A stretch of DNA of 64,000 nt from a virus. Of this stretch, positions 1 through 64,000 are shown piece by piece. Where the stretch lies: positions 23,646-87,645 of IMG/VR virus record IMGVR_UViG_3300045988_117192; one strand, written 5' to 3'. The notes beneath the pieces were generated by a model that searched no databases, was not told the origin of the DNA, and worked only from the letters and a program-made list of their open reading frames with translations. The position numbers and the translations under genes were made by a program. Each line of letters opens with the position of its first letter. Within the stretch, counting starts at the first letter, position 1.

Positions 1-240
1 CTCCTGTATCATGGTCTTGGATATTTAAACCTATTTGTAATAAACTTAATATTGGTTATAAAATTGATAAAGAACTTCATGATATACTTTAGTTCTTGTA
101 TATTTTTATTTTAGATTTAAGCCAGTTTATCTTATAGCTTATAACTTAATCAGTCAATTATAAAGAATGGCTTAAATCGAAGATATACTATGAAATTCGT
201 AATGTTTACTTGAATTTATAACTTTGACTAAAACTAATTA

Positions 241-258
241 GCTCCCCCGTAGAAGAGT
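241..258 (+). repeat. GC-rich dispersed motif copy (GCTCCCCCGTAGAAGAGT), intergenic, followed by TATTATAAT
   Basis: exact core CTCCCCCGTAG at 242-252; 48 nt upstream of the ATG at 306. Confidence 0.8.
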
Positions 259-305
259 ATTATAATGCTCTAATTAAATATAATTATAAACTTAATATTA
301 ATAAT

Positions 306-992
306 ATGGCAAGTATTGCAATGTTAGTTAGTGAATTTGCTCATAGTTTAAAGCAACCTAATAATAAAGCTTTACGTCAAAACATTAAACAACTTATTAT
401 TCATACTCGTAATGAAATTATACGTAGAAGTTATGAAAATCATGGATATGTAGATAAAGGTTTAGTACAAAGATTTAAAGTTTCTCTTATTGATGTTTTA
501 GATGGTGAATTAGAAATTCCTAATGATTTAGAAGATGTAGATATTACTACAATAAAGCGAACTAAAGATAAAGTTCCAAGACCTGTAAGACTTACTAATA
601 ATCTTCCTTTTGATAGAGTTAGTAGTATAGGTTTTAAAACAAATAAAGAATTTCCATTTATTAAAGAAACTAGTGCTAGATTTAGAAGTTCAGTTCCTGG
701 TTTATGTGGCATTCCTTGTTATGATTATATAAATGGTTATATTTATATTTTTCCTACTAATAATAAACCTATAAATATTAATAATATATGTATTGAAAGT
801 GCTTTTGAACATCCTAATGAAATTCAAGAACTTAATAAAGAAGTTGATGAAATGCAATTATTTATGGATGAAAATGAATGGTTACTTAGTGAAGATATGA
901 TTGGTCAAATTAAAGATATTATTTATAAACGTGATTTACTTAGTACTGTTAGAGAAACAAATGAAATCCCAAATACTATAAAATATAATTAA
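306..992 (+). CDS. hypothetical protein (228 aa)
   Basis: ATG ORF beginning 48 nt downstream of an intergenic copy of the GC-rich motif; no recognisable catalytic motifs. Confidence 0.5.
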   Translation: MASIAMLVSEFAHSLKQPNNKALRQNIKQLIIHTRNEIIRRSYENHGYVDKGLVQRFKVSLIDVLDGELEIPNDLEDVDITTIKRTKDKVPRPVRLTNNLPFDRVSSIGFKTNKEFPFIKETSARFRSSVPGLCGIPCYDYINGYIYIFPTNNKPININNICIESAFEHPNEIQELNKEVDEMQLFMDENEWLLSEDMIGQIKDIIYKRDLLSTVRETNEIPNTIKYN

Positions 993-998
993 TAAATT

Positions 999-1961
999 AT
1001 GGCAATAAAAAATGTACCAGTAGGTGTTAGGCATTATCATAGAAGTATGCTTAATACTTTTAGTAAGAAAAGAGAAGAAGCTCTTACAAAACTTAACGAA
1101 CTTAATAAAAAAATTAAAGTTGAACATGATGAGATTAAATCTAATCTAAATGTATATAAAGACATTTGTGGTGTTAATCTTTTAGATTATGATGAATTTG
1201 TAAATAATAAATATAATAATGGTAAGTTTTTAAAACTTACTAAAGGTATGTATATAAATCGTTCTAATAATTATGAATTAGTTAGTGATTTATTTAATGT
1301 TCATACTTTAGCTATTCATCAAAAACAAATAAATGAACTTGAAAAAGAAGTAAGTTTATATGATAAATGTCTTAAACTAAAACCTAATGATTATTTTAAA
1401 ATTCTTCGTACTTTTTATACTGAAGTTCATAAACAAATGATTGTTAATGGTTATGGTTATGCTTATACTGGTCGTTTAGGTTGGATTTGTGTTAATCGTG
1501 TTGTTATTAAAGGTCATCGTAAACAAGTTCTAGATTGGCAAGCTACTAAGAAAAGAGAAGCTGAACTTAAAGCACAAGGTAAACGTATTTATAATAAAGA
1601 AGAAGCTGAATGGTGTGCTAGAAATGGTATAGAATATAAAGCTGAAGATAAACGAGTTTATATGAAACCAGAATCTTATTATGAACTTTGTTTATGTAAT
1701 TGTCAACTTCCTAATGCTACAGGTTTTGTTCCTGAATTTGTAGATTATAGAGCTGCTGGACTTAGAGGTAAAACTAATCAAGATTTAATCAACGATTGTC
1801 ATAATAATGTTGAAGAAATTACTCAACTGCCTATAGATCTTAAAACTAAAGTTATACTTTGTAATAAAGTAGATCCTATTTTATATACTAAATTTATACG
1901 TAATGAAAATCAAGCAACATACACTAAAGATAAGTCGTCTTATTGGAAAAATAGACAATGA
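999..1961 (+). CDS. hypothetical protein (320 aa)
   Basis: long ORF immediately following the previous gene; Lys/Asn-rich; no motif recognised. Confidence 0.5.
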   Translation: MAIKNVPVGVRHYHRSMLNTFSKKREEALTKLNELNKKIKVEHDEIKSNLNVYKDICGVNLLDYDEFVNNKYNNGKFLKLTKGMYINRSNNYELVSDLFNVHTLAIHQKQINELEKEVSLYDKCLKLKPNDYFKILRTFYTEVHKQMIVNGYGYAYTGRLGWICVNRVVIKGHRKQVLDWQATKKREAELKAQGKRIYNKEEAEWCARNGIEYKAEDKRVYMKPESYYELCLCNCQLPNATGFVPEFVDYRAAGLRGKTNQDLINDCHNNVEEITQLPIDLKTKVILCNKVDPILYTKFIRNENQATYTKDKSSYWKNRQ

Positions 1962-2649
1962 TTTTAATATAAGTGAATCTGATTGGATACCTAGAGTTGC
2001 AGCTTGGGTTATTGATGCTCTTTCACAAATGAAAGTTCTTCCTATGGAACGTAAACGTAGAGTACTTGAAGTTAGTGAAAGAATTGCTCAATTTCCTTGT
2101 TGTATTAATGCAGATGAAATTAAAGTTTATGATAAAAATGGTTGTGAAATATCGCAATTAGATAGTAATAGTTCTTGTGGATGTAATATTAATGATAATA
2201 ATTATAGTCCACAAGAAATTGCTGTTATTGATGATAATAATAAAAGTGGTGTAAACTTTATGAATGTTGGAACTGTTGTTAATAATAGTAATCGTAATTT
2301 TGTTCTTCAAGGTAATAATATAGAACTTAATTTTAATACTGATAAAATTATAGTTGAAACTTTAGAAGTAGCTACTTATTATGATGAATATTATGATTGC
2401 GAAGTTCCTTATATTTATGATGATGGTTTGCTTTTAGAAGCTCTTGCTTGGTATTGTTTATTTAAATATCTTAGTAGAGGTAGTAAGCATACTATTTATG
2501 ATTTAAAAAGTACTAACGCTGTAATCAATCCTTATATGCAATGGCAAGCTCTTAAAGTTAAAGCTGCTAATTCTGTTAAAATTAAACTTAATCAAGATAA
2601 AGGTTGGCGTAGTTTCTTTTATAATAGTACATTCATTCCAAGAGGTTAA
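1903..2649 (+). CDS. hypothetical protein (248 aa), probably virion-associated
   Basis: ORF overlapping the upstream gene by 59 nt in another frame; true start may be an internal ATG; lies directly upstream of the large structural genes. Confidence 0.45.
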   Translation: MKIKQHTLKISRLIGKIDNDFNISESDWIPRVAAWVIDALSQMKVLPMERKRRVLEVSERIAQFPCCINADEIKVYDKNGCEISQLDSNSSCGCNINDNNYSPQEIAVIDDNNKSGVNFMNVGTVVNNSNRNFVLQGNNIELNFNTDKIIVETLEVATYYDEYYDCEVPYIYDDGLLLEALAWYCLFKYLSRGSKHTIYDLKSTNAVINPYMQWQALKVKAANSVKIKLNQDKGWRSFFYNSTFIPRG

Positions 2650-2652
2650 ACT

Positions 2653-5600
2653 ATGGCTAATATTGTTCCTAAATTAAATCTTAATAGAACACCTAGTATT
2701 ATTACTAATAATAGTATTGTGTTTGCTAAAAATATCAGAATCGATATTGATGGTAGTATTCATAAAGATTATGGTATAGAATCTTTACAAAATATAAATA
2801 TGTTTTTTCATGATAATCTTTTAACTAGAATTATATATGATTTTGAAAAGAAAAACACAAGTATAGCTAAATATTATTTAGATATTTTAAAAGAAAGTAA
2901 TACTACTGATTATTCTATTATAAAAGTAATTCCAGATAATAAATCTTTTTATGTATTACTTAATATAAGTGTATATAATGAAGATAAATATATTATAGTA
3001 AAATTTGATGAAGAAGCTGATTCGTTTTATCCTTGTGATTGTAATTGGTCATATAGTGGAGGTGTTATAACTGGTTCTGTTATAAATAATCTTTTAGGTG
3101 AAACGATATTAATTATTGCTGAAAAAAATGATAATAAAGATATACCATTAAAATGTATAAATCTTTCTAAATCTTCACATAATGATAATGAAAGTATTTA
3201 TACACAAACTCCTAAAATACCTATTACTAATCTTATTTATACAGGTGATTTTAAGTTTTCTATACCTAATGGTGTTTATCAATTTTTTATAAGATATAAA
3301 ATTAGAGATAATTTTTATACTAATTGGTTTCCTGCTAGTAAAGAATTATTTGCTGGTAACAAACATACAACTGATACTATTTTTGGTACTTTCGGTTATC
3401 ATGTTAATAATATAAATTCTGATAATAGTTTTATATTTACAATTCAGCATTTACTTTATGATAATATTGCTAATTTTGAAAATTTTCAAATAGGTTTTAT
3501 TGTATCAAATGATGGTGCTATTAAAGGAAGAGCTTGGAAACATTTTTCTTTTAATACTAGGCAAATTAATTTTGATTATAAACCTTCAGAAGCTGAAGAA
3601 GTAGAAATTACTGATTTTACAAAACCTATATTTAATGTTTATAATGTAGGTAATGTTTGTTCTTTTAAAAATAAATTATATATTAGTAATTATAAAGAAA
3701 CTGATTTTAATCAAAAATTACAAGATTATGCAGATAATGTAAAACTTAATATAACTTATAAAGATCAAACTATTGATACTCCAGATAAGGGTATAGTTTA
3801 TAATGATAAGATATGTATTTTAGATGATGACAACAATATTATAGGTTTAGATTTGAATTATGTAGGTTCTCAACAATTAAATGAATTAATAAAACCTACA
3901 CTTAATAATGTTCTTCTTAATGCTATAAATGCAAAAGTTCCTTATGAAAAAAAAGAAAATTGTACTTATTATATAGGTGGAGGTTTAGGTTCTACAGATA
4001 TTGGTATATATTTGAATATTAATAAAGAAACTTGTAAAATAAATAAACCTGATATAATAACTTTACAAGATTATGTTGGTGATGATAATTACTATGATTT
4101 AAATAATAATACAGAAGATGATTTAATTGGATCTATTTATGATTTTGTTTATAAATTTATAGCTTATTATAATTTAGGTTATATTGATACACATAATTAT
4201 AACTTTTTTTCTGCTGGTACTGATAACACTAATGGTTATTTTAAAGAACCAAAAGAATATCTTGTACAACCTAAAACTGAAATAACAACAATAACTATCG
4301 GATTAGCTAGTAAAAGTAATTACAATACAGATGACCCAAATACTTATGATACAATAACTATAGATATTAGTATTGATCCATCTTTAATAAGAAATGATAC
4401 TATTCCTGTTATAAATAATACAACTTTAATACCTTATCAAGTATATAGATTTTATATACATTACATGAAAGATACTGGAGAAATAACTAATGGTTATTTT
4501 GTAGATGAAGTAAAAATAAATCAAACAACATATACTTGTGATAAAGTTATATATCCTGTTTTTAATAATATAACAATTCCTGAAGGATATAATGCTTGTT
4601 TTTTTACTATAGCTCATGTAAGAAATCAAACTAGTGTTATATATAATATAATAGATAATAATAGTTTTATTGAAGGTACTTGTTTTGAATTAAATACTAG
4701 ATTGTTTAATTTTAATTCAAATCCTAAAATATATCTTAAAAATAATACAGGTGATAAAGATATAACTGTTGAAGGGGAATATTACAATAGTGCTGATACA
4801 GAACATTGTAGATATTTTGGAGCAGAAGGTCTTGTTGTATTTCGGAAAAGTAGTATTGGAAATGATCCTATAAAAGACCATTTAACTGATAAAAAAATTT
4901 TTATAGTAAATAATTATAATAATGTTGATGAAACTAATTTAGAGTTAATTAAATGTACTCCTTATATTACAAGTAAAACATATACTAATTATAATAATTA
5001 TAATTTATTAGGTTATATTTGTTCTATATATCCTTTAAATAGAGAAAAGACTACTACTATATATACTGATGCTTCCAATATATACAAAAAAAGTAATAGT
5101 GTAGAATCTATAGATAAATTAAAACTTGTAGAATATAATAAATATAAAGAAACTAATAGTGATTATAATACTAATTTTTTAGGTGATTTAAATATAGTTA
5201 CAACAAAGCCTACTTTAATATATTCTAATTTTAATTTAAACTATATAGAACTTAGCGAAGATTTTAAATCTAAATATGCTACTTATTATAATAGAAGTGA
5301 AGCTGATACAAGTGGTAAGAATAATACAAATGAAACTAAAATTTTTAAATTAACTCCTAGTCAAACTTTAGCTACTGTTTATAAATTAAATTCTGTTTAT
5401 TATAATTATACTAGAAAAACTTATAATATTTATAATAAAAATGATATTTATAAATTTGATAATACAGTAAGAAGTAGTAAACTTGCAGGTGATGAAGATA
5501 GATTAAGTATTTTTGAATTTAATGCTGATGATTATTATAACATTCCTACAAATAGAGGTAAAATTTCAAATTTAATATCTATAGGTGATGTTATACTAGT

Positions 5601-6729
5601 TCATACAAGAGATAGTATGTTTAAATTTACAGGTAGTAATACGCTTCAATCTAATACTGGAGAAATTCAACAAACGGAAACTGATGTTTTTCAAACAGGT
5701 GTTAGTGAAGTTTTTGGTTCAGATTTTGGTTTTGCTGGACTTCAAAATAAAAATGCTGCTATTACTACAGAAGCTGGATATATATTTTATGATGCAGATT
5801 CTAAAATTATATATATGTATTCAGGTAATGGTCAAATAGTTAAACTTAGTGATAGTATAGAAAAACTTTTTAGATATAATATACTTAATGATGTAAGTTT
5901 CGCTAATGATTATTATAATAATAGATTTTTTACTTGTTTACATTTTAATACTGGTACTATTACTCTTTCTTATAATTTTAATCAAGAAATTAAATCATTT
6001 ATATCATTACATGATTTTAAATTTAATGAAGCTTTTAACACAAAAACTAAATGTTATTTTATAAGTAATCAGTCAACTAATATTTGTAGAATAGATAAAT
6101 TTACTTATGGTTTGTATAGACATTTGAGTATTAATGATAATATTTATCCTTATAATAAAACTATTGTTACTGAACATTATTTAAGTAGTAATGGTATGGA
6201 TAAATCTATTAATGCTGATTTATTCGATTCTATAATAGATATTATTGAAAATACAAACTATGAAAATGTTAAAACTCTCAATTATATTAATTGGAATTGT
6301 TCTATCATAAATGATGAATTTCCTATATATGCTGATAATTCTAATCATTTTAATGCTTTAGCATCATCTGATAAAAAATATCCTTGCAAAAGTATAACTA
6401 TTTATACAGATACTTGTTCAACAGATGAATTAGATTGTAATAATATAAGTAATGATAAAAGTATTCAAGATATAAATCAATCTCCTTATTATAAATATCC
6501 TAGATATAATCAAGGATTTTGGACTTTAAATTATTTTAGAAATATACTTAATGCAGATGATAAATTTAATTATTTAAATCAAAATTATGATAATAGATTA
6601 GAAGCTACTTATCGTTCAGATAATAATTCTCTTATAGAAGGTAAATATTTTGTTGCTAGATTTACTTTTGATTATAATAAAGATTTTAAATTTGAAACTA
6701 TTAATTTTAATTACGATACTAAATTATGA
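2653..6729 (+). CDS. large Asn/Tyr/Ile-rich structural protein (tail-fibre or receptor-binding-like candidate), 1358 aa
   Basis: uninterrupted 4-kb ORF in a very AT-rich background; N/Y/T-rich beta-rich composition typical of phage fibre or appendage proteins; no enzymatic motif seen. Confidence 0.55.
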   Translation: MANIVPKLNLNRTPSIITNNSIVFAKNIRIDIDGSIHKDYGIESLQNINMFFHDNLLTRIIYDFEKKNTSIAKYYLDILKESNTTDYSIIKVIPDNKSFYVLLNISVYNEDKYIIVKFDEEADSFYPCDCNWSYSGGVITGSVINNLLGETILIIAEKNDNKDIPLKCINLSKSSHNDNESIYTQTPKIPITNLIYTGDFKFSIPNGVYQFFIRYKIRDNFYTNWFPASKELFAGNKHTTDTIFGTFGYHVNNINSDNSFIFTIQHLLYDNIANFENFQIGFIVSNDGAIKGRAWKHFSFNTRQINFDYKPSEAEEVEITDFTKPIFNVYNVGNVCSFKNKLYISNYKETDFNQKLQDYADNVKLNITYKDQTIDTPDKGIVYNDKICILDDDNNIIGLDLNYVGSQQLNELIKPTLNNVLLNAINAKVPYEKKENCTYYIGGGLGSTDIGIYLNINKETCKINKPDIITLQDYVGDDNYYDLNNNTEDDLIGSIYDFVYKFIAYYNLGYIDTHNYNFFSAGTDNTNGYFKEPKEYLVQPKTEITTITIGLASKSNYNTDDPNTYDTITIDISIDPSLIRNDTIPVINNTTLIPYQVYRFYIHYMKDTGEITNGYFVDEVKINQTTYTCDKVIYPVFNNITIPEGYNACFFTIAHVRNQTSVIYNIIDNNSFIEGTCFELNTRLFNFNSNPKIYLKNNTGDKDITVEGEYYNSADTEHCRYFGAEGLVVFRKSSIGNDPIKDHLTDKKIFIVNNYNNVDETNLELIKCTPYITSKTYTNYNNYNLLGYICSIYPLNREKTTTIYTDASNIYKKSNSVESIDKLKLVEYNKYKETNSDYNTNFLGDLNIVTTKPTLIYSNFNLNYIELSEDFKSKYATYYNRSEADTSGKNNTNETKIFKLTPSQTLATVYKLNSVYYNYTRKTYNIYNKNDIYKFDNTVRSSKLAGDEDRLSIFEFNADDYYNIPTNRGKISNLISIGDVILVHTRDSMFKFTGSNTLQSNTGEIQQTETDVFQTGVSEVFGSDFGFAGLQNKNAAITTEAGYIFYDADSKIIYMYSGNGQIVKLSDSIEKLFRYNILNDVSFANDYYNNRFFTCLHFNTGTITLSYNFNQEIKSFISLHDFKFNEAFNTKTKCYFISNQSTNICRIDKFTYGLYRHLSINDNIYPYNKTIVTEHYLSSNGMDKSINADLFDSIIDIIENTNYENVKTLNYINWNCSIINDEFPIYADNSNHFNALASSDKKYPCKSITIYTDTCSTDELDCNNISNDKSIQDINQSPYYKYPRYNQGFWTLNYFRNILNADDKFNYLNQNYDNRLEATYRSDNNSLIEGKYFVARFTFDYNKDFKFETINFNYDTKL

Positions 6730-8567
6730 GATATAAATTAAAAAATGGAGGCAAAAGTCGTCCTAAAGCTTTATTTGGTGTAGATGGTGCGATTAATGCT
6801 GCTGCTACTTTAGCTGCTGCTGGTATGACAACTGCTGCTACTCTTAAAGCAGCAAATCAGCAATCTAAAGCTGTTGAATCTTCTGCTAGAACACAAGCAG
6901 AAGCTATTAAAGCTCAAACTGCTAATAATACTGATCTTCAAAAAGAAAGTATTAATTTTCAAAGACAAATAAATCAAGAAAATAGACAACAACAACAAGA
7001 TATTCAAACTACTCTTCAACTTATGGCTGGTCAACAAAATATGAATGATAGGCTTAAAGCTACTCAAGAAGTTGCTAAATATGGTGGTAGACCTAAAAGA
7101 AAAAAGTTGTCTAAGATGACTTCTGATATACCTTCCTACGGGGGAGCTAGAATACCTTTCCGTGTTACAGATGGTGGTGGAGTAATTCCAATTCAAATAA
7201 ATGATGCAGGTTATGGTTTGTATGAACTTTATGGTAATGATCATGACCATTATCACAAGACATCTGGAGGTAAATACAAATCAGGTGTTGGTATTAAATT
7301 TGCTGATGGTAGTACAATAGAAGGTGAAGGAAATCAAAATACTAAACAAGGTGAATTACTTTATGTAACACCTTATGATAATATGTTTATATCTAAACAT
7401 GATATTAAAGGTTTTAATCCTGCAGAAGCTGTTAATGAAGGTATGAATCCTCAATATGCTTTTGATATTCAACAACAACTTAAAGCTATTTATGGTATTA
7501 ATGATGATGGTAGTAAGATTGATAAATCATCTTATAAACAAATGGCTAAATGTGGAGGACATTATAAACTTAAATGTGGTGGTCGTATTAAAAGAGTTAA
7601 TGGAGGTTTTTGGCAAAATCATGCAGGAGCTACTTATAATGCTGTTGGTAATTTACTTGGTGCAGGTATTACAGCTATAGGTAATGGTATTGCTGGTCGT
7701 AAACTTTCTAATGCTTATAATAATGCTGGTAATATATTAGCTGATGCTTATTCTCAAATGCATGGAATAGATTTATCTGAAATAAGTAAAAGTGACTATA
7801 CTCCAGCTCATGTTATGGCAATTGTTAGTAATGCAGATACTAATATAAATCCTCAATTAGAACGTATTCGTAGAGATGCTGCTGCTCAAACTAAGCAAGT
7901 AAATAATTCAACTATGAGTTCTGCTGCTAGACAACAACGTCTTGCTGGAATTAATGATAGAAGTTTACAACGTGCTACTGAGCAATATGCTTATAAACAA
8001 AATGAAGATCAAAAAATTCAACAAGCTAATGCTGAACGTATTCAACAAGCTAGTGCAACAAATGCTCAACTTGATTCTCAAGCAAATCAAGAATATGCTA
8101 AATCTAGACTTGCTTTAATGCAATACAATAATGATATTGAAAATAGTAAGATTGCTGGAGCTGCACAAGCTAGAGCTGATGCTATGACACAAAGTAGTAC
8201 AGCTAGTGCTACAGCTTGGCAAAATTCTATGAATGCTATAGGTTCTGCAATAGCTAATACAGGACAAGGTTTTGCTTCATCTTATGAAGCTATTCGTAAA
8301 TCAAATGATGATTTTGCTAATACTTATGCTGGATTGGGTAATGAACAACAAGTTAAAGCTGCATTACTTCGTTATGAAAGAACTGGAGATGATAGTTATA
8401 TTAATAGTTTGTTAAATAGTAATATGATTAGTGATTCAGAAAGAGTTGCTTTAAATAGAGCTAAAGCTAATAAAATTAGAATAAAAAGAAATAAATTAAG
8501 AGCTACTCCAGGTAATATTTTACCAGATTATACAAATAATAGTAGTAATCCTAATTATTATGCTTAA
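6726..8567 (+). CDS. virion/ejection-associated protein with Gln/Ala-rich coiled-coil N-terminus and Gly-rich segment (613 aa)
   Basis: ATGA start/stop overlap with the upstream gene (translational coupling); Q/A-rich heptad-like N-terminus; Gly-rich tract NLLGAGITAIGNGIAG. Confidence 0.5.
   Translation: MRYKLKNGGKSRPKALFGVDGAINAAATLAAAGMTTAATLKAANQQSKAVESSARTQAEAIKAQTANNTDLQKESINFQRQINQENRQQQQDIQTTLQLMAGQQNMNDRLKATQEVAKYGGRPKRKKLSKMTSDIPSYGGARIPFRVTDGGGVIPIQINDAGYGLYELYGNDHDHYHKTSGGKYKSGVGIKFADGSTIEGEGNQNTKQGELLYVTPYDNMFISKHDIKGFNPAEAVNEGMNPQYAFDIQQQLKAIYGINDDGSKIDKSSYKQMAKCGGHYKLKCGGRIKRVNGGFWQNHAGATYNAVGNLLGAGITAIGNGIAGRKLSNAYNNAGNILADAYSQMHGIDLSEISKSDYTPAHVMAIVSNADTNINPQLERIRRDAAAQTKQVNNSTMSSAARQQRLAGINDRSLQRATEQYAYKQNEDQKIQQANAERIQQASATNAQLDSQANQEYAKSRLALMQYNNDIENSKIAGAAQARADAMTQSSTASATAWQNSMNAIGSAIANTGQGFASSYEAIRKSNDDFANTYAGLGNEQQVKAALLRYERTGDDSYINSLLNSNMISDSERVALNRAKANKIRIKRNKLRATPGNILPDYTNNSSNPNYYA
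7134..7150 (-). repeat. GC-rich dispersed motif copy, reverse orientation, inside ORF 6726-8567
   Basis: CTACGGGGGAG at 7136-7146; encodes SYGGAR in frame. Confidence 0.8.
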
Positions 8568-8588
8568 TATTATAAATATAATACAATT

Positions 8589-9905
8589 ATGCCAACTATA
8601 CCTACAATGAGTTTAAAAACAGCACCTATACAATTTGCTGAATTTAAACCTGTACAATATACTCCTCAAATTGCTGATAGTACTCTTTTAGCTAAATCTT
8701 TATCAATGCAAGAAGCTAGAGCTAAAGAAGCTAGAACTACTTTAGGTAATACTGATACTTTATTAAATGGTATTAGAAATGCTATTAATCCTGAAGAATA
8801 TACTTGGTTTGAAAATCAAGCTAATGATATTAGAAAAAAAATAGATGATCAAATAGCTTTAGGTAATACAGAAACTGCTATTAGATTTGCTCAAGAAGCT
8901 GGAAGAGATTTAGCTAGAAGTATTGATATGAATAATAAAGTAAAAGCTAATGCTATATATCAACAAGAACTTAATAAAATTAAAAGTGGTGCTTATAGTG
9001 AATTAACTAAACGTAGATGGGAAGATACTAACACTTATTATGATAATGGTACTGGTAATTGGAAAGCTGAAAACTTTATTCCTGTTAAAGATATTTCTGT
9101 ATCAGATGTTTGGGCTAATGCTGTAGCTAAAACACCTACTAGAAGTAAATCTTCAGGTGGTAATAGAAGCAATACTAAAGAAACTACAGTAGATAATGCT
9201 GGTAGACCAATTAAGGCTTTTACTAAAGAAACTGTAAATGGTAAATCTGATACTATTATTAATAATAACGTATTAGGTGTTGCTAAAACAATTACTACTA
9301 GTAGTAATTGGTCATCTGGTTATAATAGTAAAAGTAAAGAAGATATTATGAATATCTTTAATGATTTAATGAGTGACCCAAATATATATGCTGGAGTTAA
9401 ACAACAATATGATAATTTAGTATGGCTTTATGATAAAAGTACAAGTATTATTAATAATCCTAATAGTACACCTGAACAAATAAAGCAAGCTAAAACTGAT
9501 TTAGATACAGCACAAGCTTCATTAGAAGATAAAGATGGCTTTCTTCATAAAGATGATAATTATTTTAAAACTTGGGTTCAAAAACAAGCTAATAGATATG
9601 CTGAACATAGTAAGTTTTATAATACTTCAAGTAGTAAAGGTAGTAGTTATGGAGAACATTACGGTGATGTGTTTACTAATATAAATAATAATAGAGCTGA
9701 AAATTATGTAACTGACTTATCTCCTGCTGCTGATGGTATTGTACCAGGTCCTAATCGTTCTTTTACTGTAGGTACAGTTTTTCCTAGTAATCAATCTAGC
9801 AATCAATCTAATAATTCAGGTAATTTTAATTATAATATTGTAAGTACAGATGCTAATGATTATACTAGTCTTTATGAACAAAATGATAACACAAACTCTA
9901 ATTAA
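8589..9905 (+). CDS. hypothetical protein (438 aa)
   Basis: ORF in the same operon-like series; Asn/Ser/Thr-rich. Confidence 0.5.
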   Translation: MPTIPTMSLKTAPIQFAEFKPVQYTPQIADSTLLAKSLSMQEARAKEARTTLGNTDTLLNGIRNAINPEEYTWFENQANDIRKKIDDQIALGNTETAIRFAQEAGRDLARSIDMNNKVKANAIYQQELNKIKSGAYSELTKRRWEDTNTYYDNGTGNWKAENFIPVKDISVSDVWANAVAKTPTRSKSSGGNRSNTKETTVDNAGRPIKAFTKETVNGKSDTIINNNVLGVAKTITTSSNWSSGYNSKSKEDIMNIFNDLMSDPNIYAGVKQQYDNLVWLYDKSTSIINNPNSTPEQIKQAKTDLDTAQASLEDKDGFLHKDDNYFKTWVQKQANRYAEHSKFYNTSSSKGSSYGEHYGDVFTNINNNRAENYVTDLSPAADGIVPGPNRSFTVGTVFPSNQSSNQSNNSGNFNYNIVSTDANDYTSLYEQNDNTNSN

Positions 9906-9927
9906 ATAATTAATTTAAAATAAACAT

Positions 9928-11718
9928 ATGGCTATATTTAATCCTCAAGAATTACAAGTATATTTTGATACTAGAAATTATGCAGGTGCTGCTGAGTATC
10001 TACGTAAAACTCAAGCTAAAGATTATGCTTCTCAATTAACTCTTAATAGTAGAATACATGATCTTGAAAAATTAGCTGCTAAACAAAAATCTATATATGC
10101 TGATTTAAATAGTGACCAACAACAAGCTTATGATTTTATGTCAGCTATGCTTGGTGATGAAGGGAGTGTACCTAGAACTAGAGTTTATAAAGAAAATGGT
10201 CAAGAAAGACAACAAGTAAATATTTATGGTACTGAATATTTAAATAAAATTAATAATTTAAAAAGTAATGATGGTAATAATATACATCGTATAGCTATCG
10301 ATATAGAAAATGATGATGATTTACAAGCTTTAAGTAAAAGTTTAGGATACGGAAATATTTATGATAATACTTTAGGTATATCTGTAGTAAATTTAGGTAA
10401 AAATAAAGGTAATAGATTGATTATAGATAGTTCTAATAAAAATCTTTATAAATTATTATCTGCTACAAATAAACTTAGTGATAAAAGTGGTTGGGATATA
10501 TTTAATAATATAGGTAATGAAGCTACTAAATGGGGTTTAGGTACTGGAGCTATAGGTGCTACAATTGGTTCTGTAGCTCCAGGTGTTGGTACTACAGTAG
10601 GTGGTGCTATTGGTGGTTTAGGAGGTATGCTTGTTGGTACTGTTAAAGGTGGTATAGATGAAATATCTAATGCTATTTATAGAAGTAATAAATACAAAAT
10701 TAGAGGAATAGATATTGATGGTAAAGTTTATAATGATGGAGATTTTAATTATGGAGATTTACAAGACGCTATTGAAATAGGAGATAAAGCTAATGATATA
10801 ATGGAAGATGTTAAAGCTACTAAAACTAGACAACAAACTTTTGTAGCTGAAAGCGTTGTAAGTAATTTTTTAGGAGCTGGTCACGCTGAAGCTTATAAGC
10901 TTTATCAACAACATAAAATAGATTTTGATACATATAATAAAATAGAAGCTAATTGGAAAAAAGCTTATGATACTCTTATAAATCAAGCTGATTTTACTAA
11001 AAAAGAAGTTTATGCTTGGTCTGCTGATTCAGGAGAAGGTGTAAATCTTAAACTTGTAAACAATCCAGATATTCCTAATCTTAAAGGTGAAATTATGGCA
11101 GCTATGCATGATAATAGAGTTACATATTCTCTTTGTGTATCTGATGGAGAACTTGGTACTCTTATCACTATAGCACCTAAAGCTCAAAGTGGTGATGATA
11201 AAACTGATTGGTCTAAGAAAAAAGGTGAAATTCAAAAACAAATTTGGGTTAAAGGTTTATTTGAAGGTAGTGCTGAAAGAGCATTCGAATCTGATAGTAA
11301 AACTAAAGCAGCAAGAGATAATGCTGATATGAAAAAATTTAATTATGAATTATCTCTTGCTAATGGTAAAACAGTAGGATATAAACCTGGAACTGGAGCT
11401 TATTCTAAAACTACAGATAAAAATGGTAACACTGTTTATACTAATATAAGTGAAGAAGAAATGATTCACAATCTTAATGAAAACAATATTATAGAAGAAG
11501 GAGCATTAACTGCTTTAAATAGTTTAAATAATGATTCTAATAATTATAATACTAGCAATATAATGAACAGAATTAATACTTTAGCTATTTCAGCTACTAA
11601 TGAACTTTATCCTCAAGGTAGTGCTACTGATACTGAAAGAGAATATTATGCTAATGAAATTGCTAGAACTATGGCAAATCTTGTAGCTAGATATTATAAA
11701 CTACAAAATCAAGAATAA
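9928..11718 (+). CDS. hypothetical protein with glycine-zipper-like hydrophobic segment (596 aa)
   Basis: segment GLGTGAIGATIGSVAPGVGTTVGGAIGGLGGMLVGTV resembles membrane-inserting glycine zippers of phage ejection proteins; function inferred only. Confidence 0.5.
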   Translation: MAIFNPQELQVYFDTRNYAGAAEYLRKTQAKDYASQLTLNSRIHDLEKLAAKQKSIYADLNSDQQQAYDFMSAMLGDEGSVPRTRVYKENGQERQQVNIYGTEYLNKINNLKSNDGNNIHRIAIDIENDDDLQALSKSLGYGNIYDNTLGISVVNLGKNKGNRLIIDSSNKNLYKLLSATNKLSDKSGWDIFNNIGNEATKWGLGTGAIGATIGSVAPGVGTTVGGAIGGLGGMLVGTVKGGIDEISNAIYRSNKYKIRGIDIDGKVYNDGDFNYGDLQDAIEIGDKANDIMEDVKATKTRQQTFVAESVVSNFLGAGHAEAYKLYQQHKIDFDTYNKIEANWKKAYDTLINQADFTKKEVYAWSADSGEGVNLKLVNNPDIPNLKGEIMAAMHDNRVTYSLCVSDGELGTLITIAPKAQSGDDKTDWSKKKGEIQKQIWVKGLFEGSAERAFESDSKTKAARDNADMKKFNYELSLANGKTVGYKPGTGAYSKTTDKNGNTVYTNISEEEMIHNLNENNIIEEGALTALNSLNNDSNNYNTSNIMNRINTLAISATNELYPQGSATDTEREYYANEIARTMANLVARYYKLQNQE

Positions 11719-11719
11719 T

Positions 11720-14700
11720 ATGGATGTACAAAGTGTTTTTAACGCAGGTGGTACTGTTATAAAAAATCCAAGTTATACTAAAAAAAATGGTCAACCTGAA
11801 TATATAACTGTAGCTGATTTAAATAATCCTGTAATACCTGAAGGTAGTAAAACAGCTGATATAATGTATCAAGCTGCTGCACAAGGTAATCAAGATATTT
11901 TAGGTCGTAATGGAGAATTAGATAAATATATTGAAAGAGGTATTACACCTACTGATAAAAATATACCAACATTGGATAAAATGTTAGCTGATAGTCAAAG
12001 TGCTATAGCTAAATGGTTTAATGGTTTAAGTCAAGCTGTTGTCAGTGAAGTAGGTTTAGGTACTTTAAAAGGTTTTACTGATCTATTTGATTTTGTTACT
12101 AGTAAAATATTACATTTAACAGAAGATGATTATCAAAATTCTGCTAGTACTGCTATACAAGAATGGCAAGATTATTTTGATAATAATATAGCTCCTATAT
12201 ATAGAGATGAAAGTCTTAATATACAAAATGGAGGTTTCAAAGATGCAGGTTGGTGGGCTAGTAATCTTCCTAGTGTAGCTAGTACTTTAACTTTATTATT
12301 TCCAGCTAAAGGTATTAGTAGTGTAGGTAAATGGATAGGTAAAACTACTAATTTAGGTAAAGCTGCAAGTAAAGCTAGACGATGGGCTACAGGAGTTAAT
12401 GAAATTCAAGATGCTAATAGACTTAATAAATTACAAATAGCATTAAATAATCCTTTAAATATAACTAAAGCTAATAAAGCAGCTGAAAGTATAACTGAAG
12501 GTTTGCTTATGCGTACTATGGAAAATTATCAAGAAGCTAGAGATACAAATATTCAAATGTATCAAGAAGCTTCAGATAAACTTAATAGTATGTCAGATAA
12601 TGATTATAAAGCTTGGATTGAAAAAAATAAAAATATTTTTGATAAAGACCTTGATGTAAATAATAGAGATAAAGTTGCTAAAGCCATTGCTAAAAAAGCT
12701 GCTGATAGAACTTTTAGTATGGACTTTAGTAATGTGATTTTTGATATTATGCAATTACATGGTCTTAAAAATATAGGAAAAGGTGTAAAAGACGCATCAG
12801 GTAGAATTGTAAATGAAGCACAAAAAACTAGTTTAACTGCTGCTAAAGCATTTGCAAAAGGTGGTACAGAAAGTGCTAAAAAAGCAGTTGAAGAAGCTGC
12901 TAAAAAACCTTTATATAAACGATTTGGTCAAGGTATTTTAGACTATGGTAAATATAATGCTAAGACTATATTAGAAGAAGCTACAGAAGGTATAGAAGAA
13001 GCTGTAAACTATATAGCACAACAAGAAGGTCTTACTTATGGTAAAGCTATTCTTGAAGGTAATGCCAAAGATTATAGAGCTACAACAGGTATAAATAGTT
13101 ATTTAACTTTAGGTATTCCTAATATAATATCTACTTGGAGTAATAGACAAGGAGAAATACATGAATATATGAAAACACCAGAACTTCAAGAAAGTGCTTT
13201 TTGGGGTGTTTTAGGTGGTGTTGTATTTCATAATGTAGGTAGTGCTTTAAATAAAGGTAAATTAGCTCTTTATAGAAAAGCTCAAGAAAAAGCTCGTGCT
13301 ACTAATAGTACAACTGGTGAAAGTATTAGTGATGCTAATGGTTGGTTTAATCTTCTCGAACTTCCTGAAGATAAAGCTGCTCGTGTTGCTATAGAAAAAC
13401 GTATAGCTAGACTTGAACAAGTATCTAGTGATTTGAAAAATATTGAAAATGATATTGATATTTTTGGACAAAAAGCTGAAGATGGTACATTACCTAAATT
13501 TGATGGTGATGTAGAAACTAAAAAAGCATTGGCTCGTAGACGTATTGAAGCTGAATTTAAAGCTAATATAGCTATGGATGCCATGAATAGTGGTACTTAT
13601 AAACAATTAATTGATTATTTTAAATCTGATGAAGTTAAACAAGCAATGGTTTCTGCTGGTTTAGCTAAACAAGAAAATATAGATAGTTATACAGAAGAAA
13701 CTGTAAAAGATTTAGAAGATATAAAAAATCTATATGCTAGACAATCTACTCATGTTCTTAATCAAATAGCAGCTTTAAATGCTTCTAAAAAATATGATCA
13801 AACTATTCCTCTAGAATATGCTCAAATTATAGCTAAACGTAATGTAGATAGACTTTTAAATATTAAACAACTTGATAGACAAATTGCTGATGTTGAAAGT
13901 CTTGCAGCAGAACAAGAAGCTATAACTAGAGAAACTAATCCAGATGTATTATTTGATGAGGCTAAAAATACTACAAAATTAGCTTCTTTAATTGATATGT
14001 ATGGTAGACTTACTTATGAAGGTAAAGAAATAGATAAGGCTATAGAAGAACAAGGAGCTAATTATAAATTAGATAGACAAAAAGAAAAAAATAATAGACA
14101 AAAAGAATTTATAATTAATGGAATAAAACAAACAACTTTAGCTGGTAATGATGCTGGATTATCTGCTGTATTTGCGGCTGTAAAATACGGTAGAAGTTAT
14201 CGTAAAGCAGATGATGGTACTTATTATCAAGATAAAAAAGCTTTTGAAGAAACAGATGAACAAATATTAAAGGAGGCTAAATCTATATATGATGATGATA
14301 GTTCAAATTTAAGTGATGATACTATTATACAATCTGCAAAATCTATGTTAAGTAATGTAGATAACATTCTTGGTAAAAAAGGTTTAGCGAATGTTAATAG
14401 TACATTACTTTCACATTATGTAACTATAGGTCAACTTAAACTTCAACAAGATATTGAACGTTCTCAAATATCTAGTACTCAAACTCAAATACAGGATGAT
14501 GTAGATTGGGAACATAATAATCTTAATGAAGCTCGTGCTAAAATGATTGATTTAGCTACATCTACTGTTATTAAAGCACTCAAACAATATGATGGAATCT
14601 TAACTGATAATTATGACAATCTTATAGATACTGTTTATAAGATGTATTCACAAGATAAACAAGAAGCTAGACGTATTGCTGAAAAGTTTATGACAAATGA

Positions 14701-17700
14701 TGGTAGTAAAGGTAATGTAACTGCTTCTGAATTTTTAGATGCTTTAGATGTATTTAATTTTTCTAATAGAACTAATCAAAGTCTTTATGAATATGTTACA
14801 AATATAATTGATATGTATAAAATGAGTCGTAATCAGCAAAGAGCTGAAGACACTCTAGAAGATGAGACAAGTTCTACAGAAAATCAAGAACAGATTACAG
14901 ACACTGAAAATCAAAACTTGAATAATCCACCACAACCAAATAAAGAAAACGACACAGACCAAGCAAATGGGCAAAATCAACCTATAGCACCATCATCAGA
15001 GCAACAAGAAAACCAAAACAAAGGTAAAAAGAGTAATGTTACATTTAATATTAATAATAAAGGTAATATTGTATCTATTAAACATACTGGTAAATCCAAT
15101 TCTTCTACTGCTAAAGTTATAGATAATGGAGATGGAACATATACTCTTGATATTAGTTCTAAACCTAAAAATGCACAACTTAGATATGTTATAGGAGGCT
15201 TATTTGATGGAAGTGTTGATTTAATTGATGTAGATGCTGATTGGGTTATTAGTAAAAATCCTATAGTTAAACGTAAAGGTAATGATTATATTATAATAGA
15301 AAAAGGTAAAATTAGAACTACTAAATATAATAATATAGATGAAGAAGAATATCAATCTTTTAAGGAATTAGTTGACAGTGATGAAAATTTTAAAAATGAT
15401 TTATTAAATAATCCTGATAGTGTTAGAACTACTGTTCTAGAAGTTTTAGATACAACAGATGAAGATAAAGCTAATAGCTATATAGAACGTTATCTTGATG
15501 AAAATAAAGTTGATTCTAACTCCCCCGTAGAAGAAAGTGATGATACTTTTTTAAGTGATGGCCAAGATACTAATCAAAGTACTCAAGGTACTCAAGATAC
15601 TAATCAAGGTACTCAAGAAGGTTCTAATAATCAAACACCACAAAACTCTTCTACGGGGGAGCAAGAGTCTAACTCTAGGATAAGTCCTACTACTACTCCT
15701 GCTACAACTAATGAACCTGGAAGTACAAATACTCCTTCTACTAGTACTACTAATAATAAAACTAATGAAGATTTAGATGAGATTAGAAGAGGTATAGCTC
15801 AAACATTTGGAAAATATATTCCAGATATGAGAGTTAAAGATATAAATTTTGATGAAATTAGTAATAAAGTTGAAAAAGAACTTCTAGATATTAAAGATAG
15901 AGTTGGTTTAAGTGAAGAAGAAATTAAAGTTGAAGTAGCTAGACAAAAGCAAATGTTGAAAGATGCTCATGATAAACTTATGAGTTTACAAAGTAAACTT
16001 GCTCAAAATGGTGCTAATTTAGCTTTTGCTTCTAAACTTGAAGAAGTTGATACTACTGATTTTAGTTTAATGTTTACTAATGCTGTGGAAGCTTTTATGT
16101 CTGAATATAAAAAGATAGTAGTTACACCTACAGTTGATGGTAGACAAGTTGTTAGATTAGAAGATATTTTAAGAATTTGTAATAATGTTTATCCTACATC
16201 TGATATTAGTGTTGCTAAATCGATGTATAATGTTATTTATAATTATCTTAGAAGTCCTATTGGTCAAGCTAAATATTTAACTATTGATTTAAATAATGGT
16301 AATAAAGTATTAGATAATATTACTAAAACTACTGAACAACTTCAAAAAGAAGTTGATGAACAATATGATCCTTTTAGAGTTAATATTAATGATTTTATAG
16401 AACAGGCTTTAATAAGTAATGATGATGTTAAAGATGAATATTTTAAAGCTTTAAATTCATTGAATACAGGTGATGAACTTGATATGCTTGCAACTGATAG
16501 AGAATTAATATTTAGACATGGAAATGTTACTATAGGTAATATGCCTAAACCTAAAATTAAAGGTGATACTTTTATTCAAATAAATGAAGGTTGGATTACC
16601 GATGTTAAATTAGATAATAAAGGTGATGTTGTAAGTTCTCTTAAACCTATATTTGAAGATATATTTTTAACAGATACTAGTGCTCATAAAGCTTTAAGAG
16701 AATTATTAATAAAAAATGCTATACTTGATAGAGGAAGTGAAAATTATAAAACTGAATTTGATAGTTTAGTTAAATCTTTTAGTAATAATTTTGTTATTAA
16801 ACAATTAGTTGAACAAGCTAGAAAAGATAAAGCTAAAGGTGAACATAAAATATTTATTAATGATGCCAGTGGTATAATAGACTATGATAGATTATTAAAT
16901 CATCTTACTAAACTTTGGAATTATACTCAAGCAGGAAATAATGCAAATAGTAAAACCGAAGCTGAAGATAACATTAGAATTAGTTTAAATAGATGGTTTA
17001 ATAATTTATATAAAACTTATAATACTACTTATAATATAACTAAAGATAGTAAAGTCAAAATTACAAAATTAAATGAAGGTCAAATTAATAGAGCTGTAGA
17101 AAAAGATGATTTAAATACTGTAGAAAATTATGATAAATTACCTTTAGTTAGAGATGCTGTAGCAAAAAAATTTAAATGTAAATTAGGTATTGTTGAAACA
17201 AAAGAAACATATATTGATATAGCTGGAGATAATGCTTTTAATGTAAAAAAATGGACAGCTAATAGTACATTAATTGCTGTATTTAGTAAAAATGAATTAC
17301 CTGATTATATTAAAGCTATTGGTGTAAAATTATCTGAAGCTAAAAGTTTAGGTAATAATAGTATAGTAGGTTCTATAGCTAGAGCTTCTATGATACATTT
17401 ACAAGAAACTTTTCAAGAATATATAGATAAAAAAGGTTTTGGTGATATAAATAAAATAGAAGATGTAATAAGAAGTATTATAGCTATTGTAGGTGATGAA
17501 GATAGAATACCTTTATTTAGAGCTATTTCTGGTAAATTTTTTATAGAAGACATAAATGCTCCAAATAGTAATGCTAGAGGTATAAGTATAGTTTATAAAG
17601 GTAATAACAGAGAATTTAGACGTTTTAGAATTTATACTAATAATAAATATAATAATTCTAATTTTGGTTATAAAGATACTAAAACTAATGAAACTAGTTA

Positions 17701-19363
17701 TTTAGGTGATAAAAATAAAAATGATATAGCTTTTAATGCTGCTTTAGCTTTTTCAAGATTTATAGCAGATACTTGTAATATAAATATAAGTCGTAAAGGT
17801 ATTATAAATGATAATACAAAAGCTGATATAAATAAAGGTTTTATTACTAGAAAAGATGGTAAATTTAATATTGATATAATTAATAAAACTAAAAATAGTT
17901 TTAATCAAGAATTTGATAGTTATAATGATTATATTATTAAAGGAAACCTTATAAGAGTTAATACTAAAATAGGTGAAAACGGCAGTAATTTTACAAGAAA
18001 AGGAAATAAACAAACAGCAAATCAAATTTTATATGTATCTTTACCAACAGTAAATGATAATAATAAAAAACTATCTACAACAAATAAAGATATTCAACCC
18101 ACTTCAGATGCTGATACATTCAATAAAGTAAGACAAATTACAGAAACTAATAAAATATCTGTTGGATTAGAAATATTTCAAACTATATTAGGTGATGAAG
18201 CTTATAATCAGTTTAAAGAAATATCTGAAGATTTTAACATATTAAATGATATTCTTCCTAAAAGAATTATGTTTGATGCTAAAATGATAGATAAACAAAC
18301 TGGTAATAAACGTAGTCCTATTATTGTAACTAAAGTAAATAGAATATCTGATGTTTACGATAAAAAACAAAAGAAAATAGTTAGAAAAAATGTACTTTAT
18401 GATGATTATCATAAAAAAGTAAATGGTGAACGTATTACTGCAAATATTCCAGCTTCAGAAGTTATGGTTATCGGTAATTACTTTTTAAATCAAGCTTCTT
18501 CTAATGAATTAAGCAAACGTAAAGAAATTATTAGAAAATTAATTCATGAACAATTACATGTAAATTTTGAAAATAAAGGTATTGTTAGTTTTAAAACTAT
18601 GACCGAAGTTGCTGAAATTTATGAAGAATTTAATAAACATTTAAAAGAAGATTTAAATAATTGTGATAAAAATAGTAATAAATATAAAGTTCTTAAATCT
18701 ATAGATTTTTCTACTACAGGTTATAAAGATGATCGTTTAATAGAAGAATTTATAGTTGAAAGTCTTACTAATCAAACTCTTTTTAAATATCTTAATAGTA
18801 TTCAAGTTGAAGATGGTAAAGATAATAAAAAAGAAGATACTTTATTTACTAAAATCGCAAAAGTTATAGCTAAATTCTTTGGTTGGAATATAGAAGATAA
18901 TTCTCTTTATATGAAAGAACTCAACGTTCTTAGAAATTTAACAAGTCGTAAAGAAGGTGAACCATTAGATAAAAATGATAATATAAAAGAAACAAATGAT
19001 AGTGTTAATAATGAAACTTCTGAAGATAATAAAACTTTAAAAGATAATAAAGATTCAGAAAATAACAAAGATAGTAAAGATGATGAAAATAATGAAGTAG
19101 ATACTAGTGAAGGTTTTGATATAAATTCTATAAACGAAGATTTAGATTTAGATTTAGATGATGATTATGATGAAGATGATGATTATGATGATAATAATAC
19201 TAAAAAAGCTTATGGTGCTACTATTGAAGAAGTTAATGTTGATAATGAAGGTTTTAAACCAATAGTTAATCTTGATGTATTCCAAAGTAGATTACCAAAT
19301 CATTTACAATCTAAATTTAAGCACTTAGCGAGCCAAGGTTGGTTTGAAATTAAGTGCAAGTAG
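11720..19363 (+). CDS. giant virion cargo-like protein (2547 aa) with low-complexity T/Q/N/P linker and C-terminal poly-acidic tract
   Basis: 7.6-kb uninterrupted ORF; internal TNQSTQGTQDTNQGTQ repeat and Pro/Thr/Ser-rich linker (about 15540-15760); DLDLDLDDDYDEDDDYDD tract near the C-terminus (about 19140-19200); immediately upstream of the RNAP-like giant gene. Confidence 0.6.
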   Translation: MDVQSVFNAGGTVIKNPSYTKKNGQPEYITVADLNNPVIPEGSKTADIMYQAAAQGNQDILGRNGELDKYIERGITPTDKNIPTLDKMLADSQSAIAKWFNGLSQAVVSEVGLGTLKGFTDLFDFVTSKILHLTEDDYQNSASTAIQEWQDYFDNNIAPIYRDESLNIQNGGFKDAGWWASNLPSVASTLTLLFPAKGISSVGKWIGKTTNLGKAASKARRWATGVNEIQDANRLNKLQIALNNPLNITKANKAAESITEGLLMRTMENYQEARDTNIQMYQEASDKLNSMSDNDYKAWIEKNKNIFDKDLDVNNRDKVAKAIAKKAADRTFSMDFSNVIFDIMQLHGLKNIGKGVKDASGRIVNEAQKTSLTAAKAFAKGGTESAKKAVEEAAKKPLYKRFGQGILDYGKYNAKTILEEATEGIEEAVNYIAQQEGLTYGKAILEGNAKDYRATTGINSYLTLGIPNIISTWSNRQGEIHEYMKTPELQESAFWGVLGGVVFHNVGSALNKGKLALYRKAQEKARATNSTTGESISDANGWFNLLELPEDKAARVAIEKRIARLEQVSSDLKNIENDIDIFGQKAEDGTLPKFDGDVETKKALARRRIEAEFKANIAMDAMNSGTYKQLIDYFKSDEVKQAMVSAGLAKQENIDSYTEETVKDLEDIKNLYARQSTHVLNQIAALNASKKYDQTIPLEYAQIIAKRNVDRLLNIKQLDRQIADVESLAAEQEAITRETNPDVLFDEAKNTTKLASLIDMYGRLTYEGKEIDKAIEEQGANYKLDRQKEKNNRQKEFIINGIKQTTLAGNDAGLSAVFAAVKYGRSYRKADDGTYYQDKKAFEETDEQILKEAKSIYDDDSSNLSDDTIIQSAKSMLSNVDNILGKKGLANVNSTLLSHYVTIGQLKLQQDIERSQISSTQTQIQDDVDWEHNNLNEARAKMIDLATSTVIKALKQYDGILTDNYDNLIDTVYKMYSQDKQEARRIAEKFMTNDGSKGNVTASEFLDALDVFNFSNRTNQSLYEYVTNIIDMYKMSRNQQRAEDTLEDETSSTENQEQITDTENQNLNNPPQPNKENDTDQANGQNQPIAPSSEQQENQNKGKKSNVTFNINNKGNIVSIKHTGKSNSSTAKVIDNGDGTYTLDISSKPKNAQLRYVIGGLFDGSVDLIDVDADWVISKNPIVKRKGNDYIIIEKGKIRTTKYNNIDEEEYQSFKELVDSDENFKNDLLNNPDSVRTTVLEVLDTTDEDKANSYIERYLDENKVDSNSPVEESDDTFLSDGQDTNQSTQGTQDTNQGTQEGSNNQTPQNSSTGEQESNSRISPTTTPATTNEPGSTNTPSTSTTNNKTNEDLDEIRRGIAQTFGKYIPDMRVKDINFDEISNKVEKELLDIKDRVGLSEEEIKVEVARQKQMLKDAHDKLMSLQSKLAQNGANLAFASKLEEVDTTDFSLMFTNAVEAFMSEYKKIVVTPTVDGRQVVRLEDILRICNNVYPTSDISVAKSMYNVIYNYLRSPIGQAKYLTIDLNNGNKVLDNITKTTEQLQKEVDEQYDPFRVNINDFIEQALISNDDVKDEYFKALNSLNTGDELDMLATDRELIFRHGNVTIGNMPKPKIKGDTFIQINEGWITDVKLDNKGDVVSSLKPIFEDIFLTDTSAHKALRELLIKNAILDRGSENYKTEFDSLVKSFSNNFVIKQLVEQARKDKAKGEHKIFINDASGIIDYDRLLNHLTKLWNYTQAGNNANSKTEAEDNIRISLNRWFNNLYKTYNTTYNITKDSKVKITKLNEGQINRAVEKDDLNTVENYDKLPLVRDAVAKKFKCKLGIVETKETYIDIAGDNAFNVKKWTANSTLIAVFSKNELPDYIKAIGVKLSEAKSLGNNSIVGSIARASMIHLQETFQEYIDKKGFGDINKIEDVIRSIIAIVGDEDRIPLFRAISGKFFIEDINAPNSNARGISIVYKGNNREFRRFRIYTNNKYNNSNFGYKDTKTNETSYLGDKNKNDIAFNAALAFSRFIADTCNINISRKGIINDNTKADINKGFITRKDGKFNIDIINKTKNSFNQEFDSYNDYIIKGNLIRVNTKIGENGSNFTRKGNKQTANQILYVSLPTVNDNNKKLSTTNKDIQPTSDADTFNKVRQITETNKISVGLEIFQTILGDEAYNQFKEISEDFNILNDILPKRIMFDAKMIDKQTGNKRSPIIVTKVNRISDVYDKKQKKIVRKNVLYDDYHKKVNGERITANIPASEVMVIGNYFLNQASSNELSKRKEIIRKLIHEQLHVNFENKGIVSFKTMTEVAEIYEEFNKHLKEDLNNCDKNSNKYKVLKSIDFSTTGYKDDRLIEEFIVESLTNQTLFKYLNSIQVEDGKDNKKEDTLFTKIAKVIAKFFGWNIEDNSLYMKELNVLRNLTSRKEGEPLDKNDNIKETNDSVNNETSEDNKTLKDNKDSENNKDSKDDENNEVDTSEGFDINSINEDLDLDLDDDYDEDDDYDDNNTKKAYGATIEEVNVDNEGFKPIVNLDVFQSRLPNHLQSKFKHLASQGWFEIKCK
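15520..15534 (+). repeat. GC-rich dispersed motif copy inside ORF 11720-19363
   Basis: CTCCCCCGTAGAAGA; encodes NSPVEE; forms a perfect 15-bp inverted pair with the copy at 15647-15661. Confidence 0.8.
15647..15661 (-). repeat. GC-rich dispersed motif copy, reverse orientation, inside ORF 11720-19363
   Basis: TCTTCTACGGGGGAG; encodes SSTGEQ; exact reverse complement of 15520-15534. Confidence 0.8.
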
Positions 19364-19429
19364 AATTATAAAGCTATAAAAATAAAATCGCTTAAAACGA
19401 AAATAAACTTATAATAAAACTTTTAATAT

Positions 19430-22400
19430 ATGAATTGTTTTGCTCGTATATCTAGTTCTAAAACTGGTAATGAACTTAGAAAATTAATTGGTGATAATGA
19501 TGTTCTTTTTACAACTATGCTTCTTGAAGCTTCGGATGTAAATGGTTTTACTGAAGATTTTCAAAAAGTATATAAAGAATCTAATAAGGGTGCTATTGCA
19601 CCTTTATTAGATCCTAAAACTAAACCTCAAGCTTCTAAAATAGCTAAGGCTATTTATAATTATTATTATAAAAAACATCCTAGTATAGATAGTACTGTAA
19701 GAAATCAAGATAGTGATAACAATACTACTCTTTTTGGTTATAGTAGTATTTTTAATAGAGAAAAAGGTAAGGCTCATGTAGCTACTTTTATTCTTGATAC
19801 TTTTAATAATCTTCAAAATAGTGGAGCAGAACTTAAAAAGAATAAATTAGAATATTATCGTAAACAAGCTAAAAAAGCATGGCTTAATATGATATTTGAT
19901 TCTATTTCTAAACGTGATAATAAAAAGGTTGATGATTTAAAAAAAGAATATAAGAATGCTGAAGATAAAGCTTCTTATATAAATGAATTACTTGGAGGTA
20001 ATGAAAAGAATATTACTTATAGTAATTATTATGCTGTATATCAAGAATTATTTGCTTCAGATAAAACATCTCTTAATTATATAAATGAAGTATTTACTAA
20101 TCCTAATTTAGCTGATGTATATCATCAAATTAAAGGAGATTTAGATGAAGAAAATTCTAAATTAGGAGCACAAGGTAATGAAGAATTAAATGGTAAAAAT
20201 CCTGAAGGTTCTGAAGTTAATGACGTAGAATTAGATACTAGTATTACTACTTTAAATAATCATATCGGAGTTTATACTTCCTTTATGACTCATGTAGGTC
20301 CTCGTATTAGAAATTATTTTAATACTTTAAGAAAACTTGCTAGTCCTACTATAGGTGATTTTGATACTAGTAATGATTATGGTATTGCTGAAACTATGGA
20401 TGCTAATGCCTGTTCATCTATGCTTTATAATCAAGCTACATTTCATAATGTAGATGATATGATTAAGAGTATTCAACATATAGGTCAAACTGTTTCAGGT
20501 TTTGAAGCTTTTGTTAAACTAGCTAAAGATCTAGAAGATAATCCAGATTTTGCTACAGAAATGTTTACTGTATTTGCTAAAACTAAAATAGATAAACTTG
20601 AAACTGTAGTTAAAGATGGTATGCCTATTACTAGAATATCTAATGCTTCAGCAACTCCTAGAAATGTATTAGTTTTTGACTTACGTAATGATATTAAAGG
20701 TGTTATTAGAGATAATAATGCTTTTGTTATTGCAAGTTATATTAAAGTATTAGATGATAATACAGACGAAGCTTTAAAGAATATTAAAAAACTTTCTGAT
20801 AAAAATTATTCAGAAAAAGATAAAATTAATTTTAAAAATAAAGCTGATAATACTTTAGGTAAAGCTAAACAAGAAATTATAAGATTAATAAAAACATATT
20901 ATCCTTCTGTTCAAGATGCAGCTATATTATCTTATATAGAAATGAATAATAATGCTGCTGGTAATACTAAAATACAATTAGAAAATATACAAGCTCTTTC
21001 AAAAGATATAAACGATGCTTGTAAAGCTACTGATAGAAGTTATAATGCTTTACAACAGATGACTATACGAGCTGCTAAAATTAAAGAAAATAATGATAAT
21101 TTGGATAAAGCTCGTAAAAGAGGTGAAATAATTGATTTTAACGAATATCAAAACGAAAAGAGCGTATATTCTGATGATTTTATTGAACCTCAAGATGCTA
21201 GTATTCAAAAAATAGTAAACAAATTATTACCTTATAGTATTATTAATACACAACTTAATTCTCGTAATATTCATGGTAATAATACTTCTAACATTATCAA
21301 TAATAGTTTAATTACTCAAATTGATAAAATGTTAAAAGATAATTATGAAGAAAGAGTATATGATGCTAATGGAAAATTTCTTTATACTAGAATACGTAAT
21401 AAAACATTAGAGGCTTGGGGTCTTGAAAAACTTAGAAGTAAACAATATAAATATAGTAATATTCTATTAGAACAAACTGATGAAAATGGTAAAGTTTTAA
21501 ATAGAGGTATTTTTAAATATGTAAATGGTCAATTAGTTATATCTGAAAATGCAGAAAATCTTATTAAATTAAGATTATTTGATGGTGCTGGAAATATGGA
21601 TAATAATACTAATCTTTCTTATTCTGAAATGACTAGTGGTGATTATCTTCCAACAGATTTTATTAATTTCTTTAATACTAAAACTAATGAAATCAAAGAT
21701 GTTGCTAATTATTTTCTTCGTACACCATCTGATGCTCCTAAAACTTTTACTATAAGAGCACCTAAATATAATACTCATGATTTATTTACTGTAGAAGATA
21801 AAGAAAGTTTTAATGATACAATAAATGATATAGTTAAAACTCATGCTAATGTATTAACTGCTGAAGATTATAATAATAAATATCGTCCCGATTCTAAGAA
21901 TTTTTATTTTTCTAAACTTCAAACTTATAATATAGAAAATTATTTAACTCCAACAGAAAATACAACTATTCCTATAACAGATGTACGTTCTATTAAAAAA
22001 ATAGAAGGTACTGAAAAAGAAGATGGTAGTTATGAAGCTTATGTTACTTATGGTGATGACAAAACAGGTGACATAGTAGTTGTAAAAGGTACTATTGAAA
22101 AAACTAAATCACAAAAAGGTTATCATCTTATAAATGTTTCTTATGAGGGTACCTTTAATAACACAAAAAATTATGAAAATGGTATTCCTACTAATGTAAG
22201 TAGTTATTTAACTAAATATTATCATACTGAATTATTAAAACATGATATTACTATAAATGATAAAACATGGACTAAAGCTGAACAAATAGTAAATGTCAAT
22301 CATCCTGTTTATAAAATGATTAAAAATCAATTTAAACAAGAAATGCTTGATGCTGCTGTAGCTTTGTCTCATTATTTTAATTTTAGACAAGATGAAGATG

Positions 22401-25400
22401 GTTATTATAGTATAGAACTTAAAAAACTTCCAAATGATGAAATTTCTAAAGAACCAAAGTTCAAAGAAGGTATGTCTAATACTAAAGGTTATAAATTTTA
22501 TCATTTAGGTTCTAATGGTACTGTTTTAGAAAAAAATGGAGAAGGTTTTAAACTTGCTGGTAATGTGTTTCATAGTAATAAGTTTACTTTAGCTGTTGAA
22601 AGTGCAGATGGTACTATTAGTAAAAAAAATTATCTAGATGAAATTATAAGTAATGATTTAGATAAAAGATATGATGGTTCAATCAATCTTCTCTACGGGG
22701 GAGCTATGAGGATAGTAGCTACTCTAGAAGAAGATGGTAATTATAATGTAGAAGATGTTATTTTTAGTGATCTTCAACAAGAGAAAATAAATAAAGCTCT
22801 TTCAGATTTTCTTACAGAATATCAAAAACAAGCTATTAATAAAATAGATAGTTATAAAAACTTTATTCAAGGAGTTGATATTACTAGTGAAAATATAACA
22901 AGTTTTGCTATTAATAATCTTCTAATGCACTATAATTATGATGAATTATTTGAAGGTAATACTAAATTTTATAAAGATAGTCAAACTATTTTAAAACGTG
23001 CTAAAGAATATCAAGGTTCTGGTGTACCTTATGGTATTGCTAATTATAATATTTTTAATAATGAAGATTTATCTGATGTAACAAAACATTCATTTCTTAA
23101 TAATGGCACTATAGAAGAAACTAGTAAAGATTCTGAAGGTAAAGAAATAATTAATAAAGTTAGTATTCAAGATTTATTTAAAGGTACTTTATTTGAAGGT
23201 ACTACTCAACGATATGGTTTTAGAGGTGTTACCATTAAAAATACTCAACGTACAAATGTATCTGCTCTTGAAGAACTTGTTAAAAAACTTGTAAAAGATT
23301 CAAAAATAGATGAAGAAGCTGCTAGAGAAATTCTTTTTGGTCCTATTGTAATTAAAAATGGTAAAATAGTTAGAGATAAAGAAGGAAATCCTGTTCGTAA
23401 AGGTGGTTTTACTGAAACTAAAGTTAATGATGCTCAATCTTATATAACTGTTCAAGAATGGGTTCGTCGTATTTCAGCTCGTGGACAACTTCAACGCTAT
23501 CTTCCTTTAATAAAAAAAATAATTGAAGCTGATAAAAATCCTGATATTAAGCTTGATGCTAAGACCATTAAAGAATTTGTTCAAGTACAAAAAAATTTTT
23601 ATTATGATATGCATTATGATAAAAATTATGGTATTTATGTTCCTCGTCAAATTAAAAATGCTGAATTTGTACTTATACCTAGTCTTATAAAAGGTACACA
23701 ACTTGAATATGTGTATAATATGATGAGAGAAGGCAATATTGACCAACTTAATACTATTGAAACTAGTAAAGCAGCTAATGAAGAAGTTCTTACTATTTGG
23801 GATAATGATGCTAAAATTAAAGGTTTAGATGGTGTTGTTGATGAAGATGAAATAGCTAAAGCTACTAGTAAGTATGCTAGACAACTTGAAGAAAATGCTC
23901 AAATATATTCTTATAATAATTTATATACTCAGCAAGAAACACCTCAACATATGAATGCTGAAAATAAAGCTGGTATTCAACTTATGAAGAAATTGGTTGA
24001 TAATCTTCCTGATGATGATAGTGATCTTGGTAAACTTAAAAAAGAATATTTTAAATTATTTACTCGCAATATAGAAGAATCTTTTACTGATTTACTTGAT
24101 AATTTTGAAATTCCTTATGATGAAAATGGTAATATTGAATTAGATGATCTTAATCATATTAAAAATGTTAATCTAAAAGTTTTTTATAATAAACTTAAAG
24201 AAGAATTAATGCGTACAGGAATTGATAGTAACTTAAATGATTATGTTACTATTCCTGAAGGTTCTAGTATACCTAGTATGCCTGCTGCTCTTATGAACAA
24301 TGTTCTTACTAAGTTTGAATCTGTTGTTCAAAGTTTATTTAATAATAATATTACTAGACAAAAACTTCCAGGTTTTCATGCTGCTCAAATTACAAATGTT
24401 GGTTGGAGTCCTTTAAATGAAACTATAGAAGATGTTAGTTACAATAAAACTTTAAAATATCATCCTGAAGGTGAACCTTATATTGAAGTAATGCTTCCAG
24501 CATCATTTTTAGGAATAAACAAAAATGATGAGCATTATAAAAATATGACAAATAAAGAAATTATAGCTGAACTTGAAGCTAAAGGTTTAGATATGATTAT
24601 TGGTTATCGTATTCCTACTGAAGGCAAACAATCAGTATGTAATATGAAAGTTGTTGGTATAACTGATGATGCTTTTGGTTCTACTATTGTTGTTCCTGAT
24701 GATTGGGTTTCTCAAACAGGTTCTGACTTTGATATTGATAGTGTTTATGGTATTCAATTTGAAACTTATAAAACTAAATCTGGTGAAGTATTTCCTGTAG
24801 AATATAAGGAAGCTAAAAATAGAACTAAATATGATTGGTTTAATTATATTCTTAAATTTGCAAAAGATGATAGTTTAGATCCTAATGTTAAAAGTAAAAT
24901 AGTTGATGCTAAAAATAAAATAAAATCTGAACTTCAAACTGAATTAAATAAATTACAAAATGAAGAAAAAGAAGTTTGGAATAAATTTGATAAAAATGCT
25001 CAAAAGATTATTAAACAACGTCAAGATAAAATAACTCAAGCTATAAAAAAACAAGGTCTTGAAGGCGAAGATGCTTATCATTATAGACTTACTAAACTTA
25101 TTAGTTTTTTAAATAATACTAAAAAAACTGCTAAAAATAAAAATACTAATTTTATTAAAATAATTGATGAAACTATACCTACTATTAAAGCTATTGATGA
25201 TTTTATAATAACTCAAGAAGGTAAATATAATGAAAAAAGTAAAAAAAGAATAGATAGTATTCTTAATGAAAAACTTGATACATTTAATAATGCTGCTAAA
25301 AATGGTGGACTTCTTACATTAGATGACTATCTTAAATCTGAAAATGATTTAAAAGCTAATACTAGAAAAGCTAGAAATAATAAACTTCTTAGTATTATGA

Positions 25401-28400
25401 AAGAAATTCTTTCAGATCCTAAAACTCTTGAAGAAAATCTTTCTCGTTCTAATTATGATGATTTAGTTCGTGCTTGTAATGCTGTAATGAATCCTAATGT
25501 TAAAGCAGCTAGAGATGGTAGAAGTCCTTATAATGTATTTGACCAAATAGATTATCAAGAAGATGCGATGAGTGGTGCTAAACTTAAAGCTTTTAGTGTT
25601 ACACTTGATACTTTTTGTTCTGTTTGTAATAAAGTTAGACCAACATTAGAAAAACCTGTTTATATTGTTTATAATACAGATGATTATAAAAATCCTCAAG
25701 CTATTTTAGATAGATTTAATGCAGGTAAGCTTAAAGATAAAGCTAAAACTTTTGCTATAAAACATAGTACTTATGGGTGGAGCAAAGATAATAGAAATGT
25801 AGCAGGTAAAATTCTTACAGCTTATTCTTCTCAAACTACAGCATTTATTCTTGATGCTATCAAAGAAGGAGCTATACCTAATGTTAATGATTATACATTT
25901 TCAGTATTTAAAACTCTTGCTAATATAGGTACAGATTATAATACTTCTGTTGCATTTATTATGCAACCTGGTATTGAAGAAATTGTAAAAGCTAATAACA
26001 GTAATAAATCTGTTTATTCTACAACTTCTGGTAATCCTATTCATCAAGCTATTAGAACTATTGCTAAACGATTAGAAATAAATGCTGAAGATAATGTTCC
26101 TATTACAACAGTACTTGCTTCTATTAATAAAAAATATAATAAAGAATTTAATAAAATATTTAAACAACAAGGTGATGATACTATTACTATTAGTTTAAAA
26201 GAAGAAGATACTAAAAATCTTCCTATAATAGCTTCTATGCTTGTTGATAGACTTAAAAACACAGGTAAGTTTAGTAAAAGCTCCCCCGTAGAGAAGTCTT
26301 TGTTTGATTTAGGTGTTATACTTAGTTTTAATAAATTACATGATACAGCTAATACTATAGGTGATATAGCTAGATGTTGTAATCCTGATAGATTTGGTGC
26401 TAAACAAACTGTTTTTGAAACTCGTCAAGTATTTACTAGTATAGATCAAACTATGTTTAATCAAGAAGTTTCTCCTGATACTGGTAGTATTATTAGACAA
26501 TTAAGAGAACCAGTACTTTCTGTTAATGGTAAACATATATTAGCATCTATATATCCAGGCAGTGATGATATTAATAGTGATAGTAATGGTATAATTAATA
26601 ATTTACTTAGAACTAACAGAATTGCTGAAAGTAGTTATCCATCATTATATGCTTTCTTAAAATATGCTTCTGCTACTAGTATTGTTGTTGCTAAAACAAT
26701 ATTTGATACGCAAGATGATGGTTTTGTAAAACTTATAACAGATTTTAAAGATGTACTTAATGGTTATAATCAAACTATTAATGAAGATACATATAATGAT
26801 TTACAAAAATATGTATTAAGTTCTTTATATAAACAAGTTCCTGCAATTAGATATCTTGTTAATGTTAGAACTAATGATAAAGGAGAAATTGAGATAACTC
26901 AAAATATTCCTACAGAAATCGATAAAATAGAAGAAGCTTCTAAAGCAGAAATTACTAGAATTTATGGTTATGAACGTGATAATAGTATTTCTATTATTAA
27001 TAAAGAAACCTATAAAGACGATAATGGTAAAACTAAAACTAAAACTATAATTACTAATTTTGAAGTAAAAGATATTAATAATCCTACAAAGGATGAAATG
27101 GAACTTTATGAACAACTTTCTCCTGCTCAAAAAGTTCAATTTATAAAATCTAATTTTAGTAATGCTGGTATATTTAGTTTACTTAATGTTAGTCTATTTA
27201 ATAGTACTGCTAGAGGTAAATGGGTTGGTATGCAAACTTTAGAATATAAAGAACAAAATATAAATCCTAATGTAGTTTATGCTGAATTTAGAAAAGCTTT
27301 TTATAATAATAATCCTTTAATTGTTTCTGCTGCTATTGATTTAGTTAAATATGCTGCTCAAGTTGAAGGAATGAGAATGACTGCTACAGCTATTAATAAA
27401 ATTATAGATAATAAATGTCTTGTACAACCTTTTGGTAGAAATGGATTAGGTTTTGTAGATAGTATTAAACAAACTATGAATGATATCAAAAATGGTAAAG
27501 GACATTTTGGTTATAATTTAGATGAAAATAATGATGTTAATTCTGAAGTAGAAACTCTTTATGAAAATTATCTTAGAAGTCATCCTGAAACTAAAGGTAT
27601 TAAAACTGTTTATTTAAGTAAAAGAACTCAAAGTAAATATGGATTATATAAACATGATTTTGGTACTTATTATTTAAAGGTTAATGATGATAAGGATTCT
27701 CCTGAAGATAATCTTAAAGCTTTTAATCAAAGATTAGCTAATATAGGTATTAAAACTTATCTTCCATTAAGTGATAAATACAAGACTAATAAATATATTA
27801 GATTTAGAGATAGTAAAAGTAATAATTTATACAGAATAGTTGAAGGTGATGGATATATTGTTTTATATCCTTTATCTAAGCTAGAAGCTAATGAAAATAG
27901 TGAATGGTCTGCTAATGAAGATAATAATAGAGGTATTCTTAGTAAAAGAGCATATACTGTATTAACTAATGATTTTGCTAAAGTAAAAGATAGTCAAGAA
28001 TTTACACATAACTTTATAAAAGAACGTATGGAACATTATAAAGAAACTGGTGAAAAGAAGACTTTCTTTTATAAAGAACGTAAGAATTATAATAGAAATG
28101 TTCCTGCTGCTGATTTTAGTATTGAAAAAGAAGCTGAAGATGGAGGTTCTATGGCTATTCTTCGTCAGCAAATAATTAATCATTTTAAAAATCCTCTTGC
28201 AGGTAGATTATTTGTTAAAAATGGTGCTTTAACTAATTATATATTTAGTCCTGGTGTAGAAAATGGTAGTGAACAAACTATTCATTTTGGTAATAATGAT
28301 ACTAGACGATTTATATTATCTATTCCCGATAATTTAAATAAAGTAGAAAAACAATGTTTAAAAGGTGATAAAGATGGAAATAAAGTAAGTGTTAATAATA

Positions 28401-31400
28401 TACAAACTCCTAGTCTTAGAACTATTGTTAAAAATGCTCAAGATGCTGGACTTACTAGATTATCGGGAGTTGTTGAAGTTATACCTGTAGTTGAAAATGA
28501 AGCTTATGCTGCTAGTTTAGAAGAATTAGATTCTAATAGTATAGATTTTGCACATAGTAGACGTGCTGCTAAAAATGATCAAGCTTCTATTGATTATCTT
28601 GAAAAACTTAGATCTAATGATATTAATGCTAGTATTGAAAGTATAGGTAAAACTGATGAAAGTAGAAAATTAACTACTAGAGAAACAGCTAAATATGCTA
28701 GACATACTGCTGATTATATTAGAACTAAATTGTTTAATCAATTTATAGAAGATCCAGATAATGCTGATGCTTTTATTAGTATTACAGATGATAGAATTAT
28801 AGCTATGATTAAAAAAGATCCTAAACTTATGGATAAGTATATGGAAGCTGTAAACATAGCACAAGCATTTATTAACGAATATACACCTTATCGAGAATTT
28901 GATGCTACATCTGAAGATTCAGAAATTAGAATGTATATTAATGATATAAAACAAGCTCTTGATGATGTAAGTAAACTTCCTTTATCTGATGTATTACAAA
29001 AAGGTGCTCAAGCTACACTTGATAAATATTCTACTAATCCTTTAGTTAAAGAAGGTCTTATTGATGTGATGGATGGTTATTGGAAAACTTACGGTGTTGC
29101 ATGGCAATTTAATGATATAATGGAAAATGGTACTCCTATTTTACAAGTTATGCTTAAAAATGTCATGGATGATATAGATGCTAGAGATAAAGCTTTTCAA
29201 CATAAAACTAAAAAAGAATTTTGGAATAGAATACGAGAAATTCAAGCTGAAGCTAGACGTAAAGGTGAAACTATTGATTGGAATCATATAGTTGATGAAG
29301 ATGGTAGATTTATTCAAGATTATGATAATAAGTTTATTGATGATATGCAAGAACTTAGAAATAAAATGAATGAAGAAGCTAGACTTAACGGTTATGGTAG
29401 TTTACCTCATCTTAAAACTAAACTTGAATATGATCAATTTAAAGCTAATCATTGTAATCAACCAGCTGCTGGTATGTATTATCAAAGAAAATGTGCTTTA
29501 GAAAGAGCTATTATTTATGGTTATGATGTTAAAGGTGATCCAAATTTACCTTTTGAAAGTATTGATAGACATGTTCCAGGTTTTCCTGATATATATTCTA
29601 AATATATGAAGCTATTTTATAAACGTCTTGATATATTTCATTATATGTCTAATGATGGTCTTAATGAAAATCAAAGACAAGAGCTTAATAAGCTTAATCA
29701 AGAGATGTTTAATCTTGTAAGACCTGGTATTTATGCTGATGAAAGTGGTAGATTACAAGAAAGACCTTATGTTGATGAAGGTATGGCTGTTACAGATAAT
29801 GATACTTTAAAATTTTATAGTAGAGAATCTCAAAGAGCTTTAAAAACTTTTCTTGATAATATTGCACAACTTAATGATGAATATTTCGCTTATGATTCAG
29901 CTTATGGTTTTGAAGATCAACTTAAAATAAATTTAAATATTATTGCTAGTTATGAAAACAGAGATGCTAATGGAATTCCTCAAAAACCACAAGATTGGTT
30001 AGATGCTCAACCTGAATATTATGAAGCTAAACAATGGGTTCAAAATAATGCTAGATTTGTATTAAATACAGCTAATGATGAAAATGGTGAAGCTAATAGT
30101 ATAGGAGCTAAACTTAAAGAATCTTTCAGATTGTTAGGTTTAACTAGTAGTGGTAAAAATAGAAGTGCCGCTGATGTTATGCGCAATCATAATAATGGTG
30201 AAGGTATTTATGATGAAAATCATGTATTAGATGGTAGAAAACTATCTGATGAGGAATTAGCTGAAGTAAAAGATAAACAATTATATGATTATAAAACTAA
30301 AGATTGTCCTCCTTTTACAGATAGAGTATTAATTTCTAATGCTAAACCTGATAATACTGTTTTTACTAGTGACTTTTACGAAGGTATGAGTAAAAGTAGA
30401 ACTAATAATGCTAATCAAGCATATTTAGCATGTGTAACTGAACTTAATAAACTATTAGAACCTTATTATAACAATGTAGATGGTAATATTCATTTTGAAC
30501 AAATTCCAGATACAGATGAAGGTATCGAACTTCTTAAAAAAATAGCTCAAAAATATCAAGAAATTAGAGCTTATAAAGAAACAGATAATACTGACAGAAG
30601 TGTATCAGATTTTATAAAAGATAATGTTGAATTTGTTACTAATAAAGTTGCTTGGAATGGTCAAATAGCTGCTATAAAAAGTGGTAATTTTAGTGATGAT
30701 TTTAAAAACGCTTTTATATTATTAGCTTATGAACGTAAATCTAATGGTGATTTTGTTCAAAGAAATGGTAATTTTGTTCCTAATAGATTCCTTTATAGTT
30801 ACGCTAAACCACAAGGTAAACCTGGAGATCCTTCTTATGAACGTTTTGTAGATCATAAACGTAATGAAGCTTTAAATCTCGTTAATCAAATTTATCGTAA
30901 AGTTTCTACTAAATATTATTATCAATCAATGCACGAAGCTATGGCTAAAGCCCAAAAGAATGGTAATTATAATTATATGGATTGGTATGTTGCCAATCAT
31001 ATATACAATCCTTATACTCGTAAAATGCAACCATTAGATTGTTGGCTTACTAGTGAAGTTCGTGATGAATTATTTAAAGATAATACTTTTGAAGGTAAAT
31101 GGGTTCCTAGAAGTAATCAAAGAGATAAAGTAGTTCGCGATGGTACTTTTAGTACTGTTGTAGCTGGACAAAAAATTAGTGCTTATGATAAAGATCGTGA
31201 TATGAGAAATCATGATTATAATCCTGATCTTGGTCTTATAGGCAATTACGTAAAAGGTAGCCAAAAAGGTAAATATGATAGTAAAATAGTTATGAATGAT
31301 TCTGAAAAAGCTATGCGAGATTATCTTCAAAAAATTCTTATGCAAACAGCTAATGTAGAATCTGCTCGTAGATATTTTGAAAGAGGCTATTTACCTGCAA

Positions 31401-33715
31401 GTTTAAAACCTAAAGATACAGATCTTAAAATGCTTGGTAAAGAAGGTTTAAAATTAGTTGGTATTGGTATTTCTTCTGAAAATGGTAAGAAAGATTGGTA
31501 TAATGAAATAGGTTATGAGTTTGATAAAACTCCTTTAATGCCTATGACTAAACTTCTTGAAAGTAAACAAACTATTGATTTACAAAAGAAAATTAAACAA
31601 ATTAATGAACGTACTATTACAAGAGAACAATTCAATACTGATGAAGAATTTAATAAAGCTATTACTGAACATGATGAAAAAATAACTGCATTAGAAGCTC
31701 AATTAAAGAAAGAAAGAAATGCTCTTCTTAATAGAGATTGGTTAAATGTTATAGACTGTTATCTAGAACAAGCTAATAGATATAATGCTATTAATGATAA
31801 TAAAACTAAATTATATTTTCTTCATAATGTTCTAAAAAGTATGCAAATGTATTCTAGAAAATATGGTCTTACAGGTGATTTAGATAAAAATACTAGAAAA
31901 TCTTCTGAAGGTAATATTTATAGTAAAAGTGTTGATGAAAATCTTATCAAACAATACGAGAATACTTTACGTAGACTTTTATTTGACCAATGGAAAGCTA
32001 AAGAAGGTAATATAACAAAATATGCTAATACACTTCAAGGATTTGTTTCAGCTAACTATATGATGTTAAATGTTAGAGGTGGTATTTCTAATGTTACATT
32101 AGGTGAAACAGGTATTTTAGCTGAGGCTTTTGCTGGTGAATTTTTTAGTAAAGGTGATTGGGTTTTTGGTACTAAAGAATGGACTAAGGGTTCTTTAGGT
32201 TTTGCTAGAGGAGGTTTTGAAGCTATGTTTAATCATGAAGGAACTTCTTATAACAAACAAGATGCTATTATTAAATTTTTTAATGTAGTTGATTATGATG
32301 AAATAGCTGGTGTTGTTCATGAATTAAATCTTGAAGAATATAGTAAAAAACTTCGTGATGCTATGTTTAGTTCTCAAACTATAGGTGAACATTTTATGCA
32401 AAATAGTGTATTATTTGGTATGCTACATGGACATAAAATTGTTACTATGCTTGATGGTTCTGTTATGGCTATGAATAAAAGACAGTATATTGATTATCGT
32501 CAAAGTCAAATTCTTGATAGTATTTTATCTGAAGATCAACTTAAAACTTATAATGAATTTAAAGAAAATATTAAAAAAGATCCTAATAAACTTAAAGATT
32601 ATGCTTGGTTTAGAAGAGATGCTTTAACTGATTGGGTTTATCTTCATACAAGTAAAGAACAATCTGATAAATTCTTTGCCGAACGTAATAAGAAAGAAAA
32701 AGAATTTGCTAAAGAATTTGATGATAAAATTAATATGTATGACCAAATAGAACTTGGTAACGATGGTAAACTTGCTTTTAAAGAAGGTTCTGAGTTGGCT
32801 GAGTTAGATAAAAAACCCCATAATGGTTCTTCTGAAATAAGTGAAGCTATGGCTTTAGTTGGTGCTTTTTCTAACAAAGTTCGTAAAGTAAATAATAGAA
32901 TACATGGTGCATATAATAGGCAATCTGCTGCTTATATCGAACGTACATGGTGGGGTAGTTTAGTTATGCAATATCATAAACATTTACCTATAGGTATTCT
33001 TAAAAGATATATGGCTAGAGGTCATTATAATGAAACTAGAGGTAGTGTTGATAAAGGTATGGTTCAAACTATTAAAGATTTGTTTAGACTTAATTGGGAT
33101 AAAATTAAAGTAGATGCAGGTCTTACAGATGAACAAGCTGAAGCTGGTAAAAGTTTTACTTTTATTTTAGCACATAGTTTTGATTATCTTACTCAATTAA
33201 GACAAACACTTAAAGTAATTCCTCCTTATGAAAAAGCTAATATTATTAGAAATTTAGGTGATCTTACAGCAGTATTAGGAGGTATGGCAATGGTTGCAGC
33301 TCTTTGGTATATTGCAGATGACGATAATGAAATGCAAGATAGTATTTGGTTTAATATGTGGCTTTATGAAGCTGATAGACTTACTTCTGAAGGTTTCTTA
33401 TATAATCCTTTAGGTTTAGCTAATGAAACTAAAAAGATAATGAGTACTCCTATTGCTGCTCAAAGTATTATAACAGATGGTTTAAATACTATCAAAGGTA
33501 TTATTGAATGGATGTTTGATGATGAATATGATCCTTATTATCATAGTGGTCGTTTTGCTGGTGAACGTAAAATATCTGTTTATATTCAAAGACGTATTCC
33601 TATATGGAATGGTATTAGAGGCGTTATTGATAGTCCTACAAATAATCATTATTATAAAGTTGCTGAGAATCCTATTGGTATATTTGATATTAAAAAACGA
33701 GTAACTGGTGATTAA
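19430..33715 (+). CDS. giant virion-packaged RNA polymerase candidate (crAss-like vRNAP), 4761 aa
   Basis: 14.3-kb uninterrupted ORF; contains SDFDIDSVYG (DFDID at nt 24725-24739, in frame), the variant of the DxDGD double-psi beta-barrel catalytic motif reported for crAss-like phage RNAPs; size and position in a structural gene block match crAss-like cargo RNAPs. Confidence 0.6.
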   Translation: MNCFARISSSKTGNELRKLIGDNDVLFTTMLLEASDVNGFTEDFQKVYKESNKGAIAPLLDPKTKPQASKIAKAIYNYYYKKHPSIDSTVRNQDSDNNTTLFGYSSIFNREKGKAHVATFILDTFNNLQNSGAELKKNKLEYYRKQAKKAWLNMIFDSISKRDNKKVDDLKKEYKNAEDKASYINELLGGNEKNITYSNYYAVYQELFASDKTSLNYINEVFTNPNLADVYHQIKGDLDEENSKLGAQGNEELNGKNPEGSEVNDVELDTSITTLNNHIGVYTSFMTHVGPRIRNYFNTLRKLASPTIGDFDTSNDYGIAETMDANACSSMLYNQATFHNVDDMIKSIQHIGQTVSGFEAFVKLAKDLEDNPDFATEMFTVFAKTKIDKLETVVKDGMPITRISNASATPRNVLVFDLRNDIKGVIRDNNAFVIASYIKVLDDNTDEALKNIKKLSDKNYSEKDKINFKNKADNTLGKAKQEIIRLIKTYYPSVQDAAILSYIEMNNNAAGNTKIQLENIQALSKDINDACKATDRSYNALQQMTIRAAKIKENNDNLDKARKRGEIIDFNEYQNEKSVYSDDFIEPQDASIQKIVNKLLPYSIINTQLNSRNIHGNNTSNIINNSLITQIDKMLKDNYEERVYDANGKFLYTRIRNKTLEAWGLEKLRSKQYKYSNILLEQTDENGKVLNRGIFKYVNGQLVISENAENLIKLRLFDGAGNMDNNTNLSYSEMTSGDYLPTDFINFFNTKTNEIKDVANYFLRTPSDAPKTFTIRAPKYNTHDLFTVEDKESFNDTINDIVKTHANVLTAEDYNNKYRPDSKNFYFSKLQTYNIENYLTPTENTTIPITDVRSIKKIEGTEKEDGSYEAYVTYGDDKTGDIVVVKGTIEKTKSQKGYHLINVSYEGTFNNTKNYENGIPTNVSSYLTKYYHTELLKHDITINDKTWTKAEQIVNVNHPVYKMIKNQFKQEMLDAAVALSHYFNFRQDEDGYYSIELKKLPNDEISKEPKFKEGMSNTKGYKFYHLGSNGTVLEKNGEGFKLAGNVFHSNKFTLAVESADGTISKKNYLDEIISNDLDKRYDGSINLLYGGAMRIVATLEEDGNYNVEDVIFSDLQQEKINKALSDFLTEYQKQAINKIDSYKNFIQGVDITSENITSFAINNLLMHYNYDELFEGNTKFYKDSQTILKRAKEYQGSGVPYGIANYNIFNNEDLSDVTKHSFLNNGTIEETSKDSEGKEIINKVSIQDLFKGTLFEGTTQRYGFRGVTIKNTQRTNVSALEELVKKLVKDSKIDEEAAREILFGPIVIKNGKIVRDKEGNPVRKGGFTETKVNDAQSYITVQEWVRRISARGQLQRYLPLIKKIIEADKNPDIKLDAKTIKEFVQVQKNFYYDMHYDKNYGIYVPRQIKNAEFVLIPSLIKGTQLEYVYNMMREGNIDQLNTIETSKAANEEVLTIWDNDAKIKGLDGVVDEDEIAKATSKYARQLEENAQIYSYNNLYTQQETPQHMNAENKAGIQLMKKLVDNLPDDDSDLGKLKKEYFKLFTRNIEESFTDLLDNFEIPYDENGNIELDDLNHIKNVNLKVFYNKLKEELMRTGIDSNLNDYVTIPEGSSIPSMPAALMNNVLTKFESVVQSLFNNNITRQKLPGFHAAQITNVGWSPLNETIEDVSYNKTLKYHPEGEPYIEVMLPASFLGINKNDEHYKNMTNKEIIAELEAKGLDMIIGYRIPTEGKQSVCNMKVVGITDDAFGSTIVVPDDWVSQTGSDFDIDSVYGIQFETYKTKSGEVFPVEYKEAKNRTKYDWFNYILKFAKDDSLDPNVKSKIVDAKNKIKSELQTELNKLQNEEKEVWNKFDKNAQKIIKQRQDKITQAIKKQGLEGEDAYHYRLTKLISFLNNTKKTAKNKNTNFIKIIDETIPTIKAIDDFIITQEGKYNEKSKKRIDSILNEKLDTFNNAAKNGGLLTLDDYLKSENDLKANTRKARNNKLLSIMKEILSDPKTLEENLSRSNYDDLVRACNAVMNPNVKAARDGRSPYNVFDQIDYQEDAMSGAKLKAFSVTLDTFCSVCNKVRPTLEKPVYIVYNTDDYKNPQAILDRFNAGKLKDKAKTFAIKHSTYGWSKDNRNVAGKILTAYSSQTTAFILDAIKEGAIPNVNDYTFSVFKTLANIGTDYNTSVAFIMQPGIEEIVKANNSNKSVYSTTSGNPIHQAIRTIAKRLEINAEDNVPITTVLASINKKYNKEFNKIFKQQGDDTITISLKEEDTKNLPIIASMLVDRLKNTGKFSKSSPVEKSLFDLGVILSFNKLHDTANTIGDIARCCNPDRFGAKQTVFETRQVFTSIDQTMFNQEVSPDTGSIIRQLREPVLSVNGKHILASIYPGSDDINSDSNGIINNLLRTNRIAESSYPSLYAFLKYASATSIVVAKTIFDTQDDGFVKLITDFKDVLNGYNQTINEDTYNDLQKYVLSSLYKQVPAIRYLVNVRTNDKGEIEITQNIPTEIDKIEEASKAEITRIYGYERDNSISIINKETYKDDNGKTKTKTIITNFEVKDINNPTKDEMELYEQLSPAQKVQFIKSNFSNAGIFSLLNVSLFNSTARGKWVGMQTLEYKEQNINPNVVYAEFRKAFYNNNPLIVSAAIDLVKYAAQVEGMRMTATAINKIIDNKCLVQPFGRNGLGFVDSIKQTMNDIKNGKGHFGYNLDENNDVNSEVETLYENYLRSHPETKGIKTVYLSKRTQSKYGLYKHDFGTYYLKVNDDKDSPEDNLKAFNQRLANIGIKTYLPLSDKYKTNKYIRFRDSKSNNLYRIVEGDGYIVLYPLSKLEANENSEWSANEDNNRGILSKRAYTVLTNDFAKVKDSQEFTHNFIKERMEHYKETGEKKTFFYKERKNYNRNVPAADFSIEKEAEDGGSMAILRQQIINHFKNPLAGRLFVKNGALTNYIFSPGVENGSEQTIHFGNNDTRRFILSIPDNLNKVEKQCLKGDKDGNKVSVNNIQTPSLRTIVKNAQDAGLTRLSGVVEVIPVVENEAYAASLEELDSNSIDFAHSRRAAKNDQASIDYLEKLRSNDINASIESIGKTDESRKLTTRETAKYARHTADYIRTKLFNQFIEDPDNADAFISITDDRIIAMIKKDPKLMDKYMEAVNIAQAFINEYTPYREFDATSEDSEIRMYINDIKQALDDVSKLPLSDVLQKGAQATLDKYSTNPLVKEGLIDVMDGYWKTYGVAWQFNDIMENGTPILQVMLKNVMDDIDARDKAFQHKTKKEFWNRIREIQAEARRKGETIDWNHIVDEDGRFIQDYDNKFIDDMQELRNKMNEEARLNGYGSLPHLKTKLEYDQFKANHCNQPAAGMYYQRKCALERAIIYGYDVKGDPNLPFESIDRHVPGFPDIYSKYMKLFYKRLDIFHYMSNDGLNENQRQELNKLNQEMFNLVRPGIYADESGRLQERPYVDEGMAVTDNDTLKFYSRESQRALKTFLDNIAQLNDEYFAYDSAYGFEDQLKINLNIIASYENRDANGIPQKPQDWLDAQPEYYEAKQWVQNNARFVLNTANDENGEANSIGAKLKESFRLLGLTSSGKNRSAADVMRNHNNGEGIYDENHVLDGRKLSDEELAEVKDKQLYDYKTKDCPPFTDRVLISNAKPDNTVFTSDFYEGMSKSRTNNANQAYLACVTELNKLLEPYYNNVDGNIHFEQIPDTDEGIELLKKIAQKYQEIRAYKETDNTDRSVSDFIKDNVEFVTNKVAWNGQIAAIKSGNFSDDFKNAFILLAYERKSNGDFVQRNGNFVPNRFLYSYAKPQGKPGDPSYERFVDHKRNEALNLVNQIYRKVSTKYYYQSMHEAMAKAQKNGNYNYMDWYVANHIYNPYTRKMQPLDCWLTSEVRDELFKDNTFEGKWVPRSNQRDKVVRDGTFSTVVAGQKISAYDKDRDMRNHDYNPDLGLIGNYVKGSQKGKYDSKIVMNDSEKAMRDYLQKILMQTANVESARRYFERGYLPASLKPKDTDLKMLGKEGLKLVGIGISSENGKKDWYNEIGYEFDKTPLMPMTKLLESKQTIDLQKKIKQINERTITREQFNTDEEFNKAITEHDEKITALEAQLKKERNALLNRDWLNVIDCYLEQANRYNAINDNKTKLYFLHNVLKSMQMYSRKYGLTGDLDKNTRKSSEGNIYSKSVDENLIKQYENTLRRLLFDQWKAKEGNITKYANTLQGFVSANYMMLNVRGGISNVTLGETGILAEAFAGEFFSKGDWVFGTKEWTKGSLGFARGGFEAMFNHEGTSYNKQDAIIKFFNVVDYDEIAGVVHELNLEEYSKKLRDAMFSSQTIGEHFMQNSVLFGMLHGHKIVTMLDGSVMAMNKRQYIDYRQSQILDSILSEDQLKTYNEFKENIKKDPNKLKDYAWFRRDALTDWVYLHTSKEQSDKFFAERNKKEKEFAKEFDDKINMYDQIELGNDGKLAFKEGSELAELDKKPHNGSSEISEAMALVGAFSNKVRKVNNRIHGAYNRQSAAYIERTWWGSLVMQYHKHLPIGILKRYMARGHYNETRGSVDKGMVQTIKDLFRLNWDKIKVDAGLTDEQAEAGKSFTFILAHSFDYLTQLRQTLKVIPPYEKANIIRNLGDLTAVLGGMAMVAALWYIADDDNEMQDSIWFNMWLYEADRLTSEGFLYNPLGLANETKKIMSTPIAAQSIITDGLNTIKGIIEWMFDDEYDPYYHSGRFAGERKISVYIQRRIPIWNGIRGVIDSPTNNHYYKVAENPIGIFDIKKRVTGD
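22688..22706 (-). repeat. GC-rich dispersed motif copy, reverse orientation, inside vRNAP ORF
   Basis: CTACGGGGGAG at 22693-22703; encodes LYGGAM. Confidence 0.8.
26279..26296 (+). repeat. GC-rich dispersed motif copy inside vRNAP ORF
   Basis: AGCTCCCCCGTAGAGAAG; encodes SSPVEK. Confidence 0.8.
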
Positions 33716-33730
33716 TGTAGTTTAGTAATA

Positions 33731-33774
33731 ACTCCCCCGTAGAAGAGTTGTGTATAATCTACCAACTCTTCTAC
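33731..33774 (+). repeat. GC-rich motif copy fused to a perfect 12-bp hairpin (GTAGAAGAGTTG / CAACTCTTCTAC, loop TGTATAATCTAC)
   Basis: intergenic between the vRNAP gene and the next ORF; motif 33731-33748; hairpin 33739-33774; 50 nt upstream of the ATG at 33798. Confidence 0.8.
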
Positions 33775-33797
33775 TTAATAATAAATTAAATAATATT

Positions 33798-35249
33798 ATG
33801 GCTAAAAAATCATTACAAGATATAAATCCTTTAGAATATGATTTAAGTACTAATGTTTCTGTATCTCCTAAGCAACAAACAGATAGACTTATTCAATTAG
33901 GAAAAGGGGTTTATAAAGATAAAATAAGTGGTAAATTACTTTATAATTATAATGAAATGCCTACTGCTGAAGTTGTAGGACATAAAAAAGAAAAATCAAT
34001 TAATGATAATTGGCAAAAGGCTTATGCTAAAGGCATTCCTAGTGGTACTATGGCATCAGATATAGAAACTATGAATGCTGTTACAGGTGGTGGTATGAAT
34101 TTAATAAGTCCTTCACAAGTAATAGGTGCTGCTATACATTCTGATAAACCACAAGATTATTTTCTTAATTTATTAAAAGGTAATAGTGGTATAGTAACAG
34201 ATAATTTTAATAAAAATCATCCTTATTGGAGTATTGCAGCTAATGGTGCTTTCGATGCTTTTACTGGAAGAAGTTTATATAATATAAATCATTTGAATAA
34301 AACAAAACCTTTATTAACTTCTATAGGTAAAGGAATAGGAAAAACTATAGTAGAAGTTCCTTATAATATAGTTACTAATAAAAATGTTCAAACTTATGGT
34401 AAAAAAATTGTAAATCCTATTATAAATTATGGTAGAGATGTTATAAATCCTATTGAAACTATAAAAGCTATTAAAGATGGTAGATATATTCCTTTTATGA
34501 CTAAACAACAAGCTAAAAATTTACTTATAAAAAATTCAAGAAGATTACAAAGTAGATTTAATGATGCTTATGATTTTAATAAAGAAATAGAAGCTAATAA
34601 ATCATTTCCTGTAGATGTAAATGAACAATATAAAAGTAATATAGATAATTGGGATATAGCTTGGAAAGAACGTGAAAGTATAGGAGATATTAATGATGCA
34701 CCTTATAAAAATAGTAAGCCTTTATTGCATATAGACCCTCTTAAAACTAATGCAGGACAAAAATTTTATGATGCTTATGCTTATTACACTGGTAATAAAG
34801 TATATATTCCTTCTAGAACTTCCAAACATATATTAACCGACCCAAATTCTTTTAAAATAAGACATATTTTATCACATGAAATAAATCATCACATACAAGA
34901 TGTTATTCCTAAATATAGAGATATTGGATATTTTGATAAAAATGTAGGTTATTATGTAGTAAATGAAAATAATGATTTAGCAAATAAAATATTTGCTCCT
35001 ATTAAAAAAAACTCTTTAAAAGAAAAAACGAATTGGGCTGGAAGTCCTTATGAAGTACAATCAGATATGGCAGGACTTAAATATATATTAAATAATCCTA
35101 CTAATTATAATAATCAACCTTGGTATAATAAACTTTATATGAAACATTATATTAGTAAACATTTTAATATATCTTTTTCTGAAGCAGATAAAATGTTAAA
35201 TGATATGTCTAGACATTCATTTGCTATGGGAGGACATATTAATAATTAA
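33798..35249 (+). CDS. HExxH-motif protein (putative Zn-metallopeptidase-like), 484 aa
   Basis: ATG at 33798 preferred over the GTG at 33750 used by the ORF track; SHEINHHIQD contains the HExxH motif; function otherwise unknown. Confidence 0.45.
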   Translation: MAKKSLQDINPLEYDLSTNVSVSPKQQTDRLIQLGKGVYKDKISGKLLYNYNEMPTAEVVGHKKEKSINDNWQKAYAKGIPSGTMASDIETMNAVTGGGMNLISPSQVIGAAIHSDKPQDYFLNLLKGNSGIVTDNFNKNHPYWSIAANGAFDAFTGRSLYNINHLNKTKPLLTSIGKGIGKTIVEVPYNIVTNKNVQTYGKKIVNPIINYGRDVINPIETIKAIKDGRYIPFMTKQQAKNLLIKNSRRLQSRFNDAYDFNKEIEANKSFPVDVNEQYKSNIDNWDIAWKERESIGDINDAPYKNSKPLLHIDPLKTNAGQKFYDAYAYYTGNKVYIPSRTSKHILTDPNSFKIRHILSHEINHHIQDVIPKYRDIGYFDKNVGYYVVNENNDLANKIFAPIKKNSLKEKTNWAGSPYEVQSDMAGLKYILNNPTNYNNQPWYNKLYMKHYISKHFNISFSEADKMLNDMSRHSFAMGGHINN

Positions 35250-35269
35250 ATTAACAATAACATTAAACT

Positions 35270-35770
35270 ATGGCTAAAGATAAATTTAATAAATGGCTTA
35301 GAAGTATAGCTGATATGAGAGGTTGGAACGTTAATGAAATGCTTAATGACCCTACTTATAATTATGAACATTTTTATAATGTTCAACCTCAAATAGCTTA
35401 TGCTATGCTTAAAGATTCACCTGATGCTCACTTTACAGATATTGCTAAAACAGCATTTCATCCTACTTTTAGTATTGAAAGTGATTATAGTGGAAGACCT
35501 AGTGTATTCAATCCTAGAGGTATAGTAGGTGGTAGATGGAGTGATGCTCCTAGATTAGGTAAAAGAGGTTCTAGATATACTCTTTCTGATTCTCAAATGA
35601 GAAATGGTTGGGATGTTGGTAGAACTATAGATTATGTTGGTTTCAATGAACCTAATGGAGCAGAAGTTAGACTTCCTAATGGTACTATGCCAAGGTATGA
35701 TGGTGCTTATTTTGATGCAGTTCTTCCAACTGTCGAAATTATTGGTAAAAGTAAAAGAAAGAATAGATAA
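35270..35770 (+). CDS. hypothetical protein (166 aa)
   Basis: last plus-strand ORF before the strand switch; Gly/Arg-rich; no motif recognised. Confidence 0.5.
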   Translation: MAKDKFNKWLRSIADMRGWNVNEMLNDPTYNYEHFYNVQPQIAYAMLKDSPDAHFTDIAKTAFHPTFSIESDYSGRPSVFNPRGIVGGRWSDAPRLGKRGSRYTLSDSQMRNGWDVGRTIDYVGFNEPNGAEVRLPNGTMPRYDGAYFDAVLPTVEIIGKSKRKNR

Positions 35771-35973
35771 TTATTTTAAATAATTTAATAATATAAAAGT
35801 TGATATTTATAATAATTCTTTCTATATTTGCATTCGTATTCAAACACCAAACAATGTTTGACTAACTAAGCTTCATAAGAGTATATCTCTTATATGTTCT
35901 ATAGGTAATATTTACCTTATGTTCCACGAAAAAGAATTACTAGTTTTCTCACTCCTTTCTGTAACTAGTACTG

Positions 35974-36008
35974 GTAGATGTTCTTCGTCCGTTCTTAATC
36001 TACCTTTT
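35974..36008 (+). terminator. rho-independent terminator-like hairpin ending the plus-strand late block
   Basis: GGTAGAT-(18 nt loop)-ATCTACC followed by TTTT (36005-36008). Confidence 0.4.
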
Positions 36009-36080
36009 GGGACAATAGTTTAATGGATAAAACAGTAACTCGTTAAGTTACAGTTGTAGGTTCGAGTCCTACTAGTGCCC
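36009..36080 (+). tRNA. putative tRNA-Asn(GTT), possibly degenerate
   Basis: hand-folded cloverleaf: D-stem GTTT/AAAC with AATGGATA loop, anticodon stem GTAAC/GTTAC with loop TCGTTAA, T-stem GTAGG/CCTAC with TTCGAGT loop; acceptor stem has two mismatches (GGGACAA vs TAGTGCC). Confidence 0.3.
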
Positions 36081-36088
36081 ACATTTAA

Positions 36089-36159
36089 TGTTCTATGGTG
36101 TAATGGTAGCACTAGAGTTTTTGATTCTCTCAGTCATCGTTCGAATCGGTGTAGAACAA
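36089..36159 (+). tRNA. tRNA-Gln(TTG)
   Basis: hand-folded cloverleaf: 7-bp acceptor TGTTCTA/TAGAACA, D-loop AATGGTA, anticodon loop TTTTGAT (anticodon TTG), T-stem CATCG/CGGTG with TTCGAAT loop; 71 nt, no encoded CCA. Confidence 0.55.
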
Positions 36160-36202
36160 CTGCTTATTGTAGTCTGATTGTTAATGCTAAAATGTATTCT
36201 TT

Positions 36203-36433
36203 TTGGTTGTGGTAATACCCACTTATTTCATGGTAATTGAGTTGATAAAACTAATTATTTTGCTCCTATTAGTTGTAAAACTAGTAGGAGTTTTTGTTTT
36301 TATATATTTTGTATGTGTTCCAACTAATTATAAAAAAAAAGATGTAAATAAAGATAATACTTTATTTACTATTAATGATAAGTTATACAATAATTTTATT
36401 TTAGATTTAAGCAAGTCAAATATAATTTGCTGA
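36203..36433 (+). CDS. small hydrophobic ORF (76 aa), doubtful
   Basis: ORF in the strand-switch region; strongly hydrophobic N-terminal half; could be spurious in AT-rich DNA. Confidence 0.2.
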   Translation: MVVVIPTYFMVIELIKLIILLLLVVKLVGVFVFIYFVCVPTNYKKKDVNKDNTLFTINDKLYNNFILDLSKSNIIC

Positions 36434-36548
36434 TAAGTTATCAGCTAACATATAAAAAAACCAACAGAGCTAAGAAAAAGCTATAAATTAGGCCATATTT
36501 GATTACATTCAACCATACAAAATATTCATTGATACTCTTGTAAGTTGT

Positions 36549-36583
36549 CTGTAGCATTAAAAAAAAAGGCTAGTAGCATTACT
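36549..36583 (-). terminator. rho-independent terminator ending the minus-strand replication block
   Basis: on the minus strand GGCUGGUGGC-AGUAAU-GCUACUAGCC (10-bp stem, two G-U pairs) followed by nine U (plus-strand A-run 36549-36557). Confidence 0.55.
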
Positions 36584-36609
36584 GCCACCAGCCCAAACAA
36601 CATAACAAA

Positions 36610-36867
36610 TTAAAACTGTAAAGTTTCTATTAATTCTTTAATTTTTCTAGCACTTTTAGTACCACTAAAATGATACCTAATAACATCATTTTTAATAAAT
36701 ACTAGTGTAGGAAAATCAGTAAGTTTAACATTAGTTTTAATCCAAAGAGGAACAAATCTAACATCTTGTACTCTTATTCTAATATTACTAAAATTATTAT
36801 CAAGAATATCTTTCATGATTTTACATCCTTGACAACCTTCGGTAGTAATAAGATATAAATATTTCAT
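36610..36867 (-). CDS. thioredoxin/glutaredoxin-like small redox protein (85 aa)
   Basis: N-terminal TEGCQGCK CxxC motif in a beta-alpha context typical of thioredoxin-fold proteins; part of the nucleotide-metabolism cluster. Confidence 0.5.
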   Translation of the reverse strand: MKYLYLITTEGCQGCKIMKDILDNNFSNIRIRVQDVRFVPLWIKTNVKLTDFPTLVFIKNDVIRYHFSGTKSARKIKELIETLQF

Positions 36868-37214
36868 TCACGTATAATTCTATCAGTAATATTACCTTCG
36901 TTACATCTAACTTGACAATCATCTTCATGTCTAGCTTCACATTCATCACTAGAATAACCAGAATGATGAACACAAGGTTTAGCTAAATGTGCAAAATATT
37001 GACCATCTTCACAAATAATATCTTGATTTTCAAGTCTTGCACGAAGAGCTTTTTCATAAGTCCTCATAGCACTAAGCTGAATACATTTATTAGCAAATTC
37101 AATCTTATCATCTTTATCACTTTTTTTGCTATAAACGTAATCATTAAGTTGCTTAATACGTTCAACAAGTTCAGAATGTTCAATCATCATACGTTGTACA
37201 AAATTCGTAGCCAT
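36864..37214 (-). CDS. hypothetical Cys/His-rich protein (116 aa)
   Basis: ORF with 4-nt overlap to the downstream gene; C-terminal half rich in Cys/His (CVHHSGYSSDECEARHEDDCQVRC). Confidence 0.45.
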   Translation of the reverse strand: MATNFVQRMMIEHSELVERIKQLNDYVYSKKSDKDDKIEFANKCIQLSAMRTYEKALRARLENQDIICEDGQYFAHLAKPCVHHSGYSSDECEARHEDDCQVRCNEGNITDRIIRE

Positions 37215-37226
37215 AATAATTTAAAT

Positions 37227-37457
37227 TTAATCTTTAATACAAATGTTATTTACTTTACTATATTCATCAATATACCATTCTTTCTTATTCATATTATATG
37301 TAACTTCAAAATAGTTAGAAGAATTTTTAACTCCAACAAGATATTTTCTGTTACCTAAAATATAACAAGACCAAACTATAAACATATCGTTTATATCAGT
37401 ATTTTCATATTTATCATTAAGATAATCATATATAAGTTTAAATACTTTTTCTTCCAT
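37227..37457 (-). CDS. hypothetical protein (76 aa)
   Basis: small ORF in the gene series. Confidence 0.4.
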   Translation of the reverse strand: MEEKVFKLIYDYLNDKYENTDINDMFIVWSCYILGNRKYLVGVKNSSNYFEVTYNMNKKEWYIDEYSKVNNICIKD

Positions 37458-37481
37458 AATTTAAATTATAATATAATTGTT

Positions 37482-37934
37482 TTATTTAATACCAGTGTGA
37501 CCAAAACCACCATTACCACGTTTGGTATCTTTAAGTTTAAAAACTTCTGTTAGTAAAACTTGTTCAACTTGAGCAAATACAATTTGAGCAATTCTATCAC
37601 CATGATGTACATCAAAAGTATCATTACCATGATTAATTAAACAAACTCCAATTTCACCACGATAATCAGCATCTATAGTTCCTGGTGTATTAAGTACTGT
37701 AATACCATATTTTAAAGCTAAACCAGAACGAGGTCTAATTTGAGCTTCATAACCATAAGGTAATTGAATATAAAGACCTGTAGGAATTAAAACTCTTTCA
37801 CCAGGAGCAATACTTATAATTTCATCATTTCCTTCATCATCTTTTAGATTAGCTCTAAGATCCATACCAGCACTATATTCAGTACTATAATTAGGCAAAG
37901 GATTAGAAGATTTATTTACTATTTGTACTCTCAT
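37482..37934 (-). CDS. dut: dUTP pyrophosphatase (dUTPase)
   Basis: canonical dUTPase motifs [24 protein letters not shown] and the C-terminal [10 protein letters not shown]. Confidence 0.85.
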
Positions 37935-38515
37935 TTTATTTTAGATTTACGTTTGAGATTTAAAATATTAATAGTTTTACGTTGTTGTTCTTCTTTTTCA
38001 AGTTCTTCATTAGTTTTATTTATTTCAGCACAATCTTTTTTATAAAGACTAAGCATTTTATTAAGATTACCTTTATAAACTTTTTTAAGAGGAATACAAT
38101 ATGTATCTCTTTCTATTTCTTCAATTAAATCTTTATCTATTAATTCTTTTATACTTTTAGATATACTAGCATCTGAAAGTTCAAGAAACTCTTTAAGTTC
38201 ATTACGAGTTATTTTTACAATATTTGTATTATTATTTAATTTATATAATATAGTAATATAAACTCCTAAAGCACTTTTACTACCATTATATAAACTTATT
38301 AATGTATCTATTCCAACTCTAACTGAATTACTTAGATAATAAATTGTTTTAGTATATTCTAAGTTATTATCATCTTTATCTTTAACTTCCATAGTAGAAA
38401 CATCTTGTATATATTTATCTATAGATTTTCTATTATGTATTATCATATTACTAATATCATTATCTGAAATTTTTGTTATATTGCAAAAATAGAAAAAAAC
38501 TTTTACTTTTTTCAA
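37931..38515 (-). CDS. hypothetical protein, possible winged-helix DNA-binding domain (194 aa)
   Basis: segment [32 protein letters not shown] resembles an HTH recognition helix; Lys-rich C-terminus. Confidence 0.4.
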
Positions 38516-38578
38516 AAAATGAAAAGAAAATCTTTAGAATTTTAGAAAATCATAGATTAACTTTTTCAAATTATGAAA

Positions 38579-38615
38579 ATAAAAAACTCGCTAAGTACTT
38601 GATACTCAACGAGTT
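38579..38615 (-). terminator. rho-independent terminator on the minus strand
   Basis: on the minus strand AACUCG-(18 nt)-CGAGUU followed by six U (plus-strand A-run 38581-38586). Confidence 0.4.
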
Positions 38616-38734
38616 ATAACAAAAATCCCAGTCCTTATAATATATATAATATAATAAATATAATAAGGTACATCTAATACTGCAAATATAAGAATAAGAT
38701 TAATAATAACAAAGAGTATAGAATAAAATTACAT

Positions 38735-38756
38735 AACTCTTCTACGGGGGAGCTAG
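38735..38756 (-). repeat. GC-rich dispersed motif copy, reverse orientation, intergenic (long form AACTCTTCTACGGGGGAGCTAG)
   Basis: core 38742-38752; followed by the CTAGAGTG...CACTCTAG inverted repeat. Confidence 0.8.
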
Positions 38757-38812
38757 AGTGCAACTATTAATTCTAACAAAAAGAATATAATTAGCTACAC
38801 TCTAGTTTTACT

Positions 38813-39061
38813 TTAATACGTTCTATCCATAATATCTTTAATTAAAGACATTAATTGACGTACACCAATAGGTATATCTTCATCTTCTTCATTATAATCA
38901 ACTCTAATTTTATTATATTTATTTTTTATCGTAAAAAGTCTATCCTTATATATTTTATCATCTGTTGGAATTTTAGAAGTATAACATTTAGTAATATATA
39001 AATAAAATCCTAATAAAATAATAATAGCTAAAATAATTATAGTAGAACAAATATAAATCAT
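38813..39061 (-). CDS. small membrane protein (82 aa)
   Basis: N-terminal hydrophobic helix IYICSTIIILAIIILLGFYLYI. Confidence 0.45.
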   Translation of the reverse strand: MIYICSTIIILAIIILLGFYLYITKCYTSKIPTDDKIYKDRLFTIKNKYNKIRVDYNEEDEDIPIGVRQLMSLIKDIMDRTY

Positions 39062-39064
39062 AAT

Positions 39065-40129
39065 TTAAGCAATTTTTAAATTAACAGCTGAAACTAGTGC
39101 TTTATTCATATTTCTGTTAGCTCCCCCGTAGAGAAGTGAATCAACACGTTTTTCATTTTCTAAATTAGCAACATTAGAATAAAAACCTGTAACAGCATTA
39201 TAAGCACCCCAAGCAGTACCTGCAATATCTTTTTGACCAATACCATCCATATAATATTCAAACATATTAGTAATTTGATTTATTTTACGTTGACTGATAT
39301 TAGTATGTTCCATAAGAAGATACTCACTATTAAATAATTTTTTATAACCATTTTTGTTATCATAATCAAGAAGAGCTAATCTTTCAGCTTCAGTAAGTTG
39401 TAAATCAGCAATATATTTCATTACTTCTTCATCAGACATTTTAATAGTTAGAAGACTATCATAAAGTTGTTTAGCATTATTAGCATGTTCACAAGCTATT
39501 TTTAAAATTTCACTACCACGTTCAATTTTATCTCTAGCAGATTTAGTATGTTTAATACGAATATATGAATGAGCACTATTTAAAGCACTATTTAACATAT
39601 TAGTACAAATAACTCTAATAGGAGAAAATAAAATATTTATAGAAGAACTACCATCATGAGAATTACTAAATACAAGATAATTATCTACTACATCTTTTCC
39701 TACTTTAGTAGTATAAGGTAATTTAGCACTAACAAATATTTTATGTCCATAACCAAATTTACCAGCTTTATCCCATTGAGCTTTATTAACTCCAATAGCA
39801 TCATTAAAGAAATTAAAAGCTTCAATATTTTGAATAACTTCATATTTATCTTTAACTAAACCTAAAGGTGTATTAGTATCTGTACGATAAGTAGCATAAG
39901 CTTTAGGACAATCTCTATAAATATAACCATCTTTAGCAAACTCACCACCTAATTCATTAAATTTATTATTACCGTTAATACTAAAAGGCATACGAGCAAC
40001 TAAATCACATTTATCCACATAAAAATCAAGTCCAGCTTTTTGCATAACTTCTTGAGCTGTAGTACAATCTGAAACATCTTTTCCTATACCACTAGCCCAA
40101 GGTAAACCGTTAATATTATATTTACTCAT
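39065..40129 (-). CDS. hypothetical protein (354 aa)
   Basis: long ORF; no motif I can assign with confidence; carries an antisense-oriented copy of the GC-rich motif at 39121-39131. Confidence 0.5.
   Translation of the reverse strand: MSKYNINGLPWASGIGKDVSDCTTAQEVMQKAGLDFYVDKCDLVARMPFSINGNNKFNELGGEFAKDGYIYRDCPKAYATYRTDTNTPLGLVKDKYEVIQNIEAFNFFNDAIGVNKAQWDKAGKFGYGHKIFVSAKLPYTTKVGKDVVDNYLVFSNSHDGSSSINILFSPIRVICTNMLNSALNSAHSYIRIKHTKSARDKIERGSEILKIACEHANNAKQLYDSLLTIKMSDEEVMKYIADLQLTEAERLALLDYDNKNGYKKLFNSEYLLMEHTNISQRKINQITNMFEYYMDGIGQKDIAGTAWGAYNAVTGFYSNVANLENEKRVDSLLYGGANRNMNKALVSAVNLKIA
39119..39136 (+). repeat. GC-rich dispersed motif copy inside minus-strand ORF 39065-40129 (antisense)
   Basis: core 39121-39131; on the coding strand it encodes LLYGGAN. 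Confidence 0.8.
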
Positions 40130-40638
40130 AATTTCATTTTTATAAAATCATCAACATCATAATAATCAATACCAAAATTAATAGCAGTTTGTTTATCACT
40201 ATCACTAAATTGACCTTCTTTACCTGAAGCATCACCTATCATACACATATTTCCATCATGAATATGTCGATTATCATTAAGAATGAAAGCTTCAAGTAAA
40301 TTTAATAGCATTCCTGTATTAGGTTTTCGATAAGAATTATTTTTGTCATTAAGATGACAATAAGAACCTTTACATATACATCCTTCACCTATATATTCTG
40401 TTACACAATCAGTAATATATTGAAGTTTATCTTCAAAATGATTTCTATCTACATACCCCTTTTCTATACCACCTTGATTAGTAACAATAAATATATATTC
40501 TGGAGCAAGTACTTTAAGTTTATAAAGAAGATGAAAATTCAATTTCATATCCCAAATACCTCTTGGAAATGGTTCATTATTAAGAGTATTAATAAGAGTA
40601 CCATCTAAATCAAGAAATACAATTTTGTATTTTTTCAT
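40126..40638 (-). CDS. HAD-superfamily phosphatase (IIIA subfamily; GmhB / polynucleotide 3'-phosphatase-like)
   Basis: HAD motifs FLDLDGTL (motif I), VTNQ (motif II), RKPNTGM (motif III Lys), MIGDASGK (motif IV). Confidence 0.6.
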   Translation of the reverse strand: MKKYKIVFLDLDGTLINTLNNEPFPRGIWDMKLNFHLLYKLKVLAPEYIFIVTNQGGIEKGYVDRNHFEDKLQYITDCVTEYIGEGCICKGSYCHLNDKNNSYRKPNTGMLLNLLEAFILNDNRHIHDGNMCMIGDASGKEGQFSDSDKQTAINFGIDYYDVDDFIKMKL

Positions 40639-40641
40639 AGT

Positions 40642-41142
40642 TTAATTACTAAATTGTTCAACACTAATACCAACACGTTTAAGTAAATCTAAACCATTAG
40701 TTTTACGATAAGGTTCTAGATACACAACTCTTTTAATTCCTGCTTGAATAATAAGTTTAGCACATTCAATACAAGGAGAATGTGTTATATATAAAGTACT
40801 ACCATAAGTAGCTTTACCATATCTAGCACATTTAAGAATAGCATTACTTTCAGCATGAAGTACTTCAGGTTTTGTTGTAAGTTTAATGTAATAACAATTT
40901 TTACAATTATCTGTTACACTAGGTGCATAATTAGTTAAATGACAGTGATTAGTTCTACATTCTTTAAATTCACATTCATTGCTTAAACCACTAGGAGTAC
41001 CATTAAATCCATCTGATATTATTTGATTATCTTTTACTATAATAGCACCAACTTTAAGTTTTTCAGCATAACTATTTTTAGCACAAAGTTGAGCAACATC
41101 TATATAATATTTATCTGATTCTTTTTGAGTCATATTATTCAT
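40642..41142 (-). CDS. dCMP deaminase (cytidine/deoxycytidylate deaminase family)
   Basis: zinc-binding motifs HAESNAI (HAE) and SPCIECAKLI (PCxxC). Confidence 0.8.
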   Translation of the reverse strand: MNNMTQKESDKYYIDVAQLCAKNSYAEKLKVGAIIVKDNQIISDGFNGTPSGLSNECEFKECRTNHCHLTNYAPSVTDNCKNCYYIKLTTKPEVLHAESNAILKCARYGKATYGSTLYITHSPCIECAKLIIQAGIKRVVYLEPYRKTNGLDLLKRVGISVEQFSN

Positions 41143-41332
41143 TATAAAAAGTTATACTTTCATCATCTGCAATTATTTCAGTACAAAAAGTTCTTGAATT
41201 TACAAAATGATTATAATTATAAACATCTATAGGAATATTATCAGATAAACTTCGACAATCTTGATTAATAAATTGTCGAAGTTCACCTAATGTAATACTA
41301 CTATGTTTTTTACTTTTTAAAGTAGCGAACAT
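41135..41332 (-). CDS. hypothetical protein (65 aa)
   Basis: small ORF overlapping neighbours by a few nt. Confidence 0.3.
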   Translation of the reverse strand: MFATLKSKKHSSITLGELRQFINQDCRSLSDNIPIDVYNYNHFVNSRTFCTEIIADDESITFYNE

Positions 41333-41338
41333 AATATT

Positions 41339-42100
41339 TTATTTTATAACAACATTATCTTTAATTACATATTTAGCAAAAGTAGGAATTTCTCCATTAC
41401 TTTTAACTTCTTTCTTAATTTCTGTTTTATCAACAGAAGGTTTAATAGTAGCTAAAACTTTATAATCTAATAAAGAATTAATAAGTTTAAGACCATCAGG
41501 ATTAGTAATTAAATCTTTTAAATTAACTTTAAAATCTAAATTAGCTTGAAGATTATTTAAATCATCATCTGTATAATTAGTTTCAATTACATCTTCCTCA
41601 TCATCTTGTTTAGTTTTATTACAAAAATCAACTATGTCTTTAACATCTAATTCTTGTTGATTAGTAGTATTTGTAAAATGAAGCCAATTAAAATATCTAA
41701 AGAATCTATTTACAAATTGCTTTGTGCCTTCTTCATCAACTTCAATAGAATCAGATTTACGAATATTAACTTTACCTGTACCATAATCTAAGAATTTAGT
41801 ACCTGTTTTAGTTGTATCACCAAATTCATCAATAGCCGTAGCCATAATCTTTTTAAGATTATCTATGGTTCTTTCTTTAGATTTTTGTAAATCTTTAAGA
41901 CGAGCTATTTCTTCTTTAATACCTTTATTATCAAGTTCTAATTGCTTTATATAAGCAACATAACCTTGAATTTTAGTACTAAATTCTTCTCTTTTTATAG
42001 TAAGAGCTTCTTCTAATTCTGGAGTTAATTCTCCTTCATTTTCTTCAATACTATTAAAAATAGCATAAAGGTCTTGTTGAATATTAAATATACTAGCCAT
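41339..42100 (-). CDS. hypothetical protein, possibly Gp157-family-like (253 aa)
   Basis: N-terminal acidic coiled-coil followed by a Gly/Thr-rich central region resembles siphovirus Gp157-type proteins; weak assignment from memory. Confidence 0.3.
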   Translation of the reverse strand: MASIFNIQQDLYAIFNSIEENEGELTPELEEALTIKREEFSTKIQGYVAYIKQLELDNKGIKEEIARLKDLQKSKERTIDNLKKIMATAIDEFGDTTKTGTKFLDYGTGKVNIRKSDSIEVDEEGTKQFVNRFFRYFNWLHFTNTTNQQELDVKDIVDFCNKTKQDDEEDVIETNYTDDDLNNLQANLDFKVNLKDLITNPDGLKLINSLLDYKVLATIKPSVDKTEIKKEVKSNGEIPTFAKYVIKDNVVIK

Positions 42101-42332
42101 TTCTAAGTCTTTTAATAAAGTTTTTAATTTTAGTTATACGATAAGTAATTATATCTTTTGATTCTTTTATATCAAGGTCATTAATTAAATTCTCAAGTTC
42201 ATTTATATTTTTTATATATCTAGAAAGTCTAGATTCATGTTTAAGAAGTTTATTAAAACCTTGTACAATAATTATTGTTAATATAATACCATAACATGAC
42301 ATCATGAATATTAATACTAATACATTATTCAT
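42093..42332 (-). CDS. small membrane protein (79 aa)
   Basis: hydrophobic N-terminal segment LVLIFMMSCYGIILTIIIV. Confidence 0.35.
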   Translation of the reverse strand: MNNVLVLIFMMSCYGIILTIIIVQGFNKLLKHESRLSRYIKNINELENLINDLDIKESKDIITYRITKIKNFIKRLRNG

Positions 42333-42358
42333 CTGTATATAAAGTTTTTAAATAATTA

Positions 42359-42538
42359 TTAATATCTGCCATGACCTTCTTCTGTTAAAACAATTTGTTT
42401 ACTAAGTTTACCACAATTAGTACAACGACTAATAAAAACTTTACCTATAACATTTCCTTTAACATCAACATAAGATTCTTCTTTAATAATCTCATATTTA
42501 TGTAATCTAAAGAACTTACACCAAATATTCTGCTTCAT
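42359..42538 (-). CDS. small zinc-ribbon protein (about 59 aa)
   Basis: C-terminal part of the 110-aa ORF (start taken at internal MKQNIW) has CxxC (RCTNCGK); the N-terminal extension given by the ORF track is an antisense-like hydrophobic artefact overlapping the upstream gene. Confidence 0.3.
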   Translation of the reverse strand: MKQNIWCKFFRLHKYEIIKEESYVDVKGNVIGKVFISRCTNCGKLSKQIVLTEEGHGRY

Positions 42539-42794
42539 AATCTTCAATAACTTTATCAATAGTTTTTGTATCAACAAAACCATTCCAACGATTGATTTCA
42601 TTAATGCAATTATTATCCAAATAAAGAATACAAACAGGAACATCAACCACTCCTCTTTGTTCAGCTTCCCAAATAATATAATCATCATCACAATTTTTAA
42701 ATACTACATCACATTTAGGTGGATTATCAAATAATTCCATTTCTTGTCTATAGCATTCATAATTACCATGTTGATAATGAAATAGTAGTTTCAT
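42516..42794 (-). CDS. hypothetical protein (92 aa)
   Basis: ORF with several Cys; overlaps the next gene. Confidence 0.4.
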   Translation of the reverse strand: MKLLFHYQHGNYECYRQEMELFDNPPKCDVVFKNCDDDYIIWEAEQRGVVDVPVCILYLDNNCINEINRWNGFVDTKTIDKVIEDYEAEYLV

Positions 42795-43633
42795 TTTATT
42801 ACATTTTTATAATTAATTAAATCATAACCTTCATCTTCAAGAGCTTCTTTAATTTGTAACATTACAGCTTTTGCATCAGGATGAGCACCTCCAGTATAAT
42901 CAAATAAACGAAGATTAATTATATACTCCCAATCACGAACAGTATAAGTATAAGCGGCTTTACTCATAGTATCTAAAAATAAACACCATCTTGCATCTTC
43001 TGGTTTAAGATTAAGACCATATTTACTTCTAGATATTTTATAAAACCATTCATCAAACTTACACATTAGTTTAACTAAAACTTTTCTATAAAGATTAAGT
43101 CTAGTCATCCAATGACATTTCTTAAATATAATGCTGATTTTCTTAATAAAATCTACATATCTAGTACTACGTTCAGAAATAGCATTAGGAGATTTACGAT
43201 TTAATTCTCTAGTAATATCAATACCTGTATCGACAATGAAAGTATAATAAATCATTTTATTACTATAAAACACTTCATCATTAATAGCTACTTCATAAGG
43301 TATTTCATATTTAGAAAATTCTTGTAAATGTTCTTTAGCATATTGTCTATTAGTAGAAATATAAATATAATCCATTGTAGTAATTATATTACAATATTCA
43401 CTACATATAACAGGAGTATCATTAATAAGAAATGTACCAATCCATGAAATTTTATAATAAACACCTACATGACGAAACATACTACGATGATTATTTTTCC
43501 ATAAATGATTACACATTTTTTCATTATCTGCTAGTTTATTACTAGCATAACAGATTCTAGCACATTTAGCTATATGTAAAGCTTCATCATCTCCTTGACG
43601 AATTAACTTTACTTGTGGTTCTAATATTTTCAT
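42791..43633 (-). CDS. thyX: flavin-dependent thymidylate synthase ThyX-like
   Basis: ELNRKSPNAISERSTRY resembles the ThyX RHR-x7-8-S / SQRY signature; size (280 aa) and nucleotide-metabolism neighbourhood fit. Confidence 0.55.
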   Translation of the reverse strand: MKILEPQVKLIRQGDDEALHIAKCARICYASNKLADNEKMCNHLWKNNHRSMFRHVGVYYKISWIGTFLINDTPVICSEYCNIITTMDYIYISTNRQYAKEHLQEFSKYEIPYEVAINDEVFYSNKMIYYTFIVDTGIDITRELNRKSPNAISERSTRYVDFIKKISIIFKKCHWMTRLNLYRKVLVKLMCKFDEWFYKISRSKYGLNLKPEDARWCLFLDTMSKAAYTYTVRDWEYIINLRLFDYTGGAHPDAKAVMLQIKEALEDEGYDLINYKNVIK

Positions 43634-43634
43634 A

Positions 43635-43946
43635 TTATTCTCCTAAATCAATATTTTCTTTCTTATTAACATTAACATTATTTATTTGACGAAGACGTTC
43701 TTGACAAATATGAATAATCTTTTGATATTTAATCTTATCATCTTCACCATCTTTATGACGACATATACGCTTAACAATATCAGCATCCCAAGGATTAAGA
43801 TTCCAATCAAGCCAAACACTCCAAGGCTGTATAATATGTTTACTATAATCGCTAGCACCAATATTACTACTTCTAATATTATCTTGATTATCATTAATAA
43901 CACCAAGATAACAAAGTTTTTGATAGAGTTCATCATTAATTTCCAT
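43635..43946 (-). CDS. DUF3310-like phage protein (103 aa)
   Basis: PWSVWLDWNLNPWDADIVKRICRHKDGEDDKIKYQKIIHICQERL pattern resembles the phage DUF3310 family, often found next to nucleotide-metabolism genes. Confidence 0.4.
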   Translation of the reverse strand: MEINDELYQKLCYLGVINDNQDNIRSSNIGASDYSKHIIQPWSVWLDWNLNPWDADIVKRICRHKDGEDDKIKYQKIIHICQERLRQINNVNVNKKENIDLGE

Positions 43947-43958
43947 AATTGTAACTTT

Positions 43959-45521
43959 TTAATTAATACCAAATTTATCTTCTAGATTATAATATTTAAC
44001 AAAACTCATAAAATCATCAATCCAAATATGATGACAACCAATAATAACAACATATTCCCATTTATCAAGAAGTTTATGATTATCAGTTTGTTTTTGTCTA
44101 AATTCAATACTTCTAAGATTATATAATCCAACTTTAATATATCTATTATTAAACTCATGTTTAATCATAATACCTTCTTGAGGATTATCATTACAAGTAG
44201 TACCTTTATATAGTTTATACATCATTATAGCTTGGTCTAATGTAACACTAGCTTTATTAGATGTTTCAACTACATCATGTTTAGGATTATTTTTATTTTG
44301 TCTATATCTAAGTTGAATATTATTAAATTTAATTTTAGGATAAAGTTTATCAACCATCCAACTACCAGTACCACGTTTATAACTATCAATTACAAATTTA
44401 TTATATTTAATACAATCATCATCATGATTTCTAAAAGTAGAAAAATCTCTCCAAGCTTTCAATCGTTCTTCATAATGTTGATTATTATATTGTTCAACAG
44501 CTTTATTATAATTATCATCACTTTTACGAATATTAGCTTCTAAAGTATTTCTTGTAACATTCTCAATAACTTTAGCATAAAGTTTAATACCATCTCTCCA
44601 TTTTATTAATTCAGACCTATTATCGAGATTAATAGCAATATTATGTTTATTAAATAAAGCTTTTAATTTATCTTTATCATAATCATCATTCCAATGAGTT
44701 TCTAGTTCTTTACGGGATATACCATATCCTCTACAATATAAACCATAAAAATAACTTTGTTCAAGTTTAAGTTTTTCTTTTTTAGTAAATACAGTACCAT
44801 TTACAATTTGTTTAAGAGATGGAAACGGAACATCATAATAAGTATATTTACTCCAATTAAAATCATCTCTTATACTTATAACATTATCAAGAGGTTTATC
44901 ATACCAATCATATTGTTTTACTTTATATTTCTGAACAAAATCATAAATTTTACTATAATCAGCATATTTATACCAATTATGATAAATATAATGTTCTTTT
45001 TTATATTTAAATAAACTATTAATATCTTGATGAACTACTTTACGTTTACCTTCAAGAATACCATAAAATTCAGCTAATAATCTATCAACAAATACTTTAA
45101 TAAGATATTTAGCATGAATCTTTATAACTTCTGATAGCTCCCCCGTAGAAAGGATGTGTGGATTGGTTATAGTTTCCTCAGTAAGAAATACTTGATAATC
45201 ATCAGGAATACTACCAATAAGTTCATCACTTCTTTTAAGGAAACTAGTATTAACTAATATAGTTTTAGTATCTCGATTAATAACAGCAACACAACAATAA
45301 GCATTATAATCAAGTTTACTATTCCAACTATAAGTAATAGTATTTCTATCAGCATTTTTATTTAAACGAAACGCAAATAACCAATCATATTTACCACTTA
45401 CTATATAGTTTTGATTACTATAAACATAAGTATCATCATGTATCCAACGATGATATACTTCTTTCCTAGGAAAACAATGTTTAACACGTTTACCATTTTC
45501 TTTAAGTTCAGCACTTCCCAT
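43959..45521 (-). CDS. hypothetical protein (520 aa)
   Basis: long ORF; Tyr/Lys/Asn-rich; no motif recognised; contains an antisense GC-rich motif copy at 45138-45148. Confidence 0.5.
   Translation of the reverse strand: MGSAELKENGKRVKHCFPRKEVYHRWIHDDTYVYSNQNYIVSGKYDWLFAFRLNKNADRNTITYSWNSKLDYNAYCCVAVINRDTKTILVNTSFLKRSDELIGSIPDDYQVFLTEETITNPHILSTGELSEVIKIHAKYLIKVFVDRLLAEFYGILEGKRKVVHQDINSLFKYKKEHYIYHNWYKYADYSKIYDFVQKYKVKQYDWYDKPLDNVISIRDDFNWSKYTYYDVPFPSLKQIVNGTVFTKKEKLKLEQSYFYGLYCRGYGISRKELETHWNDDYDKDKLKALFNKHNIAINLDNRSELIKWRDGIKLYAKVIENVTRNTLEANIRKSDDNYNKAVEQYNNQHYEERLKAWRDFSTFRNHDDDCIKYNKFVIDSYKRGTGSWMVDKLYPKIKFNNIQLRYRQNKNNPKHDVVETSNKASVTLDQAIMMYKLYKGTTCNDNPQEGIMIKHEFNNRYIKVGLYNLRSIEFRQKQTDNHKLLDKWEYVVIIGCHHIWIDDFMSFVKYYNLEDKFGIN
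45136..45152 (+). repeat. GC-rich dispersed motif copy inside minus-strand ORF 43959-45521 (antisense)
   Basis: core 45138-45148; coding strand encodes STGELS. Confidence 0.8.
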
Positions 45522-45735
45522 AATGTTAAATGAGTTAATTGTTATACAAATATATGAATTATTTATTAGAAATCGAATTTTCTACAATATTTTATTTTTC
45601 GATTTAAGCTAGTTAAAATTGATAGCTTTACAAGTTATCAACTAATACTAAACAAAAGCGTAGAGGAGCTAAAATCGACCAAATCTAGCTTATTTAATTA
45701 TAGTTTTACCTCTTAGAATGGCCAAATCATCACAA

Positions 45736-45754
45736 CTTCTCTACGGGGGAGCTA
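45736..45754 (-). repeat. GC-rich dispersed motif copy, reverse orientation, intergenic
   Basis: CTACGGGGGAG at 45741-45751; upstream in the sense direction of minus-strand gene 43959-45521. Confidence 0.8.
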
Positions 45755-45803
45755 AAATAAAGTAGCAACTAGAACTACAAAGAGTACTAATTGCTACATT
45801 ACA

Positions 45804-46154
45804 TTAAATATCTAAATAATATATTACACCATCTTCATTCTTTTCAACTTCTTCAATAAAAATAGCAGTTCTTTGTTTAAGAGTACATAAATAACTTGTA
45901 AACCATATAGGAGATAAATCTAATTTTATTACTTTATTATTCATAATAGTACTACGACATTGAACATGACTATTAGTATTCTTTAGCATAGCTACATAAT
46001 AATCATTAGATTTAGTATTCTTATTATATTTTTTAAGAAAAGCATAATATGGATAATATTTTATACTTCTACTATAAAGTTTTTTATATGTTGGATTAAT
46101 CCAAGTATCAGCAAATACATCATTTTCTACTGCATCATAAGCACTAAGATTCAT
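45804..46154 (-). CDS. hypothetical protein (116 aa)
   Basis: ORF downstream of the ligase. Confidence 0.45.
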   Translation of the reverse strand: MNLSAYDAVENDVFADTWINPTYKKLYSRSIKYYPYYAFLKKYNKNTKSNDYYVAMLKNTNSHVQCRSTIMNNKVIKLDLSPIWFTSYLCTLKQRTAIFIEEVEKNEDGVIYYLDI

Positions 46155-46163
46155 AATATTAAT

Positions 46164-47363
46164 TTAAATTATATCAATACCTTTAGCATGAAATGGAACT
46201 TGTTTAACTCCACTTCTAGCTCTATATTCAACTTTTATATATTTTCCAATATATTTATCTTTATTAATTAAATATTCTTCTTGAATATCTTGTTTTTTAT
46301 TTATAGTACATTCAAAAAGTTCATCATTAATATCATTACGACAAATAAATTTTGGAAGATGTCTACGTTTAATACCTTCAGGAACAATATCAACTATTAG
46401 AAACTTACCATCTTCAATCTTTTTAAATTTAAGCATTGAATTATTACGTTTACCACCAAATTGATAATCAGCTTTAGAATCTCTTATAACTAAACCTTCA
46501 AAACCTAAATTAATAAAATTATCTCGATGTCTAATAGCATCTTCTATACAATGAATATTATTAAAAGCTGGAAGTAAAATAAAACGTTCTTTATTGTTAA
46601 GATGATTATATTTAGATTTAAAATCGTATATTTTATTACTAAAAGCAGTTTCTAGAGCACTATATCTACTTATAGCAGGCATACTATCAATAGCTAAATC
46701 ATAACACCAAAATTGAAGTTTATAATGTTGAGGCAGTTCAGTATTTTTAATAAAACTATTAATTTCGTTAATACCATAACCTGGAAGATAAAGTTCACCA
46801 TCAAGAGCTACACCTTCTTCTATCATCATATTAAGAAAATAAGTTGGAATAATAGGAATTAAATATTGATCTAAATAACTAAGTTTATCAGTCCAATCTA
46901 TACCATGTCTACTATGATATTTAAGATATATATTATCAAATAAACCTTCGTCTTTATAAGCAGTTATTAAACATCTTTCACCATCAATTTTATATTCTCC
47001 AAAATATTCACTTTTAGTAAAAGGTTTATTATCTTCTAGAGTTTTACAAAGCATAGGTATAAACGTACCATCAGCATGAGTATTATCTTTAGGAAGATAA
47101 GTATTAAGATAATTAATTAAATCTTTATCATTTTTAAAACAATCAGGAGCATTATCATATAAATCAGATAAAGCTTTATATCCTTCTTTTTGTTTAGCTA
47201 TTATTTGAGATTTAATTTCTTCATTTAATTGTCTATTTGTTTTAATCTCAGTAGTATGACCTAATTTACCTACAAGTCCATAAGTAACAACTATTTTATT
47301 AGTATAATCACTTATTTGCCAAAATATAGGTTTACCTTGAGCATTACGTTTATAAAGTTTCAT
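46164..47363 (-). CDS. ATP-dependent DNA ligase
   Basis: nucleotidyltransferase motif I EYKIDGER (KxDG), motif III ALDGELY, motif IV FEGLVIR, motif V GKRNNSMLKFK. Confidence 0.8.
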   Translation of the reverse strand: MKLYKRNAQGKPIFWQISDYTNKIVVTYGLVGKLGHTTEIKTNRQLNEEIKSQIIAKQKEGYKALSDLYDNAPDCFKNDKDLINYLNTYLPKDNTHADGTFIPMLCKTLEDNKPFTKSEYFGEYKIDGERCLITAYKDEGLFDNIYLKYHSRHGIDWTDKLSYLDQYLIPIIPTYFLNMMIEEGVALDGELYLPGYGINEINSFIKNTELPQHYKLQFWCYDLAIDSMPAISRYSALETAFSNKIYDFKSKYNHLNNKERFILLPAFNNIHCIEDAIRHRDNFINLGFEGLVIRDSKADYQFGGKRNNSMLKFKKIEDGKFLIVDIVPEGIKRRHLPKFICRNDINDELFECTINKKQDIQEEYLINKDKYIGKYIKVEYRARSGVKQVPFHAKGIDII

Positions 47364-47364
47364 A

Positions 47365-47880
47365 TTATTTTACAGGTTTAATATTAAAACTAAGAGTATT
47401 AAGTTTAGCAACTTTAGCTACTAATTTTCTTTCAGCTGCTGATTGCTTAGGAACTTTTTCTTTAGTTGTAGTATTTTTCTTTCTAGTATGTTTAGGTTTA
47501 TCTTCTGTTATATCATCATTTTTTGTTTTAGTTTTACTTTTAGCTACTTTTTGTTTATAAATAATAGGAGGATTTTGTTTTTCATATTCAAGATTATTTT
47601 GATGAATAGTCAAAAGTTTAATAAAATATTCATCACGCTTATATTCTTCAACATAATTTTGAATAAGATAAACAGTTTCACTAATATTCATCTTATAAGA
47701 ATGATCTATAGTTTGTATAGCTCTCATTCCATTAGGATAAATATTAGTACAATTCAATCTACGAAATTGATAATCTAAATAACAATCAAGTCCAACACTT
47801 TTAATTTCACTATCTACAAAGCTATTAATAAAAGTATTGGACTTATCTATATAATTATTTAGAGGACTTATATCAACCAT
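47365..47880 (-). CDS. hypothetical protein with Lys-rich C-terminus (171 aa)
   Basis: ORF; C-terminal basic tail KSKTKTKNDDITEDKPKHTRKKNTTTKEK. Confidence 0.45.
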   Translation of the reverse strand: MVDISPLNNYIDKSNTFINSFVDSEIKSVGLDCYLDYQFRRLNCTNIYPNGMRAIQTIDHSYKMNISETVYLIQNYVEEYKRDEYFIKLLTIHQNNLEYEKQNPPIIYKQKVAKSKTKTKNDDITEDKPKHTRKKNTTTKEKVPKQSAAERKLVAKVAKLNTLSFNIKPVK

Positions 47881-47882
47881 AA

Positions 47883-48353
47883 TTATAGGTTTGTTCTAAA
47901 TAATACAATTCTTTTTGGTTTTTTCAAGCAACCATGAGCATATTGACAAAGTCTTGCAGGTTGCCATGTATGAGTATAACGATATTGTTTTATAGGAGAA
48001 TGACATTCATGATTCTTATAATCATAATCAGAACAAATACAAGCTCCTGTAAAACCATTAAGATGTTCTAAGAACTTGAAAGTATTAATTTCAGCTAAAT
48101 CATTACTTCCATCACTAAAATCAACTTCACCATAACAATAAAGTTTTGTAGCTTGAACAGTAAAAGTACGATTACCTCTATCAATTTTAATATTTTTACC
48201 TTCATCAAGTAAATCTTCTTCTTCTTTAGAAATACTTGTCATAACAACTACTTCTTTACAAAAACGATTAGTTTTATTAAAATCAACAATATGGTAATCC
48301 TTGGAAAAAGGCATCGGTATCGTATAAAGTTTCTTTGTATCTAATTTCGACAT
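47883..48353 (-). CDS. hypothetical protein (156 aa)
   Basis: ORF; overlaps upstream gene by 70 nt so actual start may be internal. Confidence 0.4.
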   Translation of the reverse strand: MSKLDTKKLYTIPMPFSKDYHIVDFNKTNRFCKEVVVMTSISKEEEDLLDEGKNIKIDRGNRTFTVQATKLYCYGEVDFSDGSNDLAEINTFKFLEHLNGFTGACICSDYDYKNHECHSPIKQYRYTHTWQPARLCQYAHGCLKKPKRIVLFRTNL

Positions 48354-49500
48354 ATCTTATAGTTTCATTTATAAAATTATCAATTTGTTTATTATTAAAT
48401 TTTTCATGTAAATCAGCAAAATCTTTACATTCGTAATTAGGAAGTCCAAATTCACCACGAGTAATAAAAATATAAGGTATATTATAAGTGTCTTTTAAAT
48501 ATTTAGCACCAGTTCTACCAGTAGAATCAAAATCTAAAAGACTTATAATCATACCATCTTCTGCAAGCTTACTAGAAAGCCAATCATATTCTTTTTCTTT
48601 AAGTTTATAATTTTCACTTGGTAAATTCACAACTCCAACATTAAGTTTAGTTCTAGCTCCCCCGTAGAAGAGTGTATTGGATAAATGATTACCTATGCTA
48701 AGTCTATCTTTACTACTTTTAGTTATAAGTATATAATCATAATTATCAAGTTCTAAATTAGGAAGTCCTTCAAGAACATTACAATTAGTTACAAATTTAA
48801 GTTCAGTACTTCTATTACGAAGAGGAAAATATAATTTTATAAAATAAATACCTTTACGATTTTGTCCTAACATATAAGCATAACATGGGTCTTTAGCTTT
48901 ATAATAATATTTAGGGTCACTATTAACACCACGATCTATATAATACTGATCTACAGGTAAAACAAAATGAGTATTAAGATAACTAAGAGAAATATTCCAT
49001 TTACTCCAAATCTTCTTGTCATCTTTGTTCCAACTACGAGGTACAATTTCAATAATAGGTCTTCTTTGTTTACCTACTTCTATTGCATCTCTAATCATAT
49101 CAGTAACATTTTCATCAACTTCTTTTCCATCAATAATATCAGAAAATGTATAAGCTATATGTTTAAGAACATAATAGAAATCTTGTTTATTATTAGTTTC
49201 AATTTTTCTATTACATATCAAAGATAAGACATAAGCAACTACACCATAAACATCTTCAAAAAATCCAAATCCTCCGAAGTCACGAACTTTAAGTCTGCCT
49301 TTAGCATTATATTGAATACCCATACTTTTATTAGTGTCATTATCTCTAAATACAGATTCTATAAGATGATTATTCTTAATACAATCTTGTACAACTTCCA
49401 TAGGAATATCAAGATATTTACTAACAATAAGTTCTTGTGAAACTTTAGATTCAATATAATCCTTAGTAAGATTTGTAGTATTAGGATTACGCCTCATCAT
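48283..49500 (-). CDS. Toprim-domain protein, DnaG-type primase-like
   Basis: ISLLDFDSTGRTGAKYL matches the Toprim DxDxxG segment of DnaG-like primases; located in the replication module; carries an antisense GC-rich motif copy at 48657-48667. Confidence 0.4.
   Translation of the reverse strand: MMRRNPNTTNLTKDYIESKVSQELIVSKYLDIPMEVVQDCIKNNHLIESVFRDNDTNKSMGIQYNAKGRLKVRDFGGFGFFEDVYGVVAYVLSLICNRKIETNNKQDFYYVLKHIAYTFSDIIDGKEVDENVTDMIRDAIEVGKQRRPIIEIVPRSWNKDDKKIWSKWNISLSYLNTHFVLPVDQYYIDRGVNSDPKYYYKAKDPCYAYMLGQNRKGIYFIKLYFPLRNRSTELKFVTNCNVLEGLPNLELDNYDYILITKSSKDRLSIGNHLSNTLFYGGARTKLNVGVVNLPSENYKLKEKEYDWLSSKLAEDGMIISLLDFDSTGRTGAKYLKDTYNIPYIFITRGEFGLPNYECKDFADLHEKFNNKQIDNFINETIRYVEIRYKETLYDTDAFFQGLPYC
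48655..48673 (+). repeat. GC-rich dispersed motif copy (long form ...GTAGAAGAGTGT) inside minus-strand primase-like ORF (antisense)
   Basis: core 48657-48667; coding strand encodes LFYGGART. Confidence 0.8.
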
Positions 49501-49589
49501 TAAATGTCTTAGATGATTAAAAAAAGGAGCAGTACTGCTAAAAGCAATACCACTCCTAAAACATTAAACCATTAACTGAAAAAGAACTA

Positions 49590-50522
49590 TTAGAATGGCA
49601 TTTCCTCTCCTGCTGCTTGGAATGCACCATTATCAACAGGCATATTCATGCTAGGAGCACCAGCCATTACGCCTCCCATAGCAGGAGCACCCATACCAGG
49701 AGCACCAATTGTAGGAGTTTTCTTAGTTTCTTTTGGAGTAATAGATTCTTTAGCAAGATCTAGTCGAAGAACAGTAGGAGGACAATCCTTCTTTAGAAGT
49801 TCAACTACACCATTACCAATAAAGCCATCGAATGCTAAATCTCCATTAGCACCAACATTAATCCAATCACCCTTACGTTTCTTATGACGAAGAAGTTTCA
49901 ACCAACAAGGAATAAATTTACCATCAGAAGTCTTATAAACTGGTTTAGCAATTTCTCCGTCAGCAAGTTCAAAGCTACCATTAAGCATAGCAGCAGCATT
50001 TTCGAAGATAGCACGATAACCATTAATTACATCTTCAACTTCAACAGAAACATATTCTCCATTTTCGTCAAAATCCTCAAAAGTCAAGCTCAAAGCATCT
50101 TCTTCAGTTTCAGTCATTTCACGACCTTTAAGATAGAATACATCAAGAATATGCTTAATCCAATTAAACACATTATTGACTCTCCAATCTTCACTTCCAC
50201 CGGGAATAGTATTAACATTACTTTCAACAGGGAATAAAGTCTGATAAACATGACGCTTCTCAGAAGAATTAGCATGATTGGAAGCAAAATGGAAAGTAAG
50301 ACGAGGAATAGACATACCTGTAAAAGACTTAGCGTCTGCATTGTTAGACCAATCAACTCGTACTTCTTCAAGATGACCTACAAATAAGCCATTTTGTGCT
50401 GCATCTTTTTCATGAAATTTAAGTTGAGCAACAGCTTGAGTTTTGTTACTAACACCTCTTCTAACCTTCTTTGCAACAGTTTGCGCATTTACTGTTGCAG
50501 CATTTGTTTTAATGTCTGACAT
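49590..50522 (-). CDS. SSB-like protein with Gly/Ala/Met/Pro-rich linker and acidic C-terminal tip (-EEMPF)
   Basis: C-terminus APGMGAPAMGGVMAGAPSMNMPVDNGAFQAAGEEMPF resembles the flexible linker plus acidic tip (DDDIPF-like) of bacterial and phage SSBs; gene is clearly more GC-rich than its surroundings. Confidence 0.4.
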   Translation of the reverse strand: MSDIKTNAATVNAQTVAKKVRRGVSNKTQAVAQLKFHEKDAAQNGLFVGHLEEVRVDWSNNADAKSFTGMSIPRLTFHFASNHANSSEKRHVYQTLFPVESNVNTIPGGSEDWRVNNVFNWIKHILDVFYLKGREMTETEEDALSLTFEDFDENGEYVSVEVEDVINGYRAIFENAAAMLNGSFELADGEIAKPVYKTSDGKFIPCWLKLLRHKKRKGDWINVGANGDLAFDGFIGNGVVELLKKDCPPTVLRLDLAKESITPKETKKTPTIGAPGMGAPAMGGVMAGAPSMNMPVDNGAFQAAGEEMPF

Positions 50523-50626
50523 AATAACTTAATTAAGTTTTTTAAAATAAATAGAGATAAAAAATGGCGGATAACCGATTAAAGGCTATCCGCCACCACT
50601 ATGTTTAACTTTAGGACAAGCTATGA

Positions 50627-51424
50627 TTAAGCTTCCTTCTTAGATACACGAGCAATCGGTTCTACATCCTCAGCAAATTCAATAGGATAAATAGTAACCT
50701 TAACATTCTCGTGACCATTGTTATAATCTACTTCTTGAGCATCATCAAGAAGAACGTTAAAGATACGATTCTTCTTATTAGCATCATCACCAAGGTCAGC
50801 CTTCAAAGTATTCCAAATAGCAGTATCTGAGAAGTTCAACTGAAGACCTACACCTGTAGCACTTGAAGTAGACGCAGTCTTAGAACCTGAACAAGCATGG
50901 AACTTAGGAGATTCTACCATATCAATAGTAAGCTTATCAGCAAGTTCCTCATCAGACATTTCACCAAACTCAGAAACAAGAGCATCACGATTAGCTTCTA
51001 CAAGTTCCATCTTGTGAGCTTCAAGATACTTAGCCTTATCTTCCTTAGTAAAACGCTCTGAAGCCATTACAGGAGTACCATTAGACTTATACTGAGGAAC
51101 ACCCTTAGCAATAAACCATTGAGTAAATGCTGCAAGAAGAGCATCTTGACCTTCACGAGTATCAATGTCGATACCATTCTCTTCTGCATAAGAAACTACA
51201 TCATCAACACGAGCTTGAATAGCAGCTTCAACACCAGGAATATTATTCAAGAACATAATATTCTCACCAACTGCAACATTCATTGCCTTAGATACTGGAC
51301 TAGTAACGCAGAACTTACCTACTGTAGAATTAACTGTAAGCTGAGGAACAGCATTAACTGTAGCTGACTTTTGACCTGCAACGATAGCACTAACACCAAA
51401 CTGAATTTTGTTACCTAACTTCAT
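50627..51424 (-). CDS. hypothetical protein (265 aa), GC-rich gene
   Basis: ORF with noticeably higher GC and different codon usage than neighbours; acidic; no motif recognised. Confidence 0.5.
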   Translation of the reverse strand: MKLGNKIQFGVSAIVAGQKSATVNAVPQLTVNSTVGKFCVTSPVSKAMNVAVGENIMFLNNIPGVEAAIQARVDDVVSYAEENGIDIDTREGQDALLAAFTQWFIAKGVPQYKSNGTPVMASERFTKEDKAKYLEAHKMELVEANRDALVSEFGEMSDEELADKLTIDMVESPKFHACSGSKTASTSSATGVGLQLNFSDTAIWNTLKADLGDDANKKNRIFNVLLDDAQEVDYNNGHENVKVTIYPIEFAEDVEPIARVSKKEA

Positions 51425-51537
51425 AGTTGTAAAGTTTTAATAGGATTAATAAAAATAATAATAATTAAAATAATACGATGAATAACATCAATTTTAAAAG
51501 AAAGTTTATTGAAATTCTTAATATATGTAGTTCTTAG

Positions 51538-52476
51538 TTAATCATGGATTTCTTCATAACTTGCGTCCATAATATCACTATCTTCTATATCTACATTATT
51601 AACAATTTTCAATTCTGTAGTTTCTTGACAACCCATAATAGCATCTGGAGCTATATCACGAGCACCAAGAGTAAAAGCACGATGACCTATAAGAACTCTA
51701 GGATATTTTTTATAAGTATCTTTATCAAATAAACCAGCAGCTTGAGCTTCTGTATAAGAATAATGACTAGTACAAACGATTTCATGTTCTTTACCATTAA
51801 TCATTTTATATCTAGTAAACTTATATTCAGTAACATAATCTACTGGTTGAGCATTAACTCGAATAACTGGAAATTTACCCTCTTTAGCTACGTTAAGAGC
51901 TTGTACTTTATTAATACATTTAACGCATTTATCACTAACTTGAAATTCATTATAAACATTACCTTTCAAATCAGCATACCATTTAACAGGATAAACACCT
52001 ACAACATCATCTGTTGTTTTTTCCTCAGCTTCTTTAGGAGTACGACATTTAACAACATATTGAGGAAGTTGTGTTTCTAAATAAATCGTATTACCATCAG
52101 TATATTGATACTGAGGAGTATAATCTTTAGTGCATTCCCAAACTACTCCTGCCCTTGATAATAACGACTTAATAATATGAACATCAATACCAGTTTTACC
52201 ATTAATTACATGGATATGTTCAATACAAGTTGAAAAAGGAAGTTGAAGATCTTGAGCACGTGTTAAAATAGCAAGACCATCAGCAACACTTTTAATACCA
52301 CCTTTTTCACTTGTCATAAACTTCTTTAGAAATACTTCAGCACTTGCAAGCTGTTTTTCATCAAGAAGATTAAGAACACGTAAACTAGTAGATGAGTCAT
52401 CATGTCTTGTAACCAATGCACGATTACTACTACTATTAATTTGTTCTTTTTGCTTGTCCATTTTTTCAAAGAGCAT
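51538..52476 (-). CDS. RecT-like single-strand annealing protein candidate (312 aa)
   Basis: segment GLAILTRAQDLQLPFSTCIEHIHVINGKTGIDVHIIKSLLSRAG resembles the conserved RecT-family core; acidic C-terminal tail; adjacent to the SSB-like gene. Confidence 0.35.
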   Translation of the reverse strand: MLFEKMDKQKEQINSSSNRALVTRHDDSSTSLRVLNLLDEKQLASAEVFLKKFMTSEKGGIKSVADGLAILTRAQDLQLPFSTCIEHIHVINGKTGIDVHIIKSLLSRAGVVWECTKDYTPQYQYTDGNTIYLETQLPQYVVKCRTPKEAEEKTTDDVVGVYPVKWYADLKGNVYNEFQVSDKCVKCINKVQALNVAKEGKFPVIRVNAQPVDYVTEYKFTRYKMINGKEHEIVCTSHYSYTEAQAAGLFDKDTYKKYPRVLIGHRAFTLGARDIAPDAIMGCQETTELKIVNNVDIEDSDIMDASYEEIHD

Positions 52477-52513
52477 TTGTTTTATTCAACACTGCAAATA
52501 TACGAATTTTCTT

Positions 52514-53941
52514 TTAATCAACAACAATAAAATCAGAATTATCTTGTTCTATAATAACTTTTTCTTCATCATTTAACACTTTATGATTAGAAGAAAGCAT
52601 TTGACTATCTAATAACTTTTCTTCTGTTGAATTTTTACAATATATGTTATATAAATGTATGGTATTATCGTTAAACCTCAAATTATCCAAGCGATAAATA
52701 TAAGATTTTATTTCTTCACATTGAGGAGAAGTAATAATAATAATATCTACATTAACACATAAAGATTTATCTGGACTATTAGAAGTACTAAGCACCCTAA
52801 TATTGCCTTTATTAAAAGCAGCTTCATTAAATGTACGTTGTGCTTTATCAGCCATCATTTTACGTTCACCTTTATGTTTACCACTTTTATAATATAAAGG
52901 ATTTCCATTAATATCAACAGCAGGAATTGGAGATACTTTATCATGATAATTTCCACAAATAATAGTTTCAGATAAATTATTAATATAATCTGTAACTTTA
53001 CTTGCAAAATCAGCACGTTTATTTATTATAAGTATCTTCTTATTAGGATTATCATGAACAATATTATAAATAATATCTAGTTTACCATTATAGTCAGAAA
53101 GAAGATTACTTCTTTTACGAATTATTTCATAAGTATCAGAAGCTCTATCTTTTAATTTACCAGGATTATAAAGTTCATCTATTTGAACATTAAATTCCAT
53201 AGACATATCAAGATGTTCATTCCAACCATTTTCTTGAGCTATTTGAGAACAAATCTGAGCAGAACTTATATTAAAATCTTTATTACCTATTCTAGCTTGA
53301 TTCATAATTTCAAAACTACCAAATATAGCCATACTAGTAGAAACATACTCATTATAGTATTTTAGAAGTTTACCTTCTTCACTATCTTCAGGTATATTAA
53401 CACCCAAATGAATATCTTCTACGGGGGAGCTTATACGGATAGCATTTACTTCATTTTGTTTAAAATCATCTAAAATAGGACAAAGTTTATATAATAAAGC
53501 ACTATCTTCATTATTAGTTAAAAGCTTATTCATTATTACTAATTTAAACTTACTAAATTCTAATAATGTTTTAGTTGTACTATTAATAATAGTAGGATGA
53601 TAAATAATACATAAATGAGGTATTACTACATGCAAATTTTTAGATATAAAATCATTAGTAAGTACTTTAATAAATCCCTCTTTTATAAGTTTTTTAAACT
53701 CATTATTATTCTCATCTTCTCCTTTTTGATTTGTTAAAAACTCAATTATATTAGTTCGTTCATCAAAAGAGTTTACACAAATTGTTATTTTCGCCGTAGG
53801 GTTTTTATTACACACGCGCTGAAGAATACCTAAGACCATAATTTTATCGTTCAATGGTGACAAAATAAGAGCCGTTCCGACTCCTTTATTGTCTTTCCAA
53901 TGGTTTATAGCATCTTCAAAAAGTTCACCAAAAGTTTTCAT
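52514..53941 (-). CDS. hypothetical protein with possible helicase-like two-domain architecture but no Walker A (475 aa)
   Basis: alternating hydrophobic beta-strand/helix pattern and a C-terminal region resembling helicase motifs IV-V (NIRVLSTSNSPDKSLCVNVDIIIITSP) but no GxGKT; contains a sense-oriented GC-rich motif copy. Confidence 0.4.
   Translation of the reverse strand: MKTFGELFEDAINHWKDNKGVGTALILSPLNDKIMVLGILQRVCNKNPTAKITICVNSFDERTNIIEFLTNQKGEDENNNEFKKLIKEGFIKVLTNDFISKNLHVVIPHLCIIYHPTIINSTTKTLLEFSKFKLVIMNKLLTNNEDSALLYKLCPILDDFKQNEVNAIRISSPVEDIHLGVNIPEDSEEGKLLKYYNEYVSTSMAIFGSFEIMNQARIGNKDFNISSAQICSQIAQENGWNEHLDMSMEFNVQIDELYNPGKLKDRASDTYEIIRKRSNLLSDYNGKLDIIYNIVHDNPNKKILIINKRADFASKVTDYINNLSETIICGNYHDKVSPIPAVDINGNPLYYKSGKHKGERKMMADKAQRTFNEAAFNKGNIRVLSTSNSPDKSLCVNVDIIIITSPQCEEIKSYIYRLDNLRFNDNTIHLYNIYCKNSTEEKLLDSQMLSSNHKVLNDEEKVIIEQDNSDFIVVD
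53414..53431 (-). repeat. GC-rich dispersed motif copy, reverse orientation, inside minus-strand ORF 52514-53941 (sense)
   Basis: core 53419-53429; coding strand encodes ISSPVED. Confidence 0.8.
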
Positions 53942-56268
53942 AATACATCATTATCTAAATCAAAATCATCAAATAAAGAATTATATTGTCTAGCACGAGC
54001 TTTAATTAAAGCCTTACCACTCTTAGTACCAAGTTTTTTATCTGATTTAAGATTAGGACTAATACCAAGTTTAATAGGGTCTATAATTTTATAACACTCT
54101 TCATAATAATAACCATAATCTATATTCCTTTCTTCTATAGGTTTATCATCTAAAGAATTAAGAATTACAACAGGTTTACCACTAGCTAAATTATTTCGTT
54201 TTTTAGTAACTTTATGTTGTTTTTGAATTATAACACCTTTAGTAGATACATAAAATCTAACATGACGTTGAGAAGTAATAGTTTTAATTTTATGATTTTC
54301 AACTATACTATAAACAACATCAAATTGTTTACCTACATTTTGTGTTTTACAAAAATCAAGAATATCTGTATGTTTACGTAAAGTTTCAGATATTGGAATA
54401 TTATTTGTAAAATATTCAAAAACAGCTTTAGCAACTATAGGTTCATCATATCCTTTTTTTAATTCTTTAAGATATTGTTTAGGATCAAATGCACCTTTAA
54501 ATTCAATATCACCATTAGTTTGAATATCAAAATAATTATTAATATCTCTACTTACAATAACTTTATATTTTTCATAATCAGCACCCATTTTATTATGTTC
54601 ATTCCATTCATCAGTAATTCTTTTATAAACATCAAATTTATCTTTTGGTAATTTGATTACAATACCATCAGTATTTGCTGATATAACATGAATACCTTCA
54701 AGTTCAAGAGCTTCTACAAGAGTCATTGTCATTAATTGACCATTAATAGTTACTTGCATTTGAGCAAATCTATCATAAAGAAAGAAAAGCTCAGAACCAA
54801 GTTTACCATAAATACTATTAATAACAATCTTTAATGCTTCAGCTCCTATTTTATTAGGAACTCCTTTAATAATATGTGCATCTGAATCTTTAGTATGTTT
54901 ACATTTAACACGCGTATCTTTTAGAAAAGTCAACATCTTAATAAAAGCATTTTTATTAAGATGTTTTGGTGAAATACCATAACTAATCATAATACTAGGA
55001 TAATAACTAGTATAATCGTGATGTATATATTCATACTTATCATCAGATTCACATACTCTAGGTGGGTCTTGACTATGAATACCACCAGTTGCTATAGTAT
55101 AAGTAGTACCATAAAAATTAATAGTACGTTCAAATTCATCTTTAGTAGTACGATATATAGATACTTTCTTAATATCATCAAGAAAATCTTGAAGCTGTTT
55201 AGTTTTAAATCTAATATGAGGAAATATAATCTTATTGAAACTAAGTTTATGTCTTTCAGTACGACCTTTAATAAATTGATCTTTTCTAAGACCACTCATA
55301 TCAGAATAAAACTTAATAGTAAGTTTATCTGCGATATTAGCTCTAGCACTACATAATACATTTACACCAAAAGCTGCTGTAATACTATATCTGAGTTTAA
55401 CTTCATCAGGTTTTTGTCTAACAATTTCACAACATAAAAATACATCATTCTTATTATAATAAAGCATAGGCTTTATATATTTAGGAAGAACATATCTATC
55501 AAAATCATTAGTAATTAACTGATTAAGTTCGTCTAAACTTAAATTTTTATAATTATGTTTTTTACGCCAATAAATATTAGCTTCTTCTTCATCAATAGGA
55601 GGAAGAGTAAAATCTAAAAGTTCATGCCATTTAAGATTAATAGAAGTTTGTTTAAGAGATTTACCAAATTTAGTACGTTCACCAGTATCTTTATTAGTAT
55701 TAACACCAGCTGAATGAAGTCCATAAACTCGTTGTAAATCAACAGTACAATAAGGTAATCTATAGGATCTAAGAAGATCTATATCTTTATCATTAAAGAA
55801 AGCATCTTTATCATTTTGTAAACTAATAATTTTCTTACTAAGTTCATAAAGATATTTAATAAGTTCTTTAGTAGTATCAAAACGATTAAAGTGCATAAGA
55901 AATCCTTTAATCATATAATCATCATAACCTTGATTGTTAAAACCAAATAAATCAGTTCTAACAGCTTCTTGTGTTACATTACCATCTGAAGTAGTTATAG
56001 TATTATATCTAGCTTCCATTCGATTAATATAACTTACAAGTTCAAGTAATTGACTATCATCAGTATCTGAAATATAAAATATATCAGATTTAACTTGATC
56101 TAAACGAGCTTTTATTTCAGCAACACTTAAACATTCTGTTAAAGCTTTAGGTCTACCTTTAGAATCAACACAATCTTTAAATTTAAATAAATAATCTTTT
56201 AAATCTATAAAAGTAATACTAAATAGATTAGGAAAGATTTCTACATCATAACCTTTAGAAATAATCAT
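53938..56268 (-). CDS. family B DNA polymerase
   Basis: Exo I DVEIF; motif A DYTSYYPSIM (DxxSLYPS); motif B KIVINSIYGKLG (KxxxNSxYG); motif C ANTDGI (DTD-like). Confidence 0.85.
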   Translation of the reverse strand: MIISKGYDVEIFPNLFSITFIDLKDYLFKFKDCVDSKGRPKALTECLSVAEIKARLDQVKSDIFYISDTDDSQLLELVSYINRMEARYNTITTSDGNVTQEAVRTDLFGFNNQGYDDYMIKGFLMHFNRFDTTKELIKYLYELSKKIISLQNDKDAFFNDKDIDLLRSYRLPYCTVDLQRVYGLHSAGVNTNKDTGERTKFGKSLKQTSINLKWHELLDFTLPPIDEEEANIYWRKKHNYKNLSLDELNQLITNDFDRYVLPKYIKPMLYYNKNDVFLCCEIVRQKPDEVKLRYSITAAFGVNVLCSARANIADKLTIKFYSDMSGLRKDQFIKGRTERHKLSFNKIIFPHIRFKTKQLQDFLDDIKKVSIYRTTKDEFERTINFYGTTYTIATGGIHSQDPPRVCESDDKYEYIHHDYTSYYPSIMISYGISPKHLNKNAFIKMLTFLKDTRVKCKHTKDSDAHIIKGVPNKIGAEALKIVINSIYGKLGSELFFLYDRFAQMQVTINGQLMTMTLVEALELEGIHVISANTDGIVIKLPKDKFDVYKRITDEWNEHNKMGADYEKYKVIVSRDINNYFDIQTNGDIEFKGAFDPKQYLKELKKGYDEPIVAKAVFEYFTNNIPISETLRKHTDILDFCKTQNVGKQFDVVYSIVENHKIKTITSQRHVRFYVSTKGVIIQKQHKVTKKRNNLASGKPVVILNSLDDKPIEERNIDYGYYYEECYKIIDPIKLGISPNLKSDKKLGTKSGKALIKARARQYNSLFDDFDLDNDVL

Positions 56269-56451
56269 AGTATTCTACATATCATGATAAAATTTAATTT
56301 CATCGTCATTATAACCATGATCAGCACCAATTACATAATGTTGATTATTATACATTCTCTGATAAATATCAGGAAACCATTCTCCTGTTCTTCTAGATTT
56401 AACAAGAACTTTAGTATAAGGTTGAAATTTATTATATTTTGCTTCCATAAT

Positions 56452-57000
56452 TTAAATATTAAGAATTTTATAATTAGTAAAATCATTATTTTTAATACTA
56501 TTATACCATCTAATAAGATTATTTTTAAATATTTCATACTTATCAGAATCAGTATAATTTATAAGAGGTGAATAATTAACCCAATATCGTCTATTATTTA
56601 CAGATATAAAAATAGTATCAAAATAATCACTTATATTACAATTTAGAAATCTTCTACCAGCACTTCCAAGTAACATAATGTTTTTAAATTGATACTTTTT
56701 CATATCTTCAATAAGATAACCAATACATTTAAGATAACTATCTTCATTTAGTTCACAAGAAATATATTCATTACATCTAATTAAAGGAAGAACATATAAG
56801 TCATCTAGCTCCCCCGTAGAAGATATGAGTGATTTTATAATTTCAACTTGTTTACTAAATTTCATACCTCCTTTTTTATAAGCATTATAATCTACATTAG
56901 GAACAATAATACAATTACCGAAATAAGGATTACCAATTCCTTGTAAATTATAATGCTTATTATTAAAAAGACGTATTACACAATCTTCGCAATAGTTCAT
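56452..57000 (-). CDS. uracil-DNA glycosylase-like protein (family 4-like, divergent)
   Basis: N-terminal CEDC plus further Cys (Fe-S cluster-like spacing), VNYSPLIN resembling the HPSPLN motif B; motif A GE(A/G)PG not recognisable. Confidence 0.35.
   Translation of the reverse strand: MNYCEDCVIRLFNNKHYNLQGIGNPYFGNCIIVPNVDYNAYKKGGMKFSKQVEIIKSLISSTGELDDLYVLPLIRCNEYISCELNEDSYLKCIGYLIEDMKKYQFKNIMLLGSAGRRFLNCNISDYFDTIFISVNNRRYWVNYSPLINYTDSDKYEIFKNNLIRWYNSIKNNDFTNYKILNI
56807..56824 (+). repeat. GC-rich dispersed motif copy inside minus-strand UDG-like ORF (antisense)
   Basis: core 56809-56819; coding strand encodes SSTGELD. Confidence 0.8.
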
Positions 57001-57269
57001 TAAATAACTATATCTTTAGTAATAGTTTTAGTCAACTTACCTCTATAACCTCTAGCTCTAAGTTCTAGAATTAATTCTCTAGAAGTTATATCTTTGAATT
57101 TATCATTTTCAGAAATATTATTTTCTTGACATGATTTACAAATCCAACGATAACTAGTTTTTGTATAATGATTAAATTCAGTTATAGGAAGTTCTTTACC
57201 ACAACATTTACAAATACGAAGTGGAGTAGCTGTTACTATATTAACATTATCAATATTATTAGCATCCAT
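57000..57269 (-). CDS. small zinc-ribbon protein (89 aa)
   Basis: CKCC ... CKSC pair of CxxC motifs. Confidence 0.45.
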   Translation of the reverse strand: MDANNIDNVNIVTATPLRICKCCGKELPITEFNHYTKTSYRWICKSCQENNISENDKFKDITSRELILELRARGYRGKLTKTITKDIVI

Positions 57270-58725
57270 ATTTAATATAAGCTTTATTTTTACATCTACT
57301 TAAAGCAACATAAAGTCTACGATTTATTTCTTCAGCATCAGTATAAGGATGACCATATTTATCAAATACAATATCGTCTACATCTACAAATACTGTATCA
57401 AAAGTAGAACCTTGACTTTTATGAGCAGTAAGAGCAAAACCATAATCTAAATCTCTTGCAAATTCTATCTTACCATCACGATTAATGATATTAGTAAGAA
57501 GTAAACAAGATTCTTTAAATTGAAAATAATCTCTCCAACGTTGAGCACGAAGTTTAGTACTAGTTGTTTTAGCAGATTTAATTAAATCACGAGATAGTTT
57601 TACATACATATTAATAGTAAAATTATCTTTATGGTCTACAATAAATAAAGGATAAGTATTAGTACCTCCATGAATTGCAGTAAATCGTACCATAAAACCT
57701 TTAAGATTATACTTAGGATGCGTATAATTTACAACATCTTTAAGAATATATTCTTCAGAATTTTTAATAATACAACTATTAAATTGATCTACTATAGTAC
57801 AATAACTAATAATTAAATCATTTTTAGTAATCACACTTCTATCAGCATCTTTAATGATAGCATTTCTAACAAACTTATTCCAACCTGAAACAGTATTATT
57901 AGTATAAGCAATTACTTTAGCATAATCTACATTCTTAGTTAATGCTTCATCATTAAAATTAGTATATACTATTTCTTCGAACTCTTTACTAGTACAAACC
58001 TTATAACCTTTTATATTATCATCATCAAATTTACTACGATTTTTAGATATATAATCTAAAAAGTTAAAACTTTTATGTTCTATATCATATCGTAATAAAT
58101 CAAGAAGATAACTTATAGGATTATTATCACCTTGTCGAACAACTTGTTTTAAAGTATTTATTTTGATACCTTTAAAAGCAGAACTATATTTTTCGTTTAC
58201 AGGAGCTAATTGAGAACCATCACCAATATAAATTATTTTACATTGATTAGTTTTACAAGTTTTCTCAAGAAACATACATAGTCCACGATTAATCATAGAA
58301 GATTCATCAACTATATAAAGTTTATAATCTCCTATTTTAATTCTACCTTTAGGGTCAAAAGGAGGATTGGAAATATCAAATTTCTCTACATCAAAGTTAA
58401 GTCTAAGACCTAAATCTGATTGTAAAGTATTAACTTTGACATTTCCAATTCCAATACTTTCAGCAAGTACTCGACAAGCCTTATGGGTAGGTGCAGCAAG
58501 ACCTATAGTAGAATAAGCCATATTACTATTTCTAATAAGAGCTTTTACTAAATAAGTTTTACCAGTACCAGCAGCACCTATTAAAGCTCTTTTATAATCG
58601 TTAGGATTATAAGGATTATTAATAAAATCTATAAGAGATTCATAGGCATTCATTTGGTCATTAGTAAAATTAGTAATACTTACTGCATCTTTACCATTTG
58701 CTTGACTTATACTTGTTATGTTCAT
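57259..58725 (-). CDS. SF1 DNA helicase (Dda/RecD/Pif1-like)
   Basis: Walker A GAAGTGKT, motif II IVDESSM, YIGDGSQLAPV, ALTAHKSQGSTFDTV, LYVALSRCK. Confidence 0.85.
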   Translation of the reverse strand: MNITSISQANGKDAVSITNFTNDQMNAYESLIDFINNPYNPNDYKRALIGAAGTGKTYLVKALIRNSNMAYSTIGLAAPTHKACRVLAESIGIGNVKVNTLQSDLGLRLNFDVEKFDISNPPFDPKGRIKIGDYKLYIVDESSMINRGLCMFLEKTCKTNQCKIIYIGDGSQLAPVNEKYSSAFKGIKINTLKQVVRQGDNNPISYLLDLLRYDIEHKSFNFLDYISKNRSKFDDDNIKGYKVCTSKEFEEIVYTNFNDEALTKNVDYAKVIAYTNNTVSGWNKFVRNAIIKDADRSVITKNDLIISYCTIVDQFNSCIIKNSEEYILKDVVNYTHPKYNLKGFMVRFTAIHGGTNTYPLFIVDHKDNFTINMYVKLSRDLIKSAKTTSTKLRAQRWRDYFQFKESCLLLTNIINRDGKIEFARDLDYGFALTAHKSQGSTFDTVFVDVDDIVFDKYGHPYTDAEEINRRLYVALSRCKNKAYIKYGC

Positions 58726-58731
58726 TTTATT

Positions 58732-59205
58732 TTATTTCTTAAACAAAGGTTTATCCTCATGAGTTAAACAAGGTCTATAATCTTTTACAAAAGGACTAAA
58801 AGATATAAATTCTTTATATTGAAAATACATCTTTCCGTTTATTCGTACAATATTACCTGTAATAACTATGTTTTCTCTAAAAGGAATATAATGTTTTACA
58901 TCATTATAAAGATTAGCTAAAGCTTTATCTCTGATAATACATCGAAATCTACTTTCATCTATTCTTTCTTTACTGAAAATTATTTCTTTACCTTTAATAT
59001 CATAACTTTCAGTAGTAAATGGAATTAATAGAATATCAGCATTTTCTTCATTATTAACACAAATTTTAGCTTTAAAGCCTTCATCATCTTTGATAACTAT
59101 AGCTCTACATATTCTACTAATAACATTACTTTCTGTAGAAACATTATGTTTCCTTTTATTTCTTTTGGCAATATTTATTTTTATACCAAGAAGAGGAACA
59201 ACCAT
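58732..59205 (-). CDS. hypothetical protein (157 aa)
   Basis: ORF directly downstream of the next gene. Confidence 0.45.
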   Translation of the reverse strand: MVVPLLGIKINIAKRNKRKHNVSTESNVISRICRAIVIKDDEGFKAKICVNNEENADILLIPFTTESYDIKGKEIIFSKERIDESRFRCIIRDKALANLYNDVKHYIPFRENIVITGNIVRINGKMYFQYKEFISFSPFVKDYRPCLTHEDKPLFKK

Positions 59206-59207
59206 AA

Positions 59208-59489
59208 CTATTTTCTTTTATCAGTTAATTTATGTTCTTTTGCAGCTTTCTTTGCAGCACGTGCATTAGATTTAGCTACATTTTCTGAGACAACTTTAGC
59301 TACACCTTTAGCTATATTGTCCCAAACAAAATGATATCCGCAATAATTTACAAGATAATCAATTTTACCCCACATACGAATACCAATAACTACTGCTTTA
59401 GAAGCACGAAGAGTTTTAGTAACTACATTAAAGCTACCAATACGACCAAAACTACGAAGGTCACTGTTTTCATCATGACGTTTTGCCAT
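59208..59489 (-). CDS. hypothetical basic protein (93 aa)
   Basis: ORF with Lys/Ala-rich C-terminus (ARAAKKAAKEHKLTDKRK); first gene downstream of the triple-hairpin region. Confidence 0.45.
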   Translation of the reverse strand: MAKRHDENSDLRSFGRIGSFNVVTKTLRASKAVVIGIRMWGKIDYLVNYCGYHFVWDNIAKGVAKVVSENVAKSNARAAKKAAKEHKLTDKRK

Positions 59490-59629
59490 TTTACAACAAT
59501 TTTAAAAAGTAAATAATTAAGTTAATTAAAAGCTCAAATAAGAGCATTGTCTTCTTTATGAGAATCGAACTCATTTATAAGATTATTTGTAATATCTTAT
59601 GTTTTACCTATATAAACTAAAAGAAGAAA

Positions 59630-59659
59630 ACCGTTACGACTTTTACAAGCAATAACGGT
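59630..59659. repeat. hairpin repeat unit 1 (stem ACCGTTA/TAACGGT, loop CGACTTTTACAAGCAA)
   Basis: 7-bp perfect stem with 16-nt loop sharing the GACTTT(T/C)ACAAGCA core with units 2 and 3. Confidence 0.6.
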
Positions 59660-59700
59660 CAAAATATATGGATATATAACAAAAATGATTTCTAATAAAA

Positions 59701-59730
59701 ACCATTACGACTTTCACAAGCAGTAATGGT
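59701..59730. repeat. hairpin repeat unit 2 (stem ACCATTAC/GTAATGGT, loop GACTTTCACAAGCA)
   Basis: 8-bp perfect stem; loop identical to unit 3; stem differs from unit 1 by compensatory changes. Confidence 0.6.
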
Positions 59731-59777
59731 ACTAACATAAATTAAAAGTATGAGTAAAAATGAGTTTCATTAATAAA

Positions 59778-59807
59778 AATACTACGACTTTCACAAGCAG
59801 TAGTATT
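59778..59807. repeat. hairpin repeat unit 3 (stem AATACTAC/GTAGTATT, loop GACTTTCACAAGCA)
   Basis: 8-bp perfect stem; conserved loop; stem sequence co-varies with the other units. Confidence 0.6.
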
Positions 59808-59855
59808 AAGTAAACATTATGAATAATACTTATCAAATTATGGGATTAACCATAG

Positions 59856-59939
59856 TACCTAGAATGGGACTCGAACCCACACAAGCTAAAGCTCAACAGA
59901 TTTTAAGTCTGTCGTGTCTACCTATTCCACCATCTAGGT
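59856..59939 (-). tRNA. tRNA-Leu(TAA), class II with long variable arm
   Basis: hand-folded from the reverse complement: acceptor ACCTAGA/TCTAGGT, D-stem GTG/CAC with 11-nt loop, anticodon stem ACAGA/TCTGT with loop CTTAAAA (anticodon TAA), 15-nt variable arm with GAGC/GCTT stem, T-stem GTGGG/CCCAT with TTCGAGT loop. Confidence 0.6.
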
Positions 59940-60223
59940 ATCATCTTCAATCATAAAAGTTATATAATATATTTATTTATGATTTCAGAGAGTTTATTTT
60001 TTTAGTTGATGAAGTTATAAACTAAACTATTATAAGCTATCATACTTAAAACAAATGGCCAAATCTGACTTATTTAGTAATACTTACGGATTTTATATTC
60101 CTGCATCAATATATCGACTATCCAAACAATCAGCACTACAACAATAAATATCAGCATCATAACTTTCAAGATAATCTCTAACATCTTTATCAGACATTGT
60201 TTTAACCATTTCATCTAAATTAT

Positions 60224-60595
60224 TCATAATAATATAAGCATTGAAATTAAAACTGCTATAGTAATACAAGTATTAATACAAGTATTAATAATAGATAAAC
60301 GTTTAAAGTTTTTACATTTATTTATAATTTCAAAATAATTACTTGCATATTCATCACAACAATCTTTAAAATCATTTATTTGTTTATTAAGATTAGCAAT
60401 ATTAATATCTTTATCTTTAATTACTTTTATTAAATCTTGTATTTTATCATAATAATTTTTATTGATATCATCAAATGCTTTTATTTGAGAACGTAAATCT
60501 TCATTATTTTTTTTAAGTTTTTTATAAATATCATCTTTACGTATTATAATATCAACTAATTTTCTTTTATCTTTATTTATTAAAGCATTAGACAT
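60224..60595 (-). CDS. coiled-coil protein with C-terminal transmembrane anchor (123 aa)
   Basis: Lys/Asp-rich heptad-like sequence ending in ITIAVLISMLILL. Confidence 0.45.
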   Translation of the reverse strand: MSNALINKDKRKLVDIIIRKDDIYKKLKKNNEDLRSQIKAFDDINKNYYDKIQDLIKVIKDKDINIANLNKQINDFKDCCDEYASNYFEIINKCKNFKRLSIINTCINTCITIAVLISMLILL

Positions 60596-60811
60596 AATAT
60601 TAAAAGTTTTAATGGTTATAGTATTTTATTCAAATTCAAAGTTATCTCCAAAATCATCATCTGATTCTTCCATTATTTCACCATAAAGGTCATAATCATC
60701 AAAATCAGAACTTATACAATCAGAATCAACTTGAACTTTATAAGCATCAAAATCATCTTCCATAAATATAATAATTATGTTATTAGTAAATTTGATGCAA
60801 ATATAATCATT

Positions 60812-60828
60812 TCTTCTAAGGGGGAGCT
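60812..60828 (-). repeat. degenerate GC-rich motif copy (CTAAGGGGGAGCTAT), reverse orientation, intergenic
   Basis: one substitution relative to the core; forms a divergent pair with the copy at 60868-60886. Confidence 0.6.
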
Positions 60829-60867
60829 ATAATACCACTATTTTAAGTAATAATAATAGTTGCATTA

Positions 60868-60886
60868 TAACTCCCCCGTAGAAGAA
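60868..60886 (+). repeat. GC-rich dispersed motif copy, intergenic (AACTCCCCCGTAGAAGAAAG)
   Basis: core 60870-60880; about 40 nt from the degenerate inverted copy. Confidence 0.8.
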
Positions 60887-60901
60887 AGTTATATTATCTT
60901 A

Positions 60902-61351
60902 TTACATTAAAACATCATTAGCATAATAATTTAATGTAATAGTACTTTCAAATACATTATCAGTATGAATTTTAGCATACTTGTGTTCTTTAGTTTTCCA
61001 GCAAAGTCCATCATCAGAAAAATCTTGCTTAGTATGATATGTTACATTATAGTAATTGTAAGTAACATCTATATCACCATTAAAACAATTTATACAATTA
61101 ATATTCTTAATATTTGTAATACAACGATTTTCTAGAAGTTTATCAATAACTTTAAGAATTTTCATTTTATTAAAATCATCTTTAGTTTTAATAAATGATT
61201 TTATCTCATTATTATCACAAAGACACATTTCAATAAAACGACAAAGTAGATTATCATTTTCTGTAAGTCTAAAATGTTCAGCTAAAATGTTTAATATTTG
61301 ATTGTTCTTAACATTAGCAGCAACTTTTAAAATAACTTCTTTAGTAATCAT
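60902..61351 (-). CDS. hypothetical protein (149 aa)
   Basis: ORF; Cys-containing; no motif recognised. Confidence 0.45.
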   Translation of the reverse strand: MITKEVILKVAANVKNNQILNILAEHFRLTENDNLLCRFIEMCLCDNNEIKSFIKTKDDFNKMKILKVIDKLLENRCITNIKNINCINCFNGDIDVTYNYYNVTYHTKQDFSDDGLCWKTKEHKYAKIHTDNVFESTITLNYYANDVLM

Positions 61352-61608
61352 AATTTCAGTCCTCCTTAAATTTTAAATTGCAAGCATTCTAGGTTTACCT
61401 TTAGCTTGATGTTTAGTAAAATAATTACAAGCAAGAATATAAGCTCTTACAGGGTTTGATGTACAAATAGTTATATTATTTACTACATCATTAGATCTAG
61501 ATGACCTAAAGAAATACAAATTAATCATTGTAAAGTCCTCCTTTTATTGTATTTTTTGATTTAATCTTTTACTAATATAAATGATGTACTAATAAAAGAT
61601 ATTGATGT

Positions 61609-61890
61609 TTATTTAGAAGTTGTTTGGTATTTTCTACCCATTTTAATTTGAATTTCTTTAGGTAGATACATACGATACTTCTTGTTAGTTTTCTTACTAG
61701 TTTTCCAAATATAGTAAGCTCCAGTTCTAGACTTATATACTTTGTAGATGTTATCAGACATTTTATAAGTATAAGTCGTAGTACTATCAACATTAGATGT
61801 TAAATGTCTTGTAGGTGCTACAAATTGTTGAGCACTTACTTGTAATGATACTCCTAGTACCATTACAAGTAAAAGTGTTAATCTTTTCAT
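61609..61890 (-). CDS. small secreted protein with signal peptide (93 aa)
   Basis: MKRLTLLLVMVLGVSLQVSAQQ signal-peptide-like N-terminus followed by a basic Tyr/Lys-rich domain. Confidence 0.45.
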   Translation of the reverse strand: MKRLTLLLVMVLGVSLQVSAQQFVAPTRHLTSNVDSTTTYTYKMSDNIYKVYKSRTGAYYIWKTSKKTNKKYRMYLPKEIQIKMGRKYQTTSK

Positions 61891-61892
61891 TG

Positions 61893-62207
61893 TTATTGTT
61901 GTGATTTATAAAGTGAGTCAATTATTTCTTTCTCGATGTCAATGTTGTCTTGTTCTTCTCCATCAAATTGAGGTAAGTCATAACCATATTCGTTCCAAAG
62001 AACATCACCTAAAGAACTAATCATAACATCTTGATACTTTATCAATTTCTGCTGATGTTGTATAAGTTCATATTTAAACTTATTAGATTCTTTAAGATGT
62101 TCTACATCATCTTTATCAGATGTTGTAAATGAAACTAATATTAATGTTATAACAATACTTATAGCTGATACTACAAAGTTAATTGCTAAAGAGTTGTTTT
62201 TATTCAT
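61893..62207 (-). CDS. small membrane protein (104 aa)
   Basis: N-terminal TM helix LAINFVVSAISIVITLILVSF. Confidence 0.45.
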   Translation of the reverse strand: MNKNNSLAINFVVSAISIVITLILVSFTTSDKDDVEHLKESNKFKYELIQHQQKLIKYQDVMISSLGDVLWNEYGYDLPQFDGEEQDNIDIEKEIIDSLYKSQQ

Positions 62208-62331
62208 TGTTTTAGTCCTCCTAAAATTTAAATTTAATACATTCTAATGTAGATTTTTCATTATCAATTTCATAACCTTGTGGTATTTCTATTTTAAATT
62301 CTTTTATTTTCATAACTAGTTTTTTAAATTA

Positions 62332-62370
62332 AGTATTAGTATTAATACTTATAATACTAATACTAATACT
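62332..62370. promoter_or_regulatory. palindromic hexamer-repeat element (AGTATT)2-AATACT-TAT-(AATACT)3 centred on CTTATAAT
   Basis: inverted hexamer repeats around a TATAAT-like core in the intergenic region upstream of minus-strand gene 61893-62207. Confidence 0.4.
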
Positions 62371-62382
62371 CTTACTATGTTT

Positions 62383-63291
62383 TTAGATATTGTATTTTTG
62401 GTCTACAATCTCAAAGTTAGGTAAATCACCATATTTAGCTTCAGTGATAAGCATACCAAAATACTTACTGAAATGTTCTGCAATTTCTTTAGTAGCACAA
62501 CCTAGGAATGCAGAATTAGCATCAGCAAAACCAATACGTCTACTAGAATCAAAACAACTTAAACCAACATAACCACAGTCACTAGCATTACCAAGAACTT
62601 TATATAAAACACATTCATTCTTAATATCACCTATTATTTCTAGCCTATTTGCTTTAATTTCTTTTTCATAATAAGTAGAATCTGTAGTCATGATAGGATT
62701 AAAAGGATAATAAATACGAGAATCCTTAGAATCTGTTGTAAGATTTAAATCTTGACCAAAGTTAAGTGCTTTTCTAATAATGTTTAGTTCAAACATTGCA
62801 GCATTAGCTGTACTAATTACACTTATATCTGTAGCTATCTTAATCATATCATTATAATCAAGCTTCATAACTTCACAAGCATCTTTAAAGGATTTAATAT
62901 CTACAAAAGAATCTACTAGTTCTTCTTCTGTAAAAACTCTAAGAGCTAGTTTTTTAAGAGTATCATTATTACTCTTATACCATTGCTTAGCTTCTCTAAG
63001 TGAAAGAGGTATTGTTCTTACCTTTGTTCTTCTTTTGATGTTCTTAGTATTCGTGTTGTTAGTGTTGTTAACAGTGTCCATGTTGTTTGTTTTATTGTTC
63101 ATGTTGTTTGTTTTGTTTGTGTTTAAACTATAATTTCCGTAAAAACTATTTTTCATGATACGATTTATTTTGTTCATAACTTTAAAGTTAAAATCTAATG
63201 CTTTAGTAGTATCATCTTCTGTAATATGATTAAAAGATAATAGTACTTTAGAATCTGAAATAGTAGCTTTACTGATAATTAATTTATCCAT
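62383..63291 (-). CDS. hypothetical protein (302 aa) with N-terminal domain paralogous to the neighbouring 96-aa protein
   Basis: N-terminus KLIISKATISDSKVLLSFNHITEDD resembles KVTIIKTTISDSELTEAFSHLTKDD of ORF 63360-63650. Confidence 0.5.
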   Translation of the reverse strand: MDKLIISKATISDSKVLLSFNHITEDDTTKALDFNFKVMNKINRIMKNSFYGNYSLNTNKTNNMNNKTNNMDTVNNTNNTNTKNIKRRTKVRTIPLSLREAKQWYKSNNDTLKKLALRVFTEEELVDSFVDIKSFKDACEVMKLDYNDMIKIATDISVISTANAAMFELNIIRKALNFGQDLNLTTDSKDSRIYYPFNPIMTTDSTYYEKEIKANRLEIIGDIKNECVLYKVLGNASDCGYVGLSCFDSSRRIGFADANSAFLGCATKEIAEHFSKYFGMLITEAKYGDLPNFEIVDQKYNI

Positions 63292-63314
63292 TTTTGTTAT
63301 TTATTTTGAAGTTA

Positions 63315-63351
63315 TTAAGAGTACTAACACTTATAATGCTAGTACTCTTAA
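63315..63351. promoter_or_regulatory. 12-bp perfect inverted repeat TTAAGAGTACTA-(13 nt, CTTATAAT core)-TAGTACTCTTAA, operator-like
   Basis: perfect palindrome arms flanking a TATAAT-like box about 25-60 nt upstream of the start of minus-strand gene 62383-63291. Confidence 0.45.
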
Positions 63352-63359
63352 TGAAACAT

Positions 63360-63650
63360 TTAAAGTAAATCCCATTCAGCTAATGCACCTATAGGTGTCA
63401 TACCTAATAAGTCCATGCAAATTCGTACTTCTGTTTCTAAACCGTAAACAGCTGCTATTTTTAGTGCTCGTTTACGATCTATCTTTTCTTCTGTTGTGAT
63501 TCTTTTAAGGTCATCTTTTGTAAGATGGCTAAAAGCTTCTGTTAACTCAGAATCAGAGATTGTTGTTTTGATGATAGTTACTTTCTTCATTTTATTGTTT
63601 GTTTTGTTGTTTGTGGTACTTAATTTAGTACTAATACTCCTCGTACTCAT
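63360..63650 (-). CDS. hypothetical protein (96 aa), paralogous N-terminus to 62383-63291 protein
   Basis: ORF; shared N-terminal TISDS-containing segment with the downstream larger protein. Confidence 0.45.
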   Translation of the reverse strand: MSTRSISTKLSTTNNKTNNKMKKVTIIKTTISDSELTEAFSHLTKDDLKRITTEEKIDRKRALKIAAVYGLETEVRICMDLLGMTPIGALAEWDLL

Positions 63651-63806
63651 ACAAGGTTGAACCCAACCTTTAATTATTGTTTTATCATAACAGTATCTAT
63701 AATTATTATATTAATTAATATACTAATACTAGTAATAATATAAGTAATAAAATAATTAATAGAATTAATGATGATTAAACTTATTGTTGTTTTTGTGTAG
63801 TTGTTA

Positions 63807-63825
63807 TAAGAAAAGTAGTATTTGG
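63807..63825. repeat. left arm of 19-bp perfect inverted repeat (TAAGAAAAGTAGTATTTGG)
   Basis: reverse complement found at 63950-63968; arms are 124 nt apart in the non-coding right edge. Confidence 0.55.
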
Positions 63826-63949
63826 CAGTATATAGTTTATGATGGTAATAAAAGATGAATTGAAGAATGAGCTGAAATTGTAAATTGGGGAACTGTTCAA
63901 CCTACTATTATTCATACTTCTACATATCATCATAATCCTATACATGATA

Positions 63950-63968
63950 CCAAATACTACTTTTCTTA
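63950..63968. repeat. right arm of 19-bp perfect inverted repeat (CCAAATACTACTTTTCTTA)
   Basis: exact reverse complement of 63807-63825. Confidence 0.55.
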
Positions 63969-64000
63969 CATATAACTAATCATAGTGCTACTATTATTCA

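Follow-up and report, generated by a model that had tools for sequence, protein, structure and literature searches.

A GC-rich word of 20 to 26 bp, dispersed over both DNA strands and evenly spaced on each, is present in all eight genomes of the Intestiviridae that were examined, including that of the prototypical human-gut crAssphage. Each lineage writes the word in its own way, at positions that are in part orthologous. The element is almost certainly a signal for the phage's own DNA or RNA machinery. Our tentative reading, to which we assign a probability of roughly 0.3, is that a phage enzyme nicks the DNA or starts DNA synthesis there in a strand-specific manner.

The motif and its dialects

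The window (the whole 64,000-nt stretch of viral DNA that was analyzed, 24 to 32% GC) belongs to an Intestiviridae phage of the Crassvirales. A recount agreed with the initial annotation in finding 15 exact copies of CTCCCCCGTAG and one copy with a single mismatch (CTCCCCCTTAG), nine on the plus strand and seven on the minus strand. Three of the core coordinates given there needed a small shift, from 15647 to 15651, from 60814 to 60816, and from 60870 to 60871; the original values lie near the starts of the extended motif. One hundred dinucleotide-preserving shuffles of the window contained CTCCCCCGTAG 0.02 times on average and once at most, compared with the 16 copies observed. Chance and compositional bias were rejected by this control, which upheld the claim of strong nonrandomness. 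The further claim that every G/C run of five or more belongs to the motif was correct for homopolymers (16 of 16 C5 or G5 runs) but not for mixed 5-mers such as GCGGC, eight of which lie elsewhere in the window. The full element reads approximately TAG-CTCCCCCGTAG-AAGAG-nTG (the last position also written nTK), with an information content of about 38 to 43 bits. With the core as reference, the conserved block extends from about −3 to +18 (about 42 bits) and is longer than the 18-mer first reported. In agreement with the initial annotation, which did not recognize the motif as a described element, literature string searches found no earlier description of it. The copies and associated features in the window are as follows.

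239..257, plus strand: motif copy TAG-CTCCCCCGTAG-AAGAG, intergenic, 54 nt upstream of ORF 306-992 in the same orientation
7131..7149, minus strand: motif copy, antisense in ORF 6726-8567, read SYGGA; orthologous site in cr271_1 and ctcc615
15517..15535, plus strand: motif copy, sense in the 2547-aa ORF 11720-19363 (NSPVE); convergent pair with 15651
15646..15664, minus strand: motif copy, antisense in ORF 11720-19363 (STGEQ)
22688..22706, minus strand: motif copy, antisense in the giant RNAP ORF 19430-33715 (LYGGA); orthologous in cr271_1, ctcc615, and cr8_1
26278..26296, plus strand: motif copy, sense in the giant RNAP ORF (SSPVE); orthologous in cr271_1, ctcc615, and cr8_1
33729..33747, plus strand: motif copy, 17 nt past the giant RNAP stop codon; its 3′ half forms the 5′ arm of hairpin 33739..33774
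33739..33774, plus strand: conserved hairpin GTAGAAGAGTTG...CAACTCTTCTAC, with the G of the motif's GTAG as its first base (−19.7 kcal/mol, z −8.5)
37931..38515, minus strand: winged-helix protein gene (MarR-like, below Pfam cutoffs), positional counterpart of the p-crAssphage RepL-like gp43
38585..38615, minus strand: intrinsic-terminator-like hairpin of the ordinary type with a T-run, about 125 nt downstream of motif 38742, showing that this copy is not itself the terminator
38737..38755, minus strand: motif copy, intergenic, between ORF 38813-39061 (61 nt past its stop) and the winged-helix gene (227 nt ahead of it)
39118..39136, plus strand: motif copy, antisense in the DUF932 gene 39065-40129 (LYGGA)
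45135..45153, plus strand: motif copy, antisense in ORF 43959-45521 (STGEL); only in the window's lineage among the genomes compared
45736..45754, minus strand: motif copy, intergenic, between ORF 45804-46154 (53 nt past its stop) and ORF 43959-45521 (220 nt ahead of it), in the orientation of both
48654..48672, plus strand: motif copy, antisense in the DnaG-type primase gene 48283-49500 (FYGGA); orthologous in 7/7 other Intestiviridae genomes, in differing frames
53414..53432, minus strand: motif copy, sense in the SNF2-type ATPase gene 52514-53941 (SSPVE); orthologous in 7/7 other genomes
56806..56824, plus strand: motif copy, antisense in the UDG-like gene 56452-57000 (STGEL); orthologous within Obtuvirinae
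60811..60829, minus strand: degenerate motif copy (CTCCCCCTTAG), intergenic, left member of a divergent inverted pair
60868..60886, plus strand: motif copy, intergenic, right member of the same pair
60810..60887, no strand assigned: 78-nt imperfect palindrome made of the two inverted copies and a self-complementary spacer (−33.7 kcal/mol, z −8.1)

Besides the window, the Intestiviridae set comprised cr271_1 (17 sites), ctcc615 (21), cr8_1 (26), p-crAssphage (31), cr110_1 (32), crAss002 (28), and jaberico (26). Each lineage has its own variant, or dialect: (G/T)AC[CT]CCCCGT[AG]GAGGATGGA in p-crAssphage, CC[CG]CCCCGTAAAAGGTATG in cr8_1, and TTCCCCC[AG]TAAAGGAG in crAss002. Across dialects, the purine-rich 3′ part reads GTAG-AAGAG, GTAG-AGGA, or GTAA-AAGG. 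The element was not found in the Steigviridae, Suoliviridae, and Crevaviridae genomes examined. Bacterial and archaeal genomes totaling 596 Gb contained the 18-mer only three times, and jaberico and crAss002, both from the host genus Bacteroides, have different dialects. These two observations argue against a host origin of the factor that reads the motif and point to a reader encoded by the phage.

Selection on the DNA word

Six window copies are intergenic and 10 lie inside long ORFs, where they encode SSPVE-type peptides in sense (three copies) or, in antisense, [LFS]YGGA (four) and STGE[LQ] (three), as the initial annotation had described. About two thirds of copies are intragenic. Among 50 intragenic copies, 17 were sense and 33 antisense, the ratio expected from codability, since TAG/TAA falls in one of the sense frames, so that sense copies use only SPVE and antisense copies use both YGGA and STGE.

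The proposal that conservation is of the nucleotide sequence rather than of a peptide was borne out by comparison with related crAss-like genomes, in all seven of which the primase and SNF2 sites are orthologous. In codon-level alignments, the primase site encodes YGG in the window, cr8, crAssphage, cr271, and ctcc615 (YRG in ctcc615) and L-R-G or L-Q-G in cr110, crAss002, and jaberico; the outgroup cr127 is AT-rich at this site and encodes NIKNI. The SNF2 peptide likewise varies with dialect (PVE, PVK, or PIK); its site, about 500 nt into an early gene, is kept in 8/8 genomes. The motif also imposes rare codons: in window genes, 1.8% of Pro codons are CCC and 1.4% of Gly codons are GGG, and 7 of the 14 GGG codons are inside motif copies. 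Codon-level alignments, rare-codon usage, and dialect covariation across eight genomes strongly support the view that selection acts on the DNA word and that coding sequence must accommodate it.

The copies add no residues relative to motif-less homologues, and the DUF932 copy differs from motif-less orthologues by point substitutions only (cr271_1 and cr8_1 have TGG GGT GGT/TCA there). Judged from these alignments, the sites originate through point substitution, not insertion. Numerous dispersed, near-identical copies on both strands could suggest a miniature mobile repeat or an element spread by recombination, as had been proposed; given the lack of inserted residues and of target duplications, the orthologous positions across subfamilies, and flanks that are alike over no more than about 22 bp, this explanation was rejected as very improbable. 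Chance, compositional bias, or a conserved peptide, favored only by the recurrence of YGGA, SPVE, and STGE, has a negligible probability in view of the shuffles, the intergenic copies, the use of the genome's rarest codons, and the reading of identical DNA in three frames (and in differing frames at one orthologous site).

Placement on the two strands

Copies on the same strand are evenly placed, about 5 to 8 kb apart (about 7.7 kb for the minus-strand copies of the window). The coefficient of variation (CV) of same-strand gaps was 0.29 to 0.51, compared with about 0.9 for random placement, and when positions were held fixed and strand labels were shuffled, P(minCV) was 0.0001 to 0.0105 in 6/7 complete genomes. 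The most regular strand set runs along the replication (early) gene direction around the whole genome in 7/8 genomes. Neighbors less than 1 kb apart are inverted rather than in the same orientation by 29:1. Twelve close pairs, with copies 32 to 130 bp apart, are convergent, and four close pairs are divergent.

Many inverted pairs fold into terminator-like hairpins (−26 to −34 kcal/mol) with A and T runs on either side. The giant RNAP gene is always followed by a motif copy fused to a hairpin, and the design seen in the window recurs in cr271_1 and ctcc615 (−21.3 and −20.9 kcal/mol, respectively), where the arms change in step with the dialect. Of 19 unpaired intergenic copies, 16 point the same way as the flanking genes and are closer to the upstream stop codon, many of them 7 to 64 nt past it. 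A motif copy or inverted pair lies upstream of the winged-helix gene in every lineage, and in p-crAssphage a convergent motif pair precedes each of the two RepL-like genes. The initial annotation did not include the family-wide distribution, the dialects, the even spacing by strand, or the habit of intergenic copies of forming inverted pairs and hairpins.

Candidate functions

Nick motifs have been described in several phages: R/GCGC in T5, CGACxxxxxCCTA/CTCCGG in phiKMV-like phages, and TACT/RTGMC in tf/LUZ24-like phages and Rembedalsseter. Those of the tf/LUZ24-like phages (9 to 14 per 45 kb) and of phiKMV (19 bp) lie inside and outside genes, occupy similar positions in relatives, and coevolve with a presumed nickase. 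The crAss motif resembles them as a dispersed, phage-group-specific word, about one per 3 to 5 kb, placed regardless of genes and transcription, with similar positions in relatives, a variant that coevolves with the lineage, and a function that is still enigmatic. This precedent favors the nicking reading, as do the even spacing of each strand set of copies that are blind to genes and the repertoire of candidate enzymes: an ATP-dependent DNA ligase and a polynucleotide 3′-phosphatase are encoded, and relatives have a conserved PD-(D/E)XK nuclease in the late region. The nickase site suggested by the initial annotation remains the best single guess, but in no known nicked phage are such sites found on both strands, as they would be here. 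Described nick motifs are 7 to 19 bp long, occur on one strand only, and are clustered unevenly in one genome half; the crAss motif is longer, is known here from sequence with nicks as a proposal, is evenly spaced on each strand, and commonly forms close inverted pairs, which would yield near-double-strand breaks if both copies were efficiently nicked. As for candidate nickases, HNH and GIY-YIG genes occur sporadically across the family, and the window yielded none. The co-oriented intergenic copies and the hairpin start at the G of GTAG hint at transcription rather than DNA processing. For a synthesis start, the G4-type complementary-strand origin, RSF1010 ssiA and ssiB (an inverted pair on opposite strands), and the rolling-circle sso are strand- and orientation-specific primer start sites. 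These signals are structured, 40 to 100 nt long, and present once or twice per replicon at the origin, unlike some 30 unstructured 20-mers scattered through genes, and sequence-specific primases are known to read only about 3 nt, which counts against priming.

Less likely is an initiation signal for the giant virion RNAP, or for the primase acting as an RNAP on single-stranded DNA, in a relay along each strand. Transcripts would reel the genome into the cell, prime DNA synthesis, or both, and some intergenic copies would drive genes. Transcription reels in the genomes of T7 and N4, and the orientation of the most regular strand set is the one that such entry would require. Length, information content, and architecture (a specificity block of about 10 bp, a TA step, and a purine-rich 3′ stretch) are similar to those of single-polypeptide RNAP promoters, such as that of SP6 (...CACTATAGAAGAG), and the dialects coevolve as T7-group promoters do with their polymerase. 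The post-RNAP hairpin of three genomes, starting exactly at the G of GTAG, resembles a 5′-terminal stem-loop, and the unpaired intergenic copies are co-oriented with genes. The two-barrel RNAPs of P23-45 (vRNAP and nvRNAP) use conserved promoter motifs. However, phage RNAP signals are intergenic or co-oriented with genes and follow operons, whereas about two thirds of the intragenic copies are antisense and convergent close pairs, senseless for promoters, outnumber divergent ones; the simple gene-expression promoter suggested earlier is disfavored on these grounds. The second strand set would mean genome-wide symmetric transcription, and a canonical terminator follows copy 38742. The homologous RNAP of phi14:2 yielded transcripts without a common upstream motif and did not use double-stranded DNA in vitro, and other Crassvirales families have the same RNAP without the motif.

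It is improbable that the motif is a "self" tag for a translocating phage machine, either Chi-like, attenuating a phage helicase-nuclease that destroys untagged DNA, or a mark for packaging or replication resembling DUS/USS. The DUS of Neisseriaceae and USS of Pasteurellaceae are closely similar: overrepresented 10- to 12-bp cores in a longer context, on both strands, with recurrent coding peptides, intergenic inverted pairs that form terminators, dialects that match a cognate receptor, and fairly even spacing. They are, however, bacterial competence signals in thousands of copies, read by a pilus protein irrespective of orientation, unlike about 30 copies in a lytic phage with regular spacing per strand. 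A directional reader needs even spacing in each orientation, and Chi (RecBCD/AddAB), KOPS, and Ter are orientation-dependent words within genes whose even coverage per direction is useful to a translocating machine. Among the products of the phage are a RecD-like SF1 helicase, an SNF2 translocase, and a Gam-like inhibitor; relatives have the PD-(D/E)XK nuclease, and near-absence of the motif from hosts would suit a tag. By contrast, Chi and KOPS sites are 5 to 8 nt long (Ter about 23 nt), host abundant, and read by host enzymes, and the crAss motif varies within a host genus. We know of no phage-encoded Chi system, and nothing ties the motif to a small terminase or a receptor.

Similarly doubtful is a polar, sequence-specific signal at which the virion RNAP would terminate or pause, or be halted by a bound protein, limiting read-through and antisense transcription on each strand; ordinary hairpins that accompany the intergenic copies would stop the host RNAP. 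A 26-nt conserved motif is common to seven terminators of the P23-45 two-barrel virion RNAP, and the copies past stop codons, the hairpin after the giant RNAP gene, the stable inverted-pair hairpins, and the antisense majority would fit such a role. That majority is explained by codability alone, and the 17 sense copies include the SNF2 site and sites in the 14-kb RNAP gene. Terminators follow operon ends, from which even spacing per strand is unexpected.

More doubtful still is a binding site for a phage DNA-binding protein, such as a RepL-like winged-helix replication initiator or architectural factor at dispersed iteron-like sites. The winged-helix protein 37931-38515, weakly similar to RepL-like gp43, is a weak candidate for the motif-binding factor; the motifs upstream of its gene and of the p-crAssphage RepL-like genes, as well as the two-part look of the site (TAG-N8-TAG in the window and GTAAA-N7-GTAAA in jaberico), are consistent with this role. 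Against it, Pfam support for the winged helix is below curated cutoffs, a terminator separates motif and gene in the window, iterons cluster at origins rather than every 3 to 5 kb inside genes, and simple binding leaves the strand-wise spacing unexplained.

If the motif is a strand-specific nicking or synthesis start site, a phage-encoded, sequence-specific enzyme would act on one strand, with orientation set by the asymmetric motif, and would treat the genome as DNA irrespective of gene boundaries. Each copy would give rise to a strand-specific interruption or start, either a nick, comparable to the localized single-strand interruptions of T5, phiKMV, and tf-like phages, or a G-rich primer on the C-run. 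Intergenic copies, single or in inverted pairs, often sit in terminator-like hairpin stems, a place where a genome of 25 to 30% GC would tolerate a GC-rich word. The outcome would be 3′ ends regularly spaced on each strand, about every 5 to 8 kb, that the phage PolB, ligase, and recombination machinery may extend, seal, or recombine. Should the specificity of the enzyme drift in a lineage, all 17 to 32 sites would follow, giving rise to the dialects of the family.

The GC-rich word in the window phage

Among named records, the window comes closest to cr271_1, an uncultured crAss-like phage of the Obtuvirinae (Intestiviridae), with 74% nucleotide identity over conserved parts. IMGVR_UViG_3300045988_099931 is 92-96% identical to the window over most aligned stretches, and the UDG protein, used as a query for related loci, found a single close relative. 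The GC content of the window is 24-32%, and the GC skew changes sign at ~36 kb, where a plus-strand block with the genes for tail, cargo, and giant proteins (one ORF has 4761 aa) meets a minus-strand block of replication genes (dUTPase, dCMP deaminase, ThyX, Gam-like protein, DUF932, polynucleotide 3'-phosphatase, ligase, DnaG-type primase, SNF2-like ATPase, PolB, UDG, and SF1 helicase).

Features of the window
19430-33715: giant RNAP ORF (basis: ORF and annotations of relatives)
36009-36160, plus strand: tRNA
37931-38515: winged-helix gene
38520-38560, minus strand: promoter-like sequence
38585-38615: ordinary hairpin plus T-run terminator
53938-56268: PolB gene
59549-59626, minus strand: tRNA
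59855-59939, minus strand: tRNA
62240-63560: unalignable segment around ORF 62383-63291

The two largest intergenic regions contain tRNA genes, four in total: Asn, Gln, Leu-taa, and Cys-aca, the last called by ARAGORN alone. Relatives have a tRNA-Gln close to where the RNAP gene ends. At ~55005 in the PolB gene, IMGVR_UViG_3300045988_099931 (a 95-96% identical relative) has ~1.1 kb of extra sequence, and the cr271_1 polymerase is annotated as two CDS with ~390 bp between them; in either genome, the likely cause is insertion of an intron or a homing endonuclease. The ~1.3-kb unalignable segment could essentially not be matched to IMGVR_UViG_3300045988_099931, which is otherwise 86-96% identical; its ORF is PHROG 11581, of unknown function, and the pattern resembles that of an early gene that is hypervariable or has been replaced.

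Within this AT-rich sequence, CTCCCCCGTAG occurs 15 times exactly and once with a single mismatch (CTCCCCCTTAG, at 60816), with nine copies on the plus strand and seven on the minus strand. Dinucleotide-preserving shuffles of the window yielded a mean of 0.02 copies and a maximum of 1, so the strong non-randomness claimed in the initial annotation holds. Most of its core coordinates were also confirmed, three being slightly off (now 15651, 60816, and 60871). Its statement that every run of five or more G or C belongs to the motif is correct for homopolymers (16 of 16 C5/G5 runs) and fails for eight mixed G/C 5-mers. When 91 distinct copies, taken from the window and its relatives, were aligned, the consensus was TAG-CTCCCCCGTAG-AAGAG-nTK, conserved from about -3 to +18, and the information content in the window is ~42 bits.

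Ten of the 16 copies lie inside long ORFs and six are intergenic. The three sense copies all read SSPVE, and the seven antisense copies read YGGA (four) or STGE (three), reproducing the number of intragenic copies and the peptides first reported. Of the Pro codons in window genes, 1.8% are CCC, and of the Gly codons, 1.4% are GGG; 7 of the 14 GGG codons fall inside the seven antisense copies. Single copies have no self-complementarity. At the gathering score, Rfam returned only three tRNA matches in the window and no known RNA family or tRNA at any motif site. Three intergenic copies lie ~220 nt upstream of the next gene, and their aligned regions have no similarity outside the motif.

Dialects of the word and selection on DNA

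The word is present on both strands in all eight genomes compared, namely the window and the seven relatives listed below, in lineage-specific variants that we call dialects. Sites were called with simple dialect-specific patterns, and the counts may miss or add a few degenerate copies.

Sites and dialects in relatives of the window phage
cr271_1: 17 sites, word as in the window
ctcc615 (mouse): 19-21 sites, [tAG/gAC]CTCCCCCGTAGAARG
cr8_1 (human): 26 sites, CTCTAGCC[CG]CCCCGTAAAAGGTATG
cr110_1: 32 sites, GAGACCCCCCGTAGAGGA
p-crAssphage (Carjivirus communis): 31 sites (18 plus, 13 minus), (G/T)AC[CT]CCCCGT[AG]GAGGATGGA
jaberico: 26 sites, ttgatGTAAACTCCCCTGTA[AG]AGGAG
crAss002: 28 sites, TTCCCCC[AG]TA[AG]AGGAG

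The last four phages belong to Intestiviridae subfamilies other than that of the window. The 18-mer of the window was found in 34 IMG/VR stretches, mostly in ~90-kb contigs, and the p-crAssphage dialect in at least 120. No comparable motif was found in crAss001 and cr108_1 (both Steigviridae) or in cr273_1 (Suoliviridae). In crAss001, CTCCAGAAGG is enriched (12 copies, e.g., at 13791, 21242, and 37941, versus ~0.06 expected from base composition), but its flanks are not conserved, and it is probably a combined effect of coding (A/S-P-E-G) and codon usage and not an analogue of the motif. The Crevaviridae phage cr127_1 carries a different ~45-bp repeat (...TTCGGAACACCTCTCGCCCTTGTGGCCATTA...), which occurs on both strands, six times within 40 kb and apparently always between genes (1769, 11354, 11912, 19699, 28698, and 28869); this repeat may be a regulatory counterpart in that family.

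Bacterial and archaeal genomes totaling 596 Gb held only three matches to the window 18-mer. One of these, an exact match, is in JAFRAK010000011.1 (93,767 bp), a contig about as long as a crAss-like genome that was assigned to a goat-duodenum MAG labeled "Bacilli bacterium"; the contig probably stems from an Intestiviridae phage that was mis-binned and does not speak for a host. This rarity shows the element to be the phage's own and rules out a signal derived from the host. Since phages infecting one host genus have different dialects, the factor that recognizes the motif (the reader) is most likely phage encoded.

Selection acts on the DNA of the motif. The primase site is present in all eight genomes, and the same DNA word is translated as (L/F)YGG in five of them, as L-R-G-V in cr110_1, where it is one base out of register, and as L-R-G or L-Q-G in crAss002 and jaberico; the motif-less outgroup cr127_1 has an AT-rich NIKNI at this position. 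The SNF2 site, also in all eight genomes and in the sense orientation, encodes a peptide that tracks the dialect (PVE(E/D), PVK, or PIK). These alignments bear out the earlier proposal that the nucleotide sequence and not the peptide is conserved, and both peptide conservation and chance were rejected as explanations. The DUF932 site reads CTC TAC GGG GGA GCT in the window and ctcc615, and orthologues that are 72-77% identical read CTT TGG GGT GGT GCA (cr271_1) and GTT TGG GGT TCA GCA (cr8_1), which indicates that sites are gained or lost via point substitution at compatible peptides and not via insertion. Codon alignments contained no insertions, and thus no added residues, relative to motif-less homologues; the miniature mobile repeat (MITE/RPE-like) considered at first must therefore be dropped. 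A divergence profile against IMGVR_UViG_3300045988_099931, drawn to look for a recombination hotspot or mosaic boundary and based on few data, had no step changes at motif sites. RNA-guided recognition was rejected, because the transition-only (wobble) pattern sought at variant positions was not found (ratios of 19:6 in the window and ~1.2-1.5:1 in other genomes).

Relatives have the sites at similar positions, and the variant of the motif coevolves with the lineage. Of the sites, two occur throughout the family, several throughout a subfamily, and others are lineage specific, and the density is steady at ~1 site per 3-5.5 kb.

Strand-specific spacing and the putative reader

Intragenic copies in the four Obtuvirinae genomes (window, cr271_1, ctcc615, and cr8_1) have a sense:antisense ratio of 17:33, and codability alone would give roughly that ratio: one sense frame contains TAG/TAA, SPVE is the only sense reading used, and YGGA and STGE are available in antisense. 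Of the 30 pairs of motif neighbors with a gap below 1 kb, 29 are inverted and one is tandem, versus 82 inverted and 38 tandem at larger distances; in p-crAssphage, the smallest same-strand gap is ~2 kb. This repulsion of same-strand copies does not fit the iterons of Rep/RepL-type replicons, which are tandem ~20-bp direct repeats clustered at an origin beside the rep gene.

Gaps between copies on the same strand are even (coefficient of variation [CV], 0.29-0.51, versus ~0.9 for random placement). When strand labels were shuffled with positions fixed and the smaller strand CV was scored, P was 0.0001-0.0105 in six of seven complete genomes and 0.078 in cr271_1; thus, the regularity is strand specific and not just positional. 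The minus-strand copies of the window (7136, 15651, 22693, one missing, 38742, 45741, 53419, and 60816) are spaced at ~7.7 kb (CV, 0.36; P = 0.018). The more regular strand set is oriented with the replication genes and antisense to the structural genes in seven of the eight genomes (the exception being cr8_1), although for this and the other cross-genome statistics the genomes share ancestry and are not phylogenetically independent. Strict alternation of orientation reached significance in the majority of genomes, but cr110_1 (18/32) did not show it, and strand-wise even spacing was therefore taken as the primary property.

To account for these facts, a reader is needed that is sequence specific and encoded by the phage, works directionally on each strand, and takes no notice of genes; what such a reader does we can only infer. 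The reading that we rank first, at a probability of roughly 0.3, is that the reader would make a strand-specific nick at the motif or, more generally, would mark a start site of DNA synthesis there. Gene-blind placement, conserved positions, and coevolution of motif and enzyme are traits of the motifs associated with nicks in T5, phiKMV, and tf-like phages, which alone among known phage elements have all three in common with the Intestiviridae motif. They are likewise dispersed, over-represented, phage-group specific, and found both in and outside genes. However, it is one of their defining features that all copies lie on one strand, whereas the Intestiviridae motif is on both strands, evenly spaced, and with close inverted pairs. 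No conserved nickase emerged when 25 proteins of the window were scanned against Pfam and PHROGs.

A serious rival is a transcription-related signal, i.e., a promoter or terminator for the phage RNAP. The motif is built like a promoter for a single-polypeptide RNAP, being an asymmetric ~20-bp word with a purine-rich start region at its end in a phage that encodes an RNAP, and there is a precedent in P23-45, whose two-barrel virion RNAP recognizes conserved promoters as well as a terminator motif of 26 nt. The giant RNAP gene is followed 7-21 nt downstream by a motif copy in all four Obtuvirinae genomes, and in three of the four a hairpin of ~-20 kcal/mol begins exactly at the G of GTAG, with a 3' arm that covaries with the dialect (CTCTTCTAC versus CCTTTCTAC; z, -7 to -8.7). 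Unpaired intergenic copies in the four genomes are co-oriented with flanking genes in 16 of 19 cases, tending to lie nearer the upstream stop codon, although many are orthologous and the independent cases are few.

The intragenic copies speak against such a signal: they occur in sense and antisense, including the sense SNF2 copy of all eight genomes, and in the window, 10 of 16 copies sit inside genes, 7 of them antisense, whereas promoters of the T7/SP6-like and P23-45 types are mostly intergenic and co-oriented with genes. Convergent close pairs also argue against transcription, as does phi14:2, the only crAss-like phage whose virion RNAP has been studied, in which early transcripts have no common motif (Drobysheva et al., preprint).

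Inverted motif pairs fold into hairpins of -26 to -34 kcal/mol (22899/22931 in p-crAssphage, 41889/41929 in cr8_1, and 60810-60887 in the window), and embedding in hairpins is confined to some intergenic copies. An intrinsic terminator or REP-like repeat was rejected, because single copies are not self-complementary and two thirds are intragenic. The ordinary terminator at 38585-38615 lies ~125 nt downstream of copy 38742, so the motif itself is not that terminator.

The winged-helix gene, whose hits are below Pfam cutoffs and which is weakly similar to the RepL-like gp43 of p-crAssphage, has a motif copy or pair upstream in every lineage, an association only. The promoter-like sequence just upstream of this gene and downstream of the terminator is of the Bacteroidetes type (TTTG ... 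TAnnTTTG), which suggests that the host RNAP transcribes this gene as a unit of its own. In p-crAssphage, two RepL-like genes (28718-29272 and 96138-96794) bracket the replication module, and convergent motif pairs precede both (28075+/28176- and 95743+/95868-).

A Chi-like or DUS-like self tag also fits the phenomenology well, although we know of no precedent for either in phages. Like DUS/USS, the motif is over-represented on both strands, is fitted into coding frames, forms intergenic inverted pairs, and has lineage dialects; DUS/USS, however, belong to naturally competent bacteria and are read by their uptake machinery, whereas here a lytic phage of the Crassvirales carries the motif, and bacterial genomes lack it. 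Chi sites are 5-8 nt, over-represented in the host, and read by RecBCD/AddAB. In contrast, the motif is at least ~20 bp with ~40 bits, occurs, as the window 18-mer, only three times in the 596 Gb of prokaryotic genomes, and differs in dialect between phages of one host genus.

Meaning for the Intestiviridae

The initial annotation did not recognize the motif as a described element, and a search of 8 million open papers and preprints by core, reverse complement, four dialects, and keywords likewise found no description. Tentatively, and at clearly less than even odds, we propose that the motif is a genome-wide "relay" code of the Intestiviridae, an oriented 20-26 bp word placed every 5-8 kb per strand at the expense of the protein sequence and read by a family-specific phage machine to internalize, replicate, or protect the whole genome. 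Candidate machines are the giant virion RNAP, the DnaG-type primase, and an unknown nuclease. If true, such a code would form a new class of cis-element rather than a version of nick sites, promoters, or Chi.

crAss-like phages dominate the human gut virome, and p-crAssphage ranks as the most abundant virus of the human gut. We know of no cis-signal defined so far for the Intestiviridae. The motif provides an experimental handle, with ~30 precisely predictable sites per genome that are present in the cultured phages crAss002 (host, B. xylanisolvens) and jaberico (host, B. cellulosilyticus). The dialects are a sequence marker for lineage assignment, and coevolution analysis offers a route to the reader protein. 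The motif also shows that, throughout a virus family, a signal in the DNA can decide which amino acids essential genes encode and even the frame in which they are read. If the sites are regular nicks on both strands, or a relay for transcription or priming, they would represent a new genome-handling strategy for tailed phages.

What the first reader, a model, noticed from the sequence alone, without database searches (positions are those of the whole stretch)
59630..59807. Three tandem hairpins with identical loop (GACTTTCACAAGCA) and co-varying stems upstream of the minus-strand replication genes
The units at 59630-59659, 59701-59730 and 59778-59807 each form a perfect 7-8-bp stem with a 14-16-nt loop. 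The loops are almost identical, while the stems (ACCGTTA, ACCATTAC, AATACTAC) differ by compensatory changes that preserve pairing. That is a classic signature of selection for structure. The units are spaced 71 and 77 nt apart in a 700-nt non-coding stretch, between a tRNA-Leu gene and the first gene of the helicase and polymerase block (minus strand). Three tandem structured elements at the head of the early or replication region recall the three hairpin promoters that the N4 virion RNA polymerase uses on extruded single-stranded DNA. They could be the cognate early promoters for the giant virion RNAP encoded on the other strand. Alternatives are a replication origin with structured iterons, or three copies of a small structured RNA.
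Basis: partly seen in the sequence, partly recalled or inferred. Interest (0 to 1): 0.8.

Follow-up and report, generated by a model that had tools for sequence, protein, structure and literature searches.

The report
Tandem terminator-type RNA hairpins beside phage tRNAs
The three hairpins are real and under selection, but they read as RNA stem-loops on the gene (minus) strand of a crAss-like gut phage, of the terminator type found in Bacteroidales bacteria and their phages, and not as promoters for the giant virion RNA polymerase.

Summary
In detail: three hairpins at 59630-59659, 59701-59730 and 59778-59807, spaced 71 and 77 nt, with a near-identical centre and compensating stems. The "14-16-nt loop" is not a loop. 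On the minus strand, which carries the genes and tRNAs, each unit folds as an 8-bp lower stem, a U/C mismatch, a 4-bp upper stem that starts with a G.U wobble, and a GNRA tetraloop (GUGA or GUAA), followed by Us. The window is a crAss-like phage (closest: cr271_1). The same apical module, UGCUUGUGAAAGU(C/A), with unrelated covarying stems and a U-tail, occurs in many relatives, in other viral contigs, and after ordinary Bacteroidales chromosomal genes. G.T wobbles outnumber A.C 163 to 31, so the fold is selected on the sense strand. That argues against an N4-style hairpin on the template strand. One feature is not ordinary. In relatives this hairpin sits 3-8 nt upstream of tRNA 5' ends far more often than chance allows, and its apical sequence is conserved for no known reason. 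Interest is moderate to low.

The parts
59778..59807 (-). Hairpin 3 (class A, free-standing). Minus strand: AAUACUAC-U-GCUU-GUGA-AAGU-C-GUAGUAUU, followed by UUUAUUAAUG. It lies 47 nt downstream of tRNA-Leu.
   Evidence: (-11.3 kcal/mol, z -3.63); identical in relative L168/L171
59701..59730 (-). Hairpin 2 (class A). ACCAUUAC-U-GCUU-GUGA-AAGU-C-GUAAUGGU, followed by UUUUAUUAGA.
   Evidence: (-13.3 kcal/mol, z -3.80)
59630..59659 (-). Hairpin 1 (class B, abuts a tRNA). ACCGUUAU-U-GCUU-GUAA-AAGU-C-GUAACGGU, then UUU, then the 5' end of the tRNA-like gene. One more G-C pair extends it to 59629-59660.
   Evidence: (-14.5 kcal/mol, z -4.93)
59855..59939 (-). tRNA-Leu(UAA), upstream of the hairpin array on the same strand.
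   Evidence: 59.9 bits
59549..59626 (-). Non-canonical tRNA-like gene (ARAGORN: 'Cys ACA'). It is the positional homologue of tRNA-Lys(UUU) of related phages and starts 3 nt after hairpin 1.
   Evidence: (40.4 bits)
59208..59489 (-). First protein gene downstream (93 aa, MAKRHDEN...). It is conserved in crAss-like relatives and was used as the anchor to fetch 80 homologous loci.
36262..36291 (+). Canonical terminator of the plus-strand block, after tRNA-Asn and tRNA-Gln. Same architecture (8 bp / X / 4 bp / GUAA) followed by UUUUUGUUUUU.
36567..36594 (-). [quoted passage not shown] It has a GUAA loop and a U8 tail.

Best explanation
The three units are RNA stem-loops made when the minus strand is transcribed. 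They are copies of a hairpin family used by Bacteroidales and their phages to make and protect RNA 3' ends.

Hairpins 3 and 2 (stem-loop plus U-tract) most likely act as tandem Rho-independent terminators or attenuators. They would stop, or thin out, transcription coming from the small-ORF block and tRNA-Leu before it enters the tRNA-X and replication-gene block.

Hairpin 1 is the ancestral copy, the one that relatives carry 3-13 nt upstream of a tRNA. It is co-transcribed with that tRNA. RNase P cleavage at the tRNA 5' end would leave the upstream RNA ending in hairpin plus 3 nt, a tail too short for 3' exonucleases to grip.

Shown: the structure, its strand, the covariation, the U-tail, the tandem duplication, the family distribution and the tRNA adjacency. 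Inferred: termination, which polymerase is affected (host RNAP and/or virion RNAP), the RNase P-made 3' end, and stabilisation. Unexplained: why the apical sequence UGCUUGUGAAAGU(C/A), with an invariant G.U, is conserved.
For: 1. Sense-strand RNA. The GNRA tetraloop and the G.U pair exist only on the minus strand, and the minus-strand folds are 1.8-7.2 kcal/mol better. Family-wide, G.T = 163 against A.C = 31 under a pairing criterion that is symmetric between strands, on hairpins located by a GURA loop on the strand read.

2. Covariation. 93.1% of cells paired, 53 double-sided changes against 13.4 +/- 3.5 in shuffles, and slid controls at 32-63%. Hairpins anchored only on the 12-nt core have 7-8 of 8 lower-stem pairs in 23 of 27 cases, and 26 of 27 are on the gene strand.

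3. U-tail. Positions +1 to +3 are T in 70-82% of 67 family members. No conserved element lies at a fixed distance upstream.

4. Terminator contexts. Stem-flanked copies of the exact 14-mer are intergenic (17 of 31 outside any 60-codon ORF, against 4 of 128 stemless chance hits). They lie 8-105 nt after co-oriented ORF ends, sometimes between convergent genes. In bacteria all 13 stem-flanked hits are Bacteroidales, several after housekeeping genes such as an OEP/TolC protein, a GH127 hydrolase and a PUA-methyltransferase.

5. The phage's own terminators at the convergent junction have the same 8/X/4/GNRA build.

6. The Rfam model of the validated B. thetaiotaomicron sRNA BTnc231 ends in a C-GUGA-G-topped terminator (PMC7366714).

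7. Between the window and relative L168, the hairpins and tRNAs are about 100% conserved and the spacers about 50%.

8. tRNA adjacency. 10 of 50 tRNAs in the held loci have a family hairpin ending 3-13 nt upstream, against about 0.02 expected. The distance from the preceding tRNA is loose, at 30-284 nt.
Against: - The stems are A+U-rich and modest (-11 to -14.5 kcal/mol), and the U-tracts are short or interrupted (UUUUAUUA, UUUAUUAA, UUUCUUCUUUU).
- The homologous tRNA-abutting hairpins in cr271_1 and L179 have no real U-tract, so termination cannot be the whole story.
- Hairpin 1 leaves no room for a promoter before the tRNA. In relatives, free-standing copies sit only 13-31 nt before the next start codon. 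Downstream genes must therefore be read through, which fits leaky attenuators or post-transcriptional elements.
- Generic terminators do not need a conserved apical sequence, and this one keeps a mismatch, a wobble and a weak U-A closing pair.
- The simple terminator scan did not flag the three hairpins.
- There are no transcript-end data for this phage.
- By analogy with phi14:2, this strand may be transcribed by the virion RNAP, whose response to such hairpins is unknown.
Confidence: 0.6

Rival explanations
1. tRNA-leader or processing element. The hairpin is primarily a 5'-leader structure of tRNA precursors, acting as an insulator that fixes a short single-stranded leader for RNase P, or as a site for another endonuclease. 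Hairpins 2 and 3 would be duplicated copies with little function of their own. A stronger form of this idea is that the apical module binds a specific host or phage protein, or that the released hairpin RNA is itself a product.
For: The gap to the next tRNA peaks sharply at 3-8 nt, for five different tRNA identities. L246 has three consecutive hairpin-tRNA units, and L059 has about 13 hairpin/mini-tRNA units. Class B copies often lack a U-tract. The apical sequence is conserved with an invariant G.U.
Against: Most family members are not next to tRNAs and carry U-tails after ORFs, including in bacterial chromosomes. Hairpins 2 and 3 are conserved as strongly as the tRNAs in L168 although neither abuts a tRNA. 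No candidate binding protein was identified.
Confidence: 0.22
2. Hairpin promoters for the giant virion RNA polymerase, as for N4. Extruded DNA hairpins would direct initiation just downstream, giving early transcripts and tRNAs.
For: The hairpins are always on the gene strand of the putative early (replication) block. They lie 3-8 nt before tRNAs and 13-31 nt before start codons in relatives, a geometry compatible with initiation just downstream. The crAss virion-RNAP promoter is unknown, and the enzyme was assayed on denatured phi14:2 DNA.
Against: Wobble asymmetry places the fold on the sense strand; on the template strand the top of the hairpin has A.C mismatches. The stem is 12-13 bp with a tetraloop, against N4's short stem and 3-nt loop. 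The same module with a U-tail ends ordinary Bacteroidales genes and occurs between convergent genes. It also occurs in a contig with only weak similarity (138 nt, 73%) to RecT-encoding Porphyromonas phages and none to crAss-like phages. phi14:2 early 5' ends share no motif.
Confidence: 0.04
3. Three small RNA genes. Each 71-77-nt unit would be a tiny transcription unit (promoter, short RNA, terminator).
For: The tandem units each end in a terminator-like hairpin. phi14:2 has abundant, stable non-coding RNAs of unknown function in its early region.
Against: The 41-47-nt spacers are too short for a promoter plus an RNA body. They are poorly conserved (about 50%) between the window and L168, and copy number differs (3, 2 or 1). 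There is no positional promoter motif and no Rfam hit.
Confidence: 0.05
4. Lambda-type nut/boxB-like antitermination sites, in which a GNRA-type hairpin is bound by a phage antiterminator.
For: A GNRA tetraloop sits on a sequence-conserved upper stem, located early in a long operon.
Against: The same module occurs in bacterial chromosomes after genes. A U-tail directly follows it. No boxA-like partner or N-like protein was looked for or seen. Tandem triplication is not typical of nut sites.
Confidence: 0.04
5. Replication origin with structured iterons.
For: Repeated units lie in an A+T-rich non-coding stretch next to replication genes.
Against: Copy number ranges from 0 to 3 among close relatives, and copies are scattered at different places. 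GC skew changes sign at about 36 kb, not here. Selection is on one strand only.
Confidence: 0.01

Closest known systems
Rho-independent (intrinsic) transcription terminators, including tandem terminators and terminator hairpins that stabilise 3' ends (for example the GUGA-topped terminator of Bacteroides sRNA BTnc231, Rfam RF04180)
   Same: A sense-strand RNA hairpin is followed immediately by Us. It sits downstream of co-oriented genes or tRNAs. It shares its build with the phage's own terminators at the convergent junction. The family occurs after ordinary Bacteroidales genes.
   Different: The lower stems are A+U-rich. The 14-nt apical module is conserved in sequence, with an invariant G.U and a U/C or U-A position. 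Many copies leave no room for a downstream promoter. A subclass lacks the U-tract and abuts tRNA 5' ends.
Phage N4 virion-RNAP early promoters (DNA hairpins on the template strand)
   Same: Three hairpins with a conserved centre lie in the early region of a phage that packages a giant RNAP, a short distance from the downstream gene or tRNA.
   Different: The selected strand is the wrong one. The stem is 12-13 bp with a tetraloop instead of 5-7 bp with a 3-nt loop. The element also occurs in genomes without such a polymerase and between convergent genes.
tRNA-punctuated processing units (mitochondrial tRNA punctuation; the gammaherpesvirus MHV68 tRNA-like/pre-miRNA hairpin units, recalled from memory)
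   Same: A tRNA or tRNA-like module sits directly next to a stable hairpin, repeated in tandem (L246, L059; hairpin 1 in the window). tRNA-processing enzymes would define the hairpin RNA's end.
   Different: Here the hairpin is 5' of the tRNA, so the end would be made by RNase P. No processing data exist, and most family members are not next to tRNAs.
Conserved-loop intercistronic hairpins of phages (T4 C(UUCG)G hairpins, T7 RNase III sites; recalled from memory)
   Same: Repeated intergenic RNA hairpins with a conserved, unusually stable loop motif in phage early regions, linked to mRNA stability and processing.
   Different: The loop class differs (GURA). The stems are too short for a classical RNase III substrate. 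The motif is shared with host chromosomes.

Membership tests
Intrinsic (Rho-independent) terminator | Stable stem-loop formed by the nascent RNA (sense strand) | tested here: met
   Minus-strand folds are -11.3 to -14.5 kcal/mol, with z-scores of -3.6 to -4.9. G.T is favoured over A.C by 163 to 31. Covariation beats 500 of 500 shuffles.
Intrinsic (Rho-independent) terminator | U-tract immediately 3' of the stem | tested here: met
   The tails are UUUAUUAA, UUUUAUUA and UUUCUUCUUUU. Family positions +1 to +3 are T in 70-82% of members. The feature is not met by the tRNA-abutting homologues in cr271_1 and L179.
Intrinsic (Rho-independent) terminator | G+C-rich stem | tested here: not met
   The lower stems are mostly A-U, in a window of about 24-34% G+C. 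Family members in other genomes have G+C-rich stems.
Intrinsic (Rho-independent) terminator | Lies downstream of a co-oriented transcription unit | tested here: met
   tRNA-Leu ends 47 nt upstream on the same strand. Family members lie 8-105 nt after ORF ends, and some lie between convergent genes.
Intrinsic (Rho-independent) terminator | Produces transcript 3' ends in vivo or in vitro | not testable with these tools
   No transcript data exist for this phage, and the papers found describe no mapped crAss-like terminators.
N4-type virion-RNAP hairpin promoter | Hairpin forms on the template DNA strand; short stem (5-7 bp) and 3-nt loop (definition from established N4 knowledge) | tested here: not met
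   The fold is selected on the sense strand. It has 12-13 pairs and a 4-nt loop.
N4-type virion-RNAP hairpin promoter | Confined to genomes that encode the cognate polymerase | tested here: not met
   The exact module with a stem and U-tail occurs in 13 Bacteroidales chromosomal contigs, several after housekeeping genes. It also occurs in L020, a contig with only weak similarity to RecT-encoding Porphyromonas phages.
N4-type virion-RNAP hairpin promoter | Primary transcripts start a few nt downstream | not testable with these tools
   The geometry (3-8 nt to tRNAs) is compatible. However, phi14:2 early 5' ends share no motif.
Replication origin iterons | Conserved array of initiator-binding repeats at a skew switch or A+T-rich unwinding element | tested here: not met
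   Relatives carry 0-3 copies at varying places. There is no GC-skew inflection at 59.7 kb.
Any curated Rfam family (ribozymes, sRNAs, tRNA-like) | Match to a covariance model | tested here: not met
   Apart from the two tRNAs, nothing in 59000-60500 approaches its family's gathering score even at E <= 10, and no hit covers the hairpins.
Lambda nut/boxB antitermination site | GNRA-like hairpin together with boxA and a cognate N-type protein | not tested
   Only the GNRA hairpin is present. No search was made for boxA or an N-like protein. The module's presence after bacterial genes argues against this family.

The most novel reading that the evidence does not exclude
The conserved apical module (U-G.U-CUU-GUGA) is a specific recognition element and not just a terminator top. 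The [hairpin-(3-8 nt)-tRNA] unit would then be an undescribed processing cassette of Bacteroidota phages: RNase P cleavage at the tRNA (or at the anticodon-arm-less mini-tRNA in L059) releases or caps a defined hairpin RNA. That would either give upstream early RNAs an exonuclease-proof 3' end, or produce abundant small hairpin RNAs that engage a host or phage factor.
Probability: 0.15. Interest if true: 0.6.

Novelty: new variant of a known kind. Interest (0 to 1): 0.35.

Why it matters
This result removes an attractive candidate for the still-unknown promoters of the crAss-like virion RNA polymerase, which is worth knowing before anyone tests them. On the positive side, it defines a hairpin family that is easy to recognise (8 bp / U-x / G.U + 3 bp / GURA / UUU). 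The family marks transcript boundaries in crAss-like and other Bacteroidales phage genomes, and so helps with operon annotation in these abundant gut viruses. Two features remain unexplained and deserve a targeted experiment because they hint at an RNA-processing rule specific to this host-phage world: the sequence conservation of the apical module, and its tight placement 3-8 nt upstream of phage tRNAs, including whole arrays of hairpin-tRNA units.

Tried and rejected
- Rfam scans of the region at E <= 10 hit only the two tRNAs. Ribozyme and sRNA families are therefore rejected.
- The tool's simple terminator scan did not flag the hairpins, because the internal mismatch splits the stem.
- I looked for a promoter at a fixed distance upstream or downstream of 67 family hairpins, using per-position information content and TAnnTTTG counts. 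There was no signal except the TTT tail.
- The spacers were considered as sRNA or mini-tRNA remnants. This was rejected because they are not conserved between the window and L168 and contain no T-arm motif.
- Literature searches for the motif as DNA or RNA text, and for GUGA/tetraloop terminators in Bacteroides, found nothing relevant.
- A crude census of terminator loops in flanking bacterial and viral DNA showed that GUGA is not the general Bacteroidota terminator loop. The idea that this is simply the standard host terminator was therefore softened to a rare host variant that appears enriched in phages.
- BLAST classification of the other contigs carrying the module gave little. L059 and L106 were essentially unmatched, and L020 was weakly similar to RecT-encoding Porphyromonas phages.
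- The supplementary promoter file of the phi14:2 paper is not held.

Full report
**What is there.** The window is a crAss-like phage. The nearest deposited genome is uncultured phage cr271_1 (Crassvirales, Intestiviridae), at about 78% identity over the matching parts.

Its layout matches cr271_1:
- A plus-strand block ends with a 4761-aa giant ORF (19430-33715) and with tRNA-Asn and tRNA-Gln.
- A convergent junction lies near 36.4 kb.
- A minus-strand block runs from the right end of the window down to 36.6 kb. It holds small ORFs, a tRNA island, and then helicase, polymerase and other replication genes.

The three hairpins lie in the tRNA island on that block. On the minus strand the order is tRNA-Leu(UAA) 59939-59855, 47 nt, hairpin 3, 47 nt, hairpin 2, 41 nt, hairpin 1, 3 nt, then a second tRNA-like gene 59626-59549. 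That gene is followed by the 93-aa gene 59489-59208.

**Check of the observation.** The core occurs three times with 0-1 mismatch and nowhere else in the window at that stringency.

The centre is not a loop, however. Read on the minus strand, each unit is an 8-bp lower stem, a U/C mismatch, a 4-bp upper stem (G.U, C-G, U-A, U-A) and a GNRA tetraloop. The loop is GUGA in units 2 and 3 and GUAA in unit 1. Us follow directly.

As RNA, the minus strand folds at -11.3 to -14.5 kcal/mol (z -3.6 to -4.9). The plus strand is weaker, at -7.3 to -11.5 kcal/mol, because the G.U pair becomes an A.C mismatch.

The single difference in the "loop" of unit 1 (C to T on the plus strand) converts one GNRA loop into another. 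The stem differences are double compensatory changes or C-G to U.G changes.

**Relatives.** I used the conserved 93-aa protein downstream as an anchor, so that the search did not depend on the hairpins. This fetched 3 and then 80 homologous loci from viral contigs.
- The closest relative (L168/L171, 87% protein identity) has two hairpins with the stems of units 3 and 2. The second abuts the same odd tRNA.
- Between the two phages the tRNAs and hairpins are essentially identical, while the spacers are only about half identical. Selection therefore acts on the hairpins and not on what lies between them.
- cr271_1 and L170/L179 each have one hairpin with a different, compensating stem. It lies 13 and 4 nt upstream of tRNA-Lys(UUU), the positional homologue of the window's odd tRNA.
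- Anchoring only on the 12-nt core, 23 of 27 hits in these loci have 7-8 of 8 lower-stem pairs, and 26 of 27 are on the gene strand.
- On an alignment of the distinct copies, including four probable chance matches, 93.1% of cells pair. Ten of 12 pairs show changes on both sides. There are 53 double-sided changes against 13.4 +/- 3.5 in shuffles (0 of 500 as high), and slid controls reach only 32-63%. The G.U at the base of the upper stem is invariant (23 of 23).

**A wider family.**
- Combined with the genome-scan loci below, 159 occurrences of the 14-mer were examined. Of these, 31 are flanked by 5 or more complementary pairs, where about 1 would be expected by chance. Those flanks are unrelated to each other, often G+C-rich, and mostly followed by a T-run.
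- The stem-flanked copies are intergenic (17 of 31 outside any 60-codon ORF), whereas stemless chance hits lie inside ORFs (124 of 128).
- A scan of one genome per bacterial species for the 14-mer plus a nearby T5 gave 46 hits. All 13 with a flanking stem are Bacteroidales (Bacteroides, Prevotella, Phocaeicola, Odoribacter and others), and none of the hits in other phyla has a stem.
- Several of the bacterial copies follow ordinary chromosomal genes: an outer-membrane efflux protein, a GH127 arabinofuranosidase, a PUA/SAM methyltransferase and a DUF3857 protein.
- One viral contig with three copies has only weak similarity (138 nt, 73%) to RecT-encoding Porphyromonas phages and none to crAss-like phages.
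- The Rfam model of the validated B. thetaiotaomicron sRNA BTnc231 ends in a terminator with a C-GUGA-G top (its terminator and Northern validation are described in PMC7366714).
- A rough census shows that GUGA is not the general loop of Bacteroidota terminators. The module is a rare variant in hosts that appears enriched in their phages.

**Which strand, and is it RNA or DNA?** The pairing criterion treated G.T and A.C alike, although the hairpins were located by a GURA loop on the strand read. Across 95 distinct family hairpins, G.T pairs outnumber A.C by 163 to 31, and A.C is no more common than any other mismatch. The fold is therefore selected on the sense strand, as expected for an RNA element. 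On the template strand the top of the hairpin would carry A.C mismatches.

**What flanks the hairpins.** Across 67 family members, the only positional signal outside the hairpin is T at +1 to +3 (70-82%). There is no conserved element at a fixed distance upstream, and TAnnTTTG boxes are not enriched at any distance. Many copies lie 8-105 nt after the end of a co-oriented ORF, and a few lie between convergent genes, where a promoter reading is impossible.

In the window and in cr271_1, the unmistakable terminators at the convergent junction have the same 8/X/4/GNRA build, with other GNRA loops and long U-tails. All of this is the signature of intrinsic terminators or 3'-end hairpins.

**The unusual part.** In the homologous loci the hairpins fall into two classes.
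- Class A is free-standing with a U-tail, often only 13-31 nt before the next start codon.
- Class B ends 3-13 nt before the 5' end of a tRNA and usually lacks a proper U-tract.

Class B includes the window's hairpin 1 (3 nt), cr271_1 (13 nt), L179 (4 nt), L183, L188 and L230 before tRNA-Gln (5, 8 and 4 nt), and three consecutive hairpin-tRNA units in L246 (Leu, Arg and Glu; 4-6 nt).

Over all held loci, 10 of 50 tRNAs have such a hairpin 3-13 nt upstream, where about 0.02 would be expected. The next-nearest distance is 67 nt. The distance from a preceding tRNA is loose, at 30-284 nt. The hairpin is therefore positioned relative to the downstream tRNA and must be co-transcribed with it.

An unrelated contig (L059) carries about 13 tandem units of a GUGA hairpin directly followed by a roughly 50-nt tRNA-like module. 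That module has an acceptor stem, a D-like hairpin and a T-arm, but no anticodon arm. Neither ARAGORN nor the Rfam tRNA model detects it.

**Most likely mechanism.** I read the elements as sense-strand RNA hairpins that make and protect RNA 3' ends.

Hairpins 3 and 2 have U-tails and are best explained as tandem, probably leaky, intrinsic terminators behind tRNA-Leu and the small-ORF block.

Hairpin 1 is the ancestral tRNA-abutting copy. RNase P cleavage at the tRNA 5' end would leave the upstream RNA ending in hairpin plus 3 nt, too short a tail for 3' exonucleases. This also offers an explanation for the tight 3-8-nt spacing.

The window lineage expanded one hairpin to two (shared with L168) and then three by tandem duplication of the hairpin plus about 20 nt. 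Compensatory drift in the stems followed.

The structure, strand, covariation, U-tail, contexts and tRNA adjacency are shown. Termination, the polymerase concerned and the RNase P-made end are inferred. In phi14:2 the whole replicative module is early and is transcribed by the virion RNAP, while tRNA genes often carry host-type promoters. The hairpins may therefore act mainly on host RNAP, on the virion enzyme, or on both; this is open. My confidence in this explanation is 0.6.

**Rivals.**
- *Pure tRNA-leader or processing role, or a factor-binding role* (0.22). This is the main alternative. It is favoured by class B and by the conserved apical sequence, and disfavoured by the many U-tailed copies away from tRNAs.
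- *N4-like promoter* (0.04). It fails on the selected strand, on architecture and on distribution, although the short distance to downstream genes is compatible with it. Only 5'-end mapping could rescue it.
- *Separate sRNA genes* (0.05), *nut-like sites* (0.04) and *origin iterons* (0.01). These have little support.

**Known or new?** Intrinsic terminators, tandem terminators and GNRA-capped phage hairpins are all well known, so the finding is largely ordinary. I could not find two things described in Rfam or in the searchable literature: the sequence-conserved apical module UGCUUGUGAAAGU(C/A), shared by Bacteroidales chromosomes and their phages, and its stereotyped placement just upstream of phage tRNAs. 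I therefore rate the finding as a new variant of a known kind, with moderate-to-low interest (0.35). There is a 0.15 chance that the hairpin-tRNA unit is a genuine, undescribed processing cassette or recognition element.

Noticed in passing
L059 (IMGVR_UViG_3300035517_000474) 7340-9040, + strand: About 13 tandem units, each a 13-14-bp GUGA hairpin directly followed by a roughly 50-nt tRNA-like module. The module has an acceptor stem, a 3-bp D-like hairpin and a T-arm (GGTTCRAWTCC), but no anticodon arm. ARAGORN and the Rfam tRNA model find nothing; only the tmRNA model's 3' end matches weakly. A TTTTCAT(A) motif recurs after each unit. The function is unknown.
   Followed up: partly
L246 (IMGVR_UViG_3300021400_000091) 466-868, + strand: Three consecutive [family hairpin, 4-6 nt, tRNA] units (tRNA-Leu, tRNA-Arg, tRNA-Glu) lie upstream of the homologue of the window's 93-aa gene.
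   Followed up: partly
window 59549-59626, - strand: ARAGORN calls this tRNA-like gene 'tRNA-Cys(ACA)', and the Rfam tRNA model scores it 40 bits. It is the positional homologue of tRNA-Lys(UUU) in cr271_1 and L170. The acceptor and T arms are conserved, but the D arm has diverged and the anticodon arm is non-canonical (about a 6-bp stem with a loop of about 10 nt). It is nearly identical in L168, so it is probably maintained.
   Followed up: partly
window 36262-36291 (+) and 36567-36594 (-): This is a pair of GUAA-capped 12-13-bp terminators with long U-tails at the convergent junction of the two gene blocks. The plus-strand one lies 101 nt after tRNA-Gln. The homologous terminator in cr271_1 has a GAGA loop.
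   Followed up: yes
The homologous position in cr271_1 holds a 13.9-kb ORF that is mis-annotated as 'nuclear pore complex-like protein'. I did not characterise it.
   Followed up: no
L011 14060-14160 and L021 370-480: Low-complexity tracts (GGGGTGAGGGGG..., (ATAAAAGATA)n and purine-rich repeats) flank a three-hairpin array in another crAss-like contig. They possibly mark the genome terminus. In that contig the hairpins head a co-oriented gene block, with divergent genes upstream.
   Followed up: no
L084 799-872, - strand: A viral contig that carries family hairpins after a tRNA-Ser also matches the Bacteroidetes FopS sRNA family (RF04319) just above its gathering score (57.2 bits against 56).
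   Followed up: no
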